64,000 bases of DNA from a virus. The DNA lies in IMG/VR virus record IMGVR_UViG_3300020204_004581. The stretch is one strand, 5' to 3'. Below the pieces are notes generated by a model. It made no database searches and was not told where the DNA came from. It saw nothing but the letters and a program-made list of their open reading frames with translations. Of the stretch, positions 1-64,000 are shown in pieces (within the stretch, counting starts at the first letter, position 1; each line of letters starts with the position of its first letter). The position numbers were made by a program, and so were the translations under genes.

Positions 1-26
1 TTTTTTTGTTTTTTTTTTTTAGGTCA

Positions 27-58
27 CAAAAATAGGAGATCCGATTGGATCTCCCAAA
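27..58 (-). promoter_or_regulatory. Bacteroidota-type sigmaA promoter whose 20-nt spacer is a perfect hairpin (probably also the terminator of the upstream gene)
   Basis: Minus strand reads TTTG-ggagatccaatcggatctcc-TATTTTTG, i.e. -33 TTTG, N20, -7 TAnnTTTG. The spacer is an 8-bp stem (35-42/47-54) followed by a T-rich tract, just downstream of the stop at 66. Confidence 0.7.
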
Positions 59-65
59 TATTTTT

Positions 66-539
66 TTAGTTCTGAGTGAAGGCTTTGTCTGCCCATGTTT
101 TGGCTCCTACATACTCCCACAACTTCATGTCACACATGTCAGGGAATGATTGTCTCATTGCTCCAACGGTCATCACCTCAAGAAATCCACGGTCGATACT
201 GTACCACTTTGATCCTTTGGTAGTGAATACATTATGCCATTGTTTCACACCACTCTCAAATTCAACTTCAACCTGAAGGTTCACGAGTGAGTTTTTTTTC
301 CAAGAGAGGATTGCACCTGCTGGTGTATCTTCGAAATCATTAATGTTCACGAAACCAGCTTTACACTTAGCAGCGGAACGGAACTTATAAGTCTTATTAA
401 CGTCTTTGATGTGGTTTGAAACACTAACGGTAACTCTTTTACCTTTTACTGTGGTGTCGAAAGATCCGTAAAATACGTCACTTGAAAGTACTGAATCTTG
501 GTTTACTTTAACTGTTGGGATGGTGATTGTAGTTGTCAT
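66..539 (-). CDS. hypothetical protein (probably early)
   Basis: ORF-track ORF 66..563. Start moved to ATG 539 (MTTTITIP) because the TTG at 563 lies inside the -7 promoter box. Confidence 0.75.
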   Translation of the reverse strand: MTTTITIPTVKVNQDSVLSSDVFYGSFDTTVKGKRVTVSVSNHIKDVNKTYKFRSAAKCKAGFVNINDFEDTPAGAILSWKKNSLVNLQVEVEFESGVKQWHNVFTTKGSKWYSIDRGFLEVMTVGAMRQSFPDMCDMKLWEYVGAKTWADKAFTQN

Positions 540-560
540 ATGTGTTGTGTTTTGTGAATA

Positions 561-592
561 CAAATATACACCCCCATATTTTACCGGCCAAA
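561..592 (-). promoter_or_regulatory. Bacteroidota-type sigmaA promoter
   Basis: Minus strand TTTG (592-589), 20 nt, TATATTTG (568-561), 22 nt upstream of ATG 539. Confidence 0.8.
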
Positions 593-598
593 AATATT

Positions 599-1156
599 TT
601 AAATTTTTTCAAGTTTTTTTGCCATCAGGTCTCTGTTTCTATGCCACTCCTGATAGGTAAAAATTTGATCAGAGTAAACAAGCTCACAATTAGTTGATAC
701 CCAATCTTCTGAAAATCCTATGTGTTTAGAACTATCTGACATCCTTGAGATCTTTTCCTGAGCTTCCGCAAGAACTGTTGGAGTATCCCCCTTCCAAATT
801 TTAGTACAATTAAGACCATCATTTTCATCAAACAATGCAAAGTAAAAAGCACTATTTCGTTCAATTCTATGAAGATTATCCTTATGAATCCTATCAAGTT
901 GGAAGCTTCCTCCTTCTTTACAAGATAGGTATTCATAATGTTCTGTTCCGTCTGAGGATGTTGCGTCAGGACCGTGTTTGGTCTTGTGACAATGGTGACC
1001 TAAAATCTTGGATACAACCCATTCCTTAATAAATCCAGGTGTAAGAAGATCTTGTTCAAATCCCTCTTTATTCTTAAGAAGATTCAGGGTTTCAATTAGA
1101 AGTTGTAAAGGATTATTTTCTTGTTCAATCAATTCTAAGAGTTGTTCTTTTGTCAT
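599..1156 (-). CDS. PvuII-like PD-(D/E)xK restriction-endonuclease-fold protein
   Basis: GPDATSSDGTEHYEYLS resembles PvuII GNDAVDNAGQEYELKS. FYFALF and the C-terminal IGFSEDWVSTNCELVY parallel PvuII WIFAIY and KIPVKYVMEHGTKIY. Size is similar. Confidence 0.55.
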   Translation of the reverse strand: MTKEQLLELIEQENNPLQLLIETLNLLKNKEGFEQDLLTPGFIKEWVVSKILGHHCHKTKHGPDATSSDGTEHYEYLSCKEGGSFQLDRIHKDNLHRIERNSAFYFALFDENDGLNCTKIWKGDTPTVLAEAQEKISRMSDSSKHIGFSEDWVSTNCELVYSDQIFTYQEWHRNRDLMAKKLEKI

Positions 1157-3531
1157 TGTAAAACTTTTGATATGTTATCCACCTTTTTAATCTTTACTGT
1201 ATTGTTAGCCCAGTTGTTAATCAGTGGATTATGTGAAATTACAAAGATTTTGTCAAAATATTCGCGAATCTTTGCAAAAAATTCTCCTACCATTTCAAGG
1301 TTCTCGTTACTGATCTTACCGAATGTTTCATCCCAAACAGATATATTTGGTTTTGGTAATGAACAAACTTTACTTAACACAGCCCTTAATGCCATGGCTG
1401 CGATTGTTCTTTCATAACCAGATCCCGAGGACATGAGTTTGTCTATACCAGTTGAGTTATCTATCATCATAAACTCAACTTCGTTCTTATCGTTGATTCT
1501 AATTTCCAAGTTGAAGTAACATGAATCCTGAAGTAATCTTTGTAATTCCTGATTTATAAGAGGCATCATGGTTTTCATTATAATCTTGGATATTCCATTC
1601 TTACCAAATACATCCAAGTAGATCTTATAAATCTTTTCTTTCTCAAACTCCTCCGCAATCTGAACTATCAAATCTTGATTTTTTTCGATTTTTTGACCTA
1701 ATTGCTCTACCTTTATTTGATTTTGAGATTGGATTCTTTCGTAATTCCTTTTTTCAGTAATTAGGTCGTCAATCCTCATATTAGCCTTGAGCAACTGAGA
1801 ATCAATTTCGTTGTTCTTTTTTATCTTTTCTTGAACTAATTCGTAGTTTCTAAGTTTTGTTTCAAGTTGTTCAAGTTTGAGAGTCTGTGATTCTAAAGCA
1901 AGTTCCTCTTTTTGTTTAATCAGTTTGTTTCTTTCATACTCATCGAAGTCCCTCTTGAGTTTTGTGAATGATTGTTCATTTTTCTCATGATTTTCAATTT
2001 CGTTTTCAAACTTCACGACCAACTTTTTCCACTTCTCTAATTCTGATATTTTTTTCTTTGTGAGTTCTGCCTCAATCAATTTGATTCCACAGTGTTCGCA
2101 TTGAATACCATCTCCAAATTTTTCGATAAGATCTTCAATTTGTTCAACTTTGTTTTCACAAATAACTTTTTCTGCATAACTTGATTTGATAACCTCTCTT
2201 ACAGCATCGTGCCGATCTTCATGATAGTACTCCTTTGGTTCAACAACTTTAATACTCTTTATAGTCTCTTTGATGTTGGAGATTTTCAGTGTATTTGTAT
2301 TAATTTCCAATCTGATAGAATCAGGGTTCAATCTAATCAGTTCTTGATCTATATCCGTGTATTTGGACTTAAGCAAATTATCTTTATATTCTTGACCTTT
2401 CTGCAGTCTCTGGTCCACATCCTCTATTGATTTCGAAGCTTCTTCTGTCTTTATCTTAAGATCATTTATTTCAACTTTTGAATCAATTATCTCTTGTTTG
2501 AGTGACTCAGTATTGTAAACGTTGGATATCATCCCTTTCGAGAAGTTGGAATGCATTTCTTTTCCAACCTCCTCTTTTCTTTTTAGGAACTCTAAACCCA
2601 AGAATCTACTCAAAACTCCACCTCTGGCAGTTGGCTTTGATTCAATGAGATCCTCTAAATTTGAAGCCGTGGTAACTATTGTCATTAAGAAATCATCCAT
2701 ATCTCCTATAGATGTCTTGATGAAGTTCTCAGTCTCTCGTCTCTGTTCTCCTGTAAAGTTTTGTAATTGTCCGTCAGCTAATTTTTTGAAGAAATCTAAT
2801 TCAGTTTTAACATTCCATTCGCCCGCCTTTGACTTTTTTCTTTCAATAGTTCTGACAATAATATATTCATCACCATCGATGAGAATTTCACCTTTGACTA
2901 TAACTTTATTCTTATCTGTAAATCTATTGAATATCTCCTCAGCTTTTGTTGTTTTTGTCGTTGTGTTAAAGAATAAAAATAACAACAAATCAACAGTAAG
3001 AACCGTCTTTCCCCCAAAGTTTGGTGGATCTGATTCTACGACTGTAACCCCATTACATTTCTCGAAATCTAATACCTGATTTTCACCGAATGAAAGAAAA
3101 TTACTAAATTCAATCTTTTTAATATACCATCTTTTGAATGGAGAAACTTCTGTATCGGTAGCGATAAGATAGTTATCAACCGCATTGTCGATTTCGATAA
3201 CTTTGTCGTATTGGTTTTCGTTTCCCTTGTTTTCAAGATATCCCTTGATTAACTCTCTTTGATAATTTTTATCCATGAGATTGACGGATACATCAATTGT
3301 TTGCTGATCCCCATCATTAGCTTTAACCTTGGTTATCACATTAACATTCGTTGAGTTGTATTTCTTATAGAAATAATATTTGACGGACTTTATTCGTTCT
3401 TGGGTGAAATTCTCGGGCGTGTCTTCCCATATCACCTGAATATAAGGGTTCTCTAATTGAGATACGTCTATCTTATGTTTCATGTGTGTATAATTAAAAT
3501 CAGGTTTTGGATTGAATAAATCCCATTCCAT
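1153..3531 (-). CDS. Rad50/SbcC/gp46-like recombination ATPase with a ~130-aa N-terminal extension
   Basis: IKKIEFSNFLSFG start motif, Walker A variant PNFGGKT, coiled coils, zinc hook CEHCG, signature SGSGYE, Walker B VWDE, H-loop ISHN. Confidence 0.92.
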   Translation of the reverse strand: MEWDLFNPKPDFNYTHMKHKIDVSQLENPYIQVIWEDTPENFTQERIKSVKYYFYKKYNSTNVNVITKVKANDGDQQTIDVSVNLMDKNYQRELIKGYLENKGNENQYDKVIEIDNAVDNYLIATDTEVSPFKRWYIKKIEFSNFLSFGENQVLDFEKCNGVTVVESDPPNFGGKTVLTVDLLLFLFFNTTTKTTKAEEIFNRFTDKNKVIVKGEILIDGDEYIIVRTIERKKSKAGEWNVKTELDFFKKLADGQLQNFTGEQRRETENFIKTSIGDMDDFLMTIVTTASNLEDLIESKPTARGGVLSRFLGLEFLKRKEEVGKEMHSNFSKGMISNVYNTESLKQEIIDSKVEINDLKIKTEEASKSIEDVDQRLQKGQEYKDNLLKSKYTDIDQELIRLNPDSIRLEINTNTLKISNIKETIKSIKVVEPKEYYHEDRHDAVREVIKSSYAEKVICENKVEQIEDLIEKFGDGIQCEHCGIKLIEAELTKKKISELEKWKKLVVKFENEIENHEKNEQSFTKLKRDFDEYERNKLIKQKEELALESQTLKLEQLETKLRNYELVQEKIKKNNEIDSQLLKANMRIDDLITEKRNYERIQSQNQIKVEQLGQKIEKNQDLIVQIAEEFEKEKIYKIYLDVFGKNGISKIIMKTMMPLINQELQRLLQDSCYFNLEIRINDKNEVEFMMIDNSTGIDKLMSSGSGYERTIAAMALRAVLSKVCSLPKPNISVWDETFGKISNENLEMVGEFFAKIREYFDKIFVISHNPLINNWANNTVKIKKVDNISKVLQ

Positions 3532-3532
3532 T

Positions 3533-3721
3533 TCATGCGTTTTCTGTGTTACCGCTAGCCTTTTCTTCCTCGGCTTTTATTTTCATCTGTTCAATTTGTA
3601 ATTTCATAGACTCTTCAAAAAGTTTTTGGGCTATATTTTTCTGAGCTTGAATTTTTTGATTCCTAACCTTAACTCTTTTGTTGTGTGCCTTAGCTCCACC
3701 TCTAACTTTAGATTTTCCCAT
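3533..3721 (-). CDS. small basic hypothetical protein
   Basis: 62 aa, K/R-rich N-terminus, 1-nt gaps to both neighbours. Confidence 0.75.
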   Translation of the reverse strand: MGKSKVRGGAKAHNKRVKVRNQKIQAQKNIAQKLFEESMKLQIEQMKIKAEEEKASGNTENA

Positions 3722-3722
3722 T

Positions 3723-3923
3723 TTATATTTTTTTTAATTCGAATTTTGTTTCTTCTTTTATTATTTTCTTATCAGGATCAAAAAGATACCCTGTGAGATA
3801 TGCTAACAATTTTTTTTTACCTTCATATTGAATCTTCTCTATCAATTGATCAGAGGAATGATCAGGGGGCATGATTAGGTCATCGATCTCAATGGTTATT
3901 GTATAGTTTGCTTTGTAATTCAT
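3723..3923 (-). CDS. hypothetical protein
   Basis: ATG 3923 (MNYKANY) lies just after the upstream stop at 3925; the ORF-track start at 3959 overlaps the upstream gene. Confidence 0.65.
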   Translation of the reverse strand: MNYKANYTITIEIDDLIMPPDHSSDQLIEKIQYEGKKKLLAYLTGYLFDPDKKIIKEETKFELKKI

Positions 3924-3924
3924 A

Positions 3925-4269
3925 TTATTGAGGTCTATTTTCTTCAAACCATTCGACAATTGAGTTTATTGCCCATACTGAACCTGAGGATAAAAAAGCG
4001 TCAAAAAACCAAGAAAAATAAAAAGGTACCCCTAAAATTTCGTGTACAGGTGAATATACTAAAAGAGATAAAAACCATCCGGTGTGGAAACCAAAACACA
4101 TCATGCAACTTGTCATCTCTTTGAGGAAGACCCAAAAATTCAAAAGAGAGGAGTCTTCATCCGTGGATAACTCGTTCAATTTATTTCTTGGGCCATTGAA
4201 AATTGTTCCATATACAACGATGTTACATAATCCATATGCTAACATCATCCATAAAAATAACTGTGTCAT
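3925..4269 (-). CDS. DUF1360-like membrane protein
   Basis: Hydrophobic helices around a CxxC-x-G motif (TSCMMCFGFHTGW). Confidence 0.65.
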   Translation of the reverse strand: MTQLFLWMMLAYGLCNIVVYGTIFNGPRNKLNELSTDEDSSLLNFWVFLKEMTSCMMCFGFHTGWFLSLLVYSPVHEILGVPFYFSWFFDAFLSSGSVWAINSIVEWFEENRPQ

Positions 4270-4306
4270 ATTTTTTCTATTTTACAATATTATTCGTTGT
4301 GTTTAT

Positions 4307-5056
4307 TTATTTATAAAGTGTGTCGTTTAAATTGGACCCCCGCAAATACACAGCACCTCTCTGTAATTCAGCTTGAATCCCTGATAGTTTTTCTTGTTCG
4401 AGTGCTGTTATTTTTTTATCCCTCTCGATAATATCATTCTTCAGTTTTTGAATAGTATCTTGTAACATCTGAGTCTTAGAATTATCAACCACGGGTTTTT
4501 CGATCTCTTTTTCTATAATTACTTCTACAGGGACCTCTCTTATAACTTCCACAGTTTTTTTAGGTTCATTTTCCAACTGTTGTATTTTTGACAACAATGT
4601 ATTTTTTTCCTCTTGAAAATAATTTTCCATTTCTTGAATCTTATTTGAAAAATTTTTCATCAACTCTCTGATTTTCTCATCTTTTTGGAAAATTTTATCA
4701 TTCATCTCTTGTTGATCTGTTACATAAACAATTTTCTCTACTGGTATTTCTTTGATAACCTCTTTAATTACTACCTTTTCAACTGGTACCTCTTTGATTA
4801 TTTGTTTATCAACTTCTTTGATGATTTCAACCTCTTTAATTATTTCAACAGGTATCTCCACCAGTTTTTCAACAATTACCTCTTTTACCACCTGTTTTTC
4901 TCCATTTCCCCCATCATTTAACAAACCATACTTTTCAATATGGAAACCAGTTGTAAAGGAATCCTTGACTACTGAACTTATAAGAAGGTCATTAAGATTA
5001 CAGTACGCAACCAATTCTTTATGTTCATCCTTTGTAAGATTCAGTTTAATCTCCAT
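4307..5056 (-). CDS. coiled-coil protein with V/I-K-E-P low-complexity repeats
   Basis: Repeated (V/I)IKEV / PVEK motifs plus heptad-like segments. Confidence 0.8.
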   Translation of the reverse strand: MEIKLNLTKDEHKELVAYCNLNDLLISSVVKDSFTTGFHIEKYGLLNDGGNGEKQVVKEVIVEKLVEIPVEIIKEVEIIKEVDKQIIKEVPVEKVVIKEVIKEIPVEKIVYVTDQQEMNDKIFQKDEKIRELMKNFSNKIQEMENYFQEEKNTLLSKIQQLENEPKKTVEVIREVPVEVIIEKEIEKPVVDNSKTQMLQDTIQKLKNDIIERDKKITALEQEKLSGIQAELQRGAVYLRGSNLNDTLYK

Positions 5057-5057
5057 A

Positions 5058-5837
5058 TTAGTAGTTTACTAATTTTTCGTTTCCTTCTACCAAACAATCG
5101 ATCGAGTTTATGTAGAATGATAGAAATGGTTTAGTGTTAGGAAGATCTACAAAAGTATATTCATCTTTACTTACATCATACACACCATATCCATGTTTTC
5201 TTACGGTCTCACCGAAGTTCTGCTGTATTGTTGATCCTATCATGTAAGCTTTCTTACCGTTTGGAATATCAAATATTTGTCTCTTATGAATATCGCCACA
5301 AAGTACTAAATCACAACCTTTAAATTTATTCCTGTCAAATCCGTCTTCGAACTTGTAACCAATGTCAGTATAAAGTCCTTGAACAGGCCCGTGAAACAAA
5401 CCAATATTTTTTTTACCTGACTTATTAACTTCAGGTGGGATGTTGTGATCCATCAAGGAATATACACACCAGTTTACATTCTCATCTTCATAAACACCTC
5501 TGTTTTTGTAATAAACTATATTTTCATTCTGAAGGGAGTCTATAATTGGCGTTAAAGCATCCAAGCGGGTCACGTTGTTTTCGAGAAAGTCGTGGTTACC
5601 GATGATTACAATTGTCTTTGTAATCTTTGAGCACTCGGTTAATGTCCACGCAACAAATTCAATCAATTCTGGTGTCATTTGATTTTTTGAGTGAACGAGA
5701 TCACCAGTAAATACTATTCTATCAGGAGCAATTGATTTCCACTCCTTGAATGCTTCTTTCAAGACTTGTCTATATTGTTCATGATCTTTGAATAGACGAA
5801 TGTGGAGGTCAGAAAAATGGACGATTCTTTGGATCAT
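5058..5837 (-). CDS. Mre11/SbcD/gp47-like metallophosphoesterase nuclease (catalytic domain only)
   Basis: All five motifs present (SDLH, GDL, GNHD, FHG, GDIH), plus GSxxQQNFGE. Lies near the Rad50 gene. Confidence 0.9.
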   Translation of the reverse strand: MIQRIVHFSDLHIRLFKDHEQYRQVLKEAFKEWKSIAPDRIVFTGDLVHSKNQMTPELIEFVAWTLTECSKITKTIVIIGNHDFLENNVTRLDALTPIIDSLQNENIVYYKNRGVYEDENVNWCVYSLMDHNIPPEVNKSGKKNIGLFHGPVQGLYTDIGYKFEDGFDRNKFKGCDLVLCGDIHKRQIFDIPNGKKAYMIGSTIQQNFGETVRKHGYGVYDVSKDEYTFVDLPNTKPFLSFYINSIDCLVEGNEKLVNY

Positions 5838-6070
5838 AATTGTATTTCATCTTTAGGCGCCTCTGACTCGAATGGATTATATCCTTCATTTACGTGATCA
5901 CATTTCATACACATGTATACAGGAAAGGGTACTGGTTGGTCTTGAGCTACACCTTGTAATTTTGATACCCATTTTAGATATAACGCTTCTTTGAAGTAAA
6001 TGCTTCCGCATTTCTCACACTTGACAGTTGTGCATTCACGAATGTTAATGCGTGATTGTGGTAAATCCAT
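5834..6070 (-). CDS. small zinc-ribbon protein
   Basis: CEKC ... CMKC pairs; ATGA overlap with the downstream gene. Confidence 0.8.
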   Translation of the reverse strand: MDLPQSRINIRECTTVKCEKCGSIYFKEALYLKWVSKLQGVAQDQPVPFPVYMCMKCDHVNEGYNPFESEAPKDEIQL

Positions 6071-6120
6071 AAAAAAATTTAATTACTATAATAATAAGAA
6101 AAAAAATTTAAAACTCAAAA

Positions 6121-6387
6121 TCAATAAGTGTTCACGAAAATAGGTGTTTGGTCTCCAACATAAGCCTTAAAACAATTGTATTCCAAAAATTCCCAAACAT
6201 CATCTTCATTCATTTCTGTTTCGGTTTCAAGGATCGTCTGAACCATCTTTTCTTTCGAGTAAACCAATTGACCGTTGTCTGTGATCCCTAAAATTGCCGA
6301 ATCATATCCATCAGGATTTCCATCAAAACCATTTGGTTTCAAAGCTAGTACTTCTTCAGCTACTTGTAAAACTAATTTTAAATCCAT
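6121..6387 (-). CDS. conserved phage hypothetical protein
   Basis: Likely start ATG 6387 (MDLKLVLQ), just after the upstream stop. The DGYDSAILGI...VYS...EFLEYN...AYVGDQTP pattern is recalled from aquatic phage hypotheticals. Confidence 0.75.
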   Translation of the reverse strand: MDLKLVLQVAEEVLALKPNGFDGNPDGYDSAILGITDNGQLVYSKEKMVQTILETETEMNEDDVWEFLEYNCFKAYVGDQTPIFVNTY

Positions 6388-6388
6388 G

Positions 6389-7015
6389 TTATTTTGTTTT
6401 TGGTATTCTACAGAATGATACGATAATATACCTCTGGCCTGAAAGTACAGGAAGTCCACCATGTCTATGGGTGGTTTGACCTGGGTGTATTGACACCTCA
6501 CCTTTTTTTCCTTGAAGTCTTGTTTTTTGTCTAGCAAAATATGTTCCTCCTCCCGTGAAATCCTCATTAAGAGTAACCACAGTTGTTATTTGTGACCAAT
6601 CGTGGTGTAAAGAAAGGTGATATTGAGCATATGGGTGATATCTTGCCAAAAAGTTCTCTGATTCCAAATTTCTCCAATAGTTTTCCTCAAGTTGGAATTT
6701 CTCGATTGCAATGTCCCAAAGGTATTCTTTAAGTATACCCTGATAAGTTTCTTGAAGTCCCAGTTCGTTCAATAACATATCTGTGGTTGGATAGTGTTCG
6801 TGTCTGTTGAATGTCCATAAATTAGATGCTTCGGCTTCTTCAATTATTTTATCACAAAACTCATCGGTGAATGCTCGAACTGTGTAAATATTAGGGATTT
6901 CTTCTCTTACATATTGGTTCCATCTTTTACTTCTGAGCTCAGGGGTTAGGAATCTTAGTTTCCATTCGTTAGGATCCTCAAAGTATTGGAATAATTCAGG
7001 ATAAAGTTTGGCCAT
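6389..7015 (-). CDS. 2OG-Fe(II) dioxygenase, procollagen-lysine hydroxylase (PLOD/LH) catalytic-domain-like
   Basis: FLARY..LSLHHD, GGGTYF, HPGQTTHRHGGLP..GQRYIIVSF match PLOD FVVRY..LRPHHD, HPGRLTHYHEGLP..GTRYIMVSF. N-terminal YPELFQYFEDPNEWK and YPTTD also match. Confidence 0.88.
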   Translation of the reverse strand: MAKLYPELFQYFEDPNEWKLRFLTPELRSKRWNQYVREEIPNIYTVRAFTDEFCDKIIEEAEASNLWTFNRHEHYPTTDMLLNELGLQETYQGILKEYLWDIAIEKFQLEENYWRNLESENFLARYHPYAQYHLSLHHDWSQITTVVTLNEDFTGGGTYFARQKTRLQGKKGEVSIHPGQTTHRHGGLPVLSGQRYIIVSFCRIPKTK

Positions 7016-7613
7016 GGTCTGATATAAAAAGATTAAGAGAGTTGTTTATACCTGATTTCACAAAGTTCTTACCGTATCTGTGAGTTATTCTGCCAGGAAA
7101 GAAATATAGATGTCCTTGTTTTGGTTCAATTTCGAAATTGTATTTCGGAAAGTAGAGTTGTCCTCCTGTTGAGTCTGAATCCAACTTAACATAACAAGTG
7201 ATCATAGACCCGTCGTGTCTTACCCTGAGGTCTTGATTTTTTCTGAGTTTATTAATTTTTTGATAGAGTTGTACTTTTTGGAAAGTTGATAATTCCATAG
7301 ACCAATGATGATAGAATAGAAATACCAATTTGTTAAGGTATAAATTTTTAATTACTTCCTGTATTGATTCAGGCACATCCATCTCCTCACACTCGTGTCC
7401 CCAAAAGTTAACACTTTTTCCTTTTTGTGAGTTAATGTTTTCTACCAACTTATCACATAATTCTGTAGTAAAAAAAGGGATTTCAAATATATCTGTCGAA
7501 ATTTCTTTTGAAATTAGGTCCCACTCGCTTGTCACAAGTTCTTTTCTAACGTAGGTTTTTATCCATGCGTCGATGTCAGATATATCAAATATTTCAGGGT
7601 ATTTTAAAATCAT
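6996..7613 (-). CDS. PLOD-like 2OG-Fe(II) dioxygenase paralog with a degenerate active site
   Basis: Colinear with the neighbour (YPEIF, FTTELCDKL, GGQLYF, FPGRITHRYG), but HHD is RHD, the distal His is Tyr and the 2OG-binding Arg is absent. Confidence 0.8.
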   Translation of the reverse strand: MILKYPEIFDISDIDAWIKTYVRKELVTSEWDLISKEISTDIFEIPFFTTELCDKLVENINSQKGKSVNFWGHECEEMDVPESIQEVIKNLYLNKLVFLFYHHWSMELSTFQKVQLYQKINKLRKNQDLRVRHDGSMITCYVKLDSDSTGGQLYFPKYNFEIEPKQGHLYFFPGRITHRYGKNFVKSGINNSLNLFISDHGQTLS

Positions 7614-8467
7614 TTTTTTAGATAGTCTTCCATATTCATTTCCATGATGATGTTCACAACATCCTGTGGAACTTTATATTCAACGTAATCTCCCGTCTCT
7701 TTTAATAATACGACAACACAACCCAAAAGTTTAGTATCCTCGTATTTAGATCCCCTTAACATTTCTATAAGAAGTTTTGCGTAAAATGGTAGTTGTAAAA
7801 AGTAATGTCCAAGTGCATTATTTGGGTACTTTTGAAACGGTTTATACATTGGTTCTGTAAAATCATTTGTTTCAAAGTTCTTTGGTTTGTTTGTTTTCCA
7901 ATCCGTTATGACTAATCCAAATCCTGTTTTCTGTTTGTTTTCCATCACCCAAACATTATCGGGTTGACCTGTGTAACCGAGTACATTTGAACCCAATATC
8001 ATTTCCGTATCAATCAATGTAGCCCCCCTTCTCTTCATGATCTTAAGAAAAGAAGAACCAGCCGATATCATAGCATCTCCTTTAATCATCTGTTCAATGT
8101 CGCAAGTAAATTCGGGTTTTCTGAGTTCTTTCACGTGTTCAAATTTTTCAATAGTTTTCTTCTCTAAAAGGTAATGAACTCTTGATCCCATGTTTGTTGA
8201 GTATTTTCCTGCGGCCGCCCATTCTTTGATTAGTTGTTGTTGTATCTCAGGATCACCTCCGGCTTTATTGTATGCAGCTTCCACAGTAGGGAAATCTTTA
8301 TAGAATTTTTTTAGAACTTTGGAAACCGATGGATAATCGTATCTCAACTCTCCCTTGAGATTCTTCATGGAGTAAATGTGTTTATCCTCGAAAAACTGAA
8401 GACCTAAATCGTTTTGTCTTTCAATAACGATATTTCTAATATCTTTTGCTACATCATTTAATTTCAT
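7610..8467 (-). CDS. PD-(D/E)xK (RecB/Cas4-like) exonuclease
   Basis: PSVS, GSRVH, GQPD, DWKT and YFLQLPFY motifs. Confidence 0.85.
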   Translation of the reverse strand: MKLNDVAKDIRNIVIERQNDLGLQFFEDKHIYSMKNLKGELRYDYPSVSKVLKKFYKDFPTVEAAYNKAGGDPEIQQQLIKEWAAAGKYSTNMGSRVHYLLEKKTIEKFEHVKELRKPEFTCDIEQMIKGDAMISAGSSFLKIMKRRGATLIDTEMILGSNVLGYTGQPDNVWVMENKQKTGFGLVITDWKTNKPKNFETNDFTEPMYKPFQKYPNNALGHYFLQLPFYAKLLIEMLRGSKYEDTKLLGCVVVLLKETGDYVEYKVPQDVVNIIMEMNMEDYLKK

Positions 8468-9368
8468 AAAAGTATTCTCCTATTTGTCCCTTCAGATCAC
8501 ACACATCCTTATCTAAGGGCAGTTTGACAATTTTTATTTTATTGTAAAGTGTTCCTCCGTTTAACTCATGATACACTTTAAGCCCCGCTTCCCATGCATC
8601 CCCATCTGTACAGATAATAATATTTGCTTTGGCTTTGGTATAAATGGTTTCAAAAAGTAATCGACTCATGACCTTACCAAGCATAGGAATTGAATTGTTC
8701 AGGAAAAAGGAATCAAACGCTCCCTCAACCAAATATACATCCTCATCCCAATCAATCAAACTCTCGTTGAATATAATATCATCTTTTGGTACAGGTGGGT
8801 TTTTATATTTCATCTTCTTGTTTGTCCACGCTCTTGCTATGAAATAATTAAGAGTCCCTTCTAAATTAAAAGAGGGTACAATAATACGGTAAGCATAATC
8901 ACCAGTAACAGTATAACCAATTCTATACTTCTTAATGATTTCATCGGTGATACCACGACTTCTTAAGTAATTAATTGCTTCTTTGTGAGGGATGAAGCTA
9001 GGGTTTGAATCTTCCAATTTCAGGTAACCCTCAGGATATCTTAGTTTGATTCTTTTCAAATCCTGTACCTTGAGTTCTTCAGGCTTGACGAGTTCGTAAA
9101 GTTTTTTTTGTTTTTTGGTACCGTGTAGGTCAAACAACTTTCCGAGTGGACCATGTGTGCCATGAGTTTCACCGCAAGCCCAACATTTGTATACGTGTCT
9201 TGTATAGTTGATTTCAAGGTTTCCTTTACCGTCTCCACTGTCAAGTCCTTTCTCCTCGGCACATACAGGACAGTCGAACGAAATTTGTCCCTTAGACTCA
9301 TAGTGTTGTTTGGGCTCTCCTAAGACTTCAGTCAAAAGTTCTACCAAAACATCTGTTTCTTCTCTCAT
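8454..9368 (-). CDS. DNA primase (zinc finger + TOPRIM)
   Basis: CPVC...CWAC zinc finger, YLRSRGI, KYKNP, LVEGAFD, DGD. Confidence 0.92.
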   Translation of the reverse strand: MREETDVLVELLTEVLGEPKQHYESKGQISFDCPVCAEEKGLDSGDGKGNLEINYTRHVYKCWACGETHGTHGPLGKLFDLHGTKKQKKLYELVKPEELKVQDLKRIKLRYPEGYLKLEDSNPSFIPHKEAINYLRSRGITDEIIKKYRIGYTVTGDYAYRIIVPSFNLEGTLNYFIARAWTNKKMKYKNPPVPKDDIIFNESLIDWDEDVYLVEGAFDSFFLNNSIPMLGKVMSRLLFETIYTKAKANIIICTDGDAWEAGLKVYHELNGGTLYNKIKIVKLPLDKDVCDLKGQIGEYFYEIK

Positions 9369-9526
9369 ATGTCCATATCATCGGGAGCTTTATCAACTAA
9401 ATGTTTTCTCCACCATTTTTTTACAGGATGATTTTCATCTAAATTATCTTCTATAATCTCTGACGCTATAAAAAATACAACTGTAGTGAGAAGTAGAAAT
9501 CCCCAAACCAAAAGTAATGTGATCAT
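9365..9526 (-). CDS. small membrane protein, 53 aa (missed by the ORF track)
   Basis: MITLLLVWGFLLLTTVVFFIASEIIEDNLDENHPVKKWWRKHLVDKAPDDMDI*. It has ATGA overlaps with both flanking genes and fills the gap exactly. Confidence 0.8.
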   Translation of the reverse strand: MITLLLVWGFLLLTTVVFFIASEIIEDNLDENHPVKKWWRKHLVDKAPDDMDI

Positions 9527-9876
9527 TTCCATTTAAATTTTTTAATATAGTGATAATACCTTACGTCAATGTCAAGATACTTCATACGAATTCTTACTTC
9601 ATTTATCACATACTTTCGTAAGATGCGATTGACTTTAATTTTTGAAACATTCTTCTTAAATAATCCAGAATCGTAAAAGTCTTTGACTCTGTTGAAAGTA
9701 AATTTAGCTTTGCCCTCAAACACAACGTCTACTTCATCATAATTGATATATTTCCTGAAGCTGGTAATTATGATATTACCAATCAACTCTTGATTTGTTA
9801 TTGGGATTACTCCCATTTTCGATAACAATTTTTTGTTTGCTTTGAGTTCAGGGGATTGTAGACAATATCGTGCCAT
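9523..9876 (-). CDS. basic hypothetical protein
   Basis: 117-aa ORF with its own promoter immediately upstream. Confidence 0.75.
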   Translation of the reverse strand: MARYCLQSPELKANKKLLSKMGVIPITNQELIGNIIITSFRKYINYDEVDVVFEGKAKFTFNRVKDFYDSGLFKKNVSKIKVNRILRKYVINEVRIRMKYLDIDVRYYHYIKKFKWK

Positions 9877-9883
9877 ATGACTA

Positions 9884-9915
9884 CAAATATAAGTAGATTA
9901 TTTGAATCTACCAAA
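9884..9915 (-). promoter_or_regulatory. Bacteroidota-type promoter with an inverted repeat in the spacer
   Basis: TTTG (9915-9912), N20, TATATTTG (9891-9884). The spacer holds the 7-bp IR gtagatt/aatctac (9893-9899/9905-9911). Confidence 0.7.
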
Positions 9916-10510
9916 TCTGAGTTTGTTTCATATAACCCAAAGCGGCACAGTATGCATCCGTTTGGTCGTAGTTCTCTTTTTTTAGAGTGTTGTTCTTGGT
10001 GTATTGCCACATAACCTGTGGTTCCCTTTTCGCAACTAGTTCCCAAATTATTACTTTTTTATCGATGTCTTTAGGAAACCCTCCAAATAGGACAAATTTA
10101 CCTTTGTCATTTTGTTGCACCAAATGTGGGAAAGCATACTTTCGAGAGTTATAAGTTGAGATAAATTTTGGAACTATTCCAATTGTTTCGTATATTGCAT
10201 TGCAAATGAGAGTATTGTATCTCATGAGAGTTCCAACAGTCCAAATATTATTCGAATTTAACAGAGGTTCTTCAATCACGACGCTTTCAATACCAAGCCC
10301 GTTATAAGATTCGAGTTTTTTCTTGAATATATGTGATTTGAGTATTAATTCCTCAATCTTGTCGTTTACCTTTGGTTTTGGGACAGGGGAGATATGGGTA
10401 AGTTCTAAAAGGCTTTTAGTTTTAATATCGAATAAAGCCCATCCTATTGTTTTGGTAGAGACATCCAATCCCAAAACTTTCGGGGAATCTGCAGATATTT
10501 TTTTTGTCAT
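9908..10510 (-). CDS. RuvC-like Holliday junction resolvase
   Basis: VLGLDVSTKTIGWA, VVIEEP and DQTDA acidic motifs. Confidence 0.85.
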   Translation of the reverse strand: MTKKISADSPKVLGLDVSTKTIGWALFDIKTKSLLELTHISPVPKPKVNDKIEELILKSHIFKKKLESYNGLGIESVVIEEPLLNSNNIWTVGTLMRYNTLICNAIYETIGIVPKFISTYNSRKYAFPHLVQQNDKGKFVLFGGFPKDIDKKVIIWELVAKREPQVMWQYTKNNTLKKENYDQTDAYCAALGYMKQTQIW

Positions 10511-10513
10511 AAA

Positions 10514-12727
10514 TTAGAAATCCAGTTTCACCACATACTGTTGGATTCCCTGTCTAACTTCAGGGGACTGTAGCTTAGATATAACAATAAGGTCTTTATT
10601 TTCATCGTAAAGACCAATTTCAGAAACGTAGGCTGTTGTTCCTGAAGTATAAGTTGGATTTGATGAGTTTGTAAATTGATTCCTACTTAAGTTGATTAGA
10701 TATTTCATTTCGTAAATTGTGGCTTCAATATCAGTTTCAATATTTCCATAAAAGAAATATTCATCTCCAAAGTTCAATAACTGAGACTGACCATTTTCGG
10801 GTAATGCCATATAATCACCCAAGTCGTAAGTTGTTGATAAAGTCTCATATATTTCCTTTGTGATGATAAAAGTGTTACCTGTAAGTCCGGCTTCCGTAAT
10901 ATAGGATCCAATCATTGTCGAGGTCAGATCTGATGTATAATCATAGATCCTCCAATTTGTAGGACTTGGCTTACCTTCTCCAACTACCTTTTGAAATATT
11001 AATTGAAAGTCTGTGGCATTGAAACCATCGAGTGATCCCTGAACCAAATAAGGGAATTCAGCACCAAATCTTACTGTGACATTCTGTGAATCTTGTGTTG
11101 ATCCGGTCGGTCCCTGTATTTTTTGGTAGTAATTACAGTGTAATGTGTCTCCGGTAGCAACAAATCTTGTGGAATCTTGGAAACGGTATGTGACATACAT
11201 AAATTCTGTGGCTGCGGATAAAATGCCTGTGGCTGTTGGATTATCATCAAAACAAACATTTGGACTGAGTCTTGCTAACTTTGGGGCTGGTAAAGTCCAG
11301 TTTCTATTTGATTTATAAGATATTGCTGCGCATATTTCTTCGTCATCAAATACTATTGTCTGTTGATCAGGGAAAACTCTACCGACTCTATTTAAATTAT
11401 CATTATCATCAGGATGGAGATCATATAAGTAATAATATCTAATTCCTGGATCATTCATGTCCAAATTTACAGATGATTTCAAATAATATTCTTCAAATAA
11501 TTCTTCATAGTTTGGTGGCTCAACATAAAATGTTTCTCCAAACGTAGATCCATCATTTTTGTGCCAAAGTAAGGTTGGTAAAGAAATTTTGAAATGTCTT
11601 GCTAAACCTGTATTATCACCAGGGTTCAATGGATCCTGAGGTAATAGAGCAAATTTTTCACCATATACGTTGTCTATAGATTGATTAGTATAATGAACTA
11701 TAGCAATACATTTTTGATTATTTGGACTTACTATTACTTTTTCGTCGAACGAGTTGTAGTAAAATACTTCTCCTGTATCTGTACCACCACTTGTGTTTTG
11801 ATAATTCCAATATTCTTTTGATCCGATATAACCTACAGATCCATAAGTCGTATAGTCCTCATAGACATTACTCAATAGACCGGCTGGGTCTTCTGACCAA
11901 GGAATATTCATATTCCAAATCTTAGTATCTTCAAGAGAAACATCACAAGGACTTTCAAAGTTGATTGTATCTATTTCCCAATTTGGCATTGGAGTCAGGG
12001 AATCATAAAGTTCTGTCATACCTGAAGGGTATATTATTACTTTTGCGATTGCTAACGGATCAGCTGTTGTGTATATTGGAGATGGTCTATCTAACGTGAA
12101 CTCAGCATTTCCTGTTAATGTTCCGCCGGTGGCTTGAATTCTATAAGTCAAAATTGGTGATCCTGAAAACGAATAACATGATCCATTTCCATCAAGATAA
12201 ATCACAGCTATATCACCAACGGCTGTAGTTCCTGTCGCCGGTTCTTGGTCTAATGATGAACATGAACCTGGTGTGTAATTCACACTTATTACGGTGCCTC
12301 CAGTCAAACCAGTCATTGACATTTCGTATACCGAGTTTATAGTGTATGCCGAACTAAATTGTCTGTACCAAGATGATGTTGAACCTGTGAAGAATCCTTT
12401 TACGCCTGCTGAGTTGTATACAGGTTCTATAACGGAATCCATATATGGTATACCATAAGTGTTACCTGAATTACCCTGAACATAGAATGGATATTTTACG
12501 TTCTGTTTGTTTGACTCAGGAACCCCTGTATCGTTTTGGGAGTTCCAAGCGGGCATCAATATTGAGTTGTTTGTTGAGTTGTAATTTGGTACTGCATTAT
12601 AACTTACTTCACTGTCTCCGATTTGAAAGAAAGCGATTCTGAAATTACCCTGTGAAATTTTTCTCCTTCCTACATCAGTAAGTCTTGTGTTGATTAAGGC
12701 GGCGGTATTTTTAATTATGTAACTCAT
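10514..12727 (-). CDS. virion structural protein (baseplate / tail-fibre attachment-like)
   Basis: N-terminal LTDVGR..FQIGDS and C-terminal YVSEIGLYDENKDLIVISKL resemble tail-collar/fibre-attachment motifs. Preceded by the TATTTAT motif. Confidence 0.6.
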   Translation of the reverse strand: MSYIIKNTAALINTRLTDVGRRKISQGNFRIAFFQIGDSEVSYNAVPNYNSTNNSILMPAWNSQNDTGVPESNKQNVKYPFYVQGNSGNTYGIPYMDSVIEPVYNSAGVKGFFTGSTSSWYRQFSSAYTINSVYEMSMTGLTGGTVISVNYTPGSCSSLDQEPATGTTAVGDIAVIYLDGNGSCYSFSGSPILTYRIQATGGTLTGNAEFTLDRPSPIYTTADPLAIAKVIIYPSGMTELYDSLTPMPNWEIDTINFESPCDVSLEDTKIWNMNIPWSEDPAGLLSNVYEDYTTYGSVGYIGSKEYWNYQNTSGGTDTGEVFYYNSFDEKVIVSPNNQKCIAIVHYTNQSIDNVYGEKFALLPQDPLNPGDNTGLARHFKISLPTLLWHKNDGSTFGETFYVEPPNYEELFEEYYLKSSVNLDMNDPGIRYYYLYDLHPDDNDNLNRVGRVFPDQQTIVFDDEEICAAISYKSNRNWTLPAPKLARLSPNVCFDDNPTATGILSAATEFMYVTYRFQDSTRFVATGDTLHCNYYQKIQGPTGSTQDSQNVTVRFGAEFPYLVQGSLDGFNATDFQLIFQKVVGEGKPSPTNWRIYDYTSDLTSTMIGSYITEAGLTGNTFIITKEIYETLSTTYDLGDYMALPENGQSQLLNFGDEYFFYGNIETDIEATIYEMKYLINLSRNQFTNSSNPTYTSGTTAYVSEIGLYDENKDLIVISKLQSPEVRQGIQQYVVKLDF

Positions 12728-12733
12728 TTTTTA

Positions 12734-12740
12734 ATAAATA
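12734..12740 (-). promoter_or_regulatory. TATTTAT(A) putative phage late-promoter motif
   Basis: Same motif precedes many structural gene starts (see findings). Confidence 0.55.
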
Positions 12741-12743
12741 TAA

Positions 12744-15700
12744 TTACACCTGATTCTGTGATAGACCAATAATTACACCTGTTACTGGATTTATATCATA
12801 ATTTGCACTATTCATGAAAATATTAGTGTATCCAATTAGTGGTGTACCTAAAGGGTCTATAAAAACAGGACACAAGCTCGTTAGTGAAAGTGAATTACAG
12901 GTCGAGTAGAAGGTTCTACTATTAATAGTTGCATCGTTACCTGCTTCGCTTGGGGTATTTCCACGACCACATCCCTCAAAAACGTTCAAATTGAAACATT
13001 CTGTTTGACAATCTATCAGGTTTGTAATTAGACCTGTTGAGTCAACCTGAACTACATCATAATCTGTCGGAGTGGATCCACCCCAAAATATTTTATAATA
13101 TTCTGATCCTCCGTCAAATGGCGAAGTCAATATTCCGTCAGTATTCGCCGTGTAAAGAATTGTCAGGGTAGAAATTGTGTTATCATAACTGAATACTGTT
13201 GTTGGTAATGATCTAAGCTGACAAACATCACATATATTTTCTCCACCGTCAGAAAGATAAGATGTGTTGATAACTATCGGTTCATCATCGTCCCCCCCAT
13301 CTTTGTACTCAACTATATGACTACCAATCCCACCAAAAACTTTCAATGCAGTGATATTACAACAATTACAATTGGTTAATATTGGTGATTGTGCCAATAC
13401 AACTATGGTTTGTTCAACTCTGGTCGCACATCCATTAGATGCTATCGTTGGAGTCGTTAGGGTAATCAGTGAGACAGATGTTCCTGAAATGATATCCCCT
13501 CTTTGAATTGATAATGAATATATTGAAGATTTACTTTCTTCAAATCTTGTATGTGGATCACAGTTTGGTCTTGTTGTTGTGTTATCTGTTGTGGTAATAT
13601 TTGTTGTTGTCACGGTAGTCCCGTTCTTTTTCACAGTTGTATTAGGAACTGATATTCCACTTCCGGGACCATCGATGATTTTGAAATCATTGACTGATAA
13701 ATCAAAGTTCAATATTACCCCTATTGGTAATTCAGGTGATACTTCCACACACCATGAACCTTGATAGTTGTAATTTGATATTTCTGTCACGCCACTTGTA
13801 CTTACGCTTATCTGATAGGATATTGCGCTGAAGTCGGCAGTCACAGTAGCTTGTCTCGAGGAGGTAGATCCTGCACTATCCCTAACTACTACTGTGTAAT
13901 TACCATTTCTAAGTTGCCCGAATACGTTTGCTGAACTAAATGTCTGACCATTATCAATTGAGTAGGTATAAGGTGCTACTCCACCTACTGCTGATATTGT
14001 AATACCACCATCATAGGGTGGTGTATCACCACATGTCGTAGAATCTGTTGTAATTCTTATTGTAAGTGGTGCTGAATTAGGACATGTTCCCTGTGTTACG
14101 GTTACCGTGGCTTGTTGTGGATTACCCTCGCTTTGCCATCCCGTTGTTGGAATGTTTGTTGATACGTTGCAAATCAAAGTTCCAGTATAACCCCAATAAT
14201 ACATCTGCCATCTTGAAAGTTGAATGTTCCAACGTAAGTAGGTTGTATCCACACCATTAAAGTAACTCCATTGTGGCTTTCCATTGTATGATCCAATCCA
14301 ATTGAATTGAAGTGGTCCAATAAGTGATCCTGTTCCATAATCAACAAAGAAACAAAGATTTGGATAAACTGGACTAGGTGTCATAGTAGGCGTTGCTGTA
14401 GCAGAAGCGGTTGGTGTTGGACTTGGTGCAAATATTGAACAAACAGTGTTTGCTGTATAATCACCATAAAAGTCAACGACAGTCACCGCGTAATTTCCTT
14501 GTTGCATTCCAACAAGTGTCTGACCTACTTGTCCATTTTCCCAGCTCACACTGTAAGGTGCAGAGCCACCTGTGATTATAAGAGATAATACACCGTCCTG
14601 TGAAGTTGTTGTACTTGGATTTATAACATTACACAGGATACCCATAGGGAAGATTGTGACAACTTCACAATCATTTTTTCTCACATAAACCTCTGGTGAT
14701 GTGGGTGTTAGAGTTGTCGTAGGTGTTGGAGAACATGTTTTTGTAAGGGTTGGTGTGTTCGATGGCGTAATAGAAGGAGTTGGTGTTTGGCTCTTTGTTG
14801 GTGTAGTTGTAGGTGTCACACAAACAACTGGTGTAGATTCGTAAAGTAAATTTATCCCGATGTATGGTTTGGTATAGTCAAGAACCACAAGTAATTTAGT
14901 TTCTGATCCACTAATTAGATTACCACAACAATCATAATAGTAGTGATTACCTGTCGTGAATCCAGATCCACATACGATTGGAGTTTGTGTTGGAGTTGAA
15001 GTTAAAGTAGTTGTTGGTGTCAAAGTGGGTGTGTTTGATGGTGTTTGAGTTGGGCTAGAGGTGATTGAAGGTGTTAGAGTCGGTGTGGGTGATCCTGTTG
15101 GTGTTGAGGTTGGTGTTGGAGCAATTCCTGTACAACAAGGTCCTATGCCTAAGATTGTAAATGCTGCTGATCCTGTTATTGTATCTTTATTAATACATGT
15201 AGCAAGACCAATTGATTGAATGCCAACACTCACAGATTCGTATTTAGTTATGTTGAAACAATCTAAATAAGATACCGTGCCTGCAAATGTTACATCTATA
15301 CTTACATATTCAACACATCCTTCGACACAAGGTGTTGTACTTGGTGTTGGTGTGATTGTTGGTGTTTGAGTTTGAGTATTAGTTGGTGTATTTGTCGGAG
15401 TCTGTGTTTGAGTTGGTGTATTTGTCGGAGTCTGTGTTTGAGTTGGTGTATTTGTCGGAGTCTGTGTTTGTGTTAGTGTGGTTGTTTGGGTTGGAGTTGG
15501 TGTTTGTGTAGGGGTATTAGTAGGGGTTTCAGTTTGAGTCGGTGTATTTGTGGGTGTCTCAGTGAGAGTTGGTGTAGGGGTAGGAGTAGAAGTCTCGGTC
15601 TCTGTTGGTGTTGGTGTTGGTGCAACAGTGCACGTACAATCGTCGTGCCATGAAATAACATCATTCGTATTAATGACCAATGATGGTGAGACGTTGTCAA

Positions 15701-16175
15701 AACATTGTGGGGTGCCTCCACAATCAGTGTGTGGTGCTTCATCACAATACCCAAATAGATGTGTGTTTGTTGATGTAGTGTAAAGTTCTCGGAAATACTT
15801 TAATGAACTTGGAGACCCACATAATAATGCAGATAAATAAACGTAATATGGTCCTAATTTAGCAGTTATCGTGACATCATCGCTAGTTGTGACATTTATA
15901 GTGGAAAAATCATATACTCCGTCCCCTGTCCAAGATAATTGTTCTTGCCAAATACCATTCTTGAAAAGAATTAGATATGGTGTAGGGTCTGTACATCCCG
16001 TCCATCCAACTTCAATTACACCTGAGAAATTTGCAGTATTCCCTGACACTTCATTTGTACCCTCGTTGTAATCTATAGGAAACGAACCGTAAGTAAGGGT
16101 GTATAATGAGGGCGTAATACCAGTTATTTGACCGGTGGATAAGGAACTATCGTAAAAGGCAGAGAAAACCCCCAT
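12744..16175 (-). CDS. Pro/Thr-rich, Cys-rich virion surface protein with SprB-like repeats
   Basis: Long TPTPT linkers, GGSAPYSVSW and GGVAPYTYSIDNG repeats, Cys modules. Confidence 0.75.
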   Translation of the reverse strand: MGVFSAFYDSSLSTGQITGITPSLYTLTYGSFPIDYNEGTNEVSGNTANFSGVIEVGWTGCTDPTPYLILFKNGIWQEQLSWTGDGVYDFSTINVTTSDDVTITAKLGPYYVYLSALLCGSPSSLKYFRELYTTSTNTHLFGYCDEAPHTDCGGTPQCFDNVSPSLVINTNDVISWHDDCTCTVAPTPTPTETETSTPTPTPTLTETPTNTPTQTETPTNTPTQTPTPTQTTTLTQTQTPTNTPTQTQTPTNTPTQTQTPTNTPTNTQTQTPTITPTPSTTPCVEGCVEYVSIDVTFAGTVSYLDCFNITKYESVSVGIQSIGLATCINKDTITGSAAFTILGIGPCCTGIAPTPTSTPTGSPTPTLTPSITSSPTQTPSNTPTLTPTTTLTSTPTQTPIVCGSGFTTGNHYYYDCCGNLISGSETKLLVVLDYTKPYIGINLLYESTPVVCVTPTTTPTKSQTPTPSITPSNTPTLTKTCSPTPTTTLTPTSPEVYVRKNDCEVVTIFPMGILCNVINPSTTTSQDGVLSLIITGGSAPYSVSWENGQVGQTLVGMQQGNYAVTVVDFYGDYTANTVCSIFAPSPTPTASATATPTMTPSPVYPNLCFFVDYGTGSLIGPLQFNWIGSYNGKPQWSYFNGVDTTYLRWNIQLSRWQMYYWGYTGTLICNVSTNIPTTGWQSEGNPQQATVTVTQGTCPNSAPLTIRITTDSTTCGDTPPYDGGITISAVGGVAPYTYSIDNGQTFSSANVFGQLRNGNYTVVVRDSAGSTSSRQATVTADFSAISYQISVSTSGVTEISNYNYQGSWCVEVSPELPIGVILNFDLSVNDFKIIDGPGSGISVPNTTVKKNGTTVTTTNITTTDNTTTRPNCDPHTRFEESKSSIYSLSIQRGDIISGTSVSLITLTTPTIASNGCATRVEQTIVVLAQSPILTNCNCCNITALKVFGGIGSHIVEYKDGGDDDEPIVINTSYLSDGGENICDVCQLRSLPTTVFSYDNTISTLTILYTANTDGILTSPFDGGSEYYKIFWGGSTPTDYDVVQVDSTGLITNLIDCQTECFNLNVFEGCGRGNTPSEAGNDATINSRTFYSTCNSLSLTSLCPVFIDPLGTPLIGYTNIFMNSANYDINPVTGVIIGLSQNQV
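15385..15475 (-). repeat. 30-nt coding tandem repeat (about 3 copies, TQTQTPTNTP)
   Basis: ggtgtatttgtcggagtctgtgtttgagtt repeated on the plus strand. Confidence 0.8.
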
Positions 16176-16189
16176 TAGAATTTATTTAC

Positions 16190-16197
16190 TATAAATA
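16190..16197 (-). promoter_or_regulatory. TATTTATA putative late-promoter motif
   Basis: Lies 15 nt upstream of ATG 16175. Confidence 0.6.
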
Positions 16198-16327
16198 ACT
16201 TGATTGAAGTTTTTATACACTTAGAAATATAATCTCTTAACTTCTTAAATAAAGGAAGGATTTGGTGCTGTAAACAGGCCATTTACTTGATAATTATAAT
16301 CCCAAAGAATATTTTTTGAATAACTTA

Positions 16328-17038
16328 TCAAGGTGTTGTTGTAGGAGTGGGAGTAAATGTTGCAGTAACGCTAGGTGTAGGTGACTGAGACGGACCATAA
16401 GCGTAATCAATAATTTGTCCTACAGTATTAATTTGTACTGCCCATATTTCACTGTTGAACATCATAAGTCTCCATTGATTGTTACCATTGACAGGATTGA
16501 ATAATGAGTCATTCACGGCTTGACTATAAACAACTGCACCTATAACAGGTGTCAAGTAGGAAGCTGAAATATAAGTGTACCAAAACAATCCATAATTAAA
16601 ATAATCGGTAAAAGCCAAAGCAGCTGTTGGATGATAAGCATTTCCGAAATTGTGTGAAACCCATACAGCTGTTGTTGAAAGAGTTGGAGTTACGGTGGGA
16701 GACTGCGTTTGCGTTTGTGTGTTTGTTGGAGTTAAGGTCAAGGTGGTCGAAGGGGTTATAGTTGGTGTTGCGGTTTGAGTTGGTGTAATCGTTGGCGAAG
16801 GTGTGATGGAAGGTGTTGGTGTTGGTGTTACTGCTTCAACTTCGGAATGTTCACAACCCTCTGTATCTATAATTTTTACAATAAAATCAGAACTTGATAA
16901 TGAATCAGGAGCAAAAAATGTATATGGGAAGGTTGATACTGTTGAGATGTAAGTACAGGGACTACCGGATAGTTCACAACAATATATTTCTACAGGAGTG
17001 TTTGCGGTTACGGACGTTATGGTTATTTCTAATGGCAT
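16328..17038 (-). CDS. Pro/Thr-linker virion protein with a small N-terminal beta domain
   Basis: ATG 17038 (MPLEITITS) overlaps the upstream TAA; TPTPT linker. Confidence 0.75.
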   Translation of the reverse strand: MPLEITITSVTANTPVEIYCCELSGSPCTYISTVSTFPYTFFAPDSLSSSDFIVKIIDTEGCEHSEVEAVTPTPTPSITPSPTITPTQTATPTITPSTTLTLTPTNTQTQTQSPTVTPTLSTTAVWVSHNFGNAYHPTAALAFTDYFNYGLFWYTYISASYLTPVIGAVVYSQAVNDSLFNPVNGNNQWRLMMFNSEIWAVQINTVGQIIDYAYGPSQSPTPSVTATFTPTPTTTP

Positions 17039-17262
17039 TATACTATCGAGGTACCTGAAATTATACACTCATTCCTATCAATTAATTTAATCATATAAGC
17101 TGGTGAGACATCATACGGTATCGGTATGTCAAATTCATAAGGAATCTGTGAGTCCAATATTGTTGTGATGTAAAAACAAGAAGTGTTGTTAGGTTGACAC
17201 ACATACACGTCATAGGGCTCTAGTCCCCCTGTCACACCGTTTATGAAAACTCTAACTGCCAT
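17038..17262 (-). CDS. small beta-domain protein (paralog of the N-terminus of 16328..17038 and of 39546..39920)
   Basis: Shared (I/F)xxVTG..P..VY.C ... I/LK.ID...C pattern. Confidence 0.75.
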   Translation of the reverse strand: MAVRVFINGVTGGLEPYDVYVCQPNNTSCFYITTILDSQIPYEFDIPIPYDVSPAYMIKLIDRNECIISGTSIV

Positions 17263-17276
17263 ATCTTAAATATTTT

Positions 17277-20200
17277 TTATTCAAAGTTGTTTATAACGGT
17301 GTCACCTTGGTTTATGTCGCCTGATGATCCTGAACCTCTGTCATCTTGGGGTACATAGGGATTAGTTCCAAGTTCTTGTCCATCAGTAATTTTAATTTGT
17401 TGGTTTTGGAAACAAGTATTACAATCTATGAATGTACTTTCCCAAGTATACGCTTGTGAATTTGTAATTTGTATAAAGATATAAGGTTCATAAACAATTC
17501 CCTGATCCGAAATTACTGTGTAACAGTTCGCGTTTTCTTTAACTGATACTGTATCACCAATGTTCAGTTCTCCAGTTGTAAATTGTTTATACATTGGCAT
17601 GTTTGTTACTTGTGCATCGTCTGCATTACATGTTGAAATTGTGTACTGATAGTACAAAGGACAAGTGTCACAATCATAATCCGCATTTATCAGTGGTATT
17701 TGCAGAATGTTATTTGTAGTTTGCTCTGATATTATTGCTGTTATTCTTCCACAGAACATATCAGTTGCGATATTATTTGTATCATATGAGATTACAACAC
17801 ATACATCATTGACTGTAGGATTTAAGGAGGTGGTTACTTGTCTTGATCCTGATACCCCGAGCTCGAAGAAATCAATTGTAATTGTTGTGGTCCCCAAATC
17901 ACAAGACTTAGCAACGAAAGTTGTGTTATCATCACATCTTTGTAGTTCATAATAGATGTAATTTACACATGGGTCTATTTCAGGTACGCTAGCAGCTACC
18001 TCACAACTTGAATAAACGAAATTGATAGCATCCGTAAAATAGTTACCCTCGAATGTTAGACTATCCACACCAAATGGTGCAATATATCTTGTATTAAATT
18101 GACCAAGATACTTCCACGCAGTTCCATTAGCATCTTTGAATACTGTAAGTTCAGTTGTCAAGAAAGGCACTCGTATGGTTTGGATAACCTGAACTTTTTT
18201 CGGTACTTTAGTTCTTATTGGATTACATGATTCATATACATAAACGTATTGAGGTGTGGGTGAAGGTGTAGGTGTCATTGATGTTGTAGGTGTATGTGTT
18301 GGCGTTTCAGTTGGTGTTAAAGATGCCGTTGGGGATGGAGTTGATCCAAAGCTAGGTGTTTGACTTGGAGTGGATGTTAAAGTTGGTGTTTGACTCGGCG
18401 TTCCTCCAGGTGTCCTCGTTGGTGTTTGTGTTAATGTTTGTGTACAAGTCGGTGTTGGAGTAAGAACAGGATTACAAAATCCACATTGCGGATAAAGTTC
18501 CAACACCTCTTCCACCCACACATTTCCAGATCCCTGTCTGTCAGTTGTATACGTAACACAAGTCGGTGTACCATCTATAACAGCTAGCATTGTTGTTCCT
18601 GATATTATAGGAATAAGGCCTGATCCTCCTACAAAATTTAATGCTTGAGATGTATAAACCTCAGATTGATCATCACATTTAACCAACACCTTAACTTTAG
18701 TTGAACATATAATATTATCACGAAGGATTACTGTTGAAACAGCATCTACAATTTCCACAGTTCTTGTTAGTGTTATAGTAGGAGTAACAGGTACTGGTGA
18801 TTCAGAAGGAGGAGTAAACCCTGATAATGAAAAGTTAAGACTTGTACTGCACACAGGGTTTTGTGATGGTGTCGGTGTAACTCCAATTCCTGTAATATCA
18901 AAATCAACCAATGAACATGGGACAGATGGCGTAGGCGTTGGTATGGGTTCATAGTCACAGTCAAAATACGCTGTGAAATCTAATATTGTACAATCTGCTG
19001 GCGATGGTGTAGGTGTTGGACACACTCCACCAGTAAAAAATTCAGATGATATATCAGGACATGCCGAATAGCATGGACTGTTACCATTTAATATACAAGT
19101 TCCACCTAAAGTTTCAGATAAACACCAATAACTTTCTGTTACCGCTGTGTATTGGTATATGAAGGCATTTGTGATCCCGTCACCAGAATAATAAGTTCTT
19201 CCATTGTAGGTACCGGCTGAGAAATAATTTCCATTATAATCTGTCAACGCAGAGAAAGATGTTCTTAAACAGAATTCCTCGTAAGGACACATCAGGGGAG
19301 TAGTCGATGGTGTTGGGGTCAAAGTTGGTGTCAAGAACGGACTTGATGTGATTGTTGGTGTTGGGGTTATACAAGGAAAAGCCTCGATAGCCTTTTCACA
19401 AGTCCCATAGTCAGGTAAGCCTAAGAAAGGACCGCCAGGACCTCCGAACCTGATGAAGTAATATGATCTATTATTGAATCTATAAACAACCCCGACGGCA
19501 GCATCCCCTGATGCGGTGTTTTGATCAACGAGGGCAAAGAATATTTCACCAGTACAACAATCTGCTAAGGTAGCCGCAGAGTAACAAACCGGAACAGAAC
19601 ATATATCTGAAGATATTGTGATACCCACATAAGGGAAATTGGTGTCGACACAAATAGGTAAGCCTATATCTGTTCCCGTAATGAAATCTCCACAACAGTC
19701 AGTATAAGACCAAGGATTGGATGAGGTTGTTGCAGAATAACAATCGACCGTGGGTACGACGGGTGTTTGTGTCGGTGTTGGAGTAGGTGAAGTATCAATC
19801 GTAGGTGTGGGGGTTTGAGTGGGGGTTTGAGTTTGGGTAGTTGTTATAGAAGGTGTTGGTGTTTGGGTAGTTGTTATAGAAGGTGTTGGTGTTTGTGTCT
19901 GGCTAGCTGTTATAGAAGATGTTGGAGTAGGTGAAGCACCAATTGAGGATGTGGGGGTTTGAGTTTGGGTGGGTGTTTGTGTTTGGCTAGCTGTAATGGA
20001 AGGTGTAGGTGTTTGAGTTGATGTTTGTGTATTGGTCGGTGTTTGTGTTTGGCTAGCTGTAATGGAAGGTGTAGGTGTATTGGTCGGTGTTTGTGTTTGG
20101 CTAGCTGTAATGGAAGGTGTAGGTGTTTGGGTTATGGTTGGTGTTTGAGTTGGTGTTGGGCAGGTAATACATGCTGAGCATCCGCCTGGATCTTTTATGA

Positions 20201-21635
20201 ATGTGACCCCAAGTGCATTGTATAGTGGTCCTGATCCGTTATTGACTACAATTGTTGCACATCCCGTGAAGTCCAATGATCCCGTTATCGAAATTACATC
20301 CCCTATTAGAAATGAAGCAGAAACAGGACTGAATCTGAATACTCCTGTACTAAGAGGATCACAACAATTTTGGAATTGATAAACTGCATCTTGTGATGGG
20401 GTAATCGTTGGTGTTTGTGTCGTTGTTGGAGTATTAGTTAGAGTTGGGGTTGGAGTTGGGGTTGAACAACAATCTACACCAGTGTTACTTGCAAGAGAGG
20501 AAACAGGATAGACAACAGCATCATTTTTATAATAATATGCCCCCTCAGGTACGGAGCGGGCACAAAAAGCATCGCCGAAAGTTCCTTCCTCAATATAATA
20601 GGCTGTAACGCTTTGGTTGTAGCAGTCATAGTATTGTATGTATATTGTATTATTTAGGTTAGGGGGGGTGTTTCCTGTAGCATCATCCAAATCGGCTTGC
20701 GCAATTGTAACATCAAAGTAATTACAATTGCAAGGAGTTGTGGGAGTAACAGTGGGAGTTGTTGTTTCCGTTGGAGTCGGTGTTTCAGTTTGGCTAGCTG
20801 TTATAGAAACTGTTGGTGTTTGAGTCGGAGTTGGCGTTTGTGTTGGGGTTTGTGTAATGCATGTATTACCACATATAACGGTATTACTCAAGATACCATC
20901 CCCCGTAACGCTTCCTACTCTGTGACAAGGAATTGAATAGGGGGGGTCAGTAGTATAAAGATAAATTGATGCCGGTGCTCCATCACAGCTTATCCACGAC
21001 ACCAAACCATCAGCATACATTGTTATGTCATTTGTTACACACTCATAACAAGGTGTCTCCGTTGGAGTCTGTGTTATTGTTTGAGTCGGAGTTTCTGTAC
21101 AAGTAGGCGTTGGTGTTGGGGTTGGGGATATTGAACAGGGTCCCCCTAAAGTAGGTGAATTAGTAGTGACCTGTTGAACATCGTTTTTATAATAAAAAGT
21201 TGTTACACTCGATCTCGCGCATAGATTTTTGGCTCCGGCTGTTGTGTATTGATTAGACTGAAGACCTCCATAGCAATCTGTAAATTCCCAAAAAACAACT
21301 CCATCGAACCCGCTTGTATTACCAGTAGCGTCATCTATATCATTTTGGTCTACTGTAAATGAAGCATCATAACATGGGGGCGGAGTTGAAGTAGGTGTGG
21401 GGGTAGGTGTTGGTGTAGGTAGACAGATACCAATTTCCGTAATTTCGGTTCCGTTATCGCTGTAGGGTACAAACCCACCATCATTGCAATTACAAATAAA
21501 TTGGGTCGGATCACCAAAACTTAGAGCAATAGTTTCATCTCCCCCGTCCTCGCAGTTACGATAATGAATTACATCTCCTCCTATGGGTATTGTTGGACCA
21601 TTAATTTCCCACCTGTAACATTCTATACAACTCAC
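17277..21635 (-). CDS. large mucin-like Pro/Thr- and Cys-rich virion surface protein
   Basis: 1452 aa of alternating Cys modules and TPTPS linkers; GTG start; TATTTATA motif upstream. Confidence 0.78.
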   Translation of the reverse strand: MSCIECYRWEINGPTIPIGGDVIHYRNCEDGGDETIALSFGDPTQFICNCNDGGFVPYSDNGTEITEIGICLPTPTPTPTPTSTPPPCYDASFTVDQNDIDDATGNTSGFDGVVFWEFTDCYGGLQSNQYTTAGAKNLCARSSVTTFYYKNDVQQVTTNSPTLGGPCSISPTPTPTPTCTETPTQTITQTPTETPCYECVTNDITMYADGLVSWISCDGAPASIYLYTTDPPYSIPCHRVGSVTGDGILSNTVICGNTCITQTPTQTPTPTQTPTVSITASQTETPTPTETTTPTVTPTTPCNCNYFDVTIAQADLDDATGNTPPNLNNTIYIQYYDCYNQSVTAYYIEEGTFGDAFCARSVPEGAYYYKNDAVVYPVSSLASNTGVDCCSTPTPTPTLTNTPTTTQTPTITPSQDAVYQFQNCCDPLSTGVFRFSPVSASFLIGDVISITGSLDFTGCATIVVNNGSGPLYNALGVTFIKDPGGCSACITCPTPTQTPTITQTPTPSITASQTQTPTNTPTPSITASQTQTPTNTQTSTQTPTPSITASQTQTPTQTQTPTSSIGASPTPTSSITASQTQTPTPSITTTQTPTPSITTTQTQTPTQTPTPTIDTSPTPTPTQTPVVPTVDCYSATTSSNPWSYTDCCGDFITGTDIGLPICVDTNFPYVGITISSDICSVPVCYSAATLADCCTGEIFFALVDQNTASGDAAVGVVYRFNNRSYYFIRFGGPGGPFLGLPDYGTCEKAIEAFPCITPTPTITSSPFLTPTLTPTPSTTPLMCPYEEFCLRTSFSALTDYNGNYFSAGTYNGRTYYSGDGITNAFIYQYTAVTESYWCLSETLGGTCILNGNSPCYSACPDISSEFFTGGVCPTPTPSPADCTILDFTAYFDCDYEPIPTPTPSVPCSLVDFDITGIGVTPTPSQNPVCSTSLNFSLSGFTPPSESPVPVTPTITLTRTVEIVDAVSTVILRDNIICSTKVKVLVKCDDQSEVYTSQALNFVGGSGLIPIISGTTMLAVIDGTPTCVTYTTDRQGSGNVWVEEVLELYPQCGFCNPVLTPTPTCTQTLTQTPTRTPGGTPSQTPTLTSTPSQTPSFGSTPSPTASLTPTETPTHTPTTSMTPTPSPTPQYVYVYESCNPIRTKVPKKVQVIQTIRVPFLTTELTVFKDANGTAWKYLGQFNTRYIAPFGVDSLTFEGNYFTDAINFVYSSCEVAASVPEIDPCVNYIYYELQRCDDNTTFVAKSCDLGTTTITIDFFELGVSGSRQVTTSLNPTVNDVCVVISYDTNNIATDMFCGRITAIISEQTTNNILQIPLINADYDCDTCPLYYQYTISTCNADDAQVTNMPMYKQFTTGELNIGDTVSVKENANCYTVISDQGIVYEPYIFIQITNSQAYTWESTFIDCNTCFQNQQIKITDGQELGTNPYVPQDDRGSGSSGDINQGDTVINNFE

Positions 21636-21651
21636 TCTATGTGTATTTTTC

Positions 21652-21659
21652 TATAAATA
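21652..21659 (-). promoter_or_regulatory. TATTTATA putative late-promoter motif
   Basis: Lies 17 nt upstream of the start at 21635. Confidence 0.6.
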
Positions 21660-21742
21660 ACCTGATCATATATTTTCTATCTATACAAATTATAGATTTG
21701 TAGGATTTATAATAAACAACTCTTAGCCGATATTTATGATAA

Positions 21743-21907
21743 ATGAAGTTACTAAAAACGATAAAGAAAATTATCCAAGAGGCTGAGGAAGAGTACAATA
21801 AGGTCTGTGCAAAGTCTGTGACCTTAGAGGAGATAGATAGGGCCGAAAAACATTATAAGGACTCACTTAAACTTTTGAAGCTTTACAAAGAAAAAAAGAA
21901 GAAATAG
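21743..21907 (+). CDS. small helical, charged protein, 54 aa (missed by the ORF track)
   Basis: MKLLKTIKKIIQEAEEEYNKVCAKSVTLEEIDRAEKHYKDSLKLLKLYKEKKKK*. TATTTAT lies at 21731-21737 on the plus strand, and the stop abuts the convergent gene's stop at 21909. Confidence 0.75.
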   Translation: MKLLKTIKKIIQEAEEEYNKVCAKSVTLEEIDRAEKHYKDSLKLLKLYKEKKKK

Positions 21908-21908
21908 G

Positions 21909-22742
21909 TTATCTCATACCCACACAAGATACATTTTGATAATTCAACTTGTAACCTCTGTCAATCAAATAATTTTCAAAAATTTTATTCTGTTCTTCAC
22001 TCATATTCTCGTGTTCGAACATCACCAACTTTGGTAAAAGATGATCTGGCATCGACATCAAAATTTTACTATCATATCCCTCAACGTCAGTGTGAATCCA
22101 ATCTATTGACTCCAAGGTTAATTTATCAATTAGACTTTCTATAGTAACTGACTCTCTAACACTGGATTTAATTTCCTCCGTTTCCCATTTTCGGATTACT
22201 CTTTCAACTATTGAATTGGTATAACCGAATCCTCCCTCGAAAAACTCGACTGGTTGACCGTCGTAACTTACAATCGAATTTACAAGATTGACATTCATTA
22301 AATCACCAAGGTTTTCTTTAAGACTATTGAATTGTTTTTCAGACCCTTCCACTAAAATCGCGTCGGTAATATTTTTAATAACGCATGGTACCCATTCTCC
22401 AAAAAGACCATCATGTGTACCAACCGCAATGCCTGTAGGTCTTCTACCTTCTTTTGTAATTTCAACACAGTAATAGTAAAATGTTTTGTATAACTCACTT
22501 CCATGATATCTTACATCCCATTGTTTGAATGTGACCAATTGTCCGTTGGCATCATGAATCAACGTGTCATTCATTTCATTATTTTTAAACTCAGCCCACC
22601 AATTATCATTTAATTTACATGTCCAAATCTCCTTTCCATTTACCTGAGATCTGATTGATAATTTTAGAGGTAATTTAAAAAGTGTCGAAACACCTTTAGT
22701 TTCCACACGTATTTTCTTATTTGAATAATCTATGTTGATCAT
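21909..22742 (-). CDS. FkbM-family SAM methyltransferase with an N-terminal beta domain
   Basis: VGTHDG, ILVEG, IDWIHTDVEGYD, FEH motifs. Confidence 0.8.
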   Translation of the reverse strand: MINIDYSNKKIRVETKGVSTLFKLPLKLSIRSQVNGKEIWTCKLNDNWWAEFKNNEMNDTLIHDANGQLVTFKQWDVRYHGSELYKTFYYYCVEITKEGRRPTGIAVGTHDGLFGEWVPCVIKNITDAILVEGSEKQFNSLKENLGDLMNVNLVNSIVSYDGQPVEFFEGGFGYTNSIVERVIRKWETEEIKSSVRESVTIESLIDKLTLESIDWIHTDVEGYDSKILMSMPDHLLPKLVMFEHENMSEEQNKIFENYLIDRGYKLNYQNVSCVGMR

Positions 22743-23695
22743 GATAATCCTATTTTATTTTCCCAAAATTCAACAAATTCTTTAACGGTTTTATCATCAA
22801 TTATTTGGAGTTCTTTTAGGTAATCTGGTGCAAGGCCAATTGTTTTGTTAGCCCAACTTATATCATCTAAACCATATGCAACACCAAACATTTGTATGGG
22901 GTTGTTTAATCGATATTCTGTAGATGTCATTTGTTTACCATAATCTTCTGATAAAGAAAAAGCGTTTTGATTTTCCTCCCAAGATGCTCCTTGGTTTAAA
23001 ATAATTGCTTTACACCCACATAATACTGCTGCTATAGTAAAAAAACTTTTTTGATCATAAGTTAAAAAGTATTCATATTTGTTGAGTTGTTCTCTCAGGT
23101 AGTCGAAAGCACCACTTGTTTTCCATTCCCCTAAATCAAATGAGTTAAAATATTTGAATATTTCATGTCCGTTTGGAGGTGTGTTCTTATGTAATAAATG
23201 ACAAAAGCCTTTTCTGCTTTCATTATTTATGACATATAACTTATCAAAATAATAATTTAAAACTGTTAGTTTTCTTTTAATAACACTCTTGAATGTCTTG
23301 AAGTCTCCAAAATTAAAATAAACATCATTATCACCATACATTTCCTCGATATGTTTTTCGGTGTGATATAAAATCCACCTTGAAACGTGTTGGGTGTTAA
23401 ATGGATTACCTTCAATAATTTGAGGATATATTGATATTGTTTTGTTTATAGGGTAGTGGAAGGTTTCCCAAGTCCAATCTGTTTCAGGATGATTAAGTCT
23501 ATTGCCCTGAGATTTAATTATTTTTATATTTTCATGTGGAAATTCAGGTTGACAAAATATGAATACATTATGTCCGGTTTCAGCCAGCTTAAAAGCTAAT
23601 TTATGCAAGGCAACAATTCCTCCTGTCATAACCTGAGCAAAATTTACATGTAATCCAACAATAAAGTTTAACTTATCGTTATCAGGTAATTGCAT
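22739..23695 (-). CDS. putative glycosyltransferase (GT-B-like)
   Basis: N-terminal TGGIVALHKLA..L..GHNV motif and C-terminal F.TYD..SF...AA.LCGC; sits in the sugar cluster. Confidence 0.55.
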   Translation of the reverse strand: MQLPDNDKLNFIVGLHVNFAQVMTGGIVALHKLAFKLAETGHNVFIFCQPEFPHENIKIIKSQGNRLNHPETDWTWETFHYPINKTISIYPQIIEGNPFNTQHVSRWILYHTEKHIEEMYGDNDVYFNFGDFKTFKSVIKRKLTVLNYYFDKLYVINNESRKGFCHLLHKNTPPNGHEIFKYFNSFDLGEWKTSGAFDYLREQLNKYEYFLTYDQKSFFTIAAVLCGCKAIILNQGASWEENQNAFSLSEDYGKQMTSTEYRLNNPIQMFGVAYGLDDISWANKTIGLAPDYLKELQIIDDKTVKEFVEFWENKIGLS

Positions 23696-24285
23696 TATTT
23701 AATTATTTTTGCCGGTACTCCAACGTATATTCCTGGTTCATTAATGTTTTTTACTACTCCGGCATTTAATCCTATAGTAACATTATCGCAAATAGTTATT
23801 TTTTGTCTAACAGAAGCATTCGTTCCAAAATAAACACATTCTCCTATATTACAATTACCTGATATTTTAGCACCAGGAGCAGTTGTAAAATAATCACCAA
23901 TTCTACAATCATGTCCTATAGTAGTATGTAAATTTAAATGAGTATGTTCACCAATTATACAATTAGTAGTTATAACAGCACCAGCACATACAATACTGCC
24001 TTTTCCAATTTCTACATCATTACCTAAAATTTCTGCTGATGGATGAATATAGCTAAAATATTTGGTTTCTTTAGGTAATCGACTAACTATTTCTTTTCTT
24101 GCTACTCCATCACCAATAGCAATTAAAACCTCATATTCATTTGGGTTGAATTCTGAAAGTGGAAAAATAAATTTGTTGTTAGGAGTATAATATTTGTCAT
24201 CAACAAAACATTTCATTATAAAATCACCGATATGGGCTTTTACTTCATCAGCAAACCCACCGGCACCAATTAGTGCTCTTTTCAT
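23695..24285 (-). CDS. NeuD/PglD-family sugar acetyltransferase
   Basis: IGAGGFA, AIGD, IHPSA, hexapeptide repeats, IGHD, GVPAK. Confidence 0.92.
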   Translation of the reverse strand: MKRALIGAGGFADEVKAHIGDFIMKCFVDDKYYTPNNKFIFPLSEFNPNEYEVLIAIGDGVARKEIVSRLPKETKYFSYIHPSAEILGNDVEIGKGSIVCAGAVITTNCIIGEHTHLNLHTTIGHDCRIGDYFTTAPGAKISGNCNIGECVYFGTNASVRQKITICDNVTIGLNAGVVKNINEPGIYVGVPAKIIK

Positions 24286-24926
24286 TGTTTATAAATTTCG
24301 AATTTTGATAGATCAGGATATGGTAATTCTAAATCTTCATTATGTTTAGGGTTACCTTTTAAATCATAAAACTGAGTCATCATCAACAACCCTCTAACTG
24401 CTAATTCTGGCATCATATAAAAATTCCATCCTAACATATCAAAATGATCATCATGGTATGAGGTTTCTCTTCTACCACTGAATCTAGCGCGTTTAAACCA
24501 TAGCATAGCTTCATAATCATCAGTTAATATAGCTCCACCTTTACTTAATTTAAGCGTTTTATAGGGACCAGTAAACGACACACACATATGAGTTCCATAA
24601 ACATACATGTCTGTAGTAAATCGTAATGCTGAATCTATAACATTGCTTGGAAATAATCTATATGCTCCTTTAATTGTATTTCCTTCAACAGGAGTGAAAT
24701 TGACTTTATAACCAGCATGGATGATTTCGCAAGGAACTGAAGGATATGTTCTTGACGGACAATCTATAAACTCGGTCTCAAATGATTTTTTTATATTTTT
24801 TTCGTAATAGAGAGCTAAGAAAAGTGCATTACTCATATTATCAAGTGCAATTGCATATGGTGCACCTGTATAATCACATAAAGCTTTTTCGAAGTCTTCG
24901 GTAATTTTGTATACTCCTTGAGCCAT
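24282..24926 (-). CDS. DegT/DnrJ/EryC1/StrS-family PLP sugar aminotransferase (short form)
   Basis: FEKALCDYTGAPYAIAL, IDSA, SFTGPYK (PLP Lys), GGAILTDD, GWNFYM. Confidence 0.85.
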   Translation of the reverse strand: MAQGVYKITEDFEKALCDYTGAPYAIALDNMSNALFLALYYEKNIKKSFETEFIDCPSRTYPSVPCEIIHAGYKVNFTPVEGNTIKGAYRLFPSNVIDSALRFTTDMYVYGTHMCVSFTGPYKTLKLSKGGAILTDDYEAMLWFKRARFSGRRETSYHDDHFDMLGWNFYMMPELAVRGLLMMTQFYDLKGNPKHNEDLELPYPDLSKFEIYKQ

Positions 24927-24940
24927 AATAAGTGTTTTAC

Positions 24941-24980
24941 TGATTGAAAAATATAATATTTTTTTTACATTTCAATCAAA
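24941..24980. promoter_or_regulatory. divergent overlapping promoter region with a 9-bp inverted repeat
   Basis: tgattgaaa (24941-24949) / tttcaatca (24970-24978). Near-consensus TTTG-N21-TATATTTT on the minus strand and ATTG-N19-TACATTTC on the plus strand. Confidence 0.45.
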
Positions 24981-24990
24981 TATTCCCCAA

Positions 24991-27276
24991 ATGACCAAAA
25001 TATACGGACACGGTTCTTATGTAGGAAACACCGGATATAACCAACATACAAGAGATTTCTTTAGACATCTTTCAAAGTATTACCAAATTAAATTTAGAAA
25101 CTTTACAGTCGGCAACTCGTGGAAAGGTTACAACTTAACTCCTCACGATGGTGAGCATTATTTCAATAAGACTGATAGGGAAATACTATACGAACAAATT
25201 CTATGGGATAATAGAGAACAAGGAAAAAGAAGTAACTACAAAATATATCCCGACCCTACAAAAGAATTTGATCATGATCTGAATATTGTTCTATGTGAAA
25301 CAAACCATCACCTTTTCTACGATGAATATGATGGTCCAAAAATCGCCTATAATGTTTGGGAATCAACCTTACAACCTCAGGGATATTTTAATAAATTATT
25401 GGAGTTTGATGAGTTGTGGGTACCATCCAAGTGGCAAAGAGATTGTACAATTGCTCAAGGGTATCCTACAAATAAAATCAAAGTCGTTCCTGAAGGTGTT
25501 GACGTACATACATTCTATCCCGATGAAACCATAACTCATCCACTTACAAAAGATAAGTTTACTTTCTTTGTAGCTGGTAGATGGGATTATAGAAAATCAA
25601 CCAAAGAAATAATTGAAACTTTTATAAAAACATTCGATAAAAAAGCACCTGTCGAACTGATTATTTCTGTGGACAATCCATTCTCAAATGATGGTCTTAA
25701 GACAACCGAGGATCGATTGAAAGATTTTGGTCTTGTGGATGACCGAATTAGAATTTTACATTTCCCTCCGAGAGATGAATATATCAGTTTGCTAAAATCT
25801 TGTAGTGTATTTGTTTCATGTGCCAGATCTGAAGGTTGGAACCTACCTTTAATTGAAGCGATGGCTTGTGGAACTCCTTCAATATATTCTGATTGCTCAG
25901 GTCAATTGGAATTTGCATCAGGTCGTGGAATTCCTGTTAAAATCAGTCACGAACTTCCTGTAAGTGCCAGTACATATAACCATTTCAATGAGAATGTTGG
26001 AAATTATTATGAACCTGACTTTCAGGACCTTTCTGAAAAAATGTTGCTAGCATATGAGAAATACGAAACATTCAAAAAACTTGCAATCGTTGAATCAAAA
26101 TACATTAGAGAAGAATTCAGTTGGGAAAATGTTGCTGAAATAGGATACGATACTATTTCCAAATTCATGGACAAACAAAACAGTTTTCCAAAGAAACCTA
26201 TTGAGAAAAACAAAATTAATGTATCTTATTTGGACGGACCGAGAGTTGAAATCTTAGGTAAAAAATCTGAAACTTATAAAGTAGAATTTATCAACAAGGA
26301 TACAGGAGATGTAGTGTATTCGGAAATTATCAAAAACAACATGTGGGCCGCTTCAAGTAAGAAATATTTTATACCATGGCAAATAAAAATTAATGGATCT
26401 GTTGTAGATGAATTGAATTTGGAAGGAAAAGAAGTAATGATTTGTTTGGAGTCAAAAAGTTTGGGTGACACCATAGCATGGACCCCATACGTTGTAGAGT
26501 TTCAGAAAAAACATAAGTGTAAAGTAATATTCTCGAGTTTCCACAATCATTTCTTCGAAAAACTTCAAGCTTACAAAGACATCAAATTTATAAAACCAGG
26601 TCAGTCTCATTCCTGTCACGCACTTTATAGGATAGGGTGGTTCAAAAAGGATGGAAGATGGGAGGATTATGACAAATATCCAACTCAAGTTAATACGATT
26701 CCCTTACAACAAACTGCAACAGATATTTTAGGACTGCCATACGAAGAAGTTAATTACGGTTTGGACTTTCCACCATCCAAAAGACCTATTGAAAAACCAT
26801 ATGTGGTATTCGGTCCAAATGCAACTTCAGGATGCAAAGAATGGGATTACGAAAATTGGTCAACTCTCTCAAAAATGTTGAGAGAAATTGGCTACGAAGT
26901 TGTTACACTAACACAAATAGAGTTTCATTTACCAAATACTAAAAATATTAACGGTAAAGGTCTTGAGGTAGCCGCGAACTATCTACATCACGCTTCTGCT
27001 TTCATCGGTCTCGGGTCAGGTCTTTCTTGGTTCAATTGGGCTATAGGAAAAAAGACTTTCATGATCAATGGGTTTACAAGACCCGGACATGAATTCAATT
27101 CAAATTGTGTTAAAATATTCAATGATAACACCTGCATATTCTGTTGGAATGATGAGGTACATGTTTTTGATGCTGGAGATTGGGATTGGTGTCCTGTCTA
27201 TAAAGGAACGAAAAAACAACACGTTTGTCAAAGATCAATAACACCTATAAATGTTTTCAACACATTAAATTTATGA
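24991..27276 (+). CDS. fusion of a GT4 glycosyltransferase and an Aah/TibC-type (BAHT) protein O-heptosyltransferase
   Basis: N half: GRWDYRK, SEGWNLPLIEAMACG (GT4 EX7E). C half from about 26212: BAHT N-terminal beta domain, SLGDTIAW, FIGLGSGLSW, and the iron finger CIFCWN..DWDWCP..QHVC. Confidence 0.88.
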   Translation: MTKIYGHGSYVGNTGYNQHTRDFFRHLSKYYQIKFRNFTVGNSWKGYNLTPHDGEHYFNKTDREILYEQILWDNREQGKRSNYKIYPDPTKEFDHDLNIVLCETNHHLFYDEYDGPKIAYNVWESTLQPQGYFNKLLEFDELWVPSKWQRDCTIAQGYPTNKIKVVPEGVDVHTFYPDETITHPLTKDKFTFFVAGRWDYRKSTKEIIETFIKTFDKKAPVELIISVDNPFSNDGLKTTEDRLKDFGLVDDRIRILHFPPRDEYISLLKSCSVFVSCARSEGWNLPLIEAMACGTPSIYSDCSGQLEFASGRGIPVKISHELPVSASTYNHFNENVGNYYEPDFQDLSEKMLLAYEKYETFKKLAIVESKYIREEFSWENVAEIGYDTISKFMDKQNSFPKKPIEKNKINVSYLDGPRVEILGKKSETYKVEFINKDTGDVVYSEIIKNNMWAASSKKYFIPWQIKINGSVVDELNLEGKEVMICLESKSLGDTIAWTPYVVEFQKKHKCKVIFSSFHNHFFEKLQAYKDIKFIKPGQSHSCHALYRIGWFKKDGRWEDYDKYPTQVNTIPLQQTATDILGLPYEEVNYGLDFPPSKRPIEKPYVVFGPNATSGCKEWDYENWSTLSKMLREIGYEVVTLTQIEFHLPNTKNINGKGLEVAANYLHHASAFIGLGSGLSWFNWAIGKKTFMINGFTRPGHEFNSNCVKIFNDNTCIFCWNDEVHVFDAGDWDWCPVYKGTKKQHVCQRSITPINVFNTLNL

Positions 27277-27998
27277 TAGACTTGAGTAACTTCAATTGGG
27301 GTTGGATGGATAAACCGACCGAAAGAACTTTAACTAGTGGTAACACGACCAAACCCTATAGTTTGTGGCACAAAGATGCAATAACAAAAGAAATTTTTGA
27401 AGACAAAATGTATGAAAAGTTTTTTTCAGTCGAAGAAGATGATGTTGTTTTGGATATAGGTGCTAGTATTGGTCCTTTCACTTACTCAATTTTGCCAAAG
27501 AAACCTAAACACGTATATTGTTTTGAACCAAGTCCATCTGAAATAGACACACTAAGATTGAATACAAAGAATGGTCCTGTGACCGTTGTTGATAAAGGAA
27601 TTTCAGATGTTGAGGGTGATATTGAGTTTAACTTGTTCGGACTAGATCTATCATCGAACCTTGCTAAATCCACAACTTTTGATAAAATCAGAGAGGAGTA
27701 TAACATAACTAAAATAGACTTTTTAAAGACTGATTGTGAAGGGGGAGAATACAGCATTTTCAACAACAAAAACTTCTTCTGGATTAAAGAAAATGTCAAA
27801 AAAATAGTTGGTGAGTGGCATCTCGAAAATCCAGAAAGAAAACAACAATTCAGAGTTTTTAGAGACACCTACCTAAGGTTATTTCCGAAATCACATGTTT
27901 ATTCAGTAGACGGTGTCGACATTAAATGGGACCTTTGGAATGAACATTTCTTGGAATATTACAAACAAGTAATTCTATACATTGATAATAGGGACTAA
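27273..27998 (+). CDS. FkbM-family SAM methyltransferase
   Basis: ATG 27273 overlaps the upstream TGA; VLDIGASIG, CFEP, IDFLKTDCEGGE. Confidence 0.9.
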   Translation: MIDLSNFNWGWMDKPTERTLTSGNTTKPYSLWHKDAITKEIFEDKMYEKFFSVEEDDVVLDIGASIGPFTYSILPKKPKHVYCFEPSPSEIDTLRLNTKNGPVTVVDKGISDVEGDIEFNLFGLDLSSNLAKSTTFDKIREEYNITKIDFLKTDCEGGEYSIFNNKNFFWIKENVKKIVGEWHLENPERKQQFRVFRDTYLRLFPKSHVYSVDGVDIKWDLWNEHFLEYYKQVILYIDNRD

Positions 27999-28732
27999 GG
28001 GGTTGCAACTCCTCTTTTTGAAACTACGATAGATGCCATTTTGTTTGCATGTATAATGGAATCACCAACATTTTTGGTTCTATAATATTCCAAAATAAAT
28101 GCTGACGTAAAAGTGTCACCAGCTCCACTTACATCAATCGTTTCTTTTGGATCAGGACTTTTGTAAATCACCCCATCAAATCTGGCACCCTTTGAACCTA
28201 AGGTTGTAATAATATTTATACACTCTTTCAAATCTTTATTATTATCACATTCATACTCATTAAGTTTGACGAATGTAAATGAATCAATAATCTCCTTATT
28301 TAGTTTTTTCTTTGAGTCAAGAATTGAAAGTTTAGCTGCCTTTCCAATTTGGATAAGTCTATCATTAGACAAAAACCCCTTATCATAATCACTCACTATG
28401 ACAAGATCTACATTTGACATTAAATTGGTTATAGAGGTATTCAAATTAAATTCTTGTATGTTATTTTCTCCTTCATCAACTCTGAGAAACATGTGATTAC
28501 TTTTTTTGTCCACGTATCTTGTTTTGAAAATGGGTTCCTTTTGACAAAGATGTACAATATCAATCTTTGGGTTCATAGCCGAAACATTTTTTACAACATT
28601 ACCAGACATACCAGGATTTCTGGTTTCTTCAATCGGAGTTATAATAGGTACCGGAGCCTCGGGTGATAATCTTTTGGAATTTGCATAAATGAAAATGTCA
28701 GTACATGTTTCACCAATCACTACTATTTTCAT
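27995..28732 (-). CDS. HldE/RfaE domain I-like heptose-7-phosphate kinase (PfkB family)
   Basis: IGETCTD, RLSPEAPVP, KTR, LRVD, SDYDKG, DVSGAGDTF. Confidence 0.9.
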   Translation of the reverse strand: MKIVVIGETCTDIFIYANSKRLSPEAPVPIITPIEETRNPGMSGNVVKNVSAMNPKIDIVHLCQKEPIFKTRYVDKKSNHMFLRVDEGENNIQEFNLNTSITNLMSNVDLVIVSDYDKGFLSNDRLIQIGKAAKLSILDSKKKLNKEIIDSFTFVKLNEYECDNNKDLKECINIITTLGSKGARFDGVIYKSPDPKETIDVSGAGDTFTSAFILEYYRTKNVGDSIIHANKMASIVVSKRGVATP

Positions 28733-29129
28733 AATTCAAGATTTTTGTTGTGGAGTATAAAGGTAATTTTTCAAAGAAGACAAGTTTTTTGGCATGTTCT
28801 GATCCATAAACTATTTGATCTTTATAGTCATCACCTATGACCATAATATCAGGTTGAAAATCCTTGACGCAATCAATCAGTTCTTGTCTCGAATTAAATA
28901 ATACTACCTCTTTGACAAACCTTAATGATTCAAGCATTTTTTTTCTATCTTCTTGATTATTGAATGGTCGATTAACACCTTTAAGTTCTTTTACTCTCTT
29001 ATCTGTGTCTAACCCTACTCGTACTTCTCCAAAGGAAGATGCAAACTCCAGTAGGTGTATATGACCGACATGTAAAACGTCGAATGTCCCATTTACCCAA
29101 ACCTTAATATTAGATTTCTCTATATTCAT
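28710..29129 (-). CDS. HldE/RfaE domain II-like heptose-1-phosphate nucleotidyltransferase
   Basis: NGTFDVLHVGH, LKGVNRP, GDDY, YSTT. Confidence 0.88.
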   Translation of the reverse strand: MNIEKSNIKVWVNGTFDVLHVGHIHLLEFASSFGEVRVGLDTDKRVKELKGVNRPFNNQEDRKKMLESLRFVKEVVLFNSRQELIDCVKDFQPDIMVIGDDYKDQIVYGSEHAKKLVFFEKLPLYSTTKILNYENSSDW

Positions 29130-29203
29130 AATTTAACTTTCCGATTAGATAGTGGAGCTCGTTGTCCTGACCTCGAACATCCCATGAACTCATACATTAT
29201 CAT
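29126..29203 (-). pseudogene. 25-aa mini-ORF, possibly an in-frame deletion remnant
   Basis: MIMYEFMGCSRSGQRAPLSNRKVKL*, with ATGA overlaps at both ends. Confidence 0.45.
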
Positions 29204-29505
29204 ATCTCTTCGATTCTTTTAGATTTATCACAAATGTATAAATCGTAGTCAGGTTTTTGGTTCATAATTAATTCTGTAAATTTACATCCCCAATCTTTTA
29301 ACTGTTTTTTTGTTATATCAGTGTGGTCTACCTTTGTTGACATTCCTCGGGCGGTGTAATAAATTATTCTATGACCTTCGTCGTATAACTTGTTAATTTT
29401 TTCAATGTTTTCATATAAAGGTTGTGCATCTGAATATGGTTTGGATATGGTACAAATAGTGCCATCAATATCAACGTAAATTATTTTTGACTGTCTCCCT
29501 TCCAT
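29200..29505 (-). CDS. minimal HAD-family phosphatase (capsule-biosynthesis type)
   Basis: YVDIDGT, YTARG, KP.YDLYICDK. Confidence 0.88.
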   Translation of the reverse strand: MEGRQSKIIYVDIDGTICTISKPYSDAQPLYENIEKINKLYDEGHRIIYYTARGMSTKVDHTDITKKQLKDWGCKFTELIMNQKPDYDLYICDKSKRIEEI

Positions 29506-29885
29506 ACTCTATAAGAATCTGAATCAAAATGTTGTGTTGATACTTCGAACACTTCTCCATCTGTTAATGCCTCCAATTGGTGTGGTTGACCTGGTAATTG
29601 TCTTACAGTATCTCCAGGTTTCAAATTGATTTCCATTACCTCGGCAGTTTCAACATCAATCCATCTATAAATAAATTGACCTAAATTGACATACCAAGTT
29701 TCATCCTTGATCATATGGTAGTGCATAGAAAACTTAGCACCTTTCTTGAAGACTAAAACTTTACCACAATATAGTGGGTCATTTATGATTATAATTTCAT
29801 GTCCCCATCCCTTAGGAATTTTGCATTCGGGACATTCATGTACGTTAATTACTGTTGGTTTTTTCATTTTGAACTTTTGTTTCAA
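29481..29885 (-). CDS. cupin, sugar(-phosphate) isomerase-like
   Basis: KGWGHE, SMHYH..KDETW, PHQL, EVST..FDSDSYR. Confidence 0.85.
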   Translation of the reverse strand: MKQKFKMKKPTVINVHECPECKIPKGWGHEIIIINDPLYCGKVLVFKKGAKFSMHYHMIKDETWYVNLGQFIYRWIDVETAEVMEINLKPGDTVRQLPGQPHQLEALTDGEVFEVSTQHFDSDSYRVWKGDSQK

Positions 29886-29918
29886 AATAAACTTAACCCA
29901 TGCACTTGTAATGTGAAT

Positions 29919-29946
29919 AAAAAAGGGAGGTTTAATCCTCCCTTTT
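29919..29946 (-). terminator. intrinsic terminator (potentially bidirectional)
   Basis: aaaagggagg-tttaat-cctccctttt 10-bp stem, 11 nt downstream of the stop at 29958. Confidence 0.85.
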
Positions 29947-29957
29947 AGTTTATAAAT

Positions 29958-32900
29958 TTATCTTTGGTATTCAACTTTAATTTTATCAATATCTTTACGT
30001 TCACCGAAGATTAAATAAGAGACATTTATATCACCTGTTGTCGAATCAATGTAAACCTTGTTATCTTCAACTTTCAATATAAAATGTTGAGTTCCGTTTC
30101 CGATTGGAGTAAGTTGTACTGTAATTGACTCTTCATGAACTAATCCTGTCCAATATTCAGGTAACTCAATAACATTTTTGTTGGTATTGCCTCTAAGGTA
30201 AACCCCATTTTCAGGTCCTTCCAATACACCGTATCTCAGTCTGAAACCTTCTTTTGTTGGGTGTGTAATATCAAAGGACTTTTGGGTCGCGGAGAAGTTT
30301 CCATCGATTATGAAATCTGTACCATCCCATGTTACTTTCTCCTCGCATTGAATATCCTGAGATCCAGTACATGTTAGCATGTAGTTGTTGTTGTTATTCA
30401 GAATTGTTGCAGCTCCTGATGTTCCTGAAGAACCTGAAGATCCGCTCGAACCTGATGAACCTGAACTACCTGAAGTACCACTAGATCCTGATGTACCTGA
30501 TGAACCTGAAGATCCACTTGTTCCACTAGATCCTGATGTTCCTGAAGAACCTGAAGATCCGCTCGTACCTGAGGAACCTGAGCTACCTGAAGTACCACTA
30601 GATCCTGAAGTACCTGATGAACCTGAAGATCCGCTCGTACCTGAAGAACCTGAAGATCCACTTGTTCCACTAGATCCTGATGAACCTGATGTTCCTGAAG
30701 AACCTGAAGATCCGCTCGAACCTGAACTACCTGAAGTACCACTAGATCCTGATGTACCTGATGAACCTGATGTTCCTGAAGAACCTGAAGATCCGCTCGA
30801 ACCTGATGAACCTGAACTACCTGAAGTACCACTAGATCCTGAAGTACCTGATGAACCTGATGTTCCTGAAGAACCTGAAGAACCTGAAGATCCGCTCGTA
30901 CCTGATGAACCTGAACTACCTGAAGTACCACTAGATCCTGAAGTACCTGATGAACCTGATGTTCCTGAAGAACCTGAGCTACCACTTGTTCCTGAAGACC
31001 CTGAGCTTCCTGAAGTTCCACTTGTTCCTGAAGAACCTGAGCTACCACTTGTTCCTGAAGACCCTGAGCTTCCCGAAGTTCCATCTGTTCCATTACTACC
31101 ACTTGTTCCTGAGCTTCCGCTAGTACCCGAACTACCACTTGTTCCTGAAGAACCTGAAGATCCGCTCGAACCTGATGAACCTGAACTACCTGAAGTACCA
31201 CTAGATCCTGATGAACCTGATGTTCCTGAAGAACCTGATGAGCCTGAGCTTCCCGAAGTTCCATCTGTTCCATTACTACCACTTGTTCCTGAGCTTCCAC
31301 TAGAACCTGAAGTGCCACTTGTTCCTGAAGAACCTGAGCTACCACTTGTTCCTGAAGACCCTGAGCTTCCTGAAGTTCCACTAGATCCTGAGGTACCTGA
31401 TGAACCTGATGTTCCTGAAGAACCTGAGCTACCACTTGTTCCTGAAGACCCTGAGCTACCACTTGTTCCTGAAGACCCTGAGCTACCACTCGATCCTGAA
31501 GTCCCATCTGTACCATTACTACCACTTGTTCCTGAAGTGCCACTAGACCCTGACGAACCACTGGTACCGCTTGAACCTGATGATCCACTTGTACCACTGG
31601 ATCCTGATGTTCCTGAGGAACCACTTGTGCCACTAGATCCTGAAGATCCGTCTGTACCGTTACTACCACTTGTTCCTGATGTTCCAGAACTTCCTGATGA
31701 ACCACTCGTACCTGAACTTCCTGATGTTCCAGAGGTTCCACTAGATCCTGAAGATCCGCTCGTGCCGCTTGAGCCTGAGCTACCTGAGCTACCATCAGTT
31801 CCTGATGAACCCGAAGAGCCTGAGCTACCTGATGTTCCTGAACTACCTGAGCTACCTGATGTTCCTGAGGAACCACTTGTGCCGCTAGATCCTGAAGATC
31901 CACTTGTGCCGCTAGATCCTGAAGATCCACTTGTGCCGCTAGATCCTGAACTACCATCAGTTCCTGATGAACCCGAAGAGCCTGAGCTACCATCAGTTCC
32001 TGATGATCCTGAGCTACCTGATGTTCCTGAGGAACCACTTGTGCCACTAGATCCTGAAGATCCACTTGTGCCGCTAGATCCTGAAGATCCACTTGTGCCG
32101 CTAGATCCTGAACTACCATCAGTTCCTGATGAACCCGAAGAGCCTGAGCTACCATCAGTTCCTGATGATCCTGAGCTACCGCTTGTTCCTGATGAACCCG
32201 ATGAGCCAGATGTACCTGAGCTACCACTTGTTCCTGATGAACCAGATGTTCCTGAGGTTCCGCTAGAGCCTGATGTTCCAGATGAACCAACACAAACTCC
32301 TTGATATGTAATTGAAAAACCTACGAGGTCTGGACCGGAAACTGTTCCAACTATCGCACAAATTTCTTGTGTTGTACCGTTTGCGATAGAAGCACTAACT
32401 GATGTTCCTGAACAATCAGTATACGTGTAATTTTGGGAAACTCCAGTTGTATTCGAAATTAAAAAACTACCACATGTTTGTCCACTAGTTCCTGATGTGC
32501 CAGATGTTCCTGAGCTACCACTTGAACCACTTGTTCCTGAGCTTCCGCTAGAACCAGATGTTCCTGATGAGCCAGATGTTCCTGAAGAACCTGAGCTACC
32601 ACTTGTACCTGAAGAACCTGAGCTACCACTAGTTCCTGAAGAACCAGATGTCCCTGAAGAACCATTTGTTCCTGATGTTCCATCTGTACCATTACTACCG
32701 CTTGTTCCTGAAGAACCACTTGTACCTGAGCTTCCTGATGTCCCACTTGAACCGTCTGTACCATTACTACCTGAAGTACCAGAAGTTCCTGAAGATCCGC
32801 TTGTACCACTTGATCCTGAAGTACCATCTGTACCGTTGGAGCCTGACGTACCTGAGGATCCACTTGTACCACTTGATCCTGAAGTACCATCTGTACCATT

Positions 32901-35900
32901 ACTACCACTTGTTCCTGACGTTCCCGATGAACCAGAAGTTCCTGAAGAACCTGATGTTCCATCTGTACCATTACTTCCACTTGTTCCTGATGTACCAGAT
33001 GAGCCAGAAGTTCCGCTCGAACCACTTGTACCATCTGTACCGTTGCTTCCTGAAGTACCAGAAGTTCCTGAAGATCCACTTGTTCCGCTAGATCCTGAAG
33101 TGCCATCTGTACCGTTGCTTCCTGAAGTACCAGAAGTTCCTGAAGATCCACTTGTTCCGCTAGATCCTGAAGTGCCATCTGTACCATTACTTCCTGATGT
33201 ACCAGATGAACCAGAAGTTCCGCTCGAACCACTTGTTCCATCCGTACCATTACTTCCTGAAGTGCCTGATGTACCAGATGAACCAGATGTTCCTGAGGAA
33301 CCACTTGTTCCGTCTGTACCGTTACTACCACTTGTTCCTGATGTGCCAGATGATCCAGAAGTTCCTGAAGAACCTGAGGTACCATCTGTACCATTAGATC
33401 CTGAAGTTCCTGATGTTCCACTTGAACCAGATGTTCCTGAAGAACCACTTGTTCCGTCTGTACCGTTACTTCCACTTGTTCCTGATGTTCCACTCGAGCC
33501 AGATGTTCCTGAAGAACCAGATGTCCCTGAAGAACCATTTGTTCCTGATGTTCCATCTGTACCATTACTACCACTTGTTCCGGAAGATCCACTTGTACCG
33601 CTAGATCCTGAAGTTCCTGAAGAACCTGATGTTCCATCTGTACCATTACTTCCGCTTGTTCCTGATGTACCTGATGAGCCAGAGGTTCCTGAAGAACCTG
33701 ATGTTCCATCTGTACCATTACTTCCGCTTGTTCCTGATGTACCTGATGAGCCAGAGGTTCCTGAAGAACCGCTTGTTCCATCCGTACCATTACTACCACT
33801 TGTTCCTGATGTGCCAGATGATCCTGATGTACCTGAGCTACCATCAGTTCCTGACGAGCCTGAACTACCTGAAGTGCCTGAACTACCTGAAGTACCATCA
33901 GTTCCTGATGTACCTGAGCTACCACTTGTTCCTGATGAGCCAGAAGTTCCTGAGGAACCTGAGCTTCCACTTGTTCCTGATGAACCAGAAGTTCCTGAAG
34001 AACCTGAGCTACCGCTTGTTCCAGATGAACCTGAGCTTCCTGAGGAACCACTTGTTCCACTCGAGCCTGATGTTCCAGAACTTCCAGCATCGGCTACTAA
34101 ATTCCAATCAGCTCCTCCTGCTGGTATTTCGTTTTGATTATCATTTATAGCAATGTATGAGCTTCCACTATAATATACAACATCATTCCTTGAGTAAAAT
34201 GTACCCATGGAGAACTCTCCCTCCCATGCGAAACTTGTTCCTGAAGAACCACTTGTTCCACTAGATCCTGAAGATCCACTCGTACCGCTAGAGCCTGAGC
34301 TACCTGAAGTACCTGAGCTACCATCAGTTCCTGATGAGCCTGATGAGCCTGATGTTCCTGAACTACCATCAGTTCCTGATGTGCCTGAGCTACCATCAGT
34401 TCCTGATGTTCCTGAAGAACCACTTGTCCCACTAGATCCTGATGTACCTGATGAGCCTGAGCTACCATCAGTTCCTGATGAGCCTGATGAGCCTGATGTT
34501 CCTGAACTACCATCAGTTCCTGATGTGCCTGAGCTACCATCAGTTCCTGATGTTCCTGAAGAACCACTTGTTCCACTAGATCCTGATGTACCATTAACAC
34601 CACTTAAACCTGATGTTCCTGATGTACCTGAGCTACCATCAGTTCCTGACGAGCCTGAACTACCTGAAGTACCTGAACTACCTGAAGTACCATCAGTTCC
34701 TGATGTACCTGATGAGCCAGAAGTTCCTGAAGAACCGCTTGTTCCATCCGTACCATTACTACCACTTGTTCCTGATGTGCCAGATGATCCTGATGTGCCT
34801 GAGCTACCATCAGTTCCTGACGAGCCTGAACTACCTGAAGTACCTGAACTACCTGAAGTACCATCAGTTCCTGATGTACCTGATGAGCCAGAAGTTCCTG
34901 AAGAACCGCTTGTTCCATCCGTACCATTACTACCACTTGTTCCTGATGTGCCAGATGATCCTGATGTGCCTGAGCTACCATCAGTTCCTGATGAGCCTGA
35001 TGAGCCTGATGTTCCTGAACTACCATCAGTTCCTGATGTGCCTGAGCTACCATCAGTTCCTGATGTTCCTGATGATCCACTTGTTCCACTAGATCCTGAT
35101 GTACCTGATGAACCTGATGTTCCTGAGCTACCATCAGTTCCTGATGAGCCTGATGAGCCTGATGTTCCTGAACTACCATCAGTTCCTGATGTGCCTGAAC
35201 TACCATCAGTTCCTGATGTTCCTGAAGAACCACTTGTTCCACTAGATCCTGAAGATCCACTCGTACCGCTAGAGCCTGAGCTACCTGAAGTGCCTGAGCT
35301 ACCATCAGTTCCTGATGAGCCTGATGAGCCTGATGTTCCTGAACTACCATCAGTTCCTGATGTGCCTGAGCTACCATCAGTTCCTGATGTGCCTGAAGAA
35401 CCACTTGTTCCACTAGATCCTGAAGATCCACTCGTACCGCTAGAGCCTGAGCTACCTGAAGTGCCTGAGCTACCATCAGTTCCTGAAGTACCTGAGCTAC
35501 CATCAGTTCCTGATGTACCTGAGCTACCTGAAGTACCTGAGCTACCATCAGTTCCTGATGTTCCTGAAGAACCACTTGTTCCACTAGATCCTGATGTACC
35601 TGATGAACCTGATGTTCCTGAGCTACCATCAGTTCCTGATGAGCCTGATGAGCCTGAACTACCATCAGTTCCTGATGTGCCTGAGCTACCATCAGTTCCT
35701 GATGTTCCTGAAGAACCACTTGTTCCACTAGATCCTGAAGATCCACTTGTGCCGCTAGATCCTGAACTACCATCAGTTCCTGATGAACCCGAAGAGCCTG
35801 AGCTACCATCAGTTCCTGATGAACCCGAAGAGCCTGAGCTACCATCAGTTCCTGATGATCCTGAGCTACCATCAGTTCCTGATGTTCCTGAAGAACCACT

Positions 35901-37823
35901 TGTTCCACTAGATCCTGAAGATCCACTTGTGCCGCTAGATCCTGAACTACCATCAGTTCCTGATGAACCCGAAGAGCCTGAGCTACCATCAGTTCCTGAT
36001 GAACCCGAAGAGCCTGAGCTACCATCAGTTCCTGATGATCCTGAGCTACCTGAAGTACCTGAGCTACCATCAGTTCCTGATGTTCCTGAGCTACCATCAG
36101 TTCCTGATGAGCCTGATGAGCCTGATGTTCCTGAACTACCTGAAGTACCAGAAGAACCATTTTGATTTACTATGTTAATAGTACCAATCATACCCGCATG
36201 ATTAGCACATTGATATACTATACTGCTTGGAGCATCCGCTGGAACTCTATAAATTATTAAAACACTAGTGTTAGCTTTTCCATTTACAGGATCGTTGTTG
36301 GTTGTACCCGGCACAGCTGATGTATCACCTGATGATAATCTTAAAGCAAACGGATGACTTGTTGAAACAGCACTTACATTAAAGTAATACAACTGTCCCC
36401 TTACTATAGTAAGAGTCGGAAAGTTACCAGCATATCCACTAATAGTATAATTTGAACCTGCACTAGTTACTGTAAATAATTGACCGCCTTCAATACCACT
36501 TGTTCCACTAGATCCTGAAGATCCACTCGTACCGCTAGAGCCTGAGCTACCTGAGCTACCTGAGCTACCTGAGCTACCTGAGCTACCATCAGTTCCTGAT
36601 GAGCCTGAGCTACCATCAGTTCCTGATGTTCCTGAAGAACCACTTGTTCCACTAGATCCTGATGTACCTGATGAACCTGATGTTCCTGAACTACCATCAG
36701 TTCCTGATGAACCCGAAGAGCCTGAGCTACCATCAGTTCCTGATGAACCCGAAGAGCCTGAGCTACCATCAGTTCCTGATGTTCCTGAAGAACCACTTGT
36801 TCCACTAGATCCTGATGTACCTGATGAACCTGATGTTCCTGAACTACCATCAGTTCCTGATGAACCCGAAGAGCCTGAGCTACCATCAGTTCCTGATGAA
36901 CCCGAAGAGCCTGAGCTACCATCAGTTCCTGATGTTCCTGAAGAACCACTTGTTCCACTAGATCCTGATGTACCTGATGAACCTGATGTTCCTGAACTAC
37001 CATCAGTTCCTGATGAACCCGAAGAGCCTGAAGTACCATTAACCCCACTTATACCTGAAGTTCCACTTGTTCCTGATGAACCTGAGCTACCACTTGTTCC
37101 TGAATTGATCCCTGTCACCTGTACGGAGGTTCCATCACTATTATTCAAAGTAAGTGTAGATGTCCCACTATTGTAAGTTCCTCCGGTTACTGTGCCTGTA
37201 AACCCTGTAATTGAAACTGATGTTCCATCATTATCTGATAAAACTAAAGTTGTAGTCGCAGAAAAATATGTACCACCTGTAATTACGGTGTCGTTCATAT
37301 TTGCAATTCTCCAACGTGCATTTGCTCTAGTAACCCCACCAACACCTTCAATTGTAGATCCTGTCCATACATTTACGAAATTTTGACCTGCAACTGTATT
37401 TGTATAACACTGATATCCCGTTTCTGAGTCTCCAACCAATGAACCCGAAGCTTCCGCAGCATCCCACAATGCGGCGTAGTTGTCTATCTCATATTGATAC
37501 GTCGTCTCAGCAGAGATGACGTATACCATCATACCTAAACGTCTTCTACCACAAGAAATCTCGTCGGTTTCTATGGTCACTGCGTTTGGTGAAGAAAGCG
37601 GTGTTCCATATGTGAAATTAATTGGTATTGTATTTCCTGAATACAAAATTGTACCTGAACTACCATCAGGAATCGTAAATTCGAGGTCCTGATGAGAAAA
37701 AACTTCCATGTAGCCTCCAATGGAGTACACGCTGAAGTTGGTACCTGTATTGTTATCTAACGTGACGGTATCTGCGCCTTGTAAGATAACTGCTGAAGTG
37801 GGATTTCGATACTCAAAGCTCAT
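29958..37823 (-). CDS. giant Gly-X-X (GSS/GTS/GTD/GSN) repeat fibre protein with inserted globular modules
   Basis: 2621-aa uninterrupted ORF with Gly at every third position over about 2000 aa. Inserts are cupredoxin-like, CBM5/12-like and Cys modules. The C-terminal KSFDITHP..LRYGVLEGPE.GVY.RG domain is typical of aquatic phage fibres. Confidence 0.85.
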   Translation of the reverse strand: MSFEYRNPTSAVILQGADTVTLDNNTGTNFSVYSIGGYMEVFSHQDLEFTIPDGSSGTILYSGNTIPINFTYGTPLSSPNAVTIETDEISCGRRRLGMMVYVISAETTYQYEIDNYAALWDAAEASGSLVGDSETGYQCYTNTVAGQNFVNVWTGSTIEGVGGVTRANARWRIANMNDTVITGGTYFSATTTLVLSDNDGTSVSITGFTGTVTGGTYNSGTSTLTLNNSDGTSVQVTGINSGTSGSSGSSGTSGTSGISGVNGTSGSSGSSGTDGSSGTSGSSGTSGSSGTSGSSGTSGTDGSSGSSGSSGTDGSSGSSGSSGTDGSSGTSGSSGTSGSSGTSGSSGTSGTDGSSGSSGSSGTDGSSGSSGSSGTDGSSGTSGSSGTSGSSGTSGSSGTSGTDGSSGSSGTDGSSGSSGSSGSSGSSGSSGTSGSSGSSGTSGIEGGQLFTVTSAGSNYTISGYAGNFPTLTIVRGQLYYFNVSAVSTSHPFALRLSSGDTSAVPGTTNNDPVNGKANTSVLIIYRVPADAPSSIVYQCANHAGMIGTINIVNQNGSSGTSGSSGTSGSSGSSGTDGSSGTSGTDGSSGTSGSSGSSGTDGSSGSSGSSGTDGSSGSSGSSGTDGSSGSSGTSGSSGSSGTSGSSGTSGTDGSSGSSGTDGSSGSSGSSGTDGSSGSSGSSGTDGSSGSSGTSGSSGSSGTSGSSGTSGTDGSSGTSGTDGSSGSSGSSGTDGSSGTSGSSGTSGSSGTSGSSGTSGTDGSSGTSGSSGTSGTDGSSGTSGTDGSSGTSGSSGSSGTSGSSGSSGTSGSSGTSGTDGSSGTSGTDGSSGTSGSSGSSGTDGSSGTSGSSGSSGTSGSSGSSGTSGSSGTSGTDGSSGTSGTDGSSGTSGSSGSSGTDGSSGTSGSSGTSGSSGTSGSSGTSGTDGSSGTSGTDGSSGTSGSSGSSGTDGSSGTSGSSGTSGTSGSNGTDGTSGSSGTSGSSGTSGTDGTSGSSGTSGSSGSSGTDGSSGTSGSSGTSGTSGSNGTDGTSGSSGTSGSSGTSGTDGTSGSSGTSGSSGSSGTDGSSGTSGTSGLSGVNGTSGSSGTSGSSGTSGTDGSSGTSGTDGSSGTSGSSGSSGTDGSSGSSGTSGSSGTSGSSGTSGTDGSSGTSGTDGSSGTSGSSGSSGTDGSSGTSGSSGSSGTSGSSGSSGTSGSSGTSFAWEGEFSMGTFYSRNDVVYYSGSSYIAINDNQNEIPAGGADWNLVADAGSSGTSGSSGTSGSSGSSGSSGTSGSSGSSGTSGSSGTSGSSGSSGTSGSSGTSGSSGTSGTDGTSGSSGTSGSSGSSGTDGSSGTSGSSGTSGTSGSNGTDGTSGSSGTSGSSGTSGTSGSNGTDGTSGSSGTSGSSGTSGTSGSNGTDGTSGSSGTSGSSGTSGSSGTSGSNGTDGTSGTNGSSGTSGSSGTSGSSGTSGTSGSNGTDGTSGSSGTSGSSGTSGTSGSNGTDGTSGSSGTSGSSGTSGTSGSNGTDGTSGSSGTSGSSGTSGTSGSNGTDGTSGSSGTSGSSGTSGSNGTDGTSGSSGTSGSSGTSGTSGSNGTDGTSGSSGTSGSSGTSGTSGSNGTDGTSGSSGTSGSSGTSGTSGSNGTDGTSGSSGTSGSSGTSGTSGSNGTDGTSGSSGTSGSSGTSGSNGTDGTSGSSGTSGSSGTSGTSGSNGTDGSSGTSGSSGTSGSSGTSGSNGTDGTSGTNGSSGTSGSSGTSGSSGSSGTSGSSGSSGTSGSSGTSGSSGSSGTSGSSGSSGTSGTSGTSGQTCGSFLISNTTGVSQNYTYTDCSGTSVSASIANGTTQEICAIVGTVSGPDLVGFSITYQGVCVGSSGTSGSSGTSGTSGSSGTSGSSGTSGSSGSSGTSGSSGSSGTDGSSGSSGSSGTDGSSGSSGTSGSSGSSGTSGSSGSSGTSGSSGTSGSSGSSGTDGSSGSSGSSGTDGSSGSSGTSGSSGSSGTSGSSGSSGTSGSSGTSGSSGSSGTSGSSGSSGSSGTDGSSGSSGSSGTSGSSGSSGTSGTSGSSGTSGSSGSSGTSGTSGSNGTDGSSGSSGTSGSSGTSGSSGTSGSSGSSGTSGSSGSSGTSGTSGSNGTDGTSGSSGSSGSSGTSGSSGSSGTSGSSGSSGTSGSSGTSGSSGTSGSSGSSGTSGSSGSSGTSGTSGSSGSSGTSGSNGTDGTSGSSGSSGSSGTSGSSGSSGTSGSSGSSGSSGSSGSSGTSGSSGTSGSSGTSGSNGTDGTSGSSGSSGTSGSSGSSGTSGTSGSSGSSGTSGSSGSSGTSGSSGTSGSSGTSGSSGSSGTSGSSGSSGSSGTSGSSGTSGSSGTSGSSGSSGSSGSSGSSGTSGSSGTSGSSGTSGSSGSSGSSGSSGTSGSSGSSGTSGSSGSSGTSGSSGSSGTSGSSGTSGSSGSSGTSGSSGSSGTSGSSGTSGSSGSSGTSGSSGTSGSSGSSGSSGSSGSSGTSGAATILNNNNNYMLTCTGSQDIQCEEKVTWDGTDFIIDGNFSATQKSFDITHPTKEGFRLRYGVLEGPENGVYLRGNTNKNVIELPEYWTGLVHEESITVQLTPIGNGTQHFILKVEDNKVYIDSTTGDINVSYLIFGERKDIDKIKVEYQR
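30410..37100 (-). repeat. 9-nt-periodic coding repeat with higher-order duplications
   Basis: For example 35701-35870 equals 35881-36050 (180-nt period); the blocks starting at 34630 and 34801 have a 171-nt period. Confidence 0.9.
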
Positions 37824-37841
37824 TTTTATTTATTTTTTGTG

Positions 37842-39461
37842 TTATATTAATGTATTACCTTTAAAGTAAATATCGTTAGTTGCGCCATTAAATCTAAATG
37901 TTGCATTTGTATATGTTGTGTATACTCTATACACACCCACAGGGATTGTTGAACCTGTATTTGTTACAGTTAGATTATAGATGGCTGCGGTCATATTGGC
38001 TGTTGTTAGTGTGTTAGGATCTGACGCATTGTTGAATCCAATCTGCGAGATTCTTTGGCCGTTTGTTGATCCTGTTGGAATAATGAACGTATACCAAGCA
38101 TTTCCAGGTACTGTAGCCGCAGAGACTTGGATTGTTTTAAATAAGTAAGCATTGATAACGTTCCCATAATCGTCTGTTCCGCCTCCAGTTGGTTGAGAGT
38201 ATGCTGTTTGTATGCTAGGAAAACTTCCACCCCAACCTGAGAATGATATGTAGTTATTCATTTGTGTATTAAAGGTTGCTTGAACTGTAGAAAGAGCAAG
38301 ACCGTTCGCGAAACCACGGAATAAACCAGGTGATGATTGAGATAACATCCATGAATTTATTTCTACGTTACCACTTACTGGTTCAATGAATAGGTAGTTG
38401 GGTAAAGCAGCATTAGTTGGTGTTGGAGTATTAGTTGGTGTTGGAGATTCTGTATTGGTAGGTGTTTGTGTTGTTGTTGGAGTATTAGTTTGAGTTGGAG
38501 TATTAGTTGGTGTTTCGGTATTGGAAGGTGTTGGAGTATTAGTTGGTGTTTCGGTATTGGTAGGTGTTTGTGTTGTTGTTGGAGTATTAGTTAGAGTTGG
38601 GGTTGGAGTTGGTGTTTCGGTATTGCTAGGTGTTGGAGTATTAGTTGGTGTTTCGGTATTGGTAGGTGTTTGTGTTGGTGTTTCGGTATTGCTAGGTGTT
38701 GGAGTATTAGTTGGTGTTTCGGTATTGGTAGGTGTTTGTGTTGGTGTTTCTGTATTGCTAGGTGTTGGAGTATTAGTTGGTGTTTCAGATGGTGTCTGAG
38801 TTGGCGTTGTTGTGGTAGTTGGTGTCTGAGTCGGTGTTTCAGTTGGCGTAGCGGTTAAGGTTGTTGTTGGAGATGGAGTTTGTGTAGAGGTAGCTGCTGG
38901 AGTTCCTGTTGGGGTGTTACTCGGTGTTACCGATGGTGTTTCAGTGGGTGTCTGAGTCGTTGTTTGTGTTGGTGTATTTGTTGGCGTCTCACTCGGTGTT
39001 GCGGAAAGTGTGGTTGTTGGAGTAGGTGTTGTAGTCGGTGTTTGAGTAGTGGTAGCGCTTGGTGTATTTGTTGGTGTCTCACTTGGTGTTGTAGTCGGTG
39101 ATGGTGAGGGTGTCGGAGTTTCAGTCGTACTTGGTGTTGGTGTTGGGCTAGTACCAACTGTAGCAGTTGGAGATGGAGTTAAAGTGGGTGTCGGAGTTGG
39201 TGTAGGTGTGGGTGTTACACATTCGAAAGTAATAATAACACCGTTGAACATATCTGTTCTCGTCTGAGCTGAGTAAGCTAAAGTTGCTCCTGTGAGACCT
39301 ATGGGAAAAGAAGAATAATATACATCAAATGGACCTAAAGCATTAGAACTCGAAGCAAGTCGTACTATGTAACTTGTACAACCTGTTACCGTAACTTGTT
39401 GTTCTATGGAATTATCACAGTCTGGGGCATTATTGACAACGAATATCGAGTAAAGACTCAT
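37842..39461 (-). CDS. Pro/Thr-rich mucin-like virion protein
   Basis: About 270-aa [12 protein letters not shown] linker between N- and C-terminal domains; TATTTATA upstream. Confidence 0.78.
38400..38790 (-). repeat. coding tandem repeats (about 60-nt unit, [22 protein letters not shown])
   Basis: ggtgttggagtattagttggtgtttcggtatt recurs on the plus strand. Confidence 0.8.
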
Positions 39462-39474
39462 CCAAGATTTTTTT

Positions 39475-39482
39475 TATAAATA
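39475..39482 (-). promoter_or_regulatory. TATTTATA putative late-promoter motif
   Basis: Lies 14 nt upstream of ATG 39461. Confidence 0.6.
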
Positions 39483-39545
39483 CCCTTTTCCACTAATTTA
39501 TCATTGATATTATTACAATTATTTTTGTTAAGCCATCATCACCTT

Positions 39546-39920
39546 TCAACTTGACTCGGATAAACTCAGTGTGGATACACAGGAAGCTTCAACGGTCGAT
39601 AGTCCACCTACCTCACATGATGAAGTGCTTATTGTAATATCGGTGACACAAGAAACTGTATGTATGGTAATTAGAAACGAACATCCAAATCTGCACTCTA
39701 ACAATTGGATTCTCTCACAGCCGTTCGCATCAAGCATTTTGAGAAGTATAGCGGGGGCGGTCGCAAATACTGTTGAGAGTGTCACACCTGTCTCGGGAGG
39801 TATGGGATTACCTGAGGTAATTGTATAAATTAAAGTTTCATAATTACCATAAATGTCTGATACATACACATTTATTGGGTATGTACCTCCAGTAACCGAT
39901 GTGATTTCTACTCTTGTCAT
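39546..39920 (-). CDS. small beta-domain virion protein
   Basis: ATG 39920 has an ATGA overlap with the upstream stop; paralog of 17038..17262. Confidence 0.75.
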   Translation of the reverse strand: MTRVEITSVTGGTYPINVYVSDIYGNYETLIYTITSGNPIPPETGVTLSTVFATAPAILLKMLDANGCERIQLLECRFGCSFLITIHTVSCVTDITISTSSCEVGGLSTVEASCVSTLSLSESS

Positions 39921-42112
39921 GACAAACACCTAATATCGTATAATATAATTAGTTCAACTATAACTTCTTCGCAATTTAAAGAACCCTCGGATCTATCGGT
40001 TTCGATTGTAATTTCGCTTGTAAGTTCATTTACTGTCACTTGTCCGATTCCAGGAATTGTTTCAAGTAAAGATTGAACTGTATTATACCATAATGAATCA
40101 GGTGGAGCGTCCACCAAACTTGTAGACACATAAAAATCTTGATCTAATTCGATTCCTTCGGGTTCTAATTCTACTTTTGCAATAAATGTGGCTGACACAA
40201 GTTGGCAGTTTGTTCTTCCTGTGGTTAATTCGTCAAATCCAGTATTCATGATTTGACCCAAACCTTTTTTTGTTCCCGATACATATGAGAATGTTTGTTC
40301 TCCGACCAAGTAAGTTCTGTAAGACACGTAACTCTTGTTACAGTCTATAATTGCATTTCTTGTTTGACTACATCCCCCTGAATCTATGACTGTAACAGAA
40401 TAAGTTCCTGCTGTTAAACCTGTGGCGGTTATAGACTGAGGATTACCCGATACATTATCTGACCACTCGAATTCGAATGGAGGTACTCCCTCAGATATAA
40501 ACGTTGTAATTAAACCATCTGACCCTTGTCCACAAGATGTAGAATATAGGTTGTATATCAAGGGCACACTACCGTTAACAAAAACTTGTTGAACCTGTGT
40601 GCATCCATCTGTATCTGTAATAGTAATTTGGTGTTGTCCTGATGAGACATTGGTAAATGTTACCGCACTAGCAGTTGTATCAATTATATTTTGAACTCCA
40701 TCTAAAGAATAGTCAAATGGAGATGTTCCTCCTGAAGATTTTTCCACTAAAATAATTCCAGTATTTCCTCCACATGTAGTCCCTGTAGTGGTTGCGGTAA
40801 AAGTGAAGATATTGTCAGACAGTATTGTACTTTCCTCTAAAAAGTAACACCCACTTGAATCCTCGAGAATTATAGAGTATGTTCCTCCTGATAAATCGTT
40901 AAATGTTTGTGATGCGGCGTTAGTTGTTATCGTTTCAGTTGATGAGTCAGGGTAAATCAATGTATATGTAAACGGTGAGGTGCCCCCTATAGCCGTAATT
41001 AGTATTGATCCGTCAGCATTACTACATGAGCTTTGTTCAATAGTAAGAATTATATCCGATATACCATTCTCTGTTGCCAAATCGATACCCGTACTGAATT
41101 TACATAGTGCTGCGTCCGTAACTAAAAAGTTATAAGATCCAGCAGGCACTCCACTCAGGGTAAATGACTGTGAATAAGATACATCAATTTGTCCCGTTGA
41201 GGCTGAATAATAGTATGGTCCTGTTCCACCGGTTATTGTCATGGTTATTACACCATCTGTGTTCAAGCAAGTTGGGATATTGTCGACGACAAAACTTCCG
41301 AGACCTACGGGATCGACTTGTCCAATTGACTGTTCTTTGATTTTAGAACATCCTGATGAATCTGTTACTTTTACAGAGTAAGTTCCCGCAGTGAGACCTG
41401 ATATTGTGCTTCCTGTGGATCCATCGTTCCAAATATAGCTCCATGGTTGTACACCTGTTTGTCCTGTGATAATCAATTTTCCTGAAGGTTGTCCACATTG
41501 GGTGTCGGGTATAATATAAAAACCAAAATCAACCTCGACTGATGGATTTATAACAAAGGTTTGTGTCTTACCTGTACATCCACCATAATCCACAGCTGCA
41601 ATATAGTAAGTTCCGGCAGAGAGATATTGGAAAGTTATCACTTCTAAGTCTGTTGTTGCAGATTGCAATAATTCTCCTTCAAACGTGTATAAAAAGAAAG
41701 AAGTCTCAGAGTAATCAGATGAATCTTCAGCCGAAACTGTACCATTATTCAGACTACAGGTTGTTGCCGAGACATCGATTATTGTTGCGCAGTTACCCGA
41801 TGATACTGGTACGTTGACAGTGAACTCTAAGTTGACAGGAACGGTAGAATCATTTACTCTGAAGGGGTATGTTGCTGCGGATAGATTATTAACTTGTGAG
41901 AACGTAAGTTTTGGCGAAAGTGGGTCAATGTAGTCGTAGTCATACGCTAAATAATCTATTGCCATAATACCCTCTATACTACCAGCATTACTTGGGTAAT
42001 ACCAAGTAACCGTATACGGTGGTGTTCCACCCGAGAAACCGGCCTCTATGGAACCTGAAGAATTGTTTTGACAATCACCAGTGACAAATAGTATGTAATT
42101 AAAATCAGCCAC
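39917..42112 (-). CDS. SprB-repeat protein (virion adhesin-like)
   Basis: About 7 repeats of C...G.I....GGT.P(Y/F).Y.W....L.AGTY.V.V.D..GC. Confidence 0.8.
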   Translation of the reverse strand: MADFNYILFVTGDCQNNSSGSIEAGFSGGTPPYTVTWYYPSNAGSIEGIMAIDYLAYDYDYIDPLSPKLTFSQVNNLSAATYPFRVNDSTVPVNLEFTVNVPVSSGNCATIIDVSATTCSLNNGTVSAEDSSDYSETSFFLYTFEGELLQSATTDLEVITFQYLSAGTYYIAAVDYGGCTGKTQTFVINPSVEVDFGFYIIPDTQCGQPSGKLIITGQTGVQPWSYIWNDGSTGSTISGLTAGTYSVKVTDSSGCSKIKEQSIGQVDPVGLGSFVVDNIPTCLNTDGVITMTITGGTGPYYYSASTGQIDVSYSQSFTLSGVPAGSYNFLVTDAALCKFSTGIDLATENGISDIILTIEQSSCSNADGSILITAIGGTSPFTYTLIYPDSSTETITTNAASQTFNDLSGGTYSIILEDSSGCYFLEESTILSDNIFTFTATTTGTTCGGNTGIILVEKSSGGTSPFDYSLDGVQNIIDTTASAVTFTNVSSGQHQITITDTDGCTQVQQVFVNGSVPLIYNLYSTSCGQGSDGLITTFISEGVPPFEFEWSDNVSGNPQSITATGLTAGTYSVTVIDSGGCSQTRNAIIDCNKSYVSYRTYLVGEQTFSYVSGTKKGLGQIMNTGFDELTTGRTNCQLVSATFIAKVELEPEGIELDQDFYVSTSLVDAPPDSLWYNTVQSLLETIPGIGQVTVNELTSEITIETDRSEGSLNCEEVIVELIILYDIRCLS

Positions 42113-45104
42113 GTAAACAATTTATTGATATGTTTATTCCAACATTCAGTTGGAGTTTTGTCTGTAAGTTTTTTGGTATACAATCCATGTTTGTGACGTT
42201 CAGTGTGTTTCCATTCAAAAAGTAATTCAATCCGTACTGATATAAATTGTCCAAGTTATCCGCTAAACTATTTTTCCAAAGGCTGTTAGTCGGTACGTCA
42301 TTTAATCCCTCCCCCTGATAGAAAGTGGATTTAATTATTTGTTCATTACCTAACTTCAGGTCGACAAACCATGTTGTTGAAAGTGTATTAGTTATACAAT
42401 CATTAAGTGTTAGTCCTTCCTCAGTCAAATAATTCTGTAAGGCTTGTAGTAATACTCCTTGGAAATTAGATACAGTGGTATTTCCGTTCAACCAAGGAAA
42501 AACTTTGAATTCAACAAACTCAGTTGAACAGTCGTAGTTGAACATTGAACCTATAATATAACAGGCTTCAGCAGGTACGGGTATAAATTGACATCCTCTT
42601 TGTCTTCTGTAGACGAATTTCTGTTTTTGGAAAATAGAATTCTCGAATCTTGTACCTGAATTCCATATCGTTGTTGCTGGAATCATTTGTTCAACCAATT
42701 TTATCCAATATGGACCAAGACCATCAACATAATCTATTAATTTCTGATAAGTGTAGTTGTTGTTTGGTATACCAATTGTATTTTCTTGTTCAAGATACTT
42801 CCAAAATATTGATGATAGAGTTGGATACCCGCCAGTGTGACCATCAGTGATGTACATTCTATTTCTAACATTGATTGTATTTTGCCAGAAAGTTTGTGCG
42901 AACTCGAAGAAGGTTTTTTTCTTTGGTTGTGGGTTTATAAATGTCCAATCGACACCTCCTGGCGTAGGAAATGGAGTTGTCATTCCTGTCTCAGGTATTG
43001 GGTAATCATACAATCTTGATTGATTCCACACATCATATACTAACCCTTGTCCAGGATTTAGAAAAAGATCAACATTTTTTACGTTTAGCACCAATTTCTC
43101 TTTGTCGATGTAGTAAAATGCTTCATATCCACCTTCTGTTGATATTCTAAGGTCTTCATCATCTGTCAACCAAGATTTTTTGTTATCAATAGTTTTTCGA
43201 AGTTTGAACCCTTCAGTCATGTATGGAAAATCTCTGTATCTTTCCAAATAAATCTGTCCATAAGTAAATGGTTCAAGTTGGGTTTGAAATGTTGGATTCG
43301 TACCTGTGAATACATTTGTCTCTACAGGGATCTCAGGACTCCTATGTTGTGGTGTGGACTCATACCAACCAGCACCTACTTGGAAAAAATAGTCTTGTGT
43401 AGGAAGGGGCGCGTATGGAAAACCCTCTGTATCCATAGGAAAATCATCAAGTCCCAAATTCACTTGTTCAAAAATTGTTGTTGAGGTGAATGCACTGTAA
43501 GTTTCTCCTTGAAACTTGTAAGTCACCGTTGAGGATAATGTTGGCACATTATCTACATATGTACCTCCTGAAATCTTTGCATATTGAACTGCAAATTGAT
43601 CAAGATTTATTCTTTGGTCGGCAACATATATGTTTTCATTAAATTCTATCAAAGCGTCAGGTGCTCCCACTAATCTTAACAGAAACTCAACGGATCTTCT
43701 TGTACCTTTTGATTTGAAAAGATATCCGGAATTTAAAATTAGATTTCTATAAAATTGATAGTTCAATTCTGTTGGTGTAAGAGCTCTTGCGTAACCTGGA
43801 TAGACGGGCGCGTTGGTTTGTCCAAATACTGAGTCTAAAAAGTTTTCGTTGGTAATTGGTGATATATTAGGTTCCCACCCTAATGTCGCGGCCAAATTTT
43901 TTAGTAGTAGTGATGGTATGTCATTTTGGATCGTATAGTTAACCGAGGTCATGTTTGCCATGCCGTCAATAAACTTTTTAACTTCATCAAAACTTCTACC
44001 ATATATCTGAAGAATTTTTTCAACCTTTCTATCCTTGGTATCGAACTCTTTGAAAGAATCTTGTATCAAGAAACGGGAAATCAGATTTGTTTTATATGAA
44101 TCTAACTCCTCTGAAACGAAAAATAATTGTCTGAGATATTCATCAAATGAATTTGTTATAATGTCTAAATTCCATGTGCCTTGTAATGGCCAAGTGATTG
44201 ATGTAAAATTATTATAAAACTGACCGTTTTCATCCTCGCTCGGAACTTGAAAAACCGCTGTATATGGTGGTTGAATATATCTATTTAACAGGAATTTTTC
44301 TACCTCATCAAAAGATTCAGCAAACACCTCATCAACTACTAAGTCGTTTGGTCTTATATGGTAATTAGTTGTATAAGTTGTGGCTGTCGTCCCGAATGGT
44401 GATCCTGAAACATAAAATACCAAAGTACCTGATGCTAAACTTACTGATGGTTCAAACGATAATACCTTGAAAATATCATAAGGATTATCTGTGTTACCTG
44501 AGTTTGCAATTGCAATACAATAATCCAAGTAAGTACTATTCAAATTCCTAAGTGGAGAGGTAACTATCTCTCGAGCAACAATATTTGTTGCTGCAGAAAT
44601 AGAATAATCAATGGAAAATGGATTTGCTAGTCTATCAACATCAACTGAGAATATAGTCTCATCATTGACACCATCATATACAATATTATAGGCTGTCAAT
44701 CCAGTAATTGATTGTTCATTCATGAACCTGACGTCCAATGCGGCGGGAAATTTATTAATTATTTTTGTCACCGATACTTGAAGTCTCTTGGATAACGATC
44801 CATACATTGAGAAATTCGAAACCTCAGTTAAATCTAAGTTTGGATAAACTCTGAATTCTTTAGCAAATATCAATCTGCTTTCATCCAAACTCTCTATCTC
44901 CAAATCTTCTAAGCTAATGGGTGAGGAAAATGCTCCAATGTTAAATTCTCTCGTAACTTTTTCAACAACACTTGTTGTGAACTCGAAGTTACCTTGCGTA
45001 AGCCCGCCACCTTCAACAGTTTGTAAACCTACAATGTTGTCAAAGGGAGTTGCAGAACCACTACCTGGCCTTGGTGGATAAAAATATTTTTCTCGTTGTG
45101 GCAT
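42105..45104 (-). CDS. baseplate wedge protein (P2 gpI / T4 gp7-like)
   Basis: LLKNLAATLGW...YLFKSKGTRRSVEFLL motif; baseplate context. Confidence 0.7.
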   Translation of the reverse strand: MPQREKYFYPPRPGSGSATPFDNIVGLQTVEGGGLTQGNFEFTTSVVEKVTREFNIGAFSSPISLEDLEIESLDESRLIFAKEFRVYPNLDLTEVSNFSMYGSLSKRLQVSVTKIINKFPAALDVRFMNEQSITGLTAYNIVYDGVNDETIFSVDVDRLANPFSIDYSISAATNIVAREIVTSPLRNLNSTYLDYCIAIANSGNTDNPYDIFKVLSFEPSVSLASGTLVFYVSGSPFGTTATTYTTNYHIRPNDLVVDEVFAESFDEVEKFLLNRYIQPPYTAVFQVPSEDENGQFYNNFTSITWPLQGTWNLDIITNSFDEYLRQLFFVSEELDSYKTNLISRFLIQDSFKEFDTKDRKVEKILQIYGRSFDEVKKFIDGMANMTSVNYTIQNDIPSLLLKNLAATLGWEPNISPITNENFLDSVFGQTNAPVYPGYARALTPTELNYQFYRNLILNSGYLFKSKGTRRSVEFLLRLVGAPDALIEFNENIYVADQRINLDQFAVQYAKISGGTYVDNVPTLSSTVTYKFQGETYSAFTSTTIFEQVNLGLDDFPMDTEGFPYAPLPTQDYFFQVGAGWYESTPQHRSPEIPVETNVFTGTNPTFQTQLEPFTYGQIYLERYRDFPYMTEGFKLRKTIDNKKSWLTDDEDLRISTEGGYEAFYYIDKEKLVLNVKNVDLFLNPGQGLVYDVWNQSRLYDYPIPETGMTTPFPTPGGVDWTFINPQPKKKTFFEFAQTFWQNTINVRNRMYITDGHTGGYPTLSSIFWKYLEQENTIGIPNNNYTYQKLIDYVDGLGPYWIKLVEQMIPATTIWNSGTRFENSIFQKQKFVYRRQRGCQFIPVPAEACYIIGSMFNYDCSTEFVEFKVFPWLNGNTTVSNFQGVLLQALQNYLTEEGLTLNDCITNTLSTTWFVDLKLGNEQIIKSTFYQGEGLNDVPTNSLWKNSLADNLDNLYQYGLNYFLNGNTLNVTNMDCIPKNLQTKLQLNVGINISINCLRG

Positions 45105-46009
45105 TAACTAATAATCGTGTTGAAGTTTTTACTGAAATCTATATTATCACCCCTATTTTGTCTAACTTCATATAGAAGATCATTGAACTGGTCTCTGATT
45201 TCAAACAAGTTGTATTGTCTGTAGATATTATTGTTAAAGTCATAGATTGTGTAAATTCCATCATCCATAGATTTAGTCTGATTTCCGTAAAGCGCGATTG
45301 CTAGCGTTGACACGTCATATTCAACCATTTCAATATCAATTGTTACAGGATTGAAAAAGGTGTTTGTTAAAACGATGTCTTGATCGGGTTGTCCGATATA
45401 TGGTGTTGCGTTTGGTTTGTTTGTTGGTGATGATGAAGGTGATAGGGTTAGGAACATTAAGTTTGCCGTACTATCAGTGTATCTGTATCTTATTGATTTT
45501 TGTTGGGTATTTACCTGATTTGTGACGACTGGCTCACAAAAGAAATTAGATGTAACAACTCTAAAGAAATTAGGTATTTTTGTACCATCACTATTCAGAT
45601 ATTCTATTCTAAATCCAACAAGACCTTGAGGAACAAATTTATTTCTATATTCCTGAGGTATCAAATTAAGGTCTAATACAAGTCCTTTTACGTTTGGTAA
45701 TGCGCTTAGAACGCCACAATCCACAATTACAGTTCTTATTTGTGCAGGTCTAATCAAAAGTGTGTAAATCCCAAGAGCATTGAATTCTGTCGCTGGAAGG
45801 GTTAAGTTGTATAATCCACCCAAGATTTCTACAGGGGACCCTCCGATTTGTTGATTGCTGAAATAAGGACGTAATAGAGTTTTAGCATCGAGTTTTTTCA
45901 AAACGAAATTGTTTGTTACGTCTCTTGAGGGAGTATAATTCAAAATTATCTCCATGTCATCTGGTGAACAGTCAGCTGGTCTTATTGTCCCGTATGAAGC
46001 TATTGCCAT
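45104..46009 (-). CDS. virion structural protein
   Basis: 301-aa ORF in the baseplate cluster, with the TATTTATA motif at 46027-46034. Confidence 0.6.
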   Translation of the reverse strand: MAIASYGTIRPADCSPDDMEIILNYTPSRDVTNNFVLKKLDAKTLLRPYFSNQQIGGSPVEILGGLYNLTLPATEFNALGIYTLLIRPAQIRTVIVDCGVLSALPNVKGLVLDLNLIPQEYRNKFVPQGLVGFRIEYLNSDGTKIPNFFRVVTSNFFCEPVVTNQVNTQQKSIRYRYTDSTANLMFLTLSPSSSPTNKPNATPYIGQPDQDIVLTNTFFNPVTIDIEMVEYDVSTLAIALYGNQTKSMDDGIYTIYDFNNNIYRQYNLFEIRDQFNDLLYEVRQNRGDNIDFSKNFNTIIS

Positions 46010-46044
46010 TTCTTTGTTTTATTTTCTATAAATAGTTTATCTGT

Positions 46045-47121
46045 TTATTTGGTTTCAACGTTGAAAAACTTGTAACCATAATTGATTAAGTCTCCCAAGT
46101 TATCTACCTCTCCAAGTCTTTGTATTTGTTCGTAAGCGGAGTTCTTTCCCCTTTCTATGTAGATATTAGTAACAATCTCCGCATCTCCCACAGCCTTCTG
46201 TAATGCAGGATTCTTGAAAAAGAATTGTGCTGTTAGTTCATTTTCAGTGAATCCTGAACTTTGGACGAAGAATTTAGTTTCTCCATTGGCAAAGTCGTAG
46301 TAATCCACATTGTGTATTGTGTATGCTGTAAATAATGGGGACCTATTATTTATAACTCCGAATATACCTCCGTCTTTAATTACGGGTGCCCCAACGATAA
46401 ATTTCTGAGGACCATATTGAGCAAGCTCTTGTATTCTCGAATTTGTTACACCCGAGACCGTATATGGTACAGTTGTAAACGTTGAAGATACTTGATCCTG
46501 TATGTTGTTTTCAGCATCACCTGAAAAAATGAAATTGTAACTTACAGGTGTAAAGGTCCAACTTCCTGTGTTTGATACAAAAAATGCGGTTCCGTTTGGA
46601 TTGATAATTGTTGCTATTCTATATGGGGTAACTACTTCCTTTTTAACAATATTTGTACCCCAAGGATTATTTTGAGTCAAAGTAATTGTATAAGCACTCA
46701 CAACCGTGGGGTATTGATGAGATATTGATGCGGGGGTGAGTTGATTGAAACTATTTGGGGATGATCCATCTCCCCAATCAATTGTATAGGTTGATAACTC
46801 AATAAACTTTTTGAACTCGTCTGATGTGTTGTAAACATTATAAATGTATGGGTTAGATGTCGTGGATGAAAAGATGAAATTTGTTACAACATCTTTTTGG
46901 TGCACAGCACCATCAAAAGGTGAGTAGTATCCACAATCTACAACATTTTCAGTTATAAGTATGGGTATTGTTAATCCAGTCAAAAGTGAAGATCCACCTG
47001 GTCCCGAACTAAGAACCTGTGTCATTGCTGAATAAACTCCCACAGGGCTGCCTGATACGTTGACCGTGAACAGATCTCCACTGATAACTTCGGGTGATAT
47101 AATGTAATTGTAATCGGGCAT
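46045..47121 (-). CDS. virion structural protein with a PKD-like domain
   Basis: YTIDWGDGS...SHQY...YTITLT. Confidence 0.6.
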   Translation of the reverse strand: MPDYNYIISPEVISGDLFTVNVSGSPVGVYSAMTQVLSSGPGGSSLLTGLTIPILITENVVDCGYYSPFDGAVHQKDVVTNFIFSSTTSNPYIYNVYNTSDEFKKFIELSTYTIDWGDGSSPNSFNQLTPASISHQYPTVVSAYTITLTQNNPWGTNIVKKEVVTPYRIATIINPNGTAFFVSNTGSWTFTPVSYNFIFSGDAENNIQDQVSSTFTTVPYTVSGVTNSRIQELAQYGPQKFIVGAPVIKDGGIFGVINNRSPLFTAYTIHNVDYYDFANGETKFFVQSSGFTENELTAQFFFKNPALQKAVGDAEIVTNIYIERGKNSAYEQIQRLGEVDNLGDLINYGYKFFNVETK

Positions 47122-47909
47122 TATGGATTTATGTATTCATACCATTTTATGGGTGTTAGGCCCCCAACCCTTTGAGGTTCTATGTTGAACGTATCAAATA
47201 CTTGATAAGTTCTGTTAGCGTAATCTAAATCTACTCTGTAGTAGAAATACTCACTCTGTGAGAAATTAAATTTGTTACCTAAAATTGATGACTGTGGTCT
47301 ATTCATCATTCTTACAAATTGACCGGTCTTTCCATCAAAAAACTTGGCAGACATAAAAAATCTTGATATATCTAAGAAAGTTCTTTTCTTCAACCAATAA
47401 ATAAAGAACCCTTCTTTATCACCAACATAGTTTAATATGTATTTAGGTTTTCTGATTAAAACATCCGTTGTCTGCATCAGAGTATTCATTCTTTCACCTT
47501 GTTGTGTGGGTATAATAATTGTGATGTAGTTAGTTTGTTGAGTATCAATCGGACTATCATAAAGGTCTAACTTGAAAAATGAGTTTTTAAATGAGTTAGC
47601 ATAGTAATATATTTCTTGTGTTGTAAAACCCTCGGCTCTGTAATCAATCTTCCAATTGTTTACGTTGGACAAACCAGCACCCTCGTAGAAATAGAATTCA
47701 TAGTTTATTTCTGTGGATGTTTGATAATCAGCGTGAGCAAATCTGTTGACTTCAAAATCCTTGTCAGATCTGAGTAATTCTTCGATAACATTATCTTGGA
47801 AGGCAACAATATCTGCCTCAGTATCAAGATACTCCCAATCCAAATTTACGGGAATGTTGATACTATTGTTGGTAATACCCGATAACAATATTTGTTTACT
47901 CACACTCAT
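47121..47909 (-). CDS. virion structural protein (putative)
   Basis: Coupled ORF in the baseplate cluster. Confidence 0.6.
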   Translation of the reverse strand: MSVSKQILLSGITNNSINIPVNLDWEYLDTEADIVAFQDNVIEELLRSDKDFEVNRFAHADYQTSTEINYEFYFYEGAGLSNVNNWKIDYRAEGFTTQEIYYYANSFKNSFFKLDLYDSPIDTQQTNYITIIIPTQQGERMNTLMQTTDVLIRKPKYILNYVGDKEGFFIYWLKKRTFLDISRFFMSAKFFDGKTGQFVRMMNRPQSSILGNKFNFSQSEYFYYRVDLDYANRTYQVFDTFNIEPQRVGGLTPIKWYEYINP

Positions 47910-49638
47910 CCACTATAGGTTTGACTACTTTATCTCCTGTGTTTATGCTAAACCCACTCAACGGTCCGAATTTGGGACCTTCGCTTATGACTCCTCCAAG
48001 ATCATACCCTCCGTCCGGTATTAGTCTAAATTGAGATGCGTTGAATGGATAATGTGAAAAATTTAAAAAAGGATAATTAACTCCTCTGTCCGCCTCATCG
48101 ATAAAACCATACTCATAAATGTCTCTCCACATAAACTGTTCATATGCGTTTGAATAAAAAGCCCAAAAAGGTATTTGATCAACGTTGTAGAGTTCCCCTG
48201 TTTCAATATAATTTGAAAATACTCTAATCACCATACCAATATGTGGTTGGTAATAATATCCGCTTGGATTTGTATTTGTGATTGGTTCACTTTTGAATAC
48301 ATCTTGGTTGTATTTAATCTTATGATAATATGGTGATATTATTCTCTCTGACTGAGTTACATCATTCCATTCACACCAATCTCCACAGATTGTGTCTCCC
48401 GATTTCAGATCCTTATTATAATAAAATTCCTCAGTTGATCCATTAGTTTTTGTATAAGAAGAATATCCGATGTTGGAATTTGACTTGAGGTTGTTACTGT
48501 CCCAATATAAATTGTTTCTTTCTGTTATGTTGAATTCCCAACCTTCTTTTAGTCCTGTTTCTTGTGTTGGCTTATTGAAATATCCAGTAAAACCTTTATT
48601 GATAATTGTGAGAAATATCTCATTTAGGGGTCTTTTCTGATTGTCCAAAATATTATCAATATTCAGGTCGTAGTTTGCAGTGAATGTGTATACGGTGGAT
48701 GCGTTCTTTTGGGAAATTCTTGATATATTGTTTGGGGTTAACGAGGAAAATTCAAACTTCTTGTTTGCGGTAAATGGTACTTCCTCAAATCCAGTTTTTG
48801 TTACAACAATATCATTAACGTTTGTGATAATCTTGTGCATTTTTACATAATACGTGGACTTTGATTCACCTGAATTTGTTATATCAACAATCTTTTTGAA
48901 AGTTCCCTTTGCATTGTTTGCAAATGTCGTACCAGTATATCCAACATTTGTTAGATTGAATATGTAAGTTTCTGACCCAAATGTACCATCACCGAGTGTG
49001 TTAACTTGGAATAGATTATTTCCGTCATACTTTAAAGACAATTCTACATAATCTCCTATCTGTAAGTTGTGTTCACTAATACAAATAAATGAAATGTAAT
49101 TTGTACCATCAAACTTCATATTTTTAACAACAAAAGGAATACCATCCCCTGATAGCCATTCAATTTCGTTAATTCCATCCGTCCAAAACATCTGTTTTGT
49201 ATAATTGTTCTCTTGTGGTAAACTTAAGTAATAAGTCCAATTATAAGTGTAAGCACTTTTAGCAACATAACTGATATGTTGATCCTGTATGTTAGGTCTA
49301 AAAAATTCAAACTCATAATATTGAGGAAACCCTCTCCAAATACCATTCACTAAAGATTTCTGAGCATCAACATAGTATAGGTTGTATAGAAATGGAATGT
49401 ATTCAGTTGTGCCAGTGTAGGAGTTTTCGTAAATCGGGCTGACCTTAAAAGTAGGTCTGAAAGTTGTTGAGGCTTGTCTTTCGTCATTGAACAAAACGGC
49501 GAGGTTAACAGAGGCAATCCGATCATATTCTGTTAGTTCGTTTTCTTTCGATTTAATTGAAACTTTGAGACTTTGATCTACAGTTGGTGCAGATTTGAAT
49601 CTCAACCTACTTGGTACTATGGTTGTTGTTCCGTTCAT
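47896..49638 (-). CDS. virion structural protein (putative)
   Basis: Coupled 580-aa ORF in the baseplate cluster. Confidence 0.6.
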   Translation of the reverse strand: MNGTTTIVPSRLRFKSAPTVDQSLKVSIKSKENELTEYDRIASVNLAVLFNDERQASTTFRPTFKVSPIYENSYTGTTEYIPFLYNLYYVDAQKSLVNGIWRGFPQYYEFEFFRPNIQDQHISYVAKSAYTYNWTYYLSLPQENNYTKQMFWTDGINEIEWLSGDGIPFVVKNMKFDGTNYISFICISEHNLQIGDYVELSLKYDGNNLFQVNTLGDGTFGSETYIFNLTNVGYTGTTFANNAKGTFKKIVDITNSGESKSTYYVKMHKIITNVNDIVVTKTGFEEVPFTANKKFEFSSLTPNNISRISQKNASTVYTFTANYDLNIDNILDNQKRPLNEIFLTIINKGFTGYFNKPTQETGLKEGWEFNITERNNLYWDSNNLKSNSNIGYSSYTKTNGSTEEFYYNKDLKSGDTICGDWCEWNDVTQSERIISPYYHKIKYNQDVFKSEPITNTNPSGYYYQPHIGMVIRVFSNYIETGELYNVDQIPFWAFYSNAYEQFMWRDIYEYGFIDEADRGVNYPFLNFSHYPFNASQFRLIPDGGYDLGGVISEGPKFGPLSGFSINTGDKVVKPIVDECE

Positions 49639-52600
49639 TCTGTTGTAACGTATTTTTTAATAAATCTATTCATGGATGACTTTCCAACACCTAATCCGAA
49701 GTAGAAGTGATAAGGAAGACCAACAGTGAAATAAGTATTTAAATTTACAGGATCATAGCTCGGTGAATCGGATGTATTCTTATCACCCTCAAATTGATAT
49801 GCTTCATTCAATGTGTTAGGCTGAAACAGGATATTACTTCTATTATAGATGTATCCTCTCATAAAGTCCGCCTTAGGGTTTTCACCCATAAAATAATTTG
49901 AGTTAATATCTGTACGATTAAATCTTTGGTAATAACTTTTTTGAATGGTATTTGTTTTCCATTCATTTTTCTCTGTTCCAAATATTGCATTACTATCTTT
50001 GGTGGTCCAACTGTAGTATGGTATCAGTTGGGAATTACTACCCAAATAATCGTAAACAGCATTGTTATAATTAACGTTATCATTTCTTATCAACCTTCTC
50101 GGAGATATTAAATCTCTAGTCTGTGTTTCTGAAGAAAAAAATATACCCATCACAGGTTCCTTAGATCTATCTTGACCAATATAGAATGGATTATTTACAT
50201 TAGAACCCGACTGAGCGGTGTAAGCCTCAAAATTGAATTCTTGCACCCCTATCTCTGAATTAATTGAAATCATTTGTGCATAGTCACCGTCAATTTTAGA
50301 TTTTGTTCTTGAGAAAAACGAATTCACGGATCCATCTCCTAGTCCAATAATATTTGCAAGCCAACTTGAATTGACTTGTCTCGATAATATGAATAATGTC
50401 AATATATCTTGAGGATTGTTGAATGAAGTTGTCGGTACCTTGTTCATGTTATACCCAAAGAAATCAGCGTTCAATGTAACTTCTTGAGTGAAGGCGTCTC
50501 TCGGTCCCATATCCATAATTGTGGTTGGAAAAAGTATTTCTTTGTCGTTTCTTCCACGTGATCCAGTCCTTTGTTTACCTACGAATGTTGTTCCATTGAA
50601 CGGTGATGATCTGTAGTAGAAATTGTTTGTTTGATTATGTAATAGAACCACGTCATTACAATATTCATTATATGGTCCATTAGGATCTACAGGATCTTTA
50701 GGTGATTTGAAAAATCTCAAATTCCTAAATGGGAAATGGTATAACACTCCATTAACCCAGTTATTTAAAAAAGTATGTCCAAAAACACCTCTACATGCCG
50801 CAAAATTAACTCTAGTTCTAGCTTTGAACTCGGCAAGTTGTTTGAAGTCGTTTGGAAGTGAAAGTATAACTTTACTAACGAAGACATAACACCCACCTTT
50901 TATAACTGTTTTTTTATAGCATTTATCTGTTTTGGGGTAAATCCCAAAAGTTTCAGAATCCCCTGAATAACATTTGAGTGGTACTAACCCTTGACATGAA
51001 AAAGTTGATGCAAATTGGTCTTCATACTGACTTAGTTCTTCGGCCGCATCATTAATTAAGAATGAAGACCCTTCCGCATCATATGATTCTACTAAACCTT
51101 CGTCTGTTATAAAATAAAATGCAAAGTTTGTGTTTTGGTGTAAAAGGTAGGTATTGTTAAGATAACCAGATCTCGATGTCGATGTTGGTAGTCGATCAGT
51201 TCTCATCACAATTTTTTGTGTTCTTGCCTGAACATCCAATGTTGTTGCCGTTGAATATGCAGGTGAGAAATAAACAAATCTATCGTATCTAATTGAAGCT
51301 AAACCCTCTTCCAAACTACCTCCAACAGATGAAAAGAAATACGATCCACCCTCAACATACTCATCATTCCAGTAACCATTCATCTTTTTACCTTGCGACC
51401 ACGGTTGGTTACTATAATAAGACCCGAAGATTCGATACCAAGGATCCCATGCGAATGCATCAGAAAGATAATTTGGCTGTCTGATTACAATTGGATAGCT
51501 CGACATTCCAAAAATGTTGACCGAAGTGTTCGATTTCACATATCCACCACCACTACCTGTGTTTATGTTAATGTGGGTTGGTGTCAAAATTGAATATGTA
51601 TTTTGGGGTGATACTTGAAAACCGTTGTAACCAACTTTGGTTGAATCCAAAGAAGAATAGTTTGTGTGCATATTTGTCGTATAACCCGAGTAATTATTAC
51701 CAGTATCAAATATGTAAGAATCAAAAAATATAGGATTGTCTTCATTGGATTGATATTGATCATGTCTTGGTAAGACCAATCCAGGTTGAATAGGTATATT
51801 CAACTTGTATTTTGATGTTACTAAAACAGATCCGTAGTTCTGACCGCATATTCTTGATATATCAACAGTTGTCGTCTGTCTTGTACTATTTGGATCAACT
51901 CCTCTCTGTAGTATTACAACTACTATTTCTTTATTATCAGGGATTGCAAAGAAAGGTCTTGTCGCTGTGTTAGGTAACCAAGTTTTAGCACCTGAACCTA
52001 AGCCCAAGAAACCGGTTCTGCGGTGATGCTCTTCCCATAGATACATGGTACCACCAATATACCTCTCATTCAAACTTTTTTGACCTGAGAATGTGGGAGG
52101 ATTCAATGAGGCGAAATTTTGATAAGTCATTGCTGTGATCACTTGGAAATACTCACAATCCGACTTAGCCTTGGTATACATCAAATATTTAGGATTGGAA
52201 CAGGTCGCTGTGGTAATATTAACACCTTCGTATGGGAATAGATCATTAACACAAATAGAACCTGTAGTTGGGGTATCACCAGAATGGTATACCCCATCAC
52301 AATCAGTGTAAAACCATTTTTCACCGTCTTCAACTGTGATGATAGATCCTACCCAACAGTTCTGTATAGTATCCGCACTTTGATTCACGATGTATTGTTG
52401 ACTCAGTGACTGATCTGGAAAATCAGGGTTTGCATAATTTACAGTCACCGCTCTCAAATTTTTGGCATAACCTGTAGAGGAACTAAATCCAGAGAAATTA
52501 GTTTCTGCTTGACTAGTGTTCGGATCCAAAGAATTAAAAGGGTTTTGGAATGTCATCATTCTTCCTGTGATAAACTGTTCGGCAGATGCCGCATCACAAA

Positions 52601-54926
52601 GAATTGTTATTGTATTATCATAATGAAATAAACCTGAGTTTGCGGTTATGTCAGAGGCAACGTATGTTCTAACTTGATTCCATCCCCCTGTCGAATTGAA
52701 ATAGTTAGCCTTCATATTGAAGAGATTCAATCTCTCTGACAAAGTAAGGTCCATAGAACATACTGGTCTGTTTGTTTGGTCTCCTACAGGCATCCATATT
52801 GTCGCGGGTGTTCTTTGTCCAACTATTCCCTGATTATTACCTGCAACGATTCTTTGAATATTTTGTTGCTGATAAGCCATGGCATTTTCTACTGTTTCGA
52901 TTCTACATGCAATTCCTTGATCTTCTAAATTCAAATAGTTGGCTGAATAATATTTGAACCAAGGATCATCTTGACAATATTGTTCGTCAAATATATTTCC
53001 ATAACTGACGGGATTTGGCGAATCAATCAGGAGCGTAAGTGACGTTGTCTTTAATGACTCTTGTATAAAGGCTGCAGCGCTTGCATTTTCCTCGGGTGAT
53101 TCTTCTTTACAACTACATAACTCACAGTCAGGATAAATTATTGTAGGTAAAGAAATATTCTTGAATGGATTTCCAAGCGAATTGAATATATCTTTAAATG
53201 ATGGCGGTTTTGGACAATTTATATTCACGAATGGGATAGCATCAATAATTTTACAGAGGACGAAAATGAATGTAGCAATTACTCCATATACAAATGTTAT
53301 AAGAATTTTAAGTATAGGCCACAGGAATGCAACAATATGAACATTGACCAACAATGGGAATAAAAGAAGTAGGATAAATGAAAAAAAGAAGTTAAAAATA
53401 ATGAATATAAGATCGAAATTCTTAACACCGTCGTTAGTTGGAAACCTATTGTTAGTTGAATCACACGCAGAATCTAAAATTTCTTTGATACCAATAAACC
53501 TTCCTCTGTTTGCACCATTGTGGTAACCATCTATAAATTGAGATATAGTATAAACTTTATTGTATCCAAATTGATAAAAAGTATCTTCGCAATTTATTGC
53601 TGATTGAGGACTTGAATAATCATTCCAATCTAATGAAAACGCATATGATTTTTGAAATTGGTTCCATTGTGTGTTGGCACTATAGTTTGGTGTGTATATT
53701 GGACTTTTAGGATCCGAGAAATCTGCGGGATCTATATTTGGAGATGTCCAACCATATTCTCTAACATTCGGGACTAGATAATATGCCCTCTTTACTTGTT
53801 TTCCTAAATCAGGGTCTTGTTCCCATTTTACTTTAAATCTATATTTTCCTTTGGTTGGTATACCTACATTTGGGTCTAAAGAGATTGTTTTTTCTCCAAA
53901 TTCATTGGTCACAATATAGTCCAAATTCATTGGTAAATCGACTAAAAAAGTTCCATCTCCGTCTATCACTTTCGCACCTCCGTCAAACTCGTAAACTTCT
54001 AAACCTGGCCTACCATTGGAATCTTGTCCGACCGTCTGTCTGATACATAAGATCTCTCCTGGCCCTGATATTAAGTCACATAAATTACCCGCTTCAGTTG
54101 AAGGTCTACAGTTTTTTCTCAGTACTCTTCTGTCACTTGCAGAAATAACAGACCCCATGAATACGGCAGTTGGTTGGATATCGATGTTGGCCTGTTCTCT
54201 CAAATCAAAATCAACTCTGTTGATTGCAATTTGGCAAACCTCGGGTTGTCCCCAAAGTGGAGAAACATCTATATTGGCTTGTAATGAAATAATCTGTGGT
54301 AATGATGCGAGGTTTGGCGATGACGCAAATTTATTTCCATTAAGTTGAGTTTCATTTGCAACTCCCATTCTTATGAGATCTTGTGGTGTCAAACTAAACT
54401 CACCTATATCGGAAAGATCACAATCCATGAACACAGTTTGATTACCCAACGGAACGCCCATAATCATGTAATCCCCACTCTCGTTGGTTCTCACTGTGTA
54501 TTTGTAATACTTGTCATAGACTTGTATTACTGTCGGATTTGTTAAAACATCATTTCTTGACGGGAAAGTACCAGTTGGAACGTGTGTCGAATAAGATTTT
54601 TCGTATGGTAAAAGATTGAATCTAAATCCATCTTCGTTTTTATCCCCTGTCGATTTATAAGGATATAGAGAAGTTATAATATCGTTGTTTCTATCTTCTT
54701 CTTGTATTGGTACAAAAACAGCAACTTTTACGTTTGGTATGCCGTATCCACCGTTTGCAACTACACGACCAACAACAACACCATAGTCCGCACAGTTTCT
54801 TGTGTAGATGTCCTCACTTTGTATCTTCATAGAGAGGATTTCTAAGAAATCGTACTCTTGATCTATGTTTACATTTAGGGTTTGGTCTTGTCCAATTTGA
54901 GTTTTAATTCTATACGAATTGGTCAT
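49635..54926 (-). CDS. large baseplate-region protein with an N-terminal carboxypeptidase-regulatory-like beta sandwich and an internal hydrophobic segment
   Basis: VVGRV...GIPNVKV...TNESGDYMI; hydrophobic stretch FDLIFII...AIPFV of about 60 aa. Confidence 0.65.
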   Translation of the reverse strand: MTNSYRIKTQIGQDQTLNVNIDQEYDFLEILSMKIQSEDIYTRNCADYGVVVGRVVANGGYGIPNVKVAVFVPIQEEDRNNDIITSLYPYKSTGDKNEDGFRFNLLPYEKSYSTHVPTGTFPSRNDVLTNPTVIQVYDKYYKYTVRTNESGDYMIMGVPLGNQTVFMDCDLSDIGEFSLTPQDLIRMGVANETQLNGNKFASSPNLASLPQIISLQANIDVSPLWGQPEVCQIAINRVDFDLREQANIDIQPTAVFMGSVISASDRRVLRKNCRPSTEAGNLCDLISGPGEILCIRQTVGQDSNGRPGLEVYEFDGGAKVIDGDGTFLVDLPMNLDYIVTNEFGEKTISLDPNVGIPTKGKYRFKVKWEQDPDLGKQVKRAYYLVPNVREYGWTSPNIDPADFSDPKSPIYTPNYSANTQWNQFQKSYAFSLDWNDYSSPQSAINCEDTFYQFGYNKVYTISQFIDGYHNGANRGRFIGIKEILDSACDSTNNRFPTNDGVKNFDLIFIIFNFFFSFILLLLFPLLVNVHIVAFLWPILKILITFVYGVIATFIFVLCKIIDAIPFVNINCPKPPSFKDIFNSLGNPFKNISLPTIIYPDCELCSCKEESPEENASAAAFIQESLKTTSLTLLIDSPNPVSYGNIFDEQYCQDDPWFKYYSANYLNLEDQGIACRIETVENAMAYQQQNIQRIVAGNNQGIVGQRTPATIWMPVGDQTNRPVCSMDLTLSERLNLFNMKANYFNSTGGWNQVRTYVASDITANSGLFHYDNTITILCDAASAEQFITGRMMTFQNPFNSLDPNTSQAETNFSGFSSSTGYAKNLRAVTVNYANPDFPDQSLSQQYIVNQSADTIQNCWVGSIITVEDGEKWFYTDCDGVYHSGDTPTTGSICVNDLFPYEGVNITTATCSNPKYLMYTKAKSDCEYFQVITAMTYQNFASLNPPTFSGQKSLNERYIGGTMYLWEEHHRRTGFLGLGSGAKTWLPNTATRPFFAIPDNKEIVVVILQRGVDPNSTRQTTTVDISRICGQNYGSVLVTSKYKLNIPIQPGLVLPRHDQYQSNEDNPIFFDSYIFDTGNNYSGYTTNMHTNYSSLDSTKVGYNGFQVSPQNTYSILTPTHININTGSGGGYVKSNTSVNIFGMSSYPIVIRQPNYLSDAFAWDPWYRIFGSYYSNQPWSQGKKMNGYWNDEYVEGGSYFFSSVGGSLEEGLASIRYDRFVYFSPAYSTATTLDVQARTQKIVMRTDRLPTSTSRSGYLNNTYLLHQNTNFAFYFITDEGLVESYDAEGSSFLINDAAEELSQYEDQFASTFSCQGLVPLKCYSGDSETFGIYPKTDKCYKKTVIKGGCYVFVSKVILSLPNDFKQLAEFKARTRVNFAACRGVFGHTFLNNWVNGVLYHFPFRNLRFFKSPKDPVDPNGPYNEYCNDVVLLHNQTNNFYYRSSPFNGTTFVGKQRTGSRGRNDKEILFPTTIMDMGPRDAFTQEVTLNADFFGYNMNKVPTTSFNNPQDILTLFILSRQVNSSWLANIIGLGDGSVNSFFSRTKSKIDGDYAQMISINSEIGVQEFNFEAYTAQSGSNVNNPFYIGQDRSKEPVMGIFFSSETQTRDLISPRRLIRNDNVNYNNAVYDYLGSNSQLIPYYSWTTKDSNAIFGTEKNEWKTNTIQKSYYQRFNRTDINSNYFMGENPKADFMRGYIYNRSNILFQPNTLNEAYQFEGDKNTSDSPSYDPVNLNTYFTVGLPYHFYFGLGVGKSSMNRFIKKYVTTE

Positions 54927-55016
54927 TAATTGACTTTTTTCATAAATAGTTTAACACCCATTTTCTAAGGAAAGGGCGTACAATCTAATAATAGTTGACT
55001 CGGGGTGATAATAAAC

Positions 55017-56855
55017 TTAAGAGAACTGAACGTTTTGGAAGTTCTTGACTTTGACCCTGATATCTTTGTTTGGATATCTTATCTGATAAACTTGGTTCGG
55101 TTGAGCAAAGATGGTGTCATCAACAGGTCTAATTTGTTTTGTTACATCATTTGAATATGCCATCGATGTTTGGAACCCTGAATATTGTCCACCTACTTCG
55201 TTAAACACGTCTATTGCGGTCACGGTAATTACTCCGTTCTCGTCTTGTATAAGACTATTGAGCTGAGATATGTAAATGTTCTGACCCAAATTTCTAATTT
55301 GAGGATCCAAGAAAGTTGACACTTTGTTGATGATATTTGTGATGACTTGTCCTTGGTTTTGTGTTGAATCAAGTACTACAGATATATCCAAACTCAAATC
55401 AATAACCTCAGCAGTCTCGATTGCTATGTAGTCATTCATCATACGATAATTTGACAAGTAATTAGCCAAATTTTGTTTCAGAGTGTTCGAGACAATGGAT
55501 GTCAACTTACCTGTGGTGTCATAAGAAAGTATTTGAACATTAATCTTATTGTTATTCTCAGTGATCGCAACTTTAGCAGGGGCTCCGAACTGAGAGGGCA
55601 TTTTTCTTATTAAAGCTTCGTAATCGTTAACGCTGACTGCTCTATTTTGTGAAGAAAAGTTGAAAGCAACATAATTTCTTGTTTCTTCGACTGTGGGTTG
55701 TCCAGCACCACCAATCGCGGCAGTTACGTTATTACATCTTAGTGAACTTGTAACTTGTTGATTTATGTTATCGGAAGGACCATTAACAAAAAAACTTATT
55801 GTTCCGATTTGATTAATAACATTTGTTCCCAAGTTTGTTGATAAACCACCACCTGTCCTGTATTGAACAAATAGAGTAGTGTTAGCTCTCAAAGCGGAAC
55901 CCAATGACATATTGTTTTGGTAAAGTTGTAAATTCAATGGTACTCCCAAAGTTGTAAATTGATTCAATGCATCTTGTGAAGTATTAGTTCCACCACCGAA
56001 TGTCATTTTCAAGAAACCCTCGGGTGTATATTCAGTTATAAATCGATTTTGGGTTTGAATATATTTTCCAACTTTGATACCTGGTTGATCCGAAACTTTT
56101 GTTGGATCTTCTATGAATATTCTGTCCTCAGCTAATGCGTCCACCTCAAAGCTTTTATTTTCAAAACCTAAAAATTCGTTGACCGTTGGAACTGTTGTGT
56201 AACTTGTACCATCTTTTAGAAGAACACTTGTCACTCCAAGCACGTTTTTTTCGGGTAAAAATATTTCCAAGAATGGTCTTACATCTGCAGGACCAATAAC
56301 TCTTTTGAATACTTTGGTAATTCCATTGACGACAACTTCTCTCTTTGTAATTGTGTAGTTTATAATTCTATTACTCGAGTCGAAGTTTGGAATTTTCAAT
56401 CTGTTCGGAAATCCTTGAGAGTTGTATGGTGAAGCAAAGTCAATGTCTTCAACATTTTCAAATACTTGTCCAGCACCTACAACTTGAGATCCTCTTCTTA
56501 ATTGGCCTAAGTATCTTTCATCCTCCTTGTCACCAAATGCCGGTACTGTGATTGAAAAATCAACAAGAGCAACAGAGGGTCTTTGTCCCGGTATTTTTAG
56601 TCCATAAGTTCTGGCAATATTATAAATTGAAGACCTCTGTTGTGCGTATTGTAATACGGTCTCTTGTATACTTCTATCTATGTGATAGTGTAAGTTGTCG
56701 GCTACCGCGGCGTTCAAATCCAAGAATACAGAAAACACAGAGGCATCATTAAAGTTCTGTATAAGTTCAGGATAATACGTTCTTACATATTGTATTAGTT
56801 CTTCTCTTATACCTTCAAAGTCCCTTGTTGTATATGGTATTCTACGATTAGCCAT
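55017..56855 (-). CDS. baseplate wedge subunit (T4 gp6 / baseplate J-like)
   Basis: YTTRDFEGIREEL, YAQQRSSIYNIA, FGGG, YRTGGG, GGAG, QNRAVSVNDY. Confidence 0.9.
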   Translation of the reverse strand: MANRRIPYTTRDFEGIREELIQYVRTYYPELIQNFNDASVFSVFLDLNAAVADNLHYHIDRSIQETVLQYAQQRSSIYNIARTYGLKIPGQRPSVALVDFSITVPAFGDKEDERYLGQLRRGSQVVGAGQVFENVEDIDFASPYNSQGFPNRLKIPNFDSSNRIINYTITKREVVVNGITKVFKRVIGPADVRPFLEIFLPEKNVLGVTSVLLKDGTSYTTVPTVNEFLGFENKSFEVDALAEDRIFIEDPTKVSDQPGIKVGKYIQTQNRFITEYTPEGFLKMTFGGGTNTSQDALNQFTTLGVPLNLQLYQNNMSLGSALRANTTLFVQYRTGGGLSTNLGTNVINQIGTISFFVNGPSDNINQQVTSSLRCNNVTAAIGGAGQPTVEETRNYVAFNFSSQNRAVSVNDYEALIRKMPSQFGAPAKVAITENNNKINVQILSYDTTGKLTSIVSNTLKQNLANYLSNYRMMNDYIAIETAEVIDLSLDISVVLDSTQNQGQVITNIINKVSTFLDPQIRNLGQNIYISQLNSLIQDENGVITVTAIDVFNEVGGQYSGFQTSMAYSNDVTKQIRPVDDTIFAQPNQVYQIRYPNKDIRVKVKNFQNVQFS

Positions 56856-56860
56856 TTATT

Positions 56861-57322
56861 TTAAATATTGATTATTACGAAATCACTGGTCGCGAATGTC
56901 GAGTCTTGCACTGAGAAATCTATTTTCACTTTAGCAGTGTATTCAGCTGTACCCTTTCCTGGATATCTATAAATTTGGGATGTTTGTGTGTCGGTACCTA
57001 CTTGAAATTCTGATTCTTCTTTGGGGTCCAACGGTTCAATAGTTATTTTATTTAGAATTAAATTTGGAATATATTTTTCAACGTTTGCTCTTATGTCTGA
57101 TTCAATTGCGTCGAAGGTCAAACCGTCCATAGGTTCGAAGATATATTCATACAATCTTGTCCCAAAGTCTGGTAAATAATATCTCGCACCTTTCCTTGTG
57201 AGTAAAAGATTAATAAGGTCAGCTCGGATTTCTTGGTTAACCGTATTTGTCAGAGCCAAGTAATCACCTCGCAAAGAATCACGAAAAGGAAAATTTATAC
57301 CATATGTAGTACCGTCTCCCAT
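56861..57322 (-). CDS. baseplate protein, gp25/GPW family
   Basis: GINFPF, LINLLLTRKGARYYLPDFGT.L..YIFEP. Confidence 0.92.
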   Translation of the reverse strand: MGDGTTYGINFPFRDSLRGDYLALTNTVNQEIRADLINLLLTRKGARYYLPDFGTRLYEYIFEPMDGLTFDAIESDIRANVEKYIPNLILNKITIEPLDPKEESEFQVGTDTQTSQIYRYPGKGTAEYTAKVKIDFSVQDSTFATSDFVIINI

Positions 57323-57343
57323 ATAGTCATAAATATACTTGGA

Positions 57344-57541
57344 TTATTTTTCAATTAAAGTAATAGACCCTCTTTCGTATTTAGGTTCATATGGACAATG
57401 TCTACATACTGATCCACAACAAACCCCCCTTTTTATGTGCCAATATTCAGTATAAACCTTTCTTGTACCTTCCATATAAAAATCAGAGGGGAGAAGTTTG
57501 TTCTTCTCCCCGTCATGATTTTTCTTTATTTCGTCTGTCAT
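57344..57541 (-). CDS. DUF5522-like small Cys-rich protein
   Basis: RGVCCGSVCRHCPY motif. Confidence 0.8.
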   Translation of the reverse strand: MTDEIKKNHDGEKNKLLPSDFYMEGTRKVYTEYWHIKRGVCCGSVCRHCPYEPKYERGSITLIEK

Positions 57542-59403
57542 TATGCCATTACAATTTCACAGGCACCTCCCGCACAAGCTACTTCGCCTGAGAGATCAGT
57601 ATTATCGTCAACTTCAATAATTTTTGAAAGATCAATGTCTTTGAGTGGTTTTAATAACTCTTCGTATTTTTCTTTTGTACAATCTTCAAATGGAGCTTGG
57701 ATATATGTTCCACCGTCGTATGGTAAAACTGAAAGTCCATTGTAGTGATCTCGGTTTTCCCACATCCACTCCCCAACAGCCGGCCACTCGTGTTCTCTGA
57801 TTGAGATTGTTGCCGATACATTGTGTGTGTTACTTCCTGTTCTGTGACCTCCTTTTACCCACTCAAGGTGTACCTTTTTTACTCTTTCCAATAATTGAAT
57901 TGGTGATTCGTTTCTGATTATTGCTCCATCGGGGGATTTTTGTGGTATGCCAATGACCGCTGTGTCGTGTGGTCTGAAATATTCGTCCTCGATAAGTTCA
58001 GGATGATTATTCTTTAGGTAAGAATATATTGCTTCGTTTTTGCCTACTCTCACTCTACGGATGTAGTGATCATTGTGCCAAGCGTGAATACCTGAAGATG
58101 TACCAAGTGTAAGTGATGTTGTACCCGCGGGTTTTACAGTTGTACATCTAGCCGCTTTGTTGATACCTATTAGGTCTGCAACTCTTTCGTTTTCTTCTTT
58201 GACAACTTTAGCCGCAGATTTCATGTTAAGTCCAATAACCGCGCCTGATCCAATACCTGTCATAGAGATTCCAACAAGAGCGTCTTTTTCTGTTGTTCTT
58301 TTCCATATTGGTCTAAGATAATGAAAATTAGTATATCCTGCCTGTAATGTACCAATAAATGATGCTGCTTTAACTCTTGATTCGTAGTCCTCTTGTGATA
58401 CGACATTTGATACGTTCACCTCTGTAAGATTACAAAATTGGAATGGGCGAAGTGCAATTTCACAACAAGGATTTGTTCCCCAATCTTTATCATTACTCAA
58501 GTAAATACCGGGTTCACCAGCTCCGCTTACTTCGATTCTCTTCCATAAATCCATGAAATATTCTTTATCAATCTTATGTCTCATAAGAGTTACAGAGTTG
58601 TTAGCTCTTCCTCTTTGTGGATTTGTTTCCCACCATGATCCACTCTTAGATCCAATCATCTCATCGTCCGATGCAGAGAATAAAGAGATAAGTGCCGCTC
58701 TTCTGATACCACCAGCAAGAACTGCGTCAGCTATGTGACATACCATATCGTGAACTTCGATCGGTCTTAGTTTTTCTCCATCTTCTTTTGAATCTAAGAT
58801 ACCTTCAAGTTTGATAAGACACTCTTTCAATGGTTGAGGACCAGGAGCTTTACCTCCTGATGTGACAAGACGGGCACCTTTCGGTCTTATGTCAGAAAAA
58901 TCAAATTCAATCTTTGAACCACCGAAGAAATAAGACTTGACTAAAACCTTAACGGCATCTGCCCAACCTTCAATAGAATCAGCTACCAACCATCTTCTTC
59001 CTCTATCTTTGTTTGGTTTTCTAATTTCTGGTATTTGTTCTACGTGATGTTTTTGAACTGAGTAACCAACACCTGTTCCACCTAATAAAAGGAACATGAT
59101 TTCTGAGAATACTCTCCAATCATCAACTGGAACAAATGCACAGTTGTAAATTCTGTTGGGTGATATCTCAATTGGTTTCCCTGCAAATTGCATTGATCTC
59201 ATAGATGGGAGAACTTGTTTCTTGTAAACGTACATGTAGTTCTCACGAATTTCTTTTTCTAATTTGGGATACATCTTAATATGCATCTGCATGTTTCTTG
59301 TTACGAGCTCTTGCCAAGTCTCTCTTCTCTTCAACTCAGGGATATACTTAGCGTATTTCATGTACACTGTGATGTCTGAGAGAATTCGGTTTGAAATGTC
59401 CAT
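57541..59403 (-). CDS. nrdJ: class II (adenosylcobalamin-dependent) ribonucleotide reductase
   Basis: KYAK..RRETW, PSMR, YNC, TNPCCEI, VKPAGT, QAPFE, C-terminal CAGGACE; no nrdB partner nearby. Confidence 0.93.
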   Translation of the reverse strand: MDISNRILSDITVYMKYAKYIPELKRRETWQELVTRNMQMHIKMYPKLEKEIRENYMYVYKKQVLPSMRSMQFAGKPIEISPNRIYNCAFVPVDDWRVFSEIMFLLLGGTGVGYSVQKHHVEQIPEIRKPNKDRGRRWLVADSIEGWADAVKVLVKSYFFGGSKIEFDFSDIRPKGARLVTSGGKAPGPQPLKECLIKLEGILDSKEDGEKLRPIEVHDMVCHIADAVLAGGIRRAALISLFSASDDEMIGSKSGSWWETNPQRGRANNSVTLMRHKIDKEYFMDLWKRIEVSGAGEPGIYLSNDKDWGTNPCCEIALRPFQFCNLTEVNVSNVVSQEDYESRVKAASFIGTLQAGYTNFHYLRPIWKRTTEKDALVGISMTGIGSGAVIGLNMKSAAKVVKEENERVADLIGINKAARCTTVKPAGTTSLTLGTSSGIHAWHNDHYIRRVRVGKNEAIYSYLKNNHPELIEDEYFRPHDTAVIGIPQKSPDGAIIRNESPIQLLERVKKVHLEWVKGGHRTGSNTHNVSATISIREHEWPAVGEWMWENRDHYNGLSVLPYDGGTYIQAPFEDCTKEKYEELLKPLKDIDLSKIIEVDDNTDLSGEVACAGGACEIVMA

Positions 59404-59438
59404 TTTTTTGTGAATTTTTATAAATACTAATTTATGAA

Positions 59439-59543
59439 AAAATCGAGGATTTTAAATGATAAATATAGGTCCATCATCTAATCTACCCGATTTTGAATAA
59501 AAAAATCTCCGTTTTTTTTAGTTTTTTTTTCAAACGAAGAGAT
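59439..59543 (-). terminator. two tandem imperfect hairpins between the helicase and nrdJ
   Basis: 59504-59543 is a ~10-bp stem followed by a U-tract; 59439-59494 is a ~20-bp interrupted stem followed by a U-rich tract. G-U pairs in the longer stem favour the minus strand. Confidence 0.5.
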
Positions 59544-59545
59544 AT

Positions 59546-60928
59546 TTAATTTATTTTTTTTTGTTCTTCTCTTTGCTTTCTTTTATCGAGAAGTTCTTTG
59601 ACTCGATCCGATTTTTTTTGTTCTTGTTGTTCTTCAAATCCTAAAAAGGTTACAGAAGTATCGGTGTCAATTTCCAAAAGTTCGTTGTTAAACTTACAGT
59701 TTTCAAAAACGACACCATCTTTACCAATACGAGACTTAGTAATCGCAATCGTAGCTAAATTTAACTCTTTCTGTTGAAGAGTTTTAGCTACAGAAATGAT
59801 TACGTGTCCGACTTGAGCTTTTTTAATTGATCCACCCATTTGATCGGTTGTTACAACTTCAGATGAAATTGAACTTCTATTACCTTGTGTTGCAGTCCAA
59901 CCGACTAATCCAAGTTCGTGACACATGGCTTCAAAATGTCTCATGACTGATCCTTCGCTTTTCCACTCATCACCCAAAACTTTTTCGGGCATTACACAAT
60001 CTATGTAATCCAATACAACCAAATCTACTTTATTACCATCAGCTATCATTTTACGGATTTGATTTTTTATTTGTAACATTGTAAGTGAATCAGATGGAAG
60101 TTTTTTTAGAATCAATTTGTTTTTCATTGAGTTTTGAATTTCATCTATCTTCTCAAATACTTTTTCTTTGTGTAACACAAGTTTATCAGGCTCTATACCT
60201 GTCCATATTGTAAAATGTTTTCTTTGTATAATTTTTGGATTGTCCTCAAAGAATACTTGAACAACATTGAAACCCATGTTAAATGCTGTGTTAGCTATTT
60301 TTGTCAGGATAGTTGTTTTACCGACACCGGTAGGCGCAAGTATCACACCAATCTCACCTTTTGCTAGTCCACCCTTAAGAAGATTGTCAATACCTCTAAT
60401 TCCCATCGGTACTGGTGATCTGAAATCCTCATCTAAAACCACATCTAAATTAGCAAAAACATCTCCAGTACCCAATTCACGTTCTCCAACTTGGATAGCA
60501 TCTCTAACTAGTTCTTCAACTTTGTCATAGGATTCGAAATCACCTTCATCGATTATTTTCTGAGCTTGTTTCATTGCTTTCTGTAACTCCTGTTGTTTAC
60601 AGAACTTCAAAGCTTTTTCTTGTACAAAAATGCTACCGTCAAAAGGGGCGTCTTTTACTTGTTTGATTGTATCCAAAATTATTTTCAGGACCATCTCAGT
60701 CGAGATTTCAGATTTAGCAATCTGTTCCAAGGTTTCGAAGGTTGGGGTGGATTGGTATTTCGTGTAATACTCCTTTACCATCGCAACAATCATTTTAAAG
60801 TATTTGTTGTCGAAATAAGAAGTTTCCAAGACATTTACTATCGTCTGTGAAAACTCCTTGTCTTCTATAATCTGATTGATTAATTGAACCTGAAATGTAT
60901 TACCTAAATAATCGAAATTTTTTTGCAT
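59546..60928 (-). CDS. replicative DnaB/gp41-like helicase
   Basis: GGLAKGE, APTGVGKT, LDYID, TATQGNR, KSRIG. Confidence 0.93.
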   Translation of the reverse strand: MQKNFDYLGNTFQVQLINQIIEDKEFSQTIVNVLETSYFDNKYFKMIVAMVKEYYTKYQSTPTFETLEQIAKSEISTEMVLKIILDTIKQVKDAPFDGSIFVQEKALKFCKQQELQKAMKQAQKIIDEGDFESYDKVEELVRDAIQVGERELGTGDVFANLDVVLDEDFRSPVPMGIRGIDNLLKGGLAKGEIGVILAPTGVGKTTILTKIANTAFNMGFNVVQVFFEDNPKIIQRKHFTIWTGIEPDKLVLHKEKVFEKIDEIQNSMKNKLILKKLPSDSLTMLQIKNQIRKMIADGNKVDLVVLDYIDCVMPEKVLGDEWKSEGSVMRHFEAMCHELGLVGWTATQGNRSSISSEVVTTDQMGGSIKKAQVGHVIISVAKTLQQKELNLATIAITKSRIGKDGVVFENCKFNNELLEIDTDTSVTFLGFEEQQEQKKSDRVKELLDKRKQREEQKKIN

Positions 60929-60968
60929 ATATGTATGTCCCCACTACCCTTGAATTTATAAATACCTC

Positions 60969-61418
60969 CTATACTAACTCAATTCCACAGTATTCGTGAT
61001 TTAATTCTGTTTTTGAAAAAATGTCAGTCAGTGATGAAAGGATCTCTTTCAAATATGGTCTTACATCCACTGTATAACGAACTTTTGGAGGATAATTTTT
61101 TCCATCAAAAATTCTATGACAAATTGTCTCATCTCCAACTTTTACATAAAGATGAAAAACTTCGGGTCCTTCTGTAAAAGAGGTCTCCATGATTTTTTGG
61201 TCATGAATGATTGCCTCCTTATTGTCTAACATATAGACAACAGTCTTCATCTTCAGGTATTGGTGAAGAGTTTCTTTAACTCCATACATGTACTCGTACA
61301 AGTCGGTTGATAGTCTTGCCTTTGGATTGTAACCTCTAACGTTAAAAAATCTTTGGACGACAATGTTGTCATTAAGTGTAAGAAGGAATTCCATCTTAAC
61401 TTGATCTTGCTCTTTCAT
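60969..61418 (-). CDS. conserved hypothetical protein (replication module)
   Basis: 149-aa ORF between the exonuclease and the helicase. Confidence 0.8.
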   Translation of the reverse strand: MKEQDQVKMEFLLTLNDNIVVQRFFNVRGYNPKARLSTDLYEYMYGVKETLHQYLKMKTVVYMLDNKEAIIHDQKIMETSFTEGPEVFHLYVKVGDETICHRIFDGKNYPPKVRYTVDVRPYLKEILSSLTDIFSKTELNHEYCGIELV

Positions 61419-61424
61419 GTTTTA

Positions 61425-62447
61425 TTAGTTTTTGTTTTTTCGTTTTTCTTTTCGTATCAACTTCATAAATGGTTTGAGGAAATTGACCCACGCTTCATCG
61501 TTTTTTGGTAGGTATTTGAATAATCCATCTGCCATCATATATTTCATCAAGTTTTTATATCCCCTATCTGTGGGATCGAGTTCTTCAGTATGAATGGACT
61601 CAACAAGTTGTTTTCCTTCATCTGTAATTAGTGGATTTTTTAAATCCACAATCAGTTTGTTTATTCGGTAGTATTCTTCTCCAAGTATACCCTTTTTTGT
61701 TCTTCCAGTCAAAATATTATTGATAACTTTTATAGGTTTTTGTTGTGGGATATTTCGTACATTATCAATAATTTCTTCGACTGTGCATGATTTTTCCAAC
61801 ATTTGTGGAAATAATTTCACCAATGTTTTTTCACCTAAACCTTCAATACCATCAATATTATCTGACTTATCCCCCATCAGTATTTTACACACTATGACAT
61901 TCTCGTGAGGTACATCAATATCTTTGAATTTTATTTTTTCTCCGAACTTGTGTATCTGTTTTGACACAGGTGAGTAAATTGATACTCTTGGACTTATTAA
62001 TTGTGTCAAGTCTTTGTCCGCTGAGAATATTGTAATTGTTTCTTTTGTAGCGACGGAACAATAGTGTGCTATCAGGTCATCCGCTTCGTTATCTTTTATC
62101 TCCACTTGTCGAACAAAAACTTCCTCCAAATACTGTTTTACTCTACCCTTCTGTGTAAGATAGGACTCGTATTTGTATTCGTTCATGCTAACTCTACGAT
62201 TGGCCTTATATTCAGGATATATTTTTTTTCTAGTGGATGAATTTGAATCACCATCCCAAAATACAACAACTTTATCGTATTCTATCTCCTCTAAAAATCT
62301 ACGTAATGTATTAATGAAGTGATATACTCCTCCGATGTGATTACCGTCGTAAAATAGTTCTTTGACCCCGTGAAATCCAATTTTGAATAGGTTATCCCCA
62401 TCCACCAATAATGTCTTAGTCACATAATCTATTTTACAGGTTGTCAA
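61425..62447 (-). CDS. 5'-3' exonuclease / flap endonuclease (T4 RNase H / PolI N-terminal-like)
   Basis: LLVDG, YKANR, EADDLIA, SADKDL.QL, GDKSDNI.GI.GLGEKT. Start is TTG 62447 or GTG 62423. Confidence 0.93.
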   Translation of the reverse strand: MTTCKIDYVTKTLLVDGDNLFKIGFHGVKELFYDGNHIGGVYHFINTLRRFLEEIEYDKVVVFWDGDSNSSTRKKIYPEYKANRRVSMNEYKYESYLTQKGRVKQYLEEVFVRQVEIKDNEADDLIAHYCSVATKETITIFSADKDLTQLISPRVSIYSPVSKQIHKFGEKIKFKDIDVPHENVIVCKILMGDKSDNIDGIEGLGEKTLVKLFPQMLEKSCTVEEIIDNVRNIPQQKPIKVINNILTGRTKKGILGEEYYRINKLIVDLKNPLITDEGKQLVESIHTEELDPTDRGYKNLMKYMMADGLFKYLPKNDEAWVNFLKPFMKLIRKEKRKNKN

Positions 62448-63445
62448 TCTTCTTTTTCTTCTTTCAAATCAAAGTCGCCTTCAGCTCCGATGATGTCTTT
62501 CCAATAGTCTGCATATTCTTTTTTGTAAGCTTCTATAGAAGATTTTTCTTCGGTGGTATCTTTACCCGCCAAAAAACCGTGAGGTGTAACGATAATTCTC
62601 CCATCGTCGTACCCTAAACCATTGATATGATTTTTCATAACAGATACTTTACTCCTGACAGCGAATTTGACTGTTCTCTTGTCTTTGGTCGCAGTAATCT
62701 TTGTTGTACCAGCACCTTTCTGATTACCGAAAAGAAATACTAAAGAGGAGTTTAACCAAACTGATTCCCCTCCCTTAGCTTTTATCTTTGGTTGTCCAAA
62801 TGGATTGTCAGGTAATTCAACCCATGGTTGATTGATAATGATAAGAGTGTTCTCATACTCTGTATCAGACTTCCTTGAGCCCGAGATTCTTTGATTGATT
62901 CCCATACCAATTTTATCTGACAAAACTGATGCGTTGTGTTGTTTTCCACCTTTACCCTCGTAAGTCATTTTACAAGGAACAGATCCGACTGAGTCCCAAA
63001 TAAAACATAAACTGTAGTTCAATTCACCCTTCTCTTGAGCATCTAAGAGCTGATTGATGTAATCAGTGATTTGTTCAATATAGCTAAAATTGTTATTAAA
63101 TAAGAAAAAACCATCCCAATCCATTTCTCCGGTCTCGGGATCGACTACTTCTTCGCATTGAAGACCCATCAGTTTAGCATGTTCAAAACTCCATTTCTGT
63201 TCTGTGATTATGAATACAGGAAGCATTTCTTTTTTCTGAGCGTCAACTGCCGCTTTTATTGCTCCAGTAGTTTTTCCAGTATCAGAGTGACCTAAGAACA
63301 TGTTTATATGACCAATTGCAGGACCGGGAAGTCCTACTGCATCCAAAAAATTTGATCCAAGATCCAAAAATCTTTGTGGTTTGTACTTTGCCGAGGTTGA
63401 GAATTTTTTCTTTACGGAATTAAAATCAGTTTTCTTGATTGCCAT
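62444..63445 (-). CDS. RecA/UvsX-like recombinase
   Basis: Walker A GHSDTGKTT, FIWDSVGS, IINQ, GG, KNH. Confidence 0.9.
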   Translation of the reverse strand: MAIKKTDFNSVKKKFSTSAKYKPQRFLDLGSNFLDAVGLPGPAIGHINMFLGHSDTGKTTGAIKAAVDAQKKEMLPVFIITEQKWSFEHAKLMGLQCEEVVDPETGEMDWDGFFLFNNNFSYIEQITDYINQLLDAQEKGELNYSLCFIWDSVGSVPCKMTYEGKGGKQHNASVLSDKIGMGINQRISGSRKSDTEYENTLIIINQPWVELPDNPFGQPKIKAKGGESVWLNSSLVFLFGNQKGAGTTKITATKDKRTVKFAVRSKVSVMKNHINGLGYDDGRIIVTPHGFLAGKDTTEEKSSIEAYKKEYADYWKDIIGAEGDFDLKEEKED

Positions 63446-63656
63446 AAGTATACTTAAAAAATTGTTGTAATGTATTTAACTTATCTGAAGCAGTGGCAAG
63501 TTTATCAACTAACTTGTCCATCTCTTCAATTAGTTGTGGATGTTCTCCGATACCCACAGAGTTTTCCATATAAACCATCAAAGCAGCTTCAGCTTCCAAG
63601 ATTTCACTCTCATATTTCCTTACGAGAGATTCGTACATTTTTTTTTTGATATTCAT
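63426..63656 (-). CDS. small helical conserved phage protein
   Basis: VGIGEHPQ motif between two helices. Confidence 0.8.
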   Translation of the reverse strand: MNIKKKMYESLVRKYESEILEAEAALMVYMENSVGIGEHPQLIEEMDKLVDKLATASDKLNTLQQFFKYTYGNQEN

Positions 63657-63672
63657 ATTTTAGTATTGAAAA

Positions 63673-63702
63673 TATGTTCCCGACACAAATGTCGGGAACA
63701 TA
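63673..63702 (-). terminator. intrinsic terminator / perfect hairpin
   Basis: tatgttcccgaca-caaa-tgtcgggaacata 13-bp stem just after the stop at 63710, followed by TTTTC on the minus strand. Confidence 0.8.
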
Positions 63703-63709
63703 ATAAGAA

Positions 63710-64000
63710 TTAGAATGGTAAATCACCATCAACCTCAGAATCTATTTGAAGGTCTGCGTTAGTCGAAGATTTTCCTCCACCCATAGATGTCGTGGATACC
63801 TCATCGTTACCATAAACATATCCACCCTTTTCATTATCCCAACGTGGAACTTCACCTCTTGCGATTGCTTCGAGATATTCAACTGGTTTTTTAGAATAAA
63901 CATCTAACCATGTCAATTCATCGTTGACCCATTGTTTCATCACATCTTTATCTGGATGAACAGAACACGGATCATCATACATTATAGTTGATACTGTTGT
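63710..64000 (-). CDS. C-terminal part of a single-stranded DNA-binding protein (gp32-like), truncated by the window edge
   Basis: Frame is open to the window end; acidic tail ends DGDLPF; adjacent to the recombinase. Confidence 0.75.
   Translation of the reverse strand, partial: TTVSTIMYDDPCSVHPDKDVMKQWVNDELTWLDVYSKKPVEYLEAIARGEVPRWDNEKGGYVYGNDEVSTTSMGGGKSSTNADLQIDSEVDGDLPF

Follow-up and report, generated by a model that had tools for sequence, protein, structure and literature searches.

A phage gene island pairing a TibC/Aah-family enzyme with a collagen-like fibre: a candidate protein O-glycosylation module

Introduction

What does a phage do with a glycosyltransferase resembling TibC and Aah of E. 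coli, encoded beside a giant Ser/Thr-rich protein? The question is raised by a 64,000-nucleotide stretch of viral DNA (the window; IMG/VR record IMGVR_UViG_3300020204_004581), a phage structural region whose carrier is an uncultured large phage, probably of Flavobacteria-type hosts. The original prediction held that this phage makes its own heptose donor and glycosylates its own virion fibres. The sequence features on which it rested are present, and its interpretation is partly supported: enzyme and linkage to the fibre stand, the donor supply does so in part. With somewhat better than even confidence we propose that the island (Table 1) encodes a protein O-glycosylation module with which the phage modifies its own collagen-like fibre, an ADP-heptose-type donor being likely.

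Table 1. Features of the island and the fibre gene, in window coordinates.
Feature	Position	Strand	Basis
FkbM-family methyltransferase (a), candidate glycan O-methylase	21909..22742	-	PF05050 24.7 bits (cut-off 22.7)
318-aa protein, GT-B-like fold as a lead only	22739..23695	-	Atlas model
NeuD/PglD-type sugar N-acetyltransferase	23695..24285	-	TIGR03570 172.4 bits (cut-off 160.8); PglD_N and hexapeptide repeats
Shortened DegT-like protein (mini-DegT), 214 aa	24282..24926	-	DegT_DnrJ_EryC1 profile positions 24-98 only
Two-domain fusion protein, 761 aa	24991-27276	+	N-terminal GT4 and C-terminal BAHT domain
GT4 domain of the fusion, retaining type	24991..26190	+	EX7E motif E281/E289; Glycos_transf_1 4.9e-14
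BAHT (TibC/Aah-like) domain	26212..27276	+	beta-barrel, GT-B catalytic core, four-Cys finger; no Arg286 equivalent, shortened thumb
FkbM-family methyltransferase (b)	27225..27998	+	PF05050 45.7 bits; TIGR01444 63.3 bits
HldA-like PfkB sugar-phosphate kinase, 245 aa	27995..28732	-	best NCBIfam family rfaE_dom_I (TIGR02198), 114.3 bits (cut-off 345); GAGD motif; phrog_8133, 8e-67
HldC-like nucleotidyltransferase, 139 aa	28710..29129	-	best NCBIfam family rfaE_dom_II (TIGR02199), 91.5 bits (cut-off 181.5); HxGH motif; phrog_7878 'heptose kinase/adenyltransferase', 1.8e-37
Minimal HAD phosphatase, 101 aa	29200..29505	-	DxDGT motif
Cupin, 134 aa, candidate sugar-phosphate isomerase	29481..29885	-	phrog_7851, 7e-37
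Collagen-like fibre, proposed glycan acceptor, 2621 aa	29958..37823	-	Pfam Collagen 863 bits, 16 stretches
Gly-X-Y block of fibre	30408-32288	-	
Gly-X-Y block of fibre	32475-34085	-	
Gly-X-Y block of fibre	34233-36158	-	
Embedded domain of fibre	36159-36494	-	phrog_677 'baseplate wedge tail fiber protein connector', 2e-21
Gly-X-Y block of fibre	36489-37100	-	

The enzyme

Does the C-terminal half of the fusion protein belong with TibC and Aah, as its motifs had suggested, or with the heptosyltransferases of LPS synthesis? Residues 408–759 match the NCBIfam family TIGR04414 (hepto_Aah_TibC) with 234.8 bits, above the cut-off of 200, the Pfam TibC_1st beta-barrel profile just passes its cut-off of 27 with 27.3, and phmmer comparison of the protein with TibC (PDB 4RAP) gives an E value of 2.8e-43. 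The AlphaFold model (pLDDT 84) resembles 4RAP with a TM score of 0.83 (E 5e-27) and the LPS GT9 enzymes WaaC and WaaF with only 0.40–0.53 (E about 1e-7). The predicted signature was recovered, with SLGD (D493), FIGLGSGLSW (W680) and cysteines 715, 718, 734 and 746, and T612 and K616 are retained as well. Judged by profile and modelled fold, this segment is a true TibC/Aah-family domain, by far nearer to TibC than to WaaC or WaaF in both respects. In all viral relatives with a BAHT of at least 46% identity, and also in the cultured Microcystis phage Mel-JY01, the BAHT has a GT4 domain fused to it or encoded next to it.

In TibC, roles are assigned to a catalytic Asp, to Thr and Lys at the beta-phosphate, to Trp305 at the sugar O4 and to four iron-binding Cys, and Arg286 contacts the adenine of ADP-heptose, its replacement by Ala abolishing or largely diminishing activity (PMC4358343). 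Across a set of 38 viral BAHTs, the window enzyme and 37 viral relatives, the Asp, Thr/Lys, Trp and four Cys are all kept; Arg is absent from the Arg286 position in all 38, which carry A (A661 in the window enzyme), V, L, T or I instead. Moreover, the thumb that builds the TibC dodecamer comprises 7 residues in the window enzyme versus 16 in TibC, and the majority of the sampled viral BAHTs do without it. In the tree, the autotransporter-linked bacterial enzymes form a separate long-branch clade. Since Arg286 is missing from all and the thumb from most, the viral BAHTs are on sequence grounds a distinct subfamily, and the label Aah/TibC-type, correct for family (TIGR04414) and fold, overstates their sameness. 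With a thumb this short the ring mechanism of TibC is probably inapplicable to the window enzyme, and with Arg286 replaced throughout the donor nucleotide may differ.

The donor

Which sugar would such an enzyme transfer? Downstream of the fibre gene, cupin, HAD phosphatase, nucleotidyltransferase and kinase follow each other in one co-directional run, as had been described, and one of them can be matched to each of the four steps that lead to ADP-D,D-heptose. As in the HldA/HldC (split HldE) and GmhA/GmhB pathway, there is a separate PfkB kinase beside a cytidylyltransferase-fold gene, with GAGD and HxGH intact, the operon includes a phosphatase, and without HldD the cassette would yield the D,D-heptose form, as used by TibC. 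Unlike HldA and HldC, both enzymes score far under the equivalog cut-offs, which makes their assignment as HldA/HldC-like a weaker one. The best solved relative of the kinase is HldA (4E84, E 6e-11); the second-best family of the nucleotidyltransferase is TagD (68.7 bits) and its PDB matches are mixed (ECT, TagD and the cytidylyltransferase 5X9Q), most being CDP-alcohol enzymes. The phosphatase, in contrast to GmhB, is a minimal HAD; it matches phrog_1238, placed by PHROGs in the phospho-heptose pathway among auxiliary metabolic genes (2.4e-25), PDB 9IQW 'capsule biosynthesis protein' (7e-8) and, weakly, EcbF/BcbF and BT0820. No SIS-type GmhA was found among the window ORFs scanned, and the sole isomerase candidate is the cupin, which reaches 27.0 bits with Cupin_2 and 20.4 bits with Lyx_isomer, each slightly below its own cut-off, and which has viral cupin clusters as neighbours in the Atlas, with the Lyx_isomer and MannoseP_isomer families making up small shares.

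The predicted self-sufficiency in heptose donor stands as far as the genes fit the pathway, but the low scores weaken it, as does the distribution of the cassette, which was not found in five relatives, two of them essentially complete and three partial, and whose kinase has close relatives in phages without a BAHT. Likewise, the expected co-occurrence with HldE halves holds in two further, distant lineages (L039 and L199), where HldC-like and HldA-like genes adjoin the BAHT, but not in the complete relatives. A full-length HldA-type kinase is encoded in 85 of 101 sampled host-class genomes (the unpublished genome G171 included), so that supply of the donor by the host is plausible for relatives without the cassette.

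It could be imagined that the fibre is the acceptor but receives another sugar, the donor of the viral BAHTs having changed, for example to ADP-glucose, UDP-hexose or another NDP-sugar, while the cassette feeds the GT4 or GT-B-like transferase or makes a non-heptose donor. We regard this as possible, if unlikely. Besides the cut-offs and the BAHT-free kinase relatives just mentioned, it would account for the loss of the adenine-contacting Arg286, for the absence of HldA/HldC genes from most BAHT phages, two complete genomes included, and for an NTP_transferase-HAD-kinase-like fusion that the L005 relative carries in their place. However, the viral enzymes have kept Trp305 and the Thr/Lys contacts to the phosphate, HldC/HldA-like genes adjoin the BAHT in three separate lineages, kinase and nucleotidyltransferase both have their top family and PHROG matches in the heptose pathway, most of the host class has the HldA-type kinase, and all characterised BAHT and GT9 fold members use ADP-heptose (PMC4358343 and fold ranking).

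The acceptor

The neighbouring giant had been expected to hold well over 1000 Ser/Thr residues, and it contains 979 Ser and 384 Thr (1363 together) next to 17 Pro. Its repeats, 670 triplets of the Gly-[Ser/Thr]-Ser type, have Ser (353) or Thr (310) at X and Ser (569), Asp (72) or Asn (26) at Y. Because their periodicity is strictly Gly-X-Y and matches Pfam Collagen, the protein is by its sequence a proline-free collagen-like (triple-helix-repeat) protein and not just Ser/Thr-rich. Outside the four blocks it consists of a globular N-terminus, inserts and a C-terminus, the last 149 residues of which match phrog_17490 (1e-40); homologues of both termini are present in L007, L002 and L031. The gene sits within a baseplate/structural block, which together with the embedded tail-fibre connector domain supports its reading as a fibre.

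Are BAHT genes and such repeats paired beyond this phage? At least 30 Gly-X-Y triplets lie within 10 kb of the BAHT in 25 of 42 viral loci, and the arrays are Pro-free G-[S/T]-S, mostly with Ser at Y, except in the L005/L006 pair, an apparent exception in which a G-S-S array lies about 11 kb off, at contig ends. Loci with Pro-free arrays span BAHT identity tiers of 60–66%, 48–53% and 38–41%, and the association extends over at least four deep viral clades, a cyanophage (Mel-JY01) and cellular BAHTs: Methylobacter chromosomes and several MAGs encode thumbless BAHTs at a distance of about 1 kb from secreted proteins that have G-T-S/G-T-A arrays. In the reverse direction, 72 viral records were picked solely because their DNA matched a G-[S/T]-S pattern, and 23 of them encode a BAHT versus 4 of 50,697 reference phage records (Fisher p about 1e-63, the samples not being independent). 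Many repeat-bearing fragments have no BAHT, most of them less than 40% complete; among records at least 90% complete, a BAHT is encoded in 6/6 with true arrays and 0/5 with only spurious matches (p = 0.002). The predicted linkage to Ser/Thr-rich structural genes in relatives was thus seen both ways, and this two-way comparison of sequences supports the fibre as the likely acceptor. Related phages share the BAHT/array neighbourhood, which in part is inherited synteny and not independent evidence. TibC modifies Ser and not Thr, for example in N-S-G-G (PMC4358343), consistent with the near-invariant Ser preceding Gly in the fibre.

Alternatively, the acceptor could be another protein, be it one of the giants with Pro-Thr linkers nearby, another virion protein or a host surface protein, with collagen-like genes adjacent because they travel in one mobile structural module. 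Three giants neighbouring the island carry long (T/S)P(T/S)x linkers, the classic type of O-glycan acceptor, the co-occurrence counts are inflated by synteny, and known BAHT acceptors are folded beta-helices and not Gly-X-Y repeats. Yet Pro-Thr linkers were not found near the BAHT genes of relatives, where the G-[S/T]-S arrays are, and both the clean split of the near-complete genomes and the inability of TibC to modify Thr speak against such an acceptor, so that we consider it improbable. Most improbable of all is an auxiliary metabolic or host-takeover module that remodels host LPS or capsule or modifies DNA, for instance in superinfection exclusion. In its favour, DNA glucosylation and changes of host serotype by glycosyltransferases of phages are on record (reviewed in PMC12619734), the heptose pathway is that of the LPS core and PHROGs lists the HAD family as auxiliary metabolic, but the enzyme is far nearer to protein-modifying TibC than to WaaC/WaaF, such a module would leave unexplained why the enzyme is so tightly paired with G-[S/T]-S genes, and the island lies within the structural block, co-directional with the fibre gene.

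Further genes of the island

Homologues of methyltransferase (a) occur in the same island of L002, L003, L007, L010 and L036, and about 12 viral loci have methyltransferase (b) next to their BAHT gene. The 318-residue protein has no Pfam, NCBIfam or PHROG match; its Atlas model resembles WavQ, Glycos_transf_1 and pyruvyl-transferase clusters (TM 0.6–0.73), and it has homologues in L003 (59%) and L005 (42%). The gene originally called an aminotransferase is DegT-like but shortened; it matches PseC (2FN6) in two weak stretches, residues 37–103 and 182–242, and same-length homologues with 84–86% identity exist in L002, L003 and L005.

Proposed mechanism and known systems

We infer that in the cytoplasm of the infected cell the BAHT domain would take a sugar, probably heptose, from a nucleotide donor and attach it to Ser in the Gly-[Ser/Thr]-Ser repeats of the fibre, most likely to the near-invariant Ser before each Gly. 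The fused GT4 domain may add a second sugar, and the two FkbM methyltransferases, the GT-B-like protein and the NeuD-type acetyltransferase could tailor or extend the glycan. Cupin, mini-HAD, HldC-like nucleotidyltransferase and HldA-like kinase most likely boost the supply of an ADP-heptose-type donor, expected in D,D form because there is no epimerase; cassette-free relatives would draw the donor from their host.

How does this compare with known systems? Mycobacteriophages that glycosylate their virions reportedly do so with no BAHT, collagen-like acceptor or donor-supply genes. Their glycosyltransferases, too, act on the phage's own structural proteins, but in the account given in PMC12619734 (Freeman et al., 2023, Cell Host Microbe) it is capsid and tail-tube subunits that bear the glycans, at their C-termini. 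The glycosyltransferases concerned are not related to those of the BAHT island. With TibC-TibA and Aah-AIDA-I of E. coli (PDB 4RAP/4RB4; PMC4358343) the island shares the curated family, the architecture of beta-barrel, GT-B core and four-Cys iron finger, the catalytic residues and the adjacent, highly repetitive Ser-rich surface protein as would-be cytoplasmic multi-site acceptor. It differs, apart from Arg286 and the thumb, in the fusion of the BAHT domain behind a GT4 domain, in a phage as carrier and in the proposed acceptor, a Gly-X-Y collagen-type repeat and not an autotransporter beta-helix. O-glycosylation of collagen-like Gly-X-Y repeats, at the hydroxy amino acid within the triplet, is known from Bacillus anthracis exosporium BclA (Daubenspeck, 2004) and from Riftia cuticle collagen, where glycosylated Thr fills the stabilising role of hydroxyproline (Mann, 1996; both as cited in PMC11923368). 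These repeats contain Pro (GPT or G-X-Thr) and carry rhamnose/anthrose or galactose added by other enzyme families, whereas the phage has Pro-free G-[S/T]-S repeats and a BAHT as the candidate enzyme. Taken from its genes, the phage most likely sugar-coats its fibre.

Genomic setting

The 64-kb window is part of a large tailed phage and encodes baseplate J/W proteins, a class II ribonucleotide reductase, a DnaB-type helicase, a primase, a UvsX-like recombinase and an SbcC-like nuclease, and one of its structural proteins carries SprB repeats. The closest described baseplate proteins, which come from Flavobacterium phages, a huge uncultured phage and the Microcystis phage Mel-JY01, are only 25-27% identical. 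Taken together, the window proteins including these baseplate relatives make a Bacteroidota host of the Flavobacteria type likely. All features listed in the original prediction are present, including the GT4-BAHT fusion, the genes of a putative heptose cassette and the Ser/Thr-rich 2621-aa protein (see table).

Features of the window and of related loci (L, sampled loci; G, contig records)
Feature	Coordinates	Strand	Remarks
GT4-BAHT enzyme	window 24991-27276	+	761 aa
Fibre	window 29958-37823	-	2621 aa
Insert between first two repeat blocks of fibre	window 36159-36494	-	
Mini-DegT	window 24282-24926	-	
Pro-Thr-linker giant	window 17277-21635	-	1452 aa
Pro-Thr-linker giant	window 37842-39461	-	539 aa
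Pro-Thr-linker giant	window 12744-16175	-	1143 aa
Short BAHT paralogue	L002:11083-11967, L003:11089-11967, L005:11080-11976, L010:11059-11946, L013:9605-10501, L036:11083-11964		viral relatives
G-S-S array at contig end	G003:1-1636		loci L049/L053
G-T-S/G-T-A array proteins	L187:8953-9813, L189:8971-9813, L186:7240-8229, L195:8530-8919		Methylobacter / other proteobacterial MAGs
Kinase relatives	L177-L182, 8001-8732 of each		smaller phage contigs
GT4-methyltransferase-GT25 fusion	L039:518-2710	+	730 aa
NTP_transferase/HAD-like/kinase-like fusion	L005:4110-5939	-	609 aa
2OG-Fe(II) oxygenase-GT2 fusion	L005:14813-16675	-	
Collagen-like ORF, Gly-Pro/Ala-Gln	L005:20078-21079	-	

The BAHT domain and its viral subfamily

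The C-terminal domain of the 761-aa enzyme is a member of the BAHT (TibC/Aah) family as judged by HMM, modelled fold and catalytic residues. Residues 408-759 match the NCBI equivalog TIGR04414 (Aah/TibC) with 234.8 bits against a cut-off of 200, the TibC_1st beta-barrel model scores 27.3 bits (cut-off 27), and the domain aligns over its full length with the sequence of the TibC crystal structure (E 2.8e-43). A domain model built from an eight-sequence alignment is confident (pLDDT 84) and all of its top structural hits are TibC chains (4RAP: TM 0.83, E 5e-27), whereas the LPS GT9 enzymes WaaC and WaaF reach a TM of only 0.40-0.53, which therefore argues against a GT9 enzyme in place of a BAHT, the alternative that the original prediction had named as the one to exclude. 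In TibC, Asp110 acts as catalytic base, Thr226 and Lys230 touch the beta-phosphate, Trp305 touches heptose O4, Arg286 touches adenine N1, Cys339/342/358/370 are the iron ligands, and a beta-hairpin thumb (Phe265, Val266) links dimers to a dodecamer (PMC4358343). In the alignment D493, T612, K616 and W680 of the window enzyme correspond to TibC Asp110, Thr226, Lys230 and Trp305, and C715/C718/C734/C746, a four-Cys finger and candidate iron binder, to the four ligand cysteines. The GT4 domain of the fusion has the motif E281-x7-E289.

How far does the likeness to TibC extend? The window domain was aligned with 37 viral and 4 bacterial (plasmid-borne) BAHTs, three of the latter adjoining autotransporter, AIDA-repeat or ESPR genes. 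The Asp, the Thr/Ser, the Lys, the Trp and the four Cys are kept in every viral sequence of this alignment. At the Arg286 position, in contrast, the window enzyme has Ala661 and all 38 viral sequences have A, V, L, T or I, while Arg is found in 4/4 bacterial sequences; the thumb segment comprises 7 residues in the window enzyme and in 34/38 viral sequences as compared to 16 in the bacterial enzymes. In the tree a single long branch with 100/100 support unites the four bacterial BAHTs. Judged by these virus-wide differences in residues and thumb, the phage BAHTs are a distinct subfamily. Their sugar-phosphate chemistry is probably the same as that of TibC, but their nucleotide recognition would probably differ, as would the ring-shaped assembly that TibC builds through its thumb. 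Since Arg is retained in some cellular thumbless BAHTs, loss of Arg286 and loss of the thumb are separable. Family membership thus does not hold for Arg286, for the thumb and for the type of acceptor, which for TibC and Aah is an autotransporter passenger, whereas the window contains no autotransporter and the neighbour of its enzyme is a collagen-like repeat protein. In most close relatives, though not in the window, the GT4-BAHT gene is directly followed by a second, short BAHT paralogue of about 295 aa, 31-33% identical and without the N-terminal beta-barrel.

A proline-free collagen-like protein and probable fibre

The 2621-aa protein contains 979 Ser and 384 Thr but only 17 Pro. Its 670 strict Gly-X-Y triplets are arranged in four blocks of 204, 642, 537 and 627 residues, with Ser or Thr in the X position of 663 triplets and with Ser (569), Asp (72) or Asn (26) in the Y position. 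Pfam Collagen (PF01391) matches 16 stretches with 863 bits, and by this pattern the protein is, beyond mere Ser/Thr richness, a collagen-type repeat protein. Collagen forms a triple helix of three chains, which as a rule owes its stability to Pro/Hyp or charge pairs, and with the textbook helix rise of 0.286 nm per residue the Gly-X-Y blocks together would amount to some 575 nm of helix. Globular inserts separate the blocks. That between blocks one and two hits phrog_677, 'baseplate wedge tail fiber protein connector' (2e-21), as well as phrog_30742, 'tail fiber protein'; the last 149 residues hit a PHROG family that recurs among phages (1e-40), and a single-sequence fold of the C-terminal domain was unusable (pLDDT 47). 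The baseplate J/W genes lie 17 kb from the fibre gene on the same strand. The PHROG fibre matches and the place in the structural block support the assignment of the 2621-aa protein as a putative virion fibre. Two related contigs (295 kb and 233 kb) start or end inside G-S-S arrays, at the start of G003 and at the far end of G003 and G002; the fibre gene is a frequent breakpoint in assemblies of such phages, so that surveys of gene neighbourhoods can miss the fibre.

Enzyme-fibre pairing

Is the fibre the acceptor of the BAHT enzyme? The original prediction expected a linkage to Ser/Thr-rich structural genes in relatives, and this linkage was found in both directions. The forward sample consisted of 42 viral contigs with BAHT-domain relatives (38-66% identity). 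For the reverse test viral loci were picked solely because their DNA matched a degenerate pattern coding for eight G-[S/T]-S triplets (at least 120 stretches in the viral scan) and the whole records were then searched with the BAHT model. Arrays of at least 30 triplets lie within 10 kb of the BAHT gene in 25/42 forward contigs, and BAHT was detected in 23/72 pattern-picked records among the matches listed (21 above the curated cut-off) as compared to only 4/50,697 reference phage records, raw pairing counts being inflated by the shared ancestry of neighbouring genes. The BAHT-negative pattern-picked records are mostly small fragments. Among the matches listed, records at least 90% complete contain BAHT in 6/6 cases with true arrays (78-597 triplets) and in 0/5 cases with spurious matches only (8-12 triplets, G-C-S, G-T-T or Arg-rich; Fisher p = 0.002).

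It is the spread over distant phages and bacteria that carries the argument for the fibre as acceptor. The pairing spans clades split by deep, well-supported branches, and the arrays near the viral BAHT genes are proline-free G-[S/T]-S with mostly Ser in the third position, except for the pair of loci L005 and L006; in the phage of this apparent exception about 11 kb separate the BAHT gene from a G-S-S array that sits at the ends of the contig. The cultured cyanophage Mel-JY01 encodes a 1226-aa GT4-x-BAHT fusion preceded by an open frame of G-T-S/G-S-S repeats, which is at least 1016 residues long and stops 1.7 kb upstream of the fusion. An independent cellular parallel is found in two Methylobacter isolate chromosomes and several MAGs, where stand-alone thumbless BAHTs are encoded about 1 kb from G-T-S/G-T-A array proteins that open with a signal peptide or lipoprotein signal. 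Moreover, TibC modifies Ser and not Thr, for example Ser313 in N-S-G-G (PMC4358343), a specificity that fits the near-invariant Ser preceding each Gly of the fibre. We consider it quite probable that the fibre is the acceptor of the BAHT enzyme.

Three other giant proteins of the window consist of Cys-rich globular modules and long (T/S)P(T/S)Q-type linkers. They were rejected as main acceptor, as (T/S)P(T/S)x linkers were not found accompanying the BAHT genes of the viral relatives, indicating that the link of the enzyme is specific to the Gly-X-Y repeat. These giants are probably not BAHT acceptors, and other transferases of the island might act on them.

Origin of the sugar donor

Which sugar is transferred and who makes the donor? 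ADP-D,D-heptose is the natural donor of TibC, and the window bears on this question because a candidate four-gene heptose-activation cassette sits between fibre and enzyme. The genes for a cupin, a 101-aa HAD protein, a nucleotidyltransferase and a PfkB kinase follow downstream of the fibre gene and are co-directional with it. The best family of the kinase is rfaE_dom_I (HldE domain I) with 114.3 bits against a cut-off of 345, host-class HldA proteins scoring 290-360 bits for comparison, and its best solved relative is HldA (4E84). The best family of the nucleotidyltransferase is rfaE_dom_II (HldE domain II) with 91.5 bits against a cut-off of 181.5, followed by TagD with 68.7; it matches phrog_7878, annotated as heptose enzyme (1.8e-37), and its solved relatives are mainly CDP-alcohol enzymes. 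The 101-aa HAD protein matches a PHROG filed under the phospho-heptose pathway. Together the four genes would cover each of the four steps that lead from sedoheptulose-7-phosphate to ADP-D,D-heptose, the established route of HldA/HldC or HldE, GmhA and GmhB, and there is no epimerase. Thus, the claim that the phage synthesizes its own heptose donor holds only in part: the HldE halves are the best families and the catalytic signatures are intact (GAGD in the kinase, HxGH in the nucleotidyltransferase), but both enzymes reach between a third and a half of the score that their equivalog cut-offs demand, a SIS domain (GmhA) was not found among the window ORFs scanned, a functionally unassigned cupin and 101-aa HAD protein standing in the place of GmhA/GmhB, and five whole records of close relatives, two of which are 98-100% complete, lack the cassette.

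In the relatives L003 and L036 fibre gene and BAHT module are direct neighbours, and the cassette therefore looks like an insertion in the lineage of the window. HldC-like and HldA-like genes are found directly beside BAHT in two further distant lineages, the viral locus L039 and the beta-proteobacterial MAG locus L199. In L039 a triple fusion of GT4, methyltransferase and GT25 lies directly upstream of the stand-alone BAHT, HldC-like and HldA-like genes and near a terminase gene, a layout like that of Mel-JY01. The 'Cytidylyltransferase like protein' of Mel-JY01 was rejected as HldC-like, as it has no TIGR02199 match and resembles the long L039 protein. Inability of the hosts to supply ADP-heptose to cassette-free relatives was likewise rejected, a full-length HldA-type kinase being present in 85/101 genomes sampled from the presumed host class (around a Lutibacter MAG), a count that depends by one on an unpublished genome (G171). 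The kinase family is no marker of the BAHT module either: six viral relatives (53-56% identity) occur in BAHT-free phages, and near them no BAHT, nucleotidyltransferase, HAD, cupin or Gly-X-Y array was found, their neighbours being GT2, methyltransferase and glucosaminidase genes. A fusion of an NTP_transferase domain with HAD-like and kinase-like (EcKL) stretches in L005 may be an alternative donor-activation enzyme in a relative without HldA/HldC-like genes. Heptose is further disfavoured by the loss of Arg286, by the BAHT-free phages that carry kinase relatives and by the CDP-alcohol enzymes among the solved relatives of the nucleotidyltransferase. On balance we lean towards heptose as the sugar of the window phage, with the cassette as auxiliary supply.

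Conserved core and variable shell of putative tailoring genes

In Mel-JY01 and every closer relative the GT4 domain either forms a fusion with BAHT or is encoded next to it, which suggests that the two would act in consecutive steps on one acceptor. FkbM methyltransferases recur beside BAHT in relatives, and a NeuD/PglD-type acetyltransferase scores above its cut-off. The gene originally called an aminotransferase is indeed DegT-like, but shortened to 214 aa. This mini-DegT shows the highest conservation in the island, with 84-86% identity in the relatives L002, L003 and L005. It aligns to two separate stretches of PseC, one of which surrounds the Schiff-base Lys; some 80 residues between the two stretches are absent. 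For a 318-aa protein there is a structural lead to GT-B enzymes only. In relatives other chemistry is swapped in, namely a GT8-methyltransferase, a DUF6625 protein, an esterase, a 2OG-oxygenase-GT2 fusion and an NTP-transferase-HAD-kinase-like fusion. The module would thus consist of a conserved core, GT4-BAHT beside a G-[S/T]-S fibre, and a variable shell with presumed tailoring roles. The oxygenase-GT2 fusion of L005 lies near a collagen-like ORF, which recalls collagen hydroxylase-glycosyltransferase pairs, and it may represent a second type of fibre modification within this group of phages.

Relation to known systems and implications

Most likely, judging from the sequences, the island is a phage module for O-glycosylation of the phage's own proline-free collagen-like fibre by a thumbless TibC-type enzyme. 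Of the original prediction, glycosylation of the own fibre stands as the most likely reading, but the identity of the sugar and the synthesis of the donor are less certain; the donor is probably, though not certainly, ADP-heptose that the window phage can help to make. To our knowledge, the only described role of BAHT enzymes, the closest family, is the virulence-associated modification of enterobacterial autotransporter adhesins. Full-text searches of the available library found no paper joining BAHT or heptosyltransferases with phages or collagen-like proteins, and large aquatic phages of the Flavobacteriia type are the subject of a recent paper that mentions core glycosyltransferases but not the BAHT family. 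The closest concepts are virion glycosylation in mycobacteriophages (cited in PMC12619734) and the glycosylated collagen-like proteins BclA and Riftia cuticle collagen (both among the references of PMC11923368). In Riftia cuticle collagen glycosylated Thr plays the role of hydroxyproline. By analogy, a glycan on the Ser before each Gly might let a proline-free Gly-[Ser/Thr]-Ser chain fold to a stable triple helix of the estimated length, the sugar acting as hydroxyproline, with a donor self-made by use of the cupin and the 101-aa HAD protein in place of GmhA/GmhB, and with the thumbless, Arg286-less viral BAHTs as a separate class working on extended Gly-X-Y chains and not as a dodecameric ring around a beta-helix; that all of this holds jointly is rather unlikely.

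If the module acts as proposed, the BAHT family would have its main natural habitat in large aquatic phages and would act chiefly on a proline-free collagen-type repeat. Phage virion glycosylation would gain a second case with a different mechanism, and there would be a testable answer to the question of how stable fibres can be made from Gly-Ser-Ser chains without proline, as well as a compact enzyme-plus-tag pair for dense glycosylation of Ser.

Follow-up and report, generated by a model that had tools for sequence, protein, structure and literature searches.

The canonical Gram-negative pathway to ADP-L-glycero-beta-D-manno-heptose employs GmhA, HldE or HldA/HldC, GmhB, and HldD. Phages HY126, RB69, and DLP3 encode a UDP-D-arabinose pathway for arabinosyl-5-hydroxycytosine DNA, which comprises a SIS-type arabinose-5-P isomerase, the kinase/pyrophosphorylase AfhE, and AfhF, a Mg-dependent D-arabinose-1,5-bisphosphate phosphatase that acts between a sugar-phosphate 1-kinase and a nucleotidyltransferase (NT) and takes off the 5-phosphate (PMC13326640). 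The chemistry of AfhF is the same as that of GmhB. Furthermore, heptose-biosynthetic enzymes have been reported across kingdoms, among them viral NDP-heptose makers and monodomain NTs; the activities described are isomerase, kinase, phosphatase, and NT, including a tridomain isomerase/kinase/NT form, and the summary of that work mentions neither an AfhF-like HAD nor an isomerase of cupin type (PMC11573728). Cyanomyophages, in turn, carry gene clusters T4-GC 304-308 (PSSM2_309-313 of P-SSM2; also S-SM2, P-TIM68, S-CAM1, and others), which hold the same five families as described below in variable order, are annotated as LPS or heptose genes, and encode proteins 33-50% identical to ours. The cassette as an object is hence not new, having been carried by cyanomyophages since P-SSM2, and the suggestion of the sequence-only reading that heptose production by a virus would by itself be remarkable loses its force, since viral heptose enzymes were already reported (PMC11573728) and the cassette has been annotated in cyanophages for years (PMC7378029). 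Public cyanophage records mislabel both proteins, the HAD as "phosphoheptose isomerase" and the cupin as "cysteine dioxygenase" or "nucleotidyltransferase"; among the records and papers covered, none states that these two proteins substitute for GmhA and GmhB.

The window analysed here, a 64,000-nucleotide stretch (IMG/VR record IMGVR_UViG_3300020204_004581), stems from a freshwater T4-like phage. Four coupled genes on its minus strand encode a metal-binding cupin (29481..29867; 128 aa from ATG; Pfam Cupin_2), a minimal capless HAD phosphatase (29200..29505; 101 aa; DIDGT motif, weak HAD matches), an RfaE-II-like, heptose-1-phosphate NT-like protein of HldE domain II type (28710..29129; 139 aa; Pfam CTP_transf_like, 58.9 bits), and a PfkB kinase of HldE domain I type (27995..28732; 245 aa; best NCBIfam match rfaE_dom_I). 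A TTG at 29885 would extend the cupin to 134 aa (29481-29885, minus strand), but the ATG at 29867 is the likelier start because homologs are mostly 127-129 aa long. The genes are tightly packed, with overlaps of 23 nt between kinase and NT and 25 nt between HAD and cupin, and a gap of 70 nt between NT and HAD. Open reading frames, family matches, and overlaps confirm the coupled operon that had been noticed initially.

On balance, we lean towards a reading of these families in which the operon makes a nucleotide-activated heptose, with the cupin replacing GmhA and the mini-HAD replacing GmhB. The metal cupin, using its H49/H51/E56/H96 site and with K54 as the enediol-stabilising residue, would turn sedoheptulose-7-phosphate (S7P) into heptose-7-phosphate, a step otherwise performed by the SIS-fold GmhA. 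The short HldE-type PfkB kinase would then phosphorylate O1, the AfhF-like HAD would strip the 7-phosphate in place of GmhB, and the RfaE-II-like transferase would yield NDP-heptose. We infer each of these catalytic steps, as well as the substrates, from the observed gene families, motifs, fusions, and phyletic patterns. The product is probably D,D-heptose because the window is devoid of an HldD-like epimerase, and a neighbouring heptosyltransferase would use the NDP-heptose, possibly to modify a fibre of the virion or a protein on the host surface.

This scheme shares with the canonical pathway its four-/five-step logic, a kinase and NT of the HldE-domain families, the HldD-like epimerase present in sister cassettes, and products that go to GT9 or TibC-type heptosyltransferases. 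It differs in having a metal cupin and a capless HAD instead of a SIS GmhA and a HAD-IIIA GmhB, a kinase that falls about 70 aa short of HldE domain I in length and is separate from the NT, and no HldD in the window. The UDP-D-arabinose pathway is likewise phage-encoded, contains a homologous HAD, and follows an identical proposed order of isomerase, anomeric kinase, distal-phosphate removal, and NT. However, it relies on AfhE instead of a PfkB kinase plus cytidylyltransferase-like protein, and on a SIS instead of a cupin isomerase; moreover, the sugar in the window is probably a heptose and the likely acceptor a protein or glycan, not DNA. Unlike the cyanomyophage cassettes, the version found here has no epimerase gene and adjoins a gene for a TibC-type transferase.

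The kinase matches TIGR02198 (rfaE_dom_I) with 114.3 bits, ribokinase being second at 39.8, under an equivalog cut-off of 345. Its PfkB motifs N158, E161, and G203-A-G-D206 are invariant across seven phage kinases, and the alignment keeps RLSPEAPVP, SDYxKG, NxxE, and GAGDTF. Likewise, the NT scores 91.5 bits against TIGR02199 (rfaE_dom_II) and 68.7 against TagD, the second match, under a cut-off of 181.5. Its translation reads HVGH (HxGH) and a C-terminal STT (YSTTK), the latter not being an exact match to the (F/L)xxGRSTT form that has been linked with promiscuity towards NTPs (PMC11573728). Both proteins fit HldE domains far better than any other PfkB or cytidylyltransferase family, and the former is our proposed heptose-7-phosphate 1-kinase. 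Scores this far under the curated equivalog cut-offs are a point against an NDP-heptose product.

Such scores would also suit the same pathway logic acting on another sugar, which we regard as quite unlikely. Here, the genes would lead from F6P through M6P, mannose-1,6-P2, and mannose-1-P to NDP-mannose, with the cupin as PMI, or from Ru5P through arabinose-5-P to NDP-arabinose, the route of DNA arabinosylation in phages. The nearest named relatives of the cupin are indeed PMI-type cupins, and the nearest characterised relative of the HAD acts on arabinose-1,5-bisphosphate (PMC13326640). Nevertheless, besides the preference of kinase and NT for HldE domains, the kinase/NT (AfhE) and the SIS isomerase of the arabinose pathway are of unrelated folds (PMC13326640), and the operon sits among fibre and glycosyltransferase genes, with no dCMP-modifying gene in the scanned ORFs of the window. 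Sister cassettes encode an SDR similar to the heptose 6-epimerase HldD (193 bits to TIGR02197 versus 44 to GalE). Finally, the convergent neighbour of the operon (24991..27276, plus strand; 761 aa) combines a GT4 domain with a protein O-heptosyltransferase domain of TibC/Aah type in one polypeptide. Its match to TIGR04414 (hepto_Aah_TibC) spans residues 408-759 and, at 234.8 bits, exceeds the curated cut-off of 200; Pfam adds TibC_1st, Glyco_transf_9, and Glycos_transf_1. In 13 related loci or records, a TibC/Aah-type domain likewise adjoins the cassette, and GT9 heptosyltransferases do so elsewhere. The fusion protein is the likely consumer of NDP-heptose, and its position supports heptose as the predicted sugar; together with the HldD-like epimerase of sister cassettes, it makes the initially mentioned option of a sugar other than manno-heptose less likely.

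If the product is NDP-heptose, the question arises which proteins carry out the GmhA and GmhB steps. E. coli GmhA, E. coli GmhB, and two HldD-like SDRs of phages, used as six-frame tblastn queries against the entire window, gave no matches. Among 28 suitably sized ORFs scanned with Pfam, none showed a SIS, HAD-IIIA, or SDR domain, and ten large ORFs were scanned against PHROGs only; the family scans left aside the smallest ORFs and two large proteins, of 2621 aa (29958-37823) and 1763 aa (49635-54926). The earlier remark that SIS-type GmhA, GmhB, and HldD are missing from the window is therefore upheld. Beyond the window, 62 of 63 kinase-bearing phage records, six complete genomes included, gave no match to GmhA (TIGR00441), and five complete phage genomes gave none to GmhB. 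In two loci, L065 and L084, the cupin coexists with a SIS gene resembling GmhA, which counts against substitution.

The HAD keeps motifs I-IV (D12-x-D14-x-T16, T51-A-R53, K84, and D93), all invariant in 25 sequences. Its closest solved relative is AfhF of phage HY126 (PDB 9IQW; 33% identity), which is the top Foldseek match of the AF2 model (pLDDT 90) with a TM of 0.75, and phmmer aligns both across residues 12-100 (E 7.1e-8). It reaches 20.9 bits against TIGR01689, and its relatives reach down to E 1e-10, every one under the cut-off of 162. In contrast, an NCBIfam search yielded no match to the GmhB profile TIGR00213 (HAD-IIIA), hhalign with E. coli GmhB covered motifs I-II only (Prob 52%), and Foldseek matched GmhB structures with an E of about 5e-3 and a TM of 0.55. 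Homology and context, namely the kinship to AfhF, the four motifs, and the fusions to NT and cupin described below, strongly support the HAD as a predicted heptose-1,7-bisphosphate 7-phosphatase, a GmhB analog of AfhF/TIGR01689 type, as the sequence-only reading had proposed.

Thousands of viral sequences and some bacterial ones contain cupin and HAD, often as a fused pair. Our cassette survey covered 91 non-redundant phage records. Among the 63 loci that extend 4 kb or more to either side of the kinase, the HAD was never found without the cupin, the median gap between both genes being 6 bp in phage loci, whereas 17 hold the kinase alone, so that some phages clearly rely on steps of their host. 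HAD-cupin fusions in the examined loci (L176-L178, L102) adjoin a bifunctional HldE (326 bits to PRK11316), and further fusions join NT and HAD (L058), HAD and NT (L065), and NT and cupin (P0196). In L065, the HAD-NT fusion has as neighbours an HddA-like GHMP kinase and the SIS protein resembling GmhA. The five-gene cassettes leave two steps without an enzyme, isomerase and phosphatase, and two proteins without an assignment, the cupin and the HAD, which points to these two proteins for these two steps. Counting the HAD as the predicted phosphatase, the HldD-like epimerase of sister cassettes leaves the isomerase step as the sole gap.

The tight coupling of HAD and cupin could also reflect another order of reactions towards the same product, in which the HAD converts S7P to sedoheptulose, the cupin forms free D-glycero-D-manno-heptose, the short kinase acts on C1, and the NT activates the sugar. 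Lyxose/mannose isomerases use unphosphorylated sugars and have the same HxHxxKxE site (PMC8378251), HAD and cupin are the tightest-coupled and most often fused pair, and HAD-cupin and kinase-NT fusions would each unite consecutive steps; the shortness of the phage kinase is in line with this as well. However, AfhF, the closest HAD relative, follows the kinase and takes a 1,5-bisphosphate as its substrate (PMC13326640), the HAD-cupin fusions adjoin a full-length, canonical-looking HldE, and the invariant basic cupin residues K19, K36, and R120 could conceivably bind phosphate. We consider this order very unlikely and retain the one in which phosphorylation of O1 precedes the action of the HAD.

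In an alignment of 31 cupin sequences, H49, H51, K54, E56, and H96 are invariant, as are K19, K36, H113, D117, S118, and R120. The protein thus has a His-x-His...Glu...His metal site with a Lys two residues ahead of the Glu ligand (HxHxxKxE), and K86/E88 form the corresponding K-x-E pair in the D-lyxose isomerase of Thermofilum (PMC8378251). In addition to Cupin_2, Pfam gave a partial Lyx_isomer match at 20.4 (cut-off 20.8), while PF01050 was not matched in Pfam, nor any NCBIfam family, and no specific family was reached. Two relatives, P0130 (24.2) and P0194 (23.7), exceed the PF01050 cut-off of 23.6, hhalign with the C-terminal domain of CpsB gave a weak match (probability 39%), and a similarity chain via intermediate stand-alone cupins connects the family to this PMI-type cupin of CpsB. 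Archaeal stand-alone cupin PMIs (PDB 7ZVY, 7ZVM) and the type II PMI cupin domain found at the C-terminus of ManC/CpsB/AlgA (PF01050) have the fold, the His/His/Glu/His site, and the motif order WG...HxH...E...H...EV in common with the window cupin; the PMI conversion of a ketose-phosphate into a manno-aldose-phosphate is the same chemistry as that of GmhA. Unlike PMIs, the window family carries a C-terminal E-V-S-T-x-H-x-D-x-D-S-x-R motif, which is missing from bacterial relatives at 85 bits, and its context is HldE and not ManB/ManC. Membership in the GmhA family itself (TIGR00441, SIS fold) was rejected, as the fold is a cupin beta-barrel; the cupin could accordingly only be a functional analog of GmhA.

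Structure offers room for a different role, since the top match of the AF2 model (pLDDT 95) is the cupin domain of CapF (Z 15.8, 23% identity), and CapF, KdgF, Thermococcus PMI, and D-lyxose isomerase all lie within about 1.5 Z units; fold searches of this model cannot tell the cupin from a CapF-type C3-epimerase cupin. Furthermore, the cupin profile matches Cap5F at E 9e-4. The operon might thus make NDP-heptose from heptose-7-phosphate supplied by host GmhA, with the cupin as a CapF-like epimerase of a nucleotide-sugar keto-intermediate, which we deem unlikely. SDR genes are plentiful in complete phage genomes, and the GmhA-like gene alongside the cupin in L065 fits this role. Yet no SDR was found in the window, half of the phage cupin cassettes (18/36) have none within 4 kb, only 3 of 31 cupins have one within 100 bp, and the HAD-cupin plus HldE modules L176-L178 show none within 7 kb. 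The SDR of sister cassettes is of the HldD type, and HldD needs no helper. Among the 120 best longer cupin homologs, 101 are HAD-cupin and none are SDR-cupin fusions; on this count, and with none in the window, CapF/WbjC-type membership by SDR pairing was rejected. In addition, cyanobacterial hosts put no heptose in their LPS, as reported for marine Synechococcus (PMC4515613), and bacteria bearing the ortholog keep HldE yet lack GmhA.

The latter pattern emerged in one bacterial class, where GmhA is present in 1 of 17 HldE-positive genomes with a full-length cupin ortholog as opposed to 21 of 24 without it, a complementarity that probably reflects one lineage, so that its p value overstates independence. 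Binataceae differ, as their cupin is only occasionally near HldE, which counts against an isomerase role, and its usual neighbour is a GDP-mannose 4,6-dehydratase; 37 of 73 loci have a Gmd/SDR-type dehydratase gene within 3.5 kb of the cupin, and in those examined (L154, L113) the two are immediate neighbours. Dehydratase and SDR neighbours favour a CapF-like epimerase, and proximity to Gmd would suit a GDP-mannose supply with the cupin as PMI. Taken together, the fusions, the kinship of the HAD to AfhF, HldD-like sisters, GmhA absence, complementarity, and cupin affinities lend real comparative support to the presumed substitution. The initially suggested isomerase role of the cupin hence stands as the best-supported reading, although the structural tie with CapF and the Gmd context in Binataceae weigh against it. 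Pathway-hole logic, HAD-cupin fusions beside HldE, GmhA absence in related phages, its complementarity in one class, and the relatedness to cupins of the PMI and lyxose-isomerase types make the cupin probably an S7P to D-glycero-D-manno-heptose-7-phosphate isomerase.

In its broadest form, to which we give an even chance, our interpretation of these sequences is that a PMI-like metal cupin constitutes a second, previously unrecognised class of S7P isomerase, which, paired or fused with the AfhF-like mini-HAD, replaces GmhA and GmhB in a module supplying NDP-heptose in aquatic phages and other carriers, here feeding protein O-heptosylation. If true, this compact module would serve thousands of aquatic phages, large virus-like contigs, and CPR bacteria, the cupin alone would contribute to the same supply in Binataceae, and in the window the module would feed a phage-encoded protein O-heptosylation system. 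A possible acceptor, though by weak inference, is the 2621-aa fibre-like protein encoded directly upstream of the cassette (29958..37823, minus strand; higher GC); sister contigs with an identical cassette have other genes in its place. Between the stop of this gene and the cupin start, a hairpin followed by a T-run (29919..29943, minus strand) can be read from the sequence; it is terminator-like and suggests that the cassette could be its own transcription unit, but carries little weight because it is absent from the list of the consensus scanner. At the opposite end, an FkbM-family methyltransferase gene (27225..27998, plus strand; Methyltransf_21, TIGR01444) converges on the kinase, its end overlapping the kinase stop by 4 nt. 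Fusions of cupin and FkbM domains occur elsewhere.

The cassette lies on the minus strand at 27995-29885, where ORF calling and translation recovered four packed reading frames: a cupin of 128 aa, the same size as its homologs, with its likely start at the ATG at 29867; a 101-aa HAD protein with a DIDGT motif, which overlaps the cupin gene by 25 nt; a 139-aa cytidylyltransferase-like nucleotidyltransferase (NT); and a 245-aa PfkB kinase overlapping the NT gene by 23 nt. As neither tblastn of the window nor Pfam scans of 28 of its ORFs detected an SIS, GmhB-type or HldD-type gene, the coupled operon without these enzymes, which the sequence-only reading had described, is confirmed. Among curated NCBIfam models, the kinase scored best with HldE domain I (114 bits, against 40 for the runner-up family) and the NT with HldE domain II (91.5 bits versus 68.7 for TagD), both far under the equivalog cut-offs. 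Two genes converge on the operon, one for a methyltransferase of the FkbM family and one for a protein of 761 aa whose C-terminal half matched the TibC/Aah autotransporter O-heptosyltransferase model with a score of 234.8 against a curated cut-off of 200. The window itself is a segment of a T4-like myovirus, encoding an SbcC-like gp46, a gp47-type phosphoesterase, a DnaB-type helicase and a primase among the ORFs scanned, as well as baseplate wedge proteins, gp25, and RNase H-like and UvsX-like proteins. Megablast with the window found no match among GenBank phages, and an exact 47-mer from it was not found in viral_contigs or metagenome_contigs; more than 20 metagenome contigs, some from Lake Tanganyika, encode exact copies of window proteins, the contigs retrieved being shorter than 50 kb.

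Cupin and mini-HAD are mostly neighbours and very often fused. The comparison covered 91 non-redundant kinase-bearing loci of phages, 63 of which extend at least 4 kb to either side of the kinase. The cupin is present in 36 of these 63 at a median spacing of 6 bp from the HAD, and no locus has the HAD without the cupin. An SDR gene is missing within 4 kb in half of the cupin cassettes; where it belongs to the cassette, it is HldD-like (TIGR02197 193 bits versus 44 for GalE). Thus, with kinase, NT and epimerase recognisable in the five-gene cassette, two open steps (isomerase and phosphatase) face two unassigned genes (cupin and HAD). HAD-cupin fusions of about 230 aa make up 101 of the best 120 longer cupin homologs, among which we also found two cupin-FkbM fusions, one NT-cupin fusion and no SDR domain. 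The HAD-cupin gene adjoins a bifunctional HldE (326 bits to PRK11316) in three virus-like contigs (L176-L178), where it lies among glycosyltransferases with no SDR, and in a Shapirobacteria MAG (L102). An NT-HAD fusion occurs in locus L058 and a HAD-NT fusion in locus L065. We also considered SDR absence as an argument against an epimerase function of the cupin and discarded it as uninformative, since five of five complete genomes checked contain several SDRs.

The canonical isomerase is scarce in these phages, as TIGR00441 (GmhA) had no match in 62 of the 63 kinase-bearing records, among them three genomes of isolates and three records with a completeness rating of 100%, and TIGR00213 (GmhB) had none in the five complete genomes. 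The sole SIS gene belongs to the L065 record, whose relative L084, outside that search, has the same cassette layout. With respect to hosts, TIGR00441 had no signal in the control genome of Synechococcus elongatus, and marine Synechococcus possess LPS without heptose, including WH8102, host for three of these phages (PMC4515613).

All four HAD motifs are conserved across the mini-HAD family, and the modelled fold is confident (pLDDT 90). In sequence (E 7e-8) as well as in fold (33% identity), its closest solved relative is the D-arabinose-1,5-bisphosphate phosphatase AfhF of phage HY126 (PDB 9IQW). In the AfhF pathway, C1 of a sugar-5-phosphate receives a phosphate, AfhF takes off the distal one, and the resulting sugar-1-phosphate is nucleotidylated (PMC13326640); removing the distal phosphate is precisely what GmhB does in the heptose pathway. 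Given this kinship, the order of pathway steps and the fusions, the mini-HAD very probably acts as a GmhB analog, and its proposed function as the heptose-1,7-bisphosphate phosphatase is well backed. Membership of the window HAD in the GmhB family was itself rejected by profile searches and hhalign. In L065, at 11487-13664, an HddA-like GHMP kinase and a GmhA-like SIS protein precede the HAD::NT fusion, followed by SDR and GT25 genes; L084 shares this arrangement, and in L065 the group directly follows a kinase-NT-cupin trio, all within one phage lineage. As judged from gene content, these extra genes make up a second heptose pathway of more canonical type, in which the HAD is the only predicted phosphatase.

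The case for the cupin is less firm. Invariant in its family are the H49-x-H51-x-x-K54-x-E56...H96 site and further polar residues, including a C-terminal E-V-S-T-x-H-x-D-x-D-S-x-R block. Phosphomannose isomerase (PMI) and GmhA share their chemistry, converting a ketose phosphate into a manno-configured aldose phosphate. Some members of the cupin family exceed the threshold that Pfam sets for the type II PMI domain, and bridging stand-alone bacterial cupins share 36-40% identity with the window protein and 32-35% with CpsB residues 364-478; hhalign of the family with the C-terminal cupin of E. coli CpsB spanned 90 columns at a Prob of only 39%. In addition, the lysine two positions before the glutamate ligand matches K86/E88 of the Thermofilum D-lyxose isomerase, in which the glutamate is the proton acceptor and the lysine stabilises the cis-enediol (PMC8378251). 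The window cupin matched no specific curated family. Fold comparison placed the CapF epimerase cupin, KdgF, archaeal PMI and lyxose isomerase all at Z 14.3-15.8, and as no more than about 1.5 Z units separated these, quercetinase and oxalate decarboxylase in Foldseek and VIA-align, we rejected fold search as a test of function.

Bacteria provide a further comparison, for which we sampled 151 genomes of one bacterial class around a Binataceae-like genome (G144 being counted only in match tallies). A full-length cupin ortholog (about 150 bits) occurs in 21 of the 151. HldE is present in 17 of the 18 ortholog-bearing genomes tested and a GmhA-like gene in only one, whereas GmhA is found in 21 of 24 HldE-positive genomes without the ortholog. 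This exclusion (Fisher p 1.4e-7) treats genomes as independent and, as they are probably one lineage, counts as one or a few events rather than 41; the pattern is that expected of a putative non-orthologous displacement. Ortholog-bearing bacteria possess a weak GmhB-like HAD-IIIA, and the mini-HAD was not found in those tested. The genomic context of the Binataceae cupin weighs against the heptose reading: in 37 of 73 loci, the cupin has a Gmd/SDR-type gene no more than 3.5 kb away, which adjoins it in the two examined closely (L154 and L113), and HldE or GT9 genes are near only sometimes (e.g., L113 and L125). This neighbourhood would also suit a cupin acting as PMI or keto-sugar epimerase. 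Locus L065, moreover, has both SIS and cupin genes. The fusions, the absence of GmhA and the kinship to PMI favour the isomerase of the heptose pathway. We thus consider a putative isomerase the best-supported reading of the cupin and moderately probable, a level held down by the Binataceae context, the SIS and cupin genes of L065 and the missing curated family match. Within the isomerase reading, the context of HldE, HldD and heptosyltransferase makes sedoheptulose-7-phosphate (S7P) the favoured substrate.

A stand-alone cupin of about 85 bits, found in about 85 of the 151 genomes (G065-G214 set; e.g., L185-L190), is intermediate between the phage family and the C-terminal PMI domain of ManC but has no D-S-x-R motif at its C-terminus. 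As GmhA also occurs in 14 of 20 tested carriers, this cupin is probably another enzyme, perhaps a PMI.

S7P is an intermediate of the pentose-phosphate pathway or Calvin cycle. In the proposed route, the cupin would convert it to heptose-7-P, the kinase would generate the 1,7-bisphosphate, the mini-HAD would remove the 7-phosphate and the NT would form NDP-D,D-heptose, from which a GT4::BAHT enzyme (BAHT, TibC/Aah-type O-heptosyltransferase) would transfer heptose to an acceptor. The acceptor may be the 2621-aa fibre encoded upstream of the cupin (29958-37823, minus strand); sister contigs with an identical cassette have other genes at this position. A hairpin of 7 GC-rich bp followed by a T-run (29919-29943, minus strand) lies directly past the fibre stop codon and is absent from the output of a consensus terminator scanner, though it apparently fits the scanner's stated rules.

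A tblastn search of GenBank phages gave 36 records for the cupin and 35 for the kinase, nearly all of them the same cyanomyophage records, including P-SSM2, P-SSM5, S-SM2, P-TIM68, S-CAM1, S-CAM3, S-SSM7 and S-T4. There, the cassette genes correspond to T4-GC 304-308. The label "phosphoheptose isomerase" (T4-GC 306, about 110 aa; also RefSeq for P-TIM68, S-SM2 and P-SSM2) sits on the DxDGT HAD phosphatase, and the cupin (T4-GC 307; same RefSeq genomes) is labelled "cysteine dioxygenase" or "(putative) nucleotidyltransferase", which is a systematic misannotation. An ESM Atlas feature search returned automatic names only, including "phosphoheptose isomerase" propagated into cluster names. In papers, the cassette genes appear only as heptose/LPS auxiliary genes (PMC7378029, PMC7029224). 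Viral production of heptose, regarded as notable in itself by the sequence-only reading, is not new, as heptose enzymes of viruses were reported before (PMC11573728) and the cassette is already annotated in cyanophages. The literature searched contained no report of a cupin-type S7P isomerase or of phage heptosylation, and the replacement of GmhA and GmhB by a cupin and an AfhF-like mini-HAD appears undescribed so far.

If confirmed, the substitution would add to the heptose pathway another isomerase, unrelated to the first, and another type of phosphatase, so that genome surveys scored on gmhA or gmhB would miss many heptose producers. Phages of hosts with heptose-free LPS, as well as HldE-bearing bacteria without GmhA, could still make heptose, and long-standing cyanophage labels would be corrected, "phosphoheptose isomerase" to HAD phosphatase and "cysteine dioxygenase" to likely isomerase. 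The heptose pathway is a drug target and gives rise to ADP-heptose, an agonist of innate immunity; the suggested link to ALPK1 matters little in this case, because the phage is a freshwater one and not animal-associated.

Several minor observations concern related loci. HldE is paired with the HAD-cupin fusion in lake-metagenome contigs of 170-320 kb (L176:5561-7699, L176:11785-14699 and L178), among GT11, GT2, GT25, GT92-like and DUF5672 genes and beside a protein of more than 6000 aa, which suggests a large virus whose glycosylation island is elaborate. Directly upstream of the kinase in S-SM2 (L003:71-2091), P-TIM68 (L001:8436-11304) and other loci, including a cluster of 15, there recurs a transketolase/E1-like TPP enzyme of about 400 aa along with a Zn-alcohol dehydrogenase and a FabG-like reductase, which might supply or modify the seven-carbon sugar. 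A NodU/CmcH-type carbamoyltransferase lies directly upstream of the NT-kinase-HAD-cupin genes of P-SSM2 (L004:3738-7333) and near the Binataceae cupin (L154:3741-9480, alongside SDR, GT4 and Gmd), hinting at a carbamoylated sugar as end product. The short HldE-like kinase occurs on its own in 17 of the 63 loci (L009-L014, L033, L036, L040, L041 and others), with 53-56% identity to the window kinase and none of the NT, cupin and HAD genes in the surrounding 4 kb; one such record (L033), with the kinase alone within 4 kb, is a 163-kb genome rated 100% complete. Lastly, a 214-aa ORF of the window (24282-24926, minus strand) covers only positions 24-98 of the 360 in the DegT/PseC aminotransferase profile, the first quarter; this is not a sequencing frameshift, as the same short length recurs in three Lake Tanganyika contigs (L181-L183), and the ORF is followed by a complete NeuD/PglD-type acetyltransferase gene (23695-24285, minus strand).
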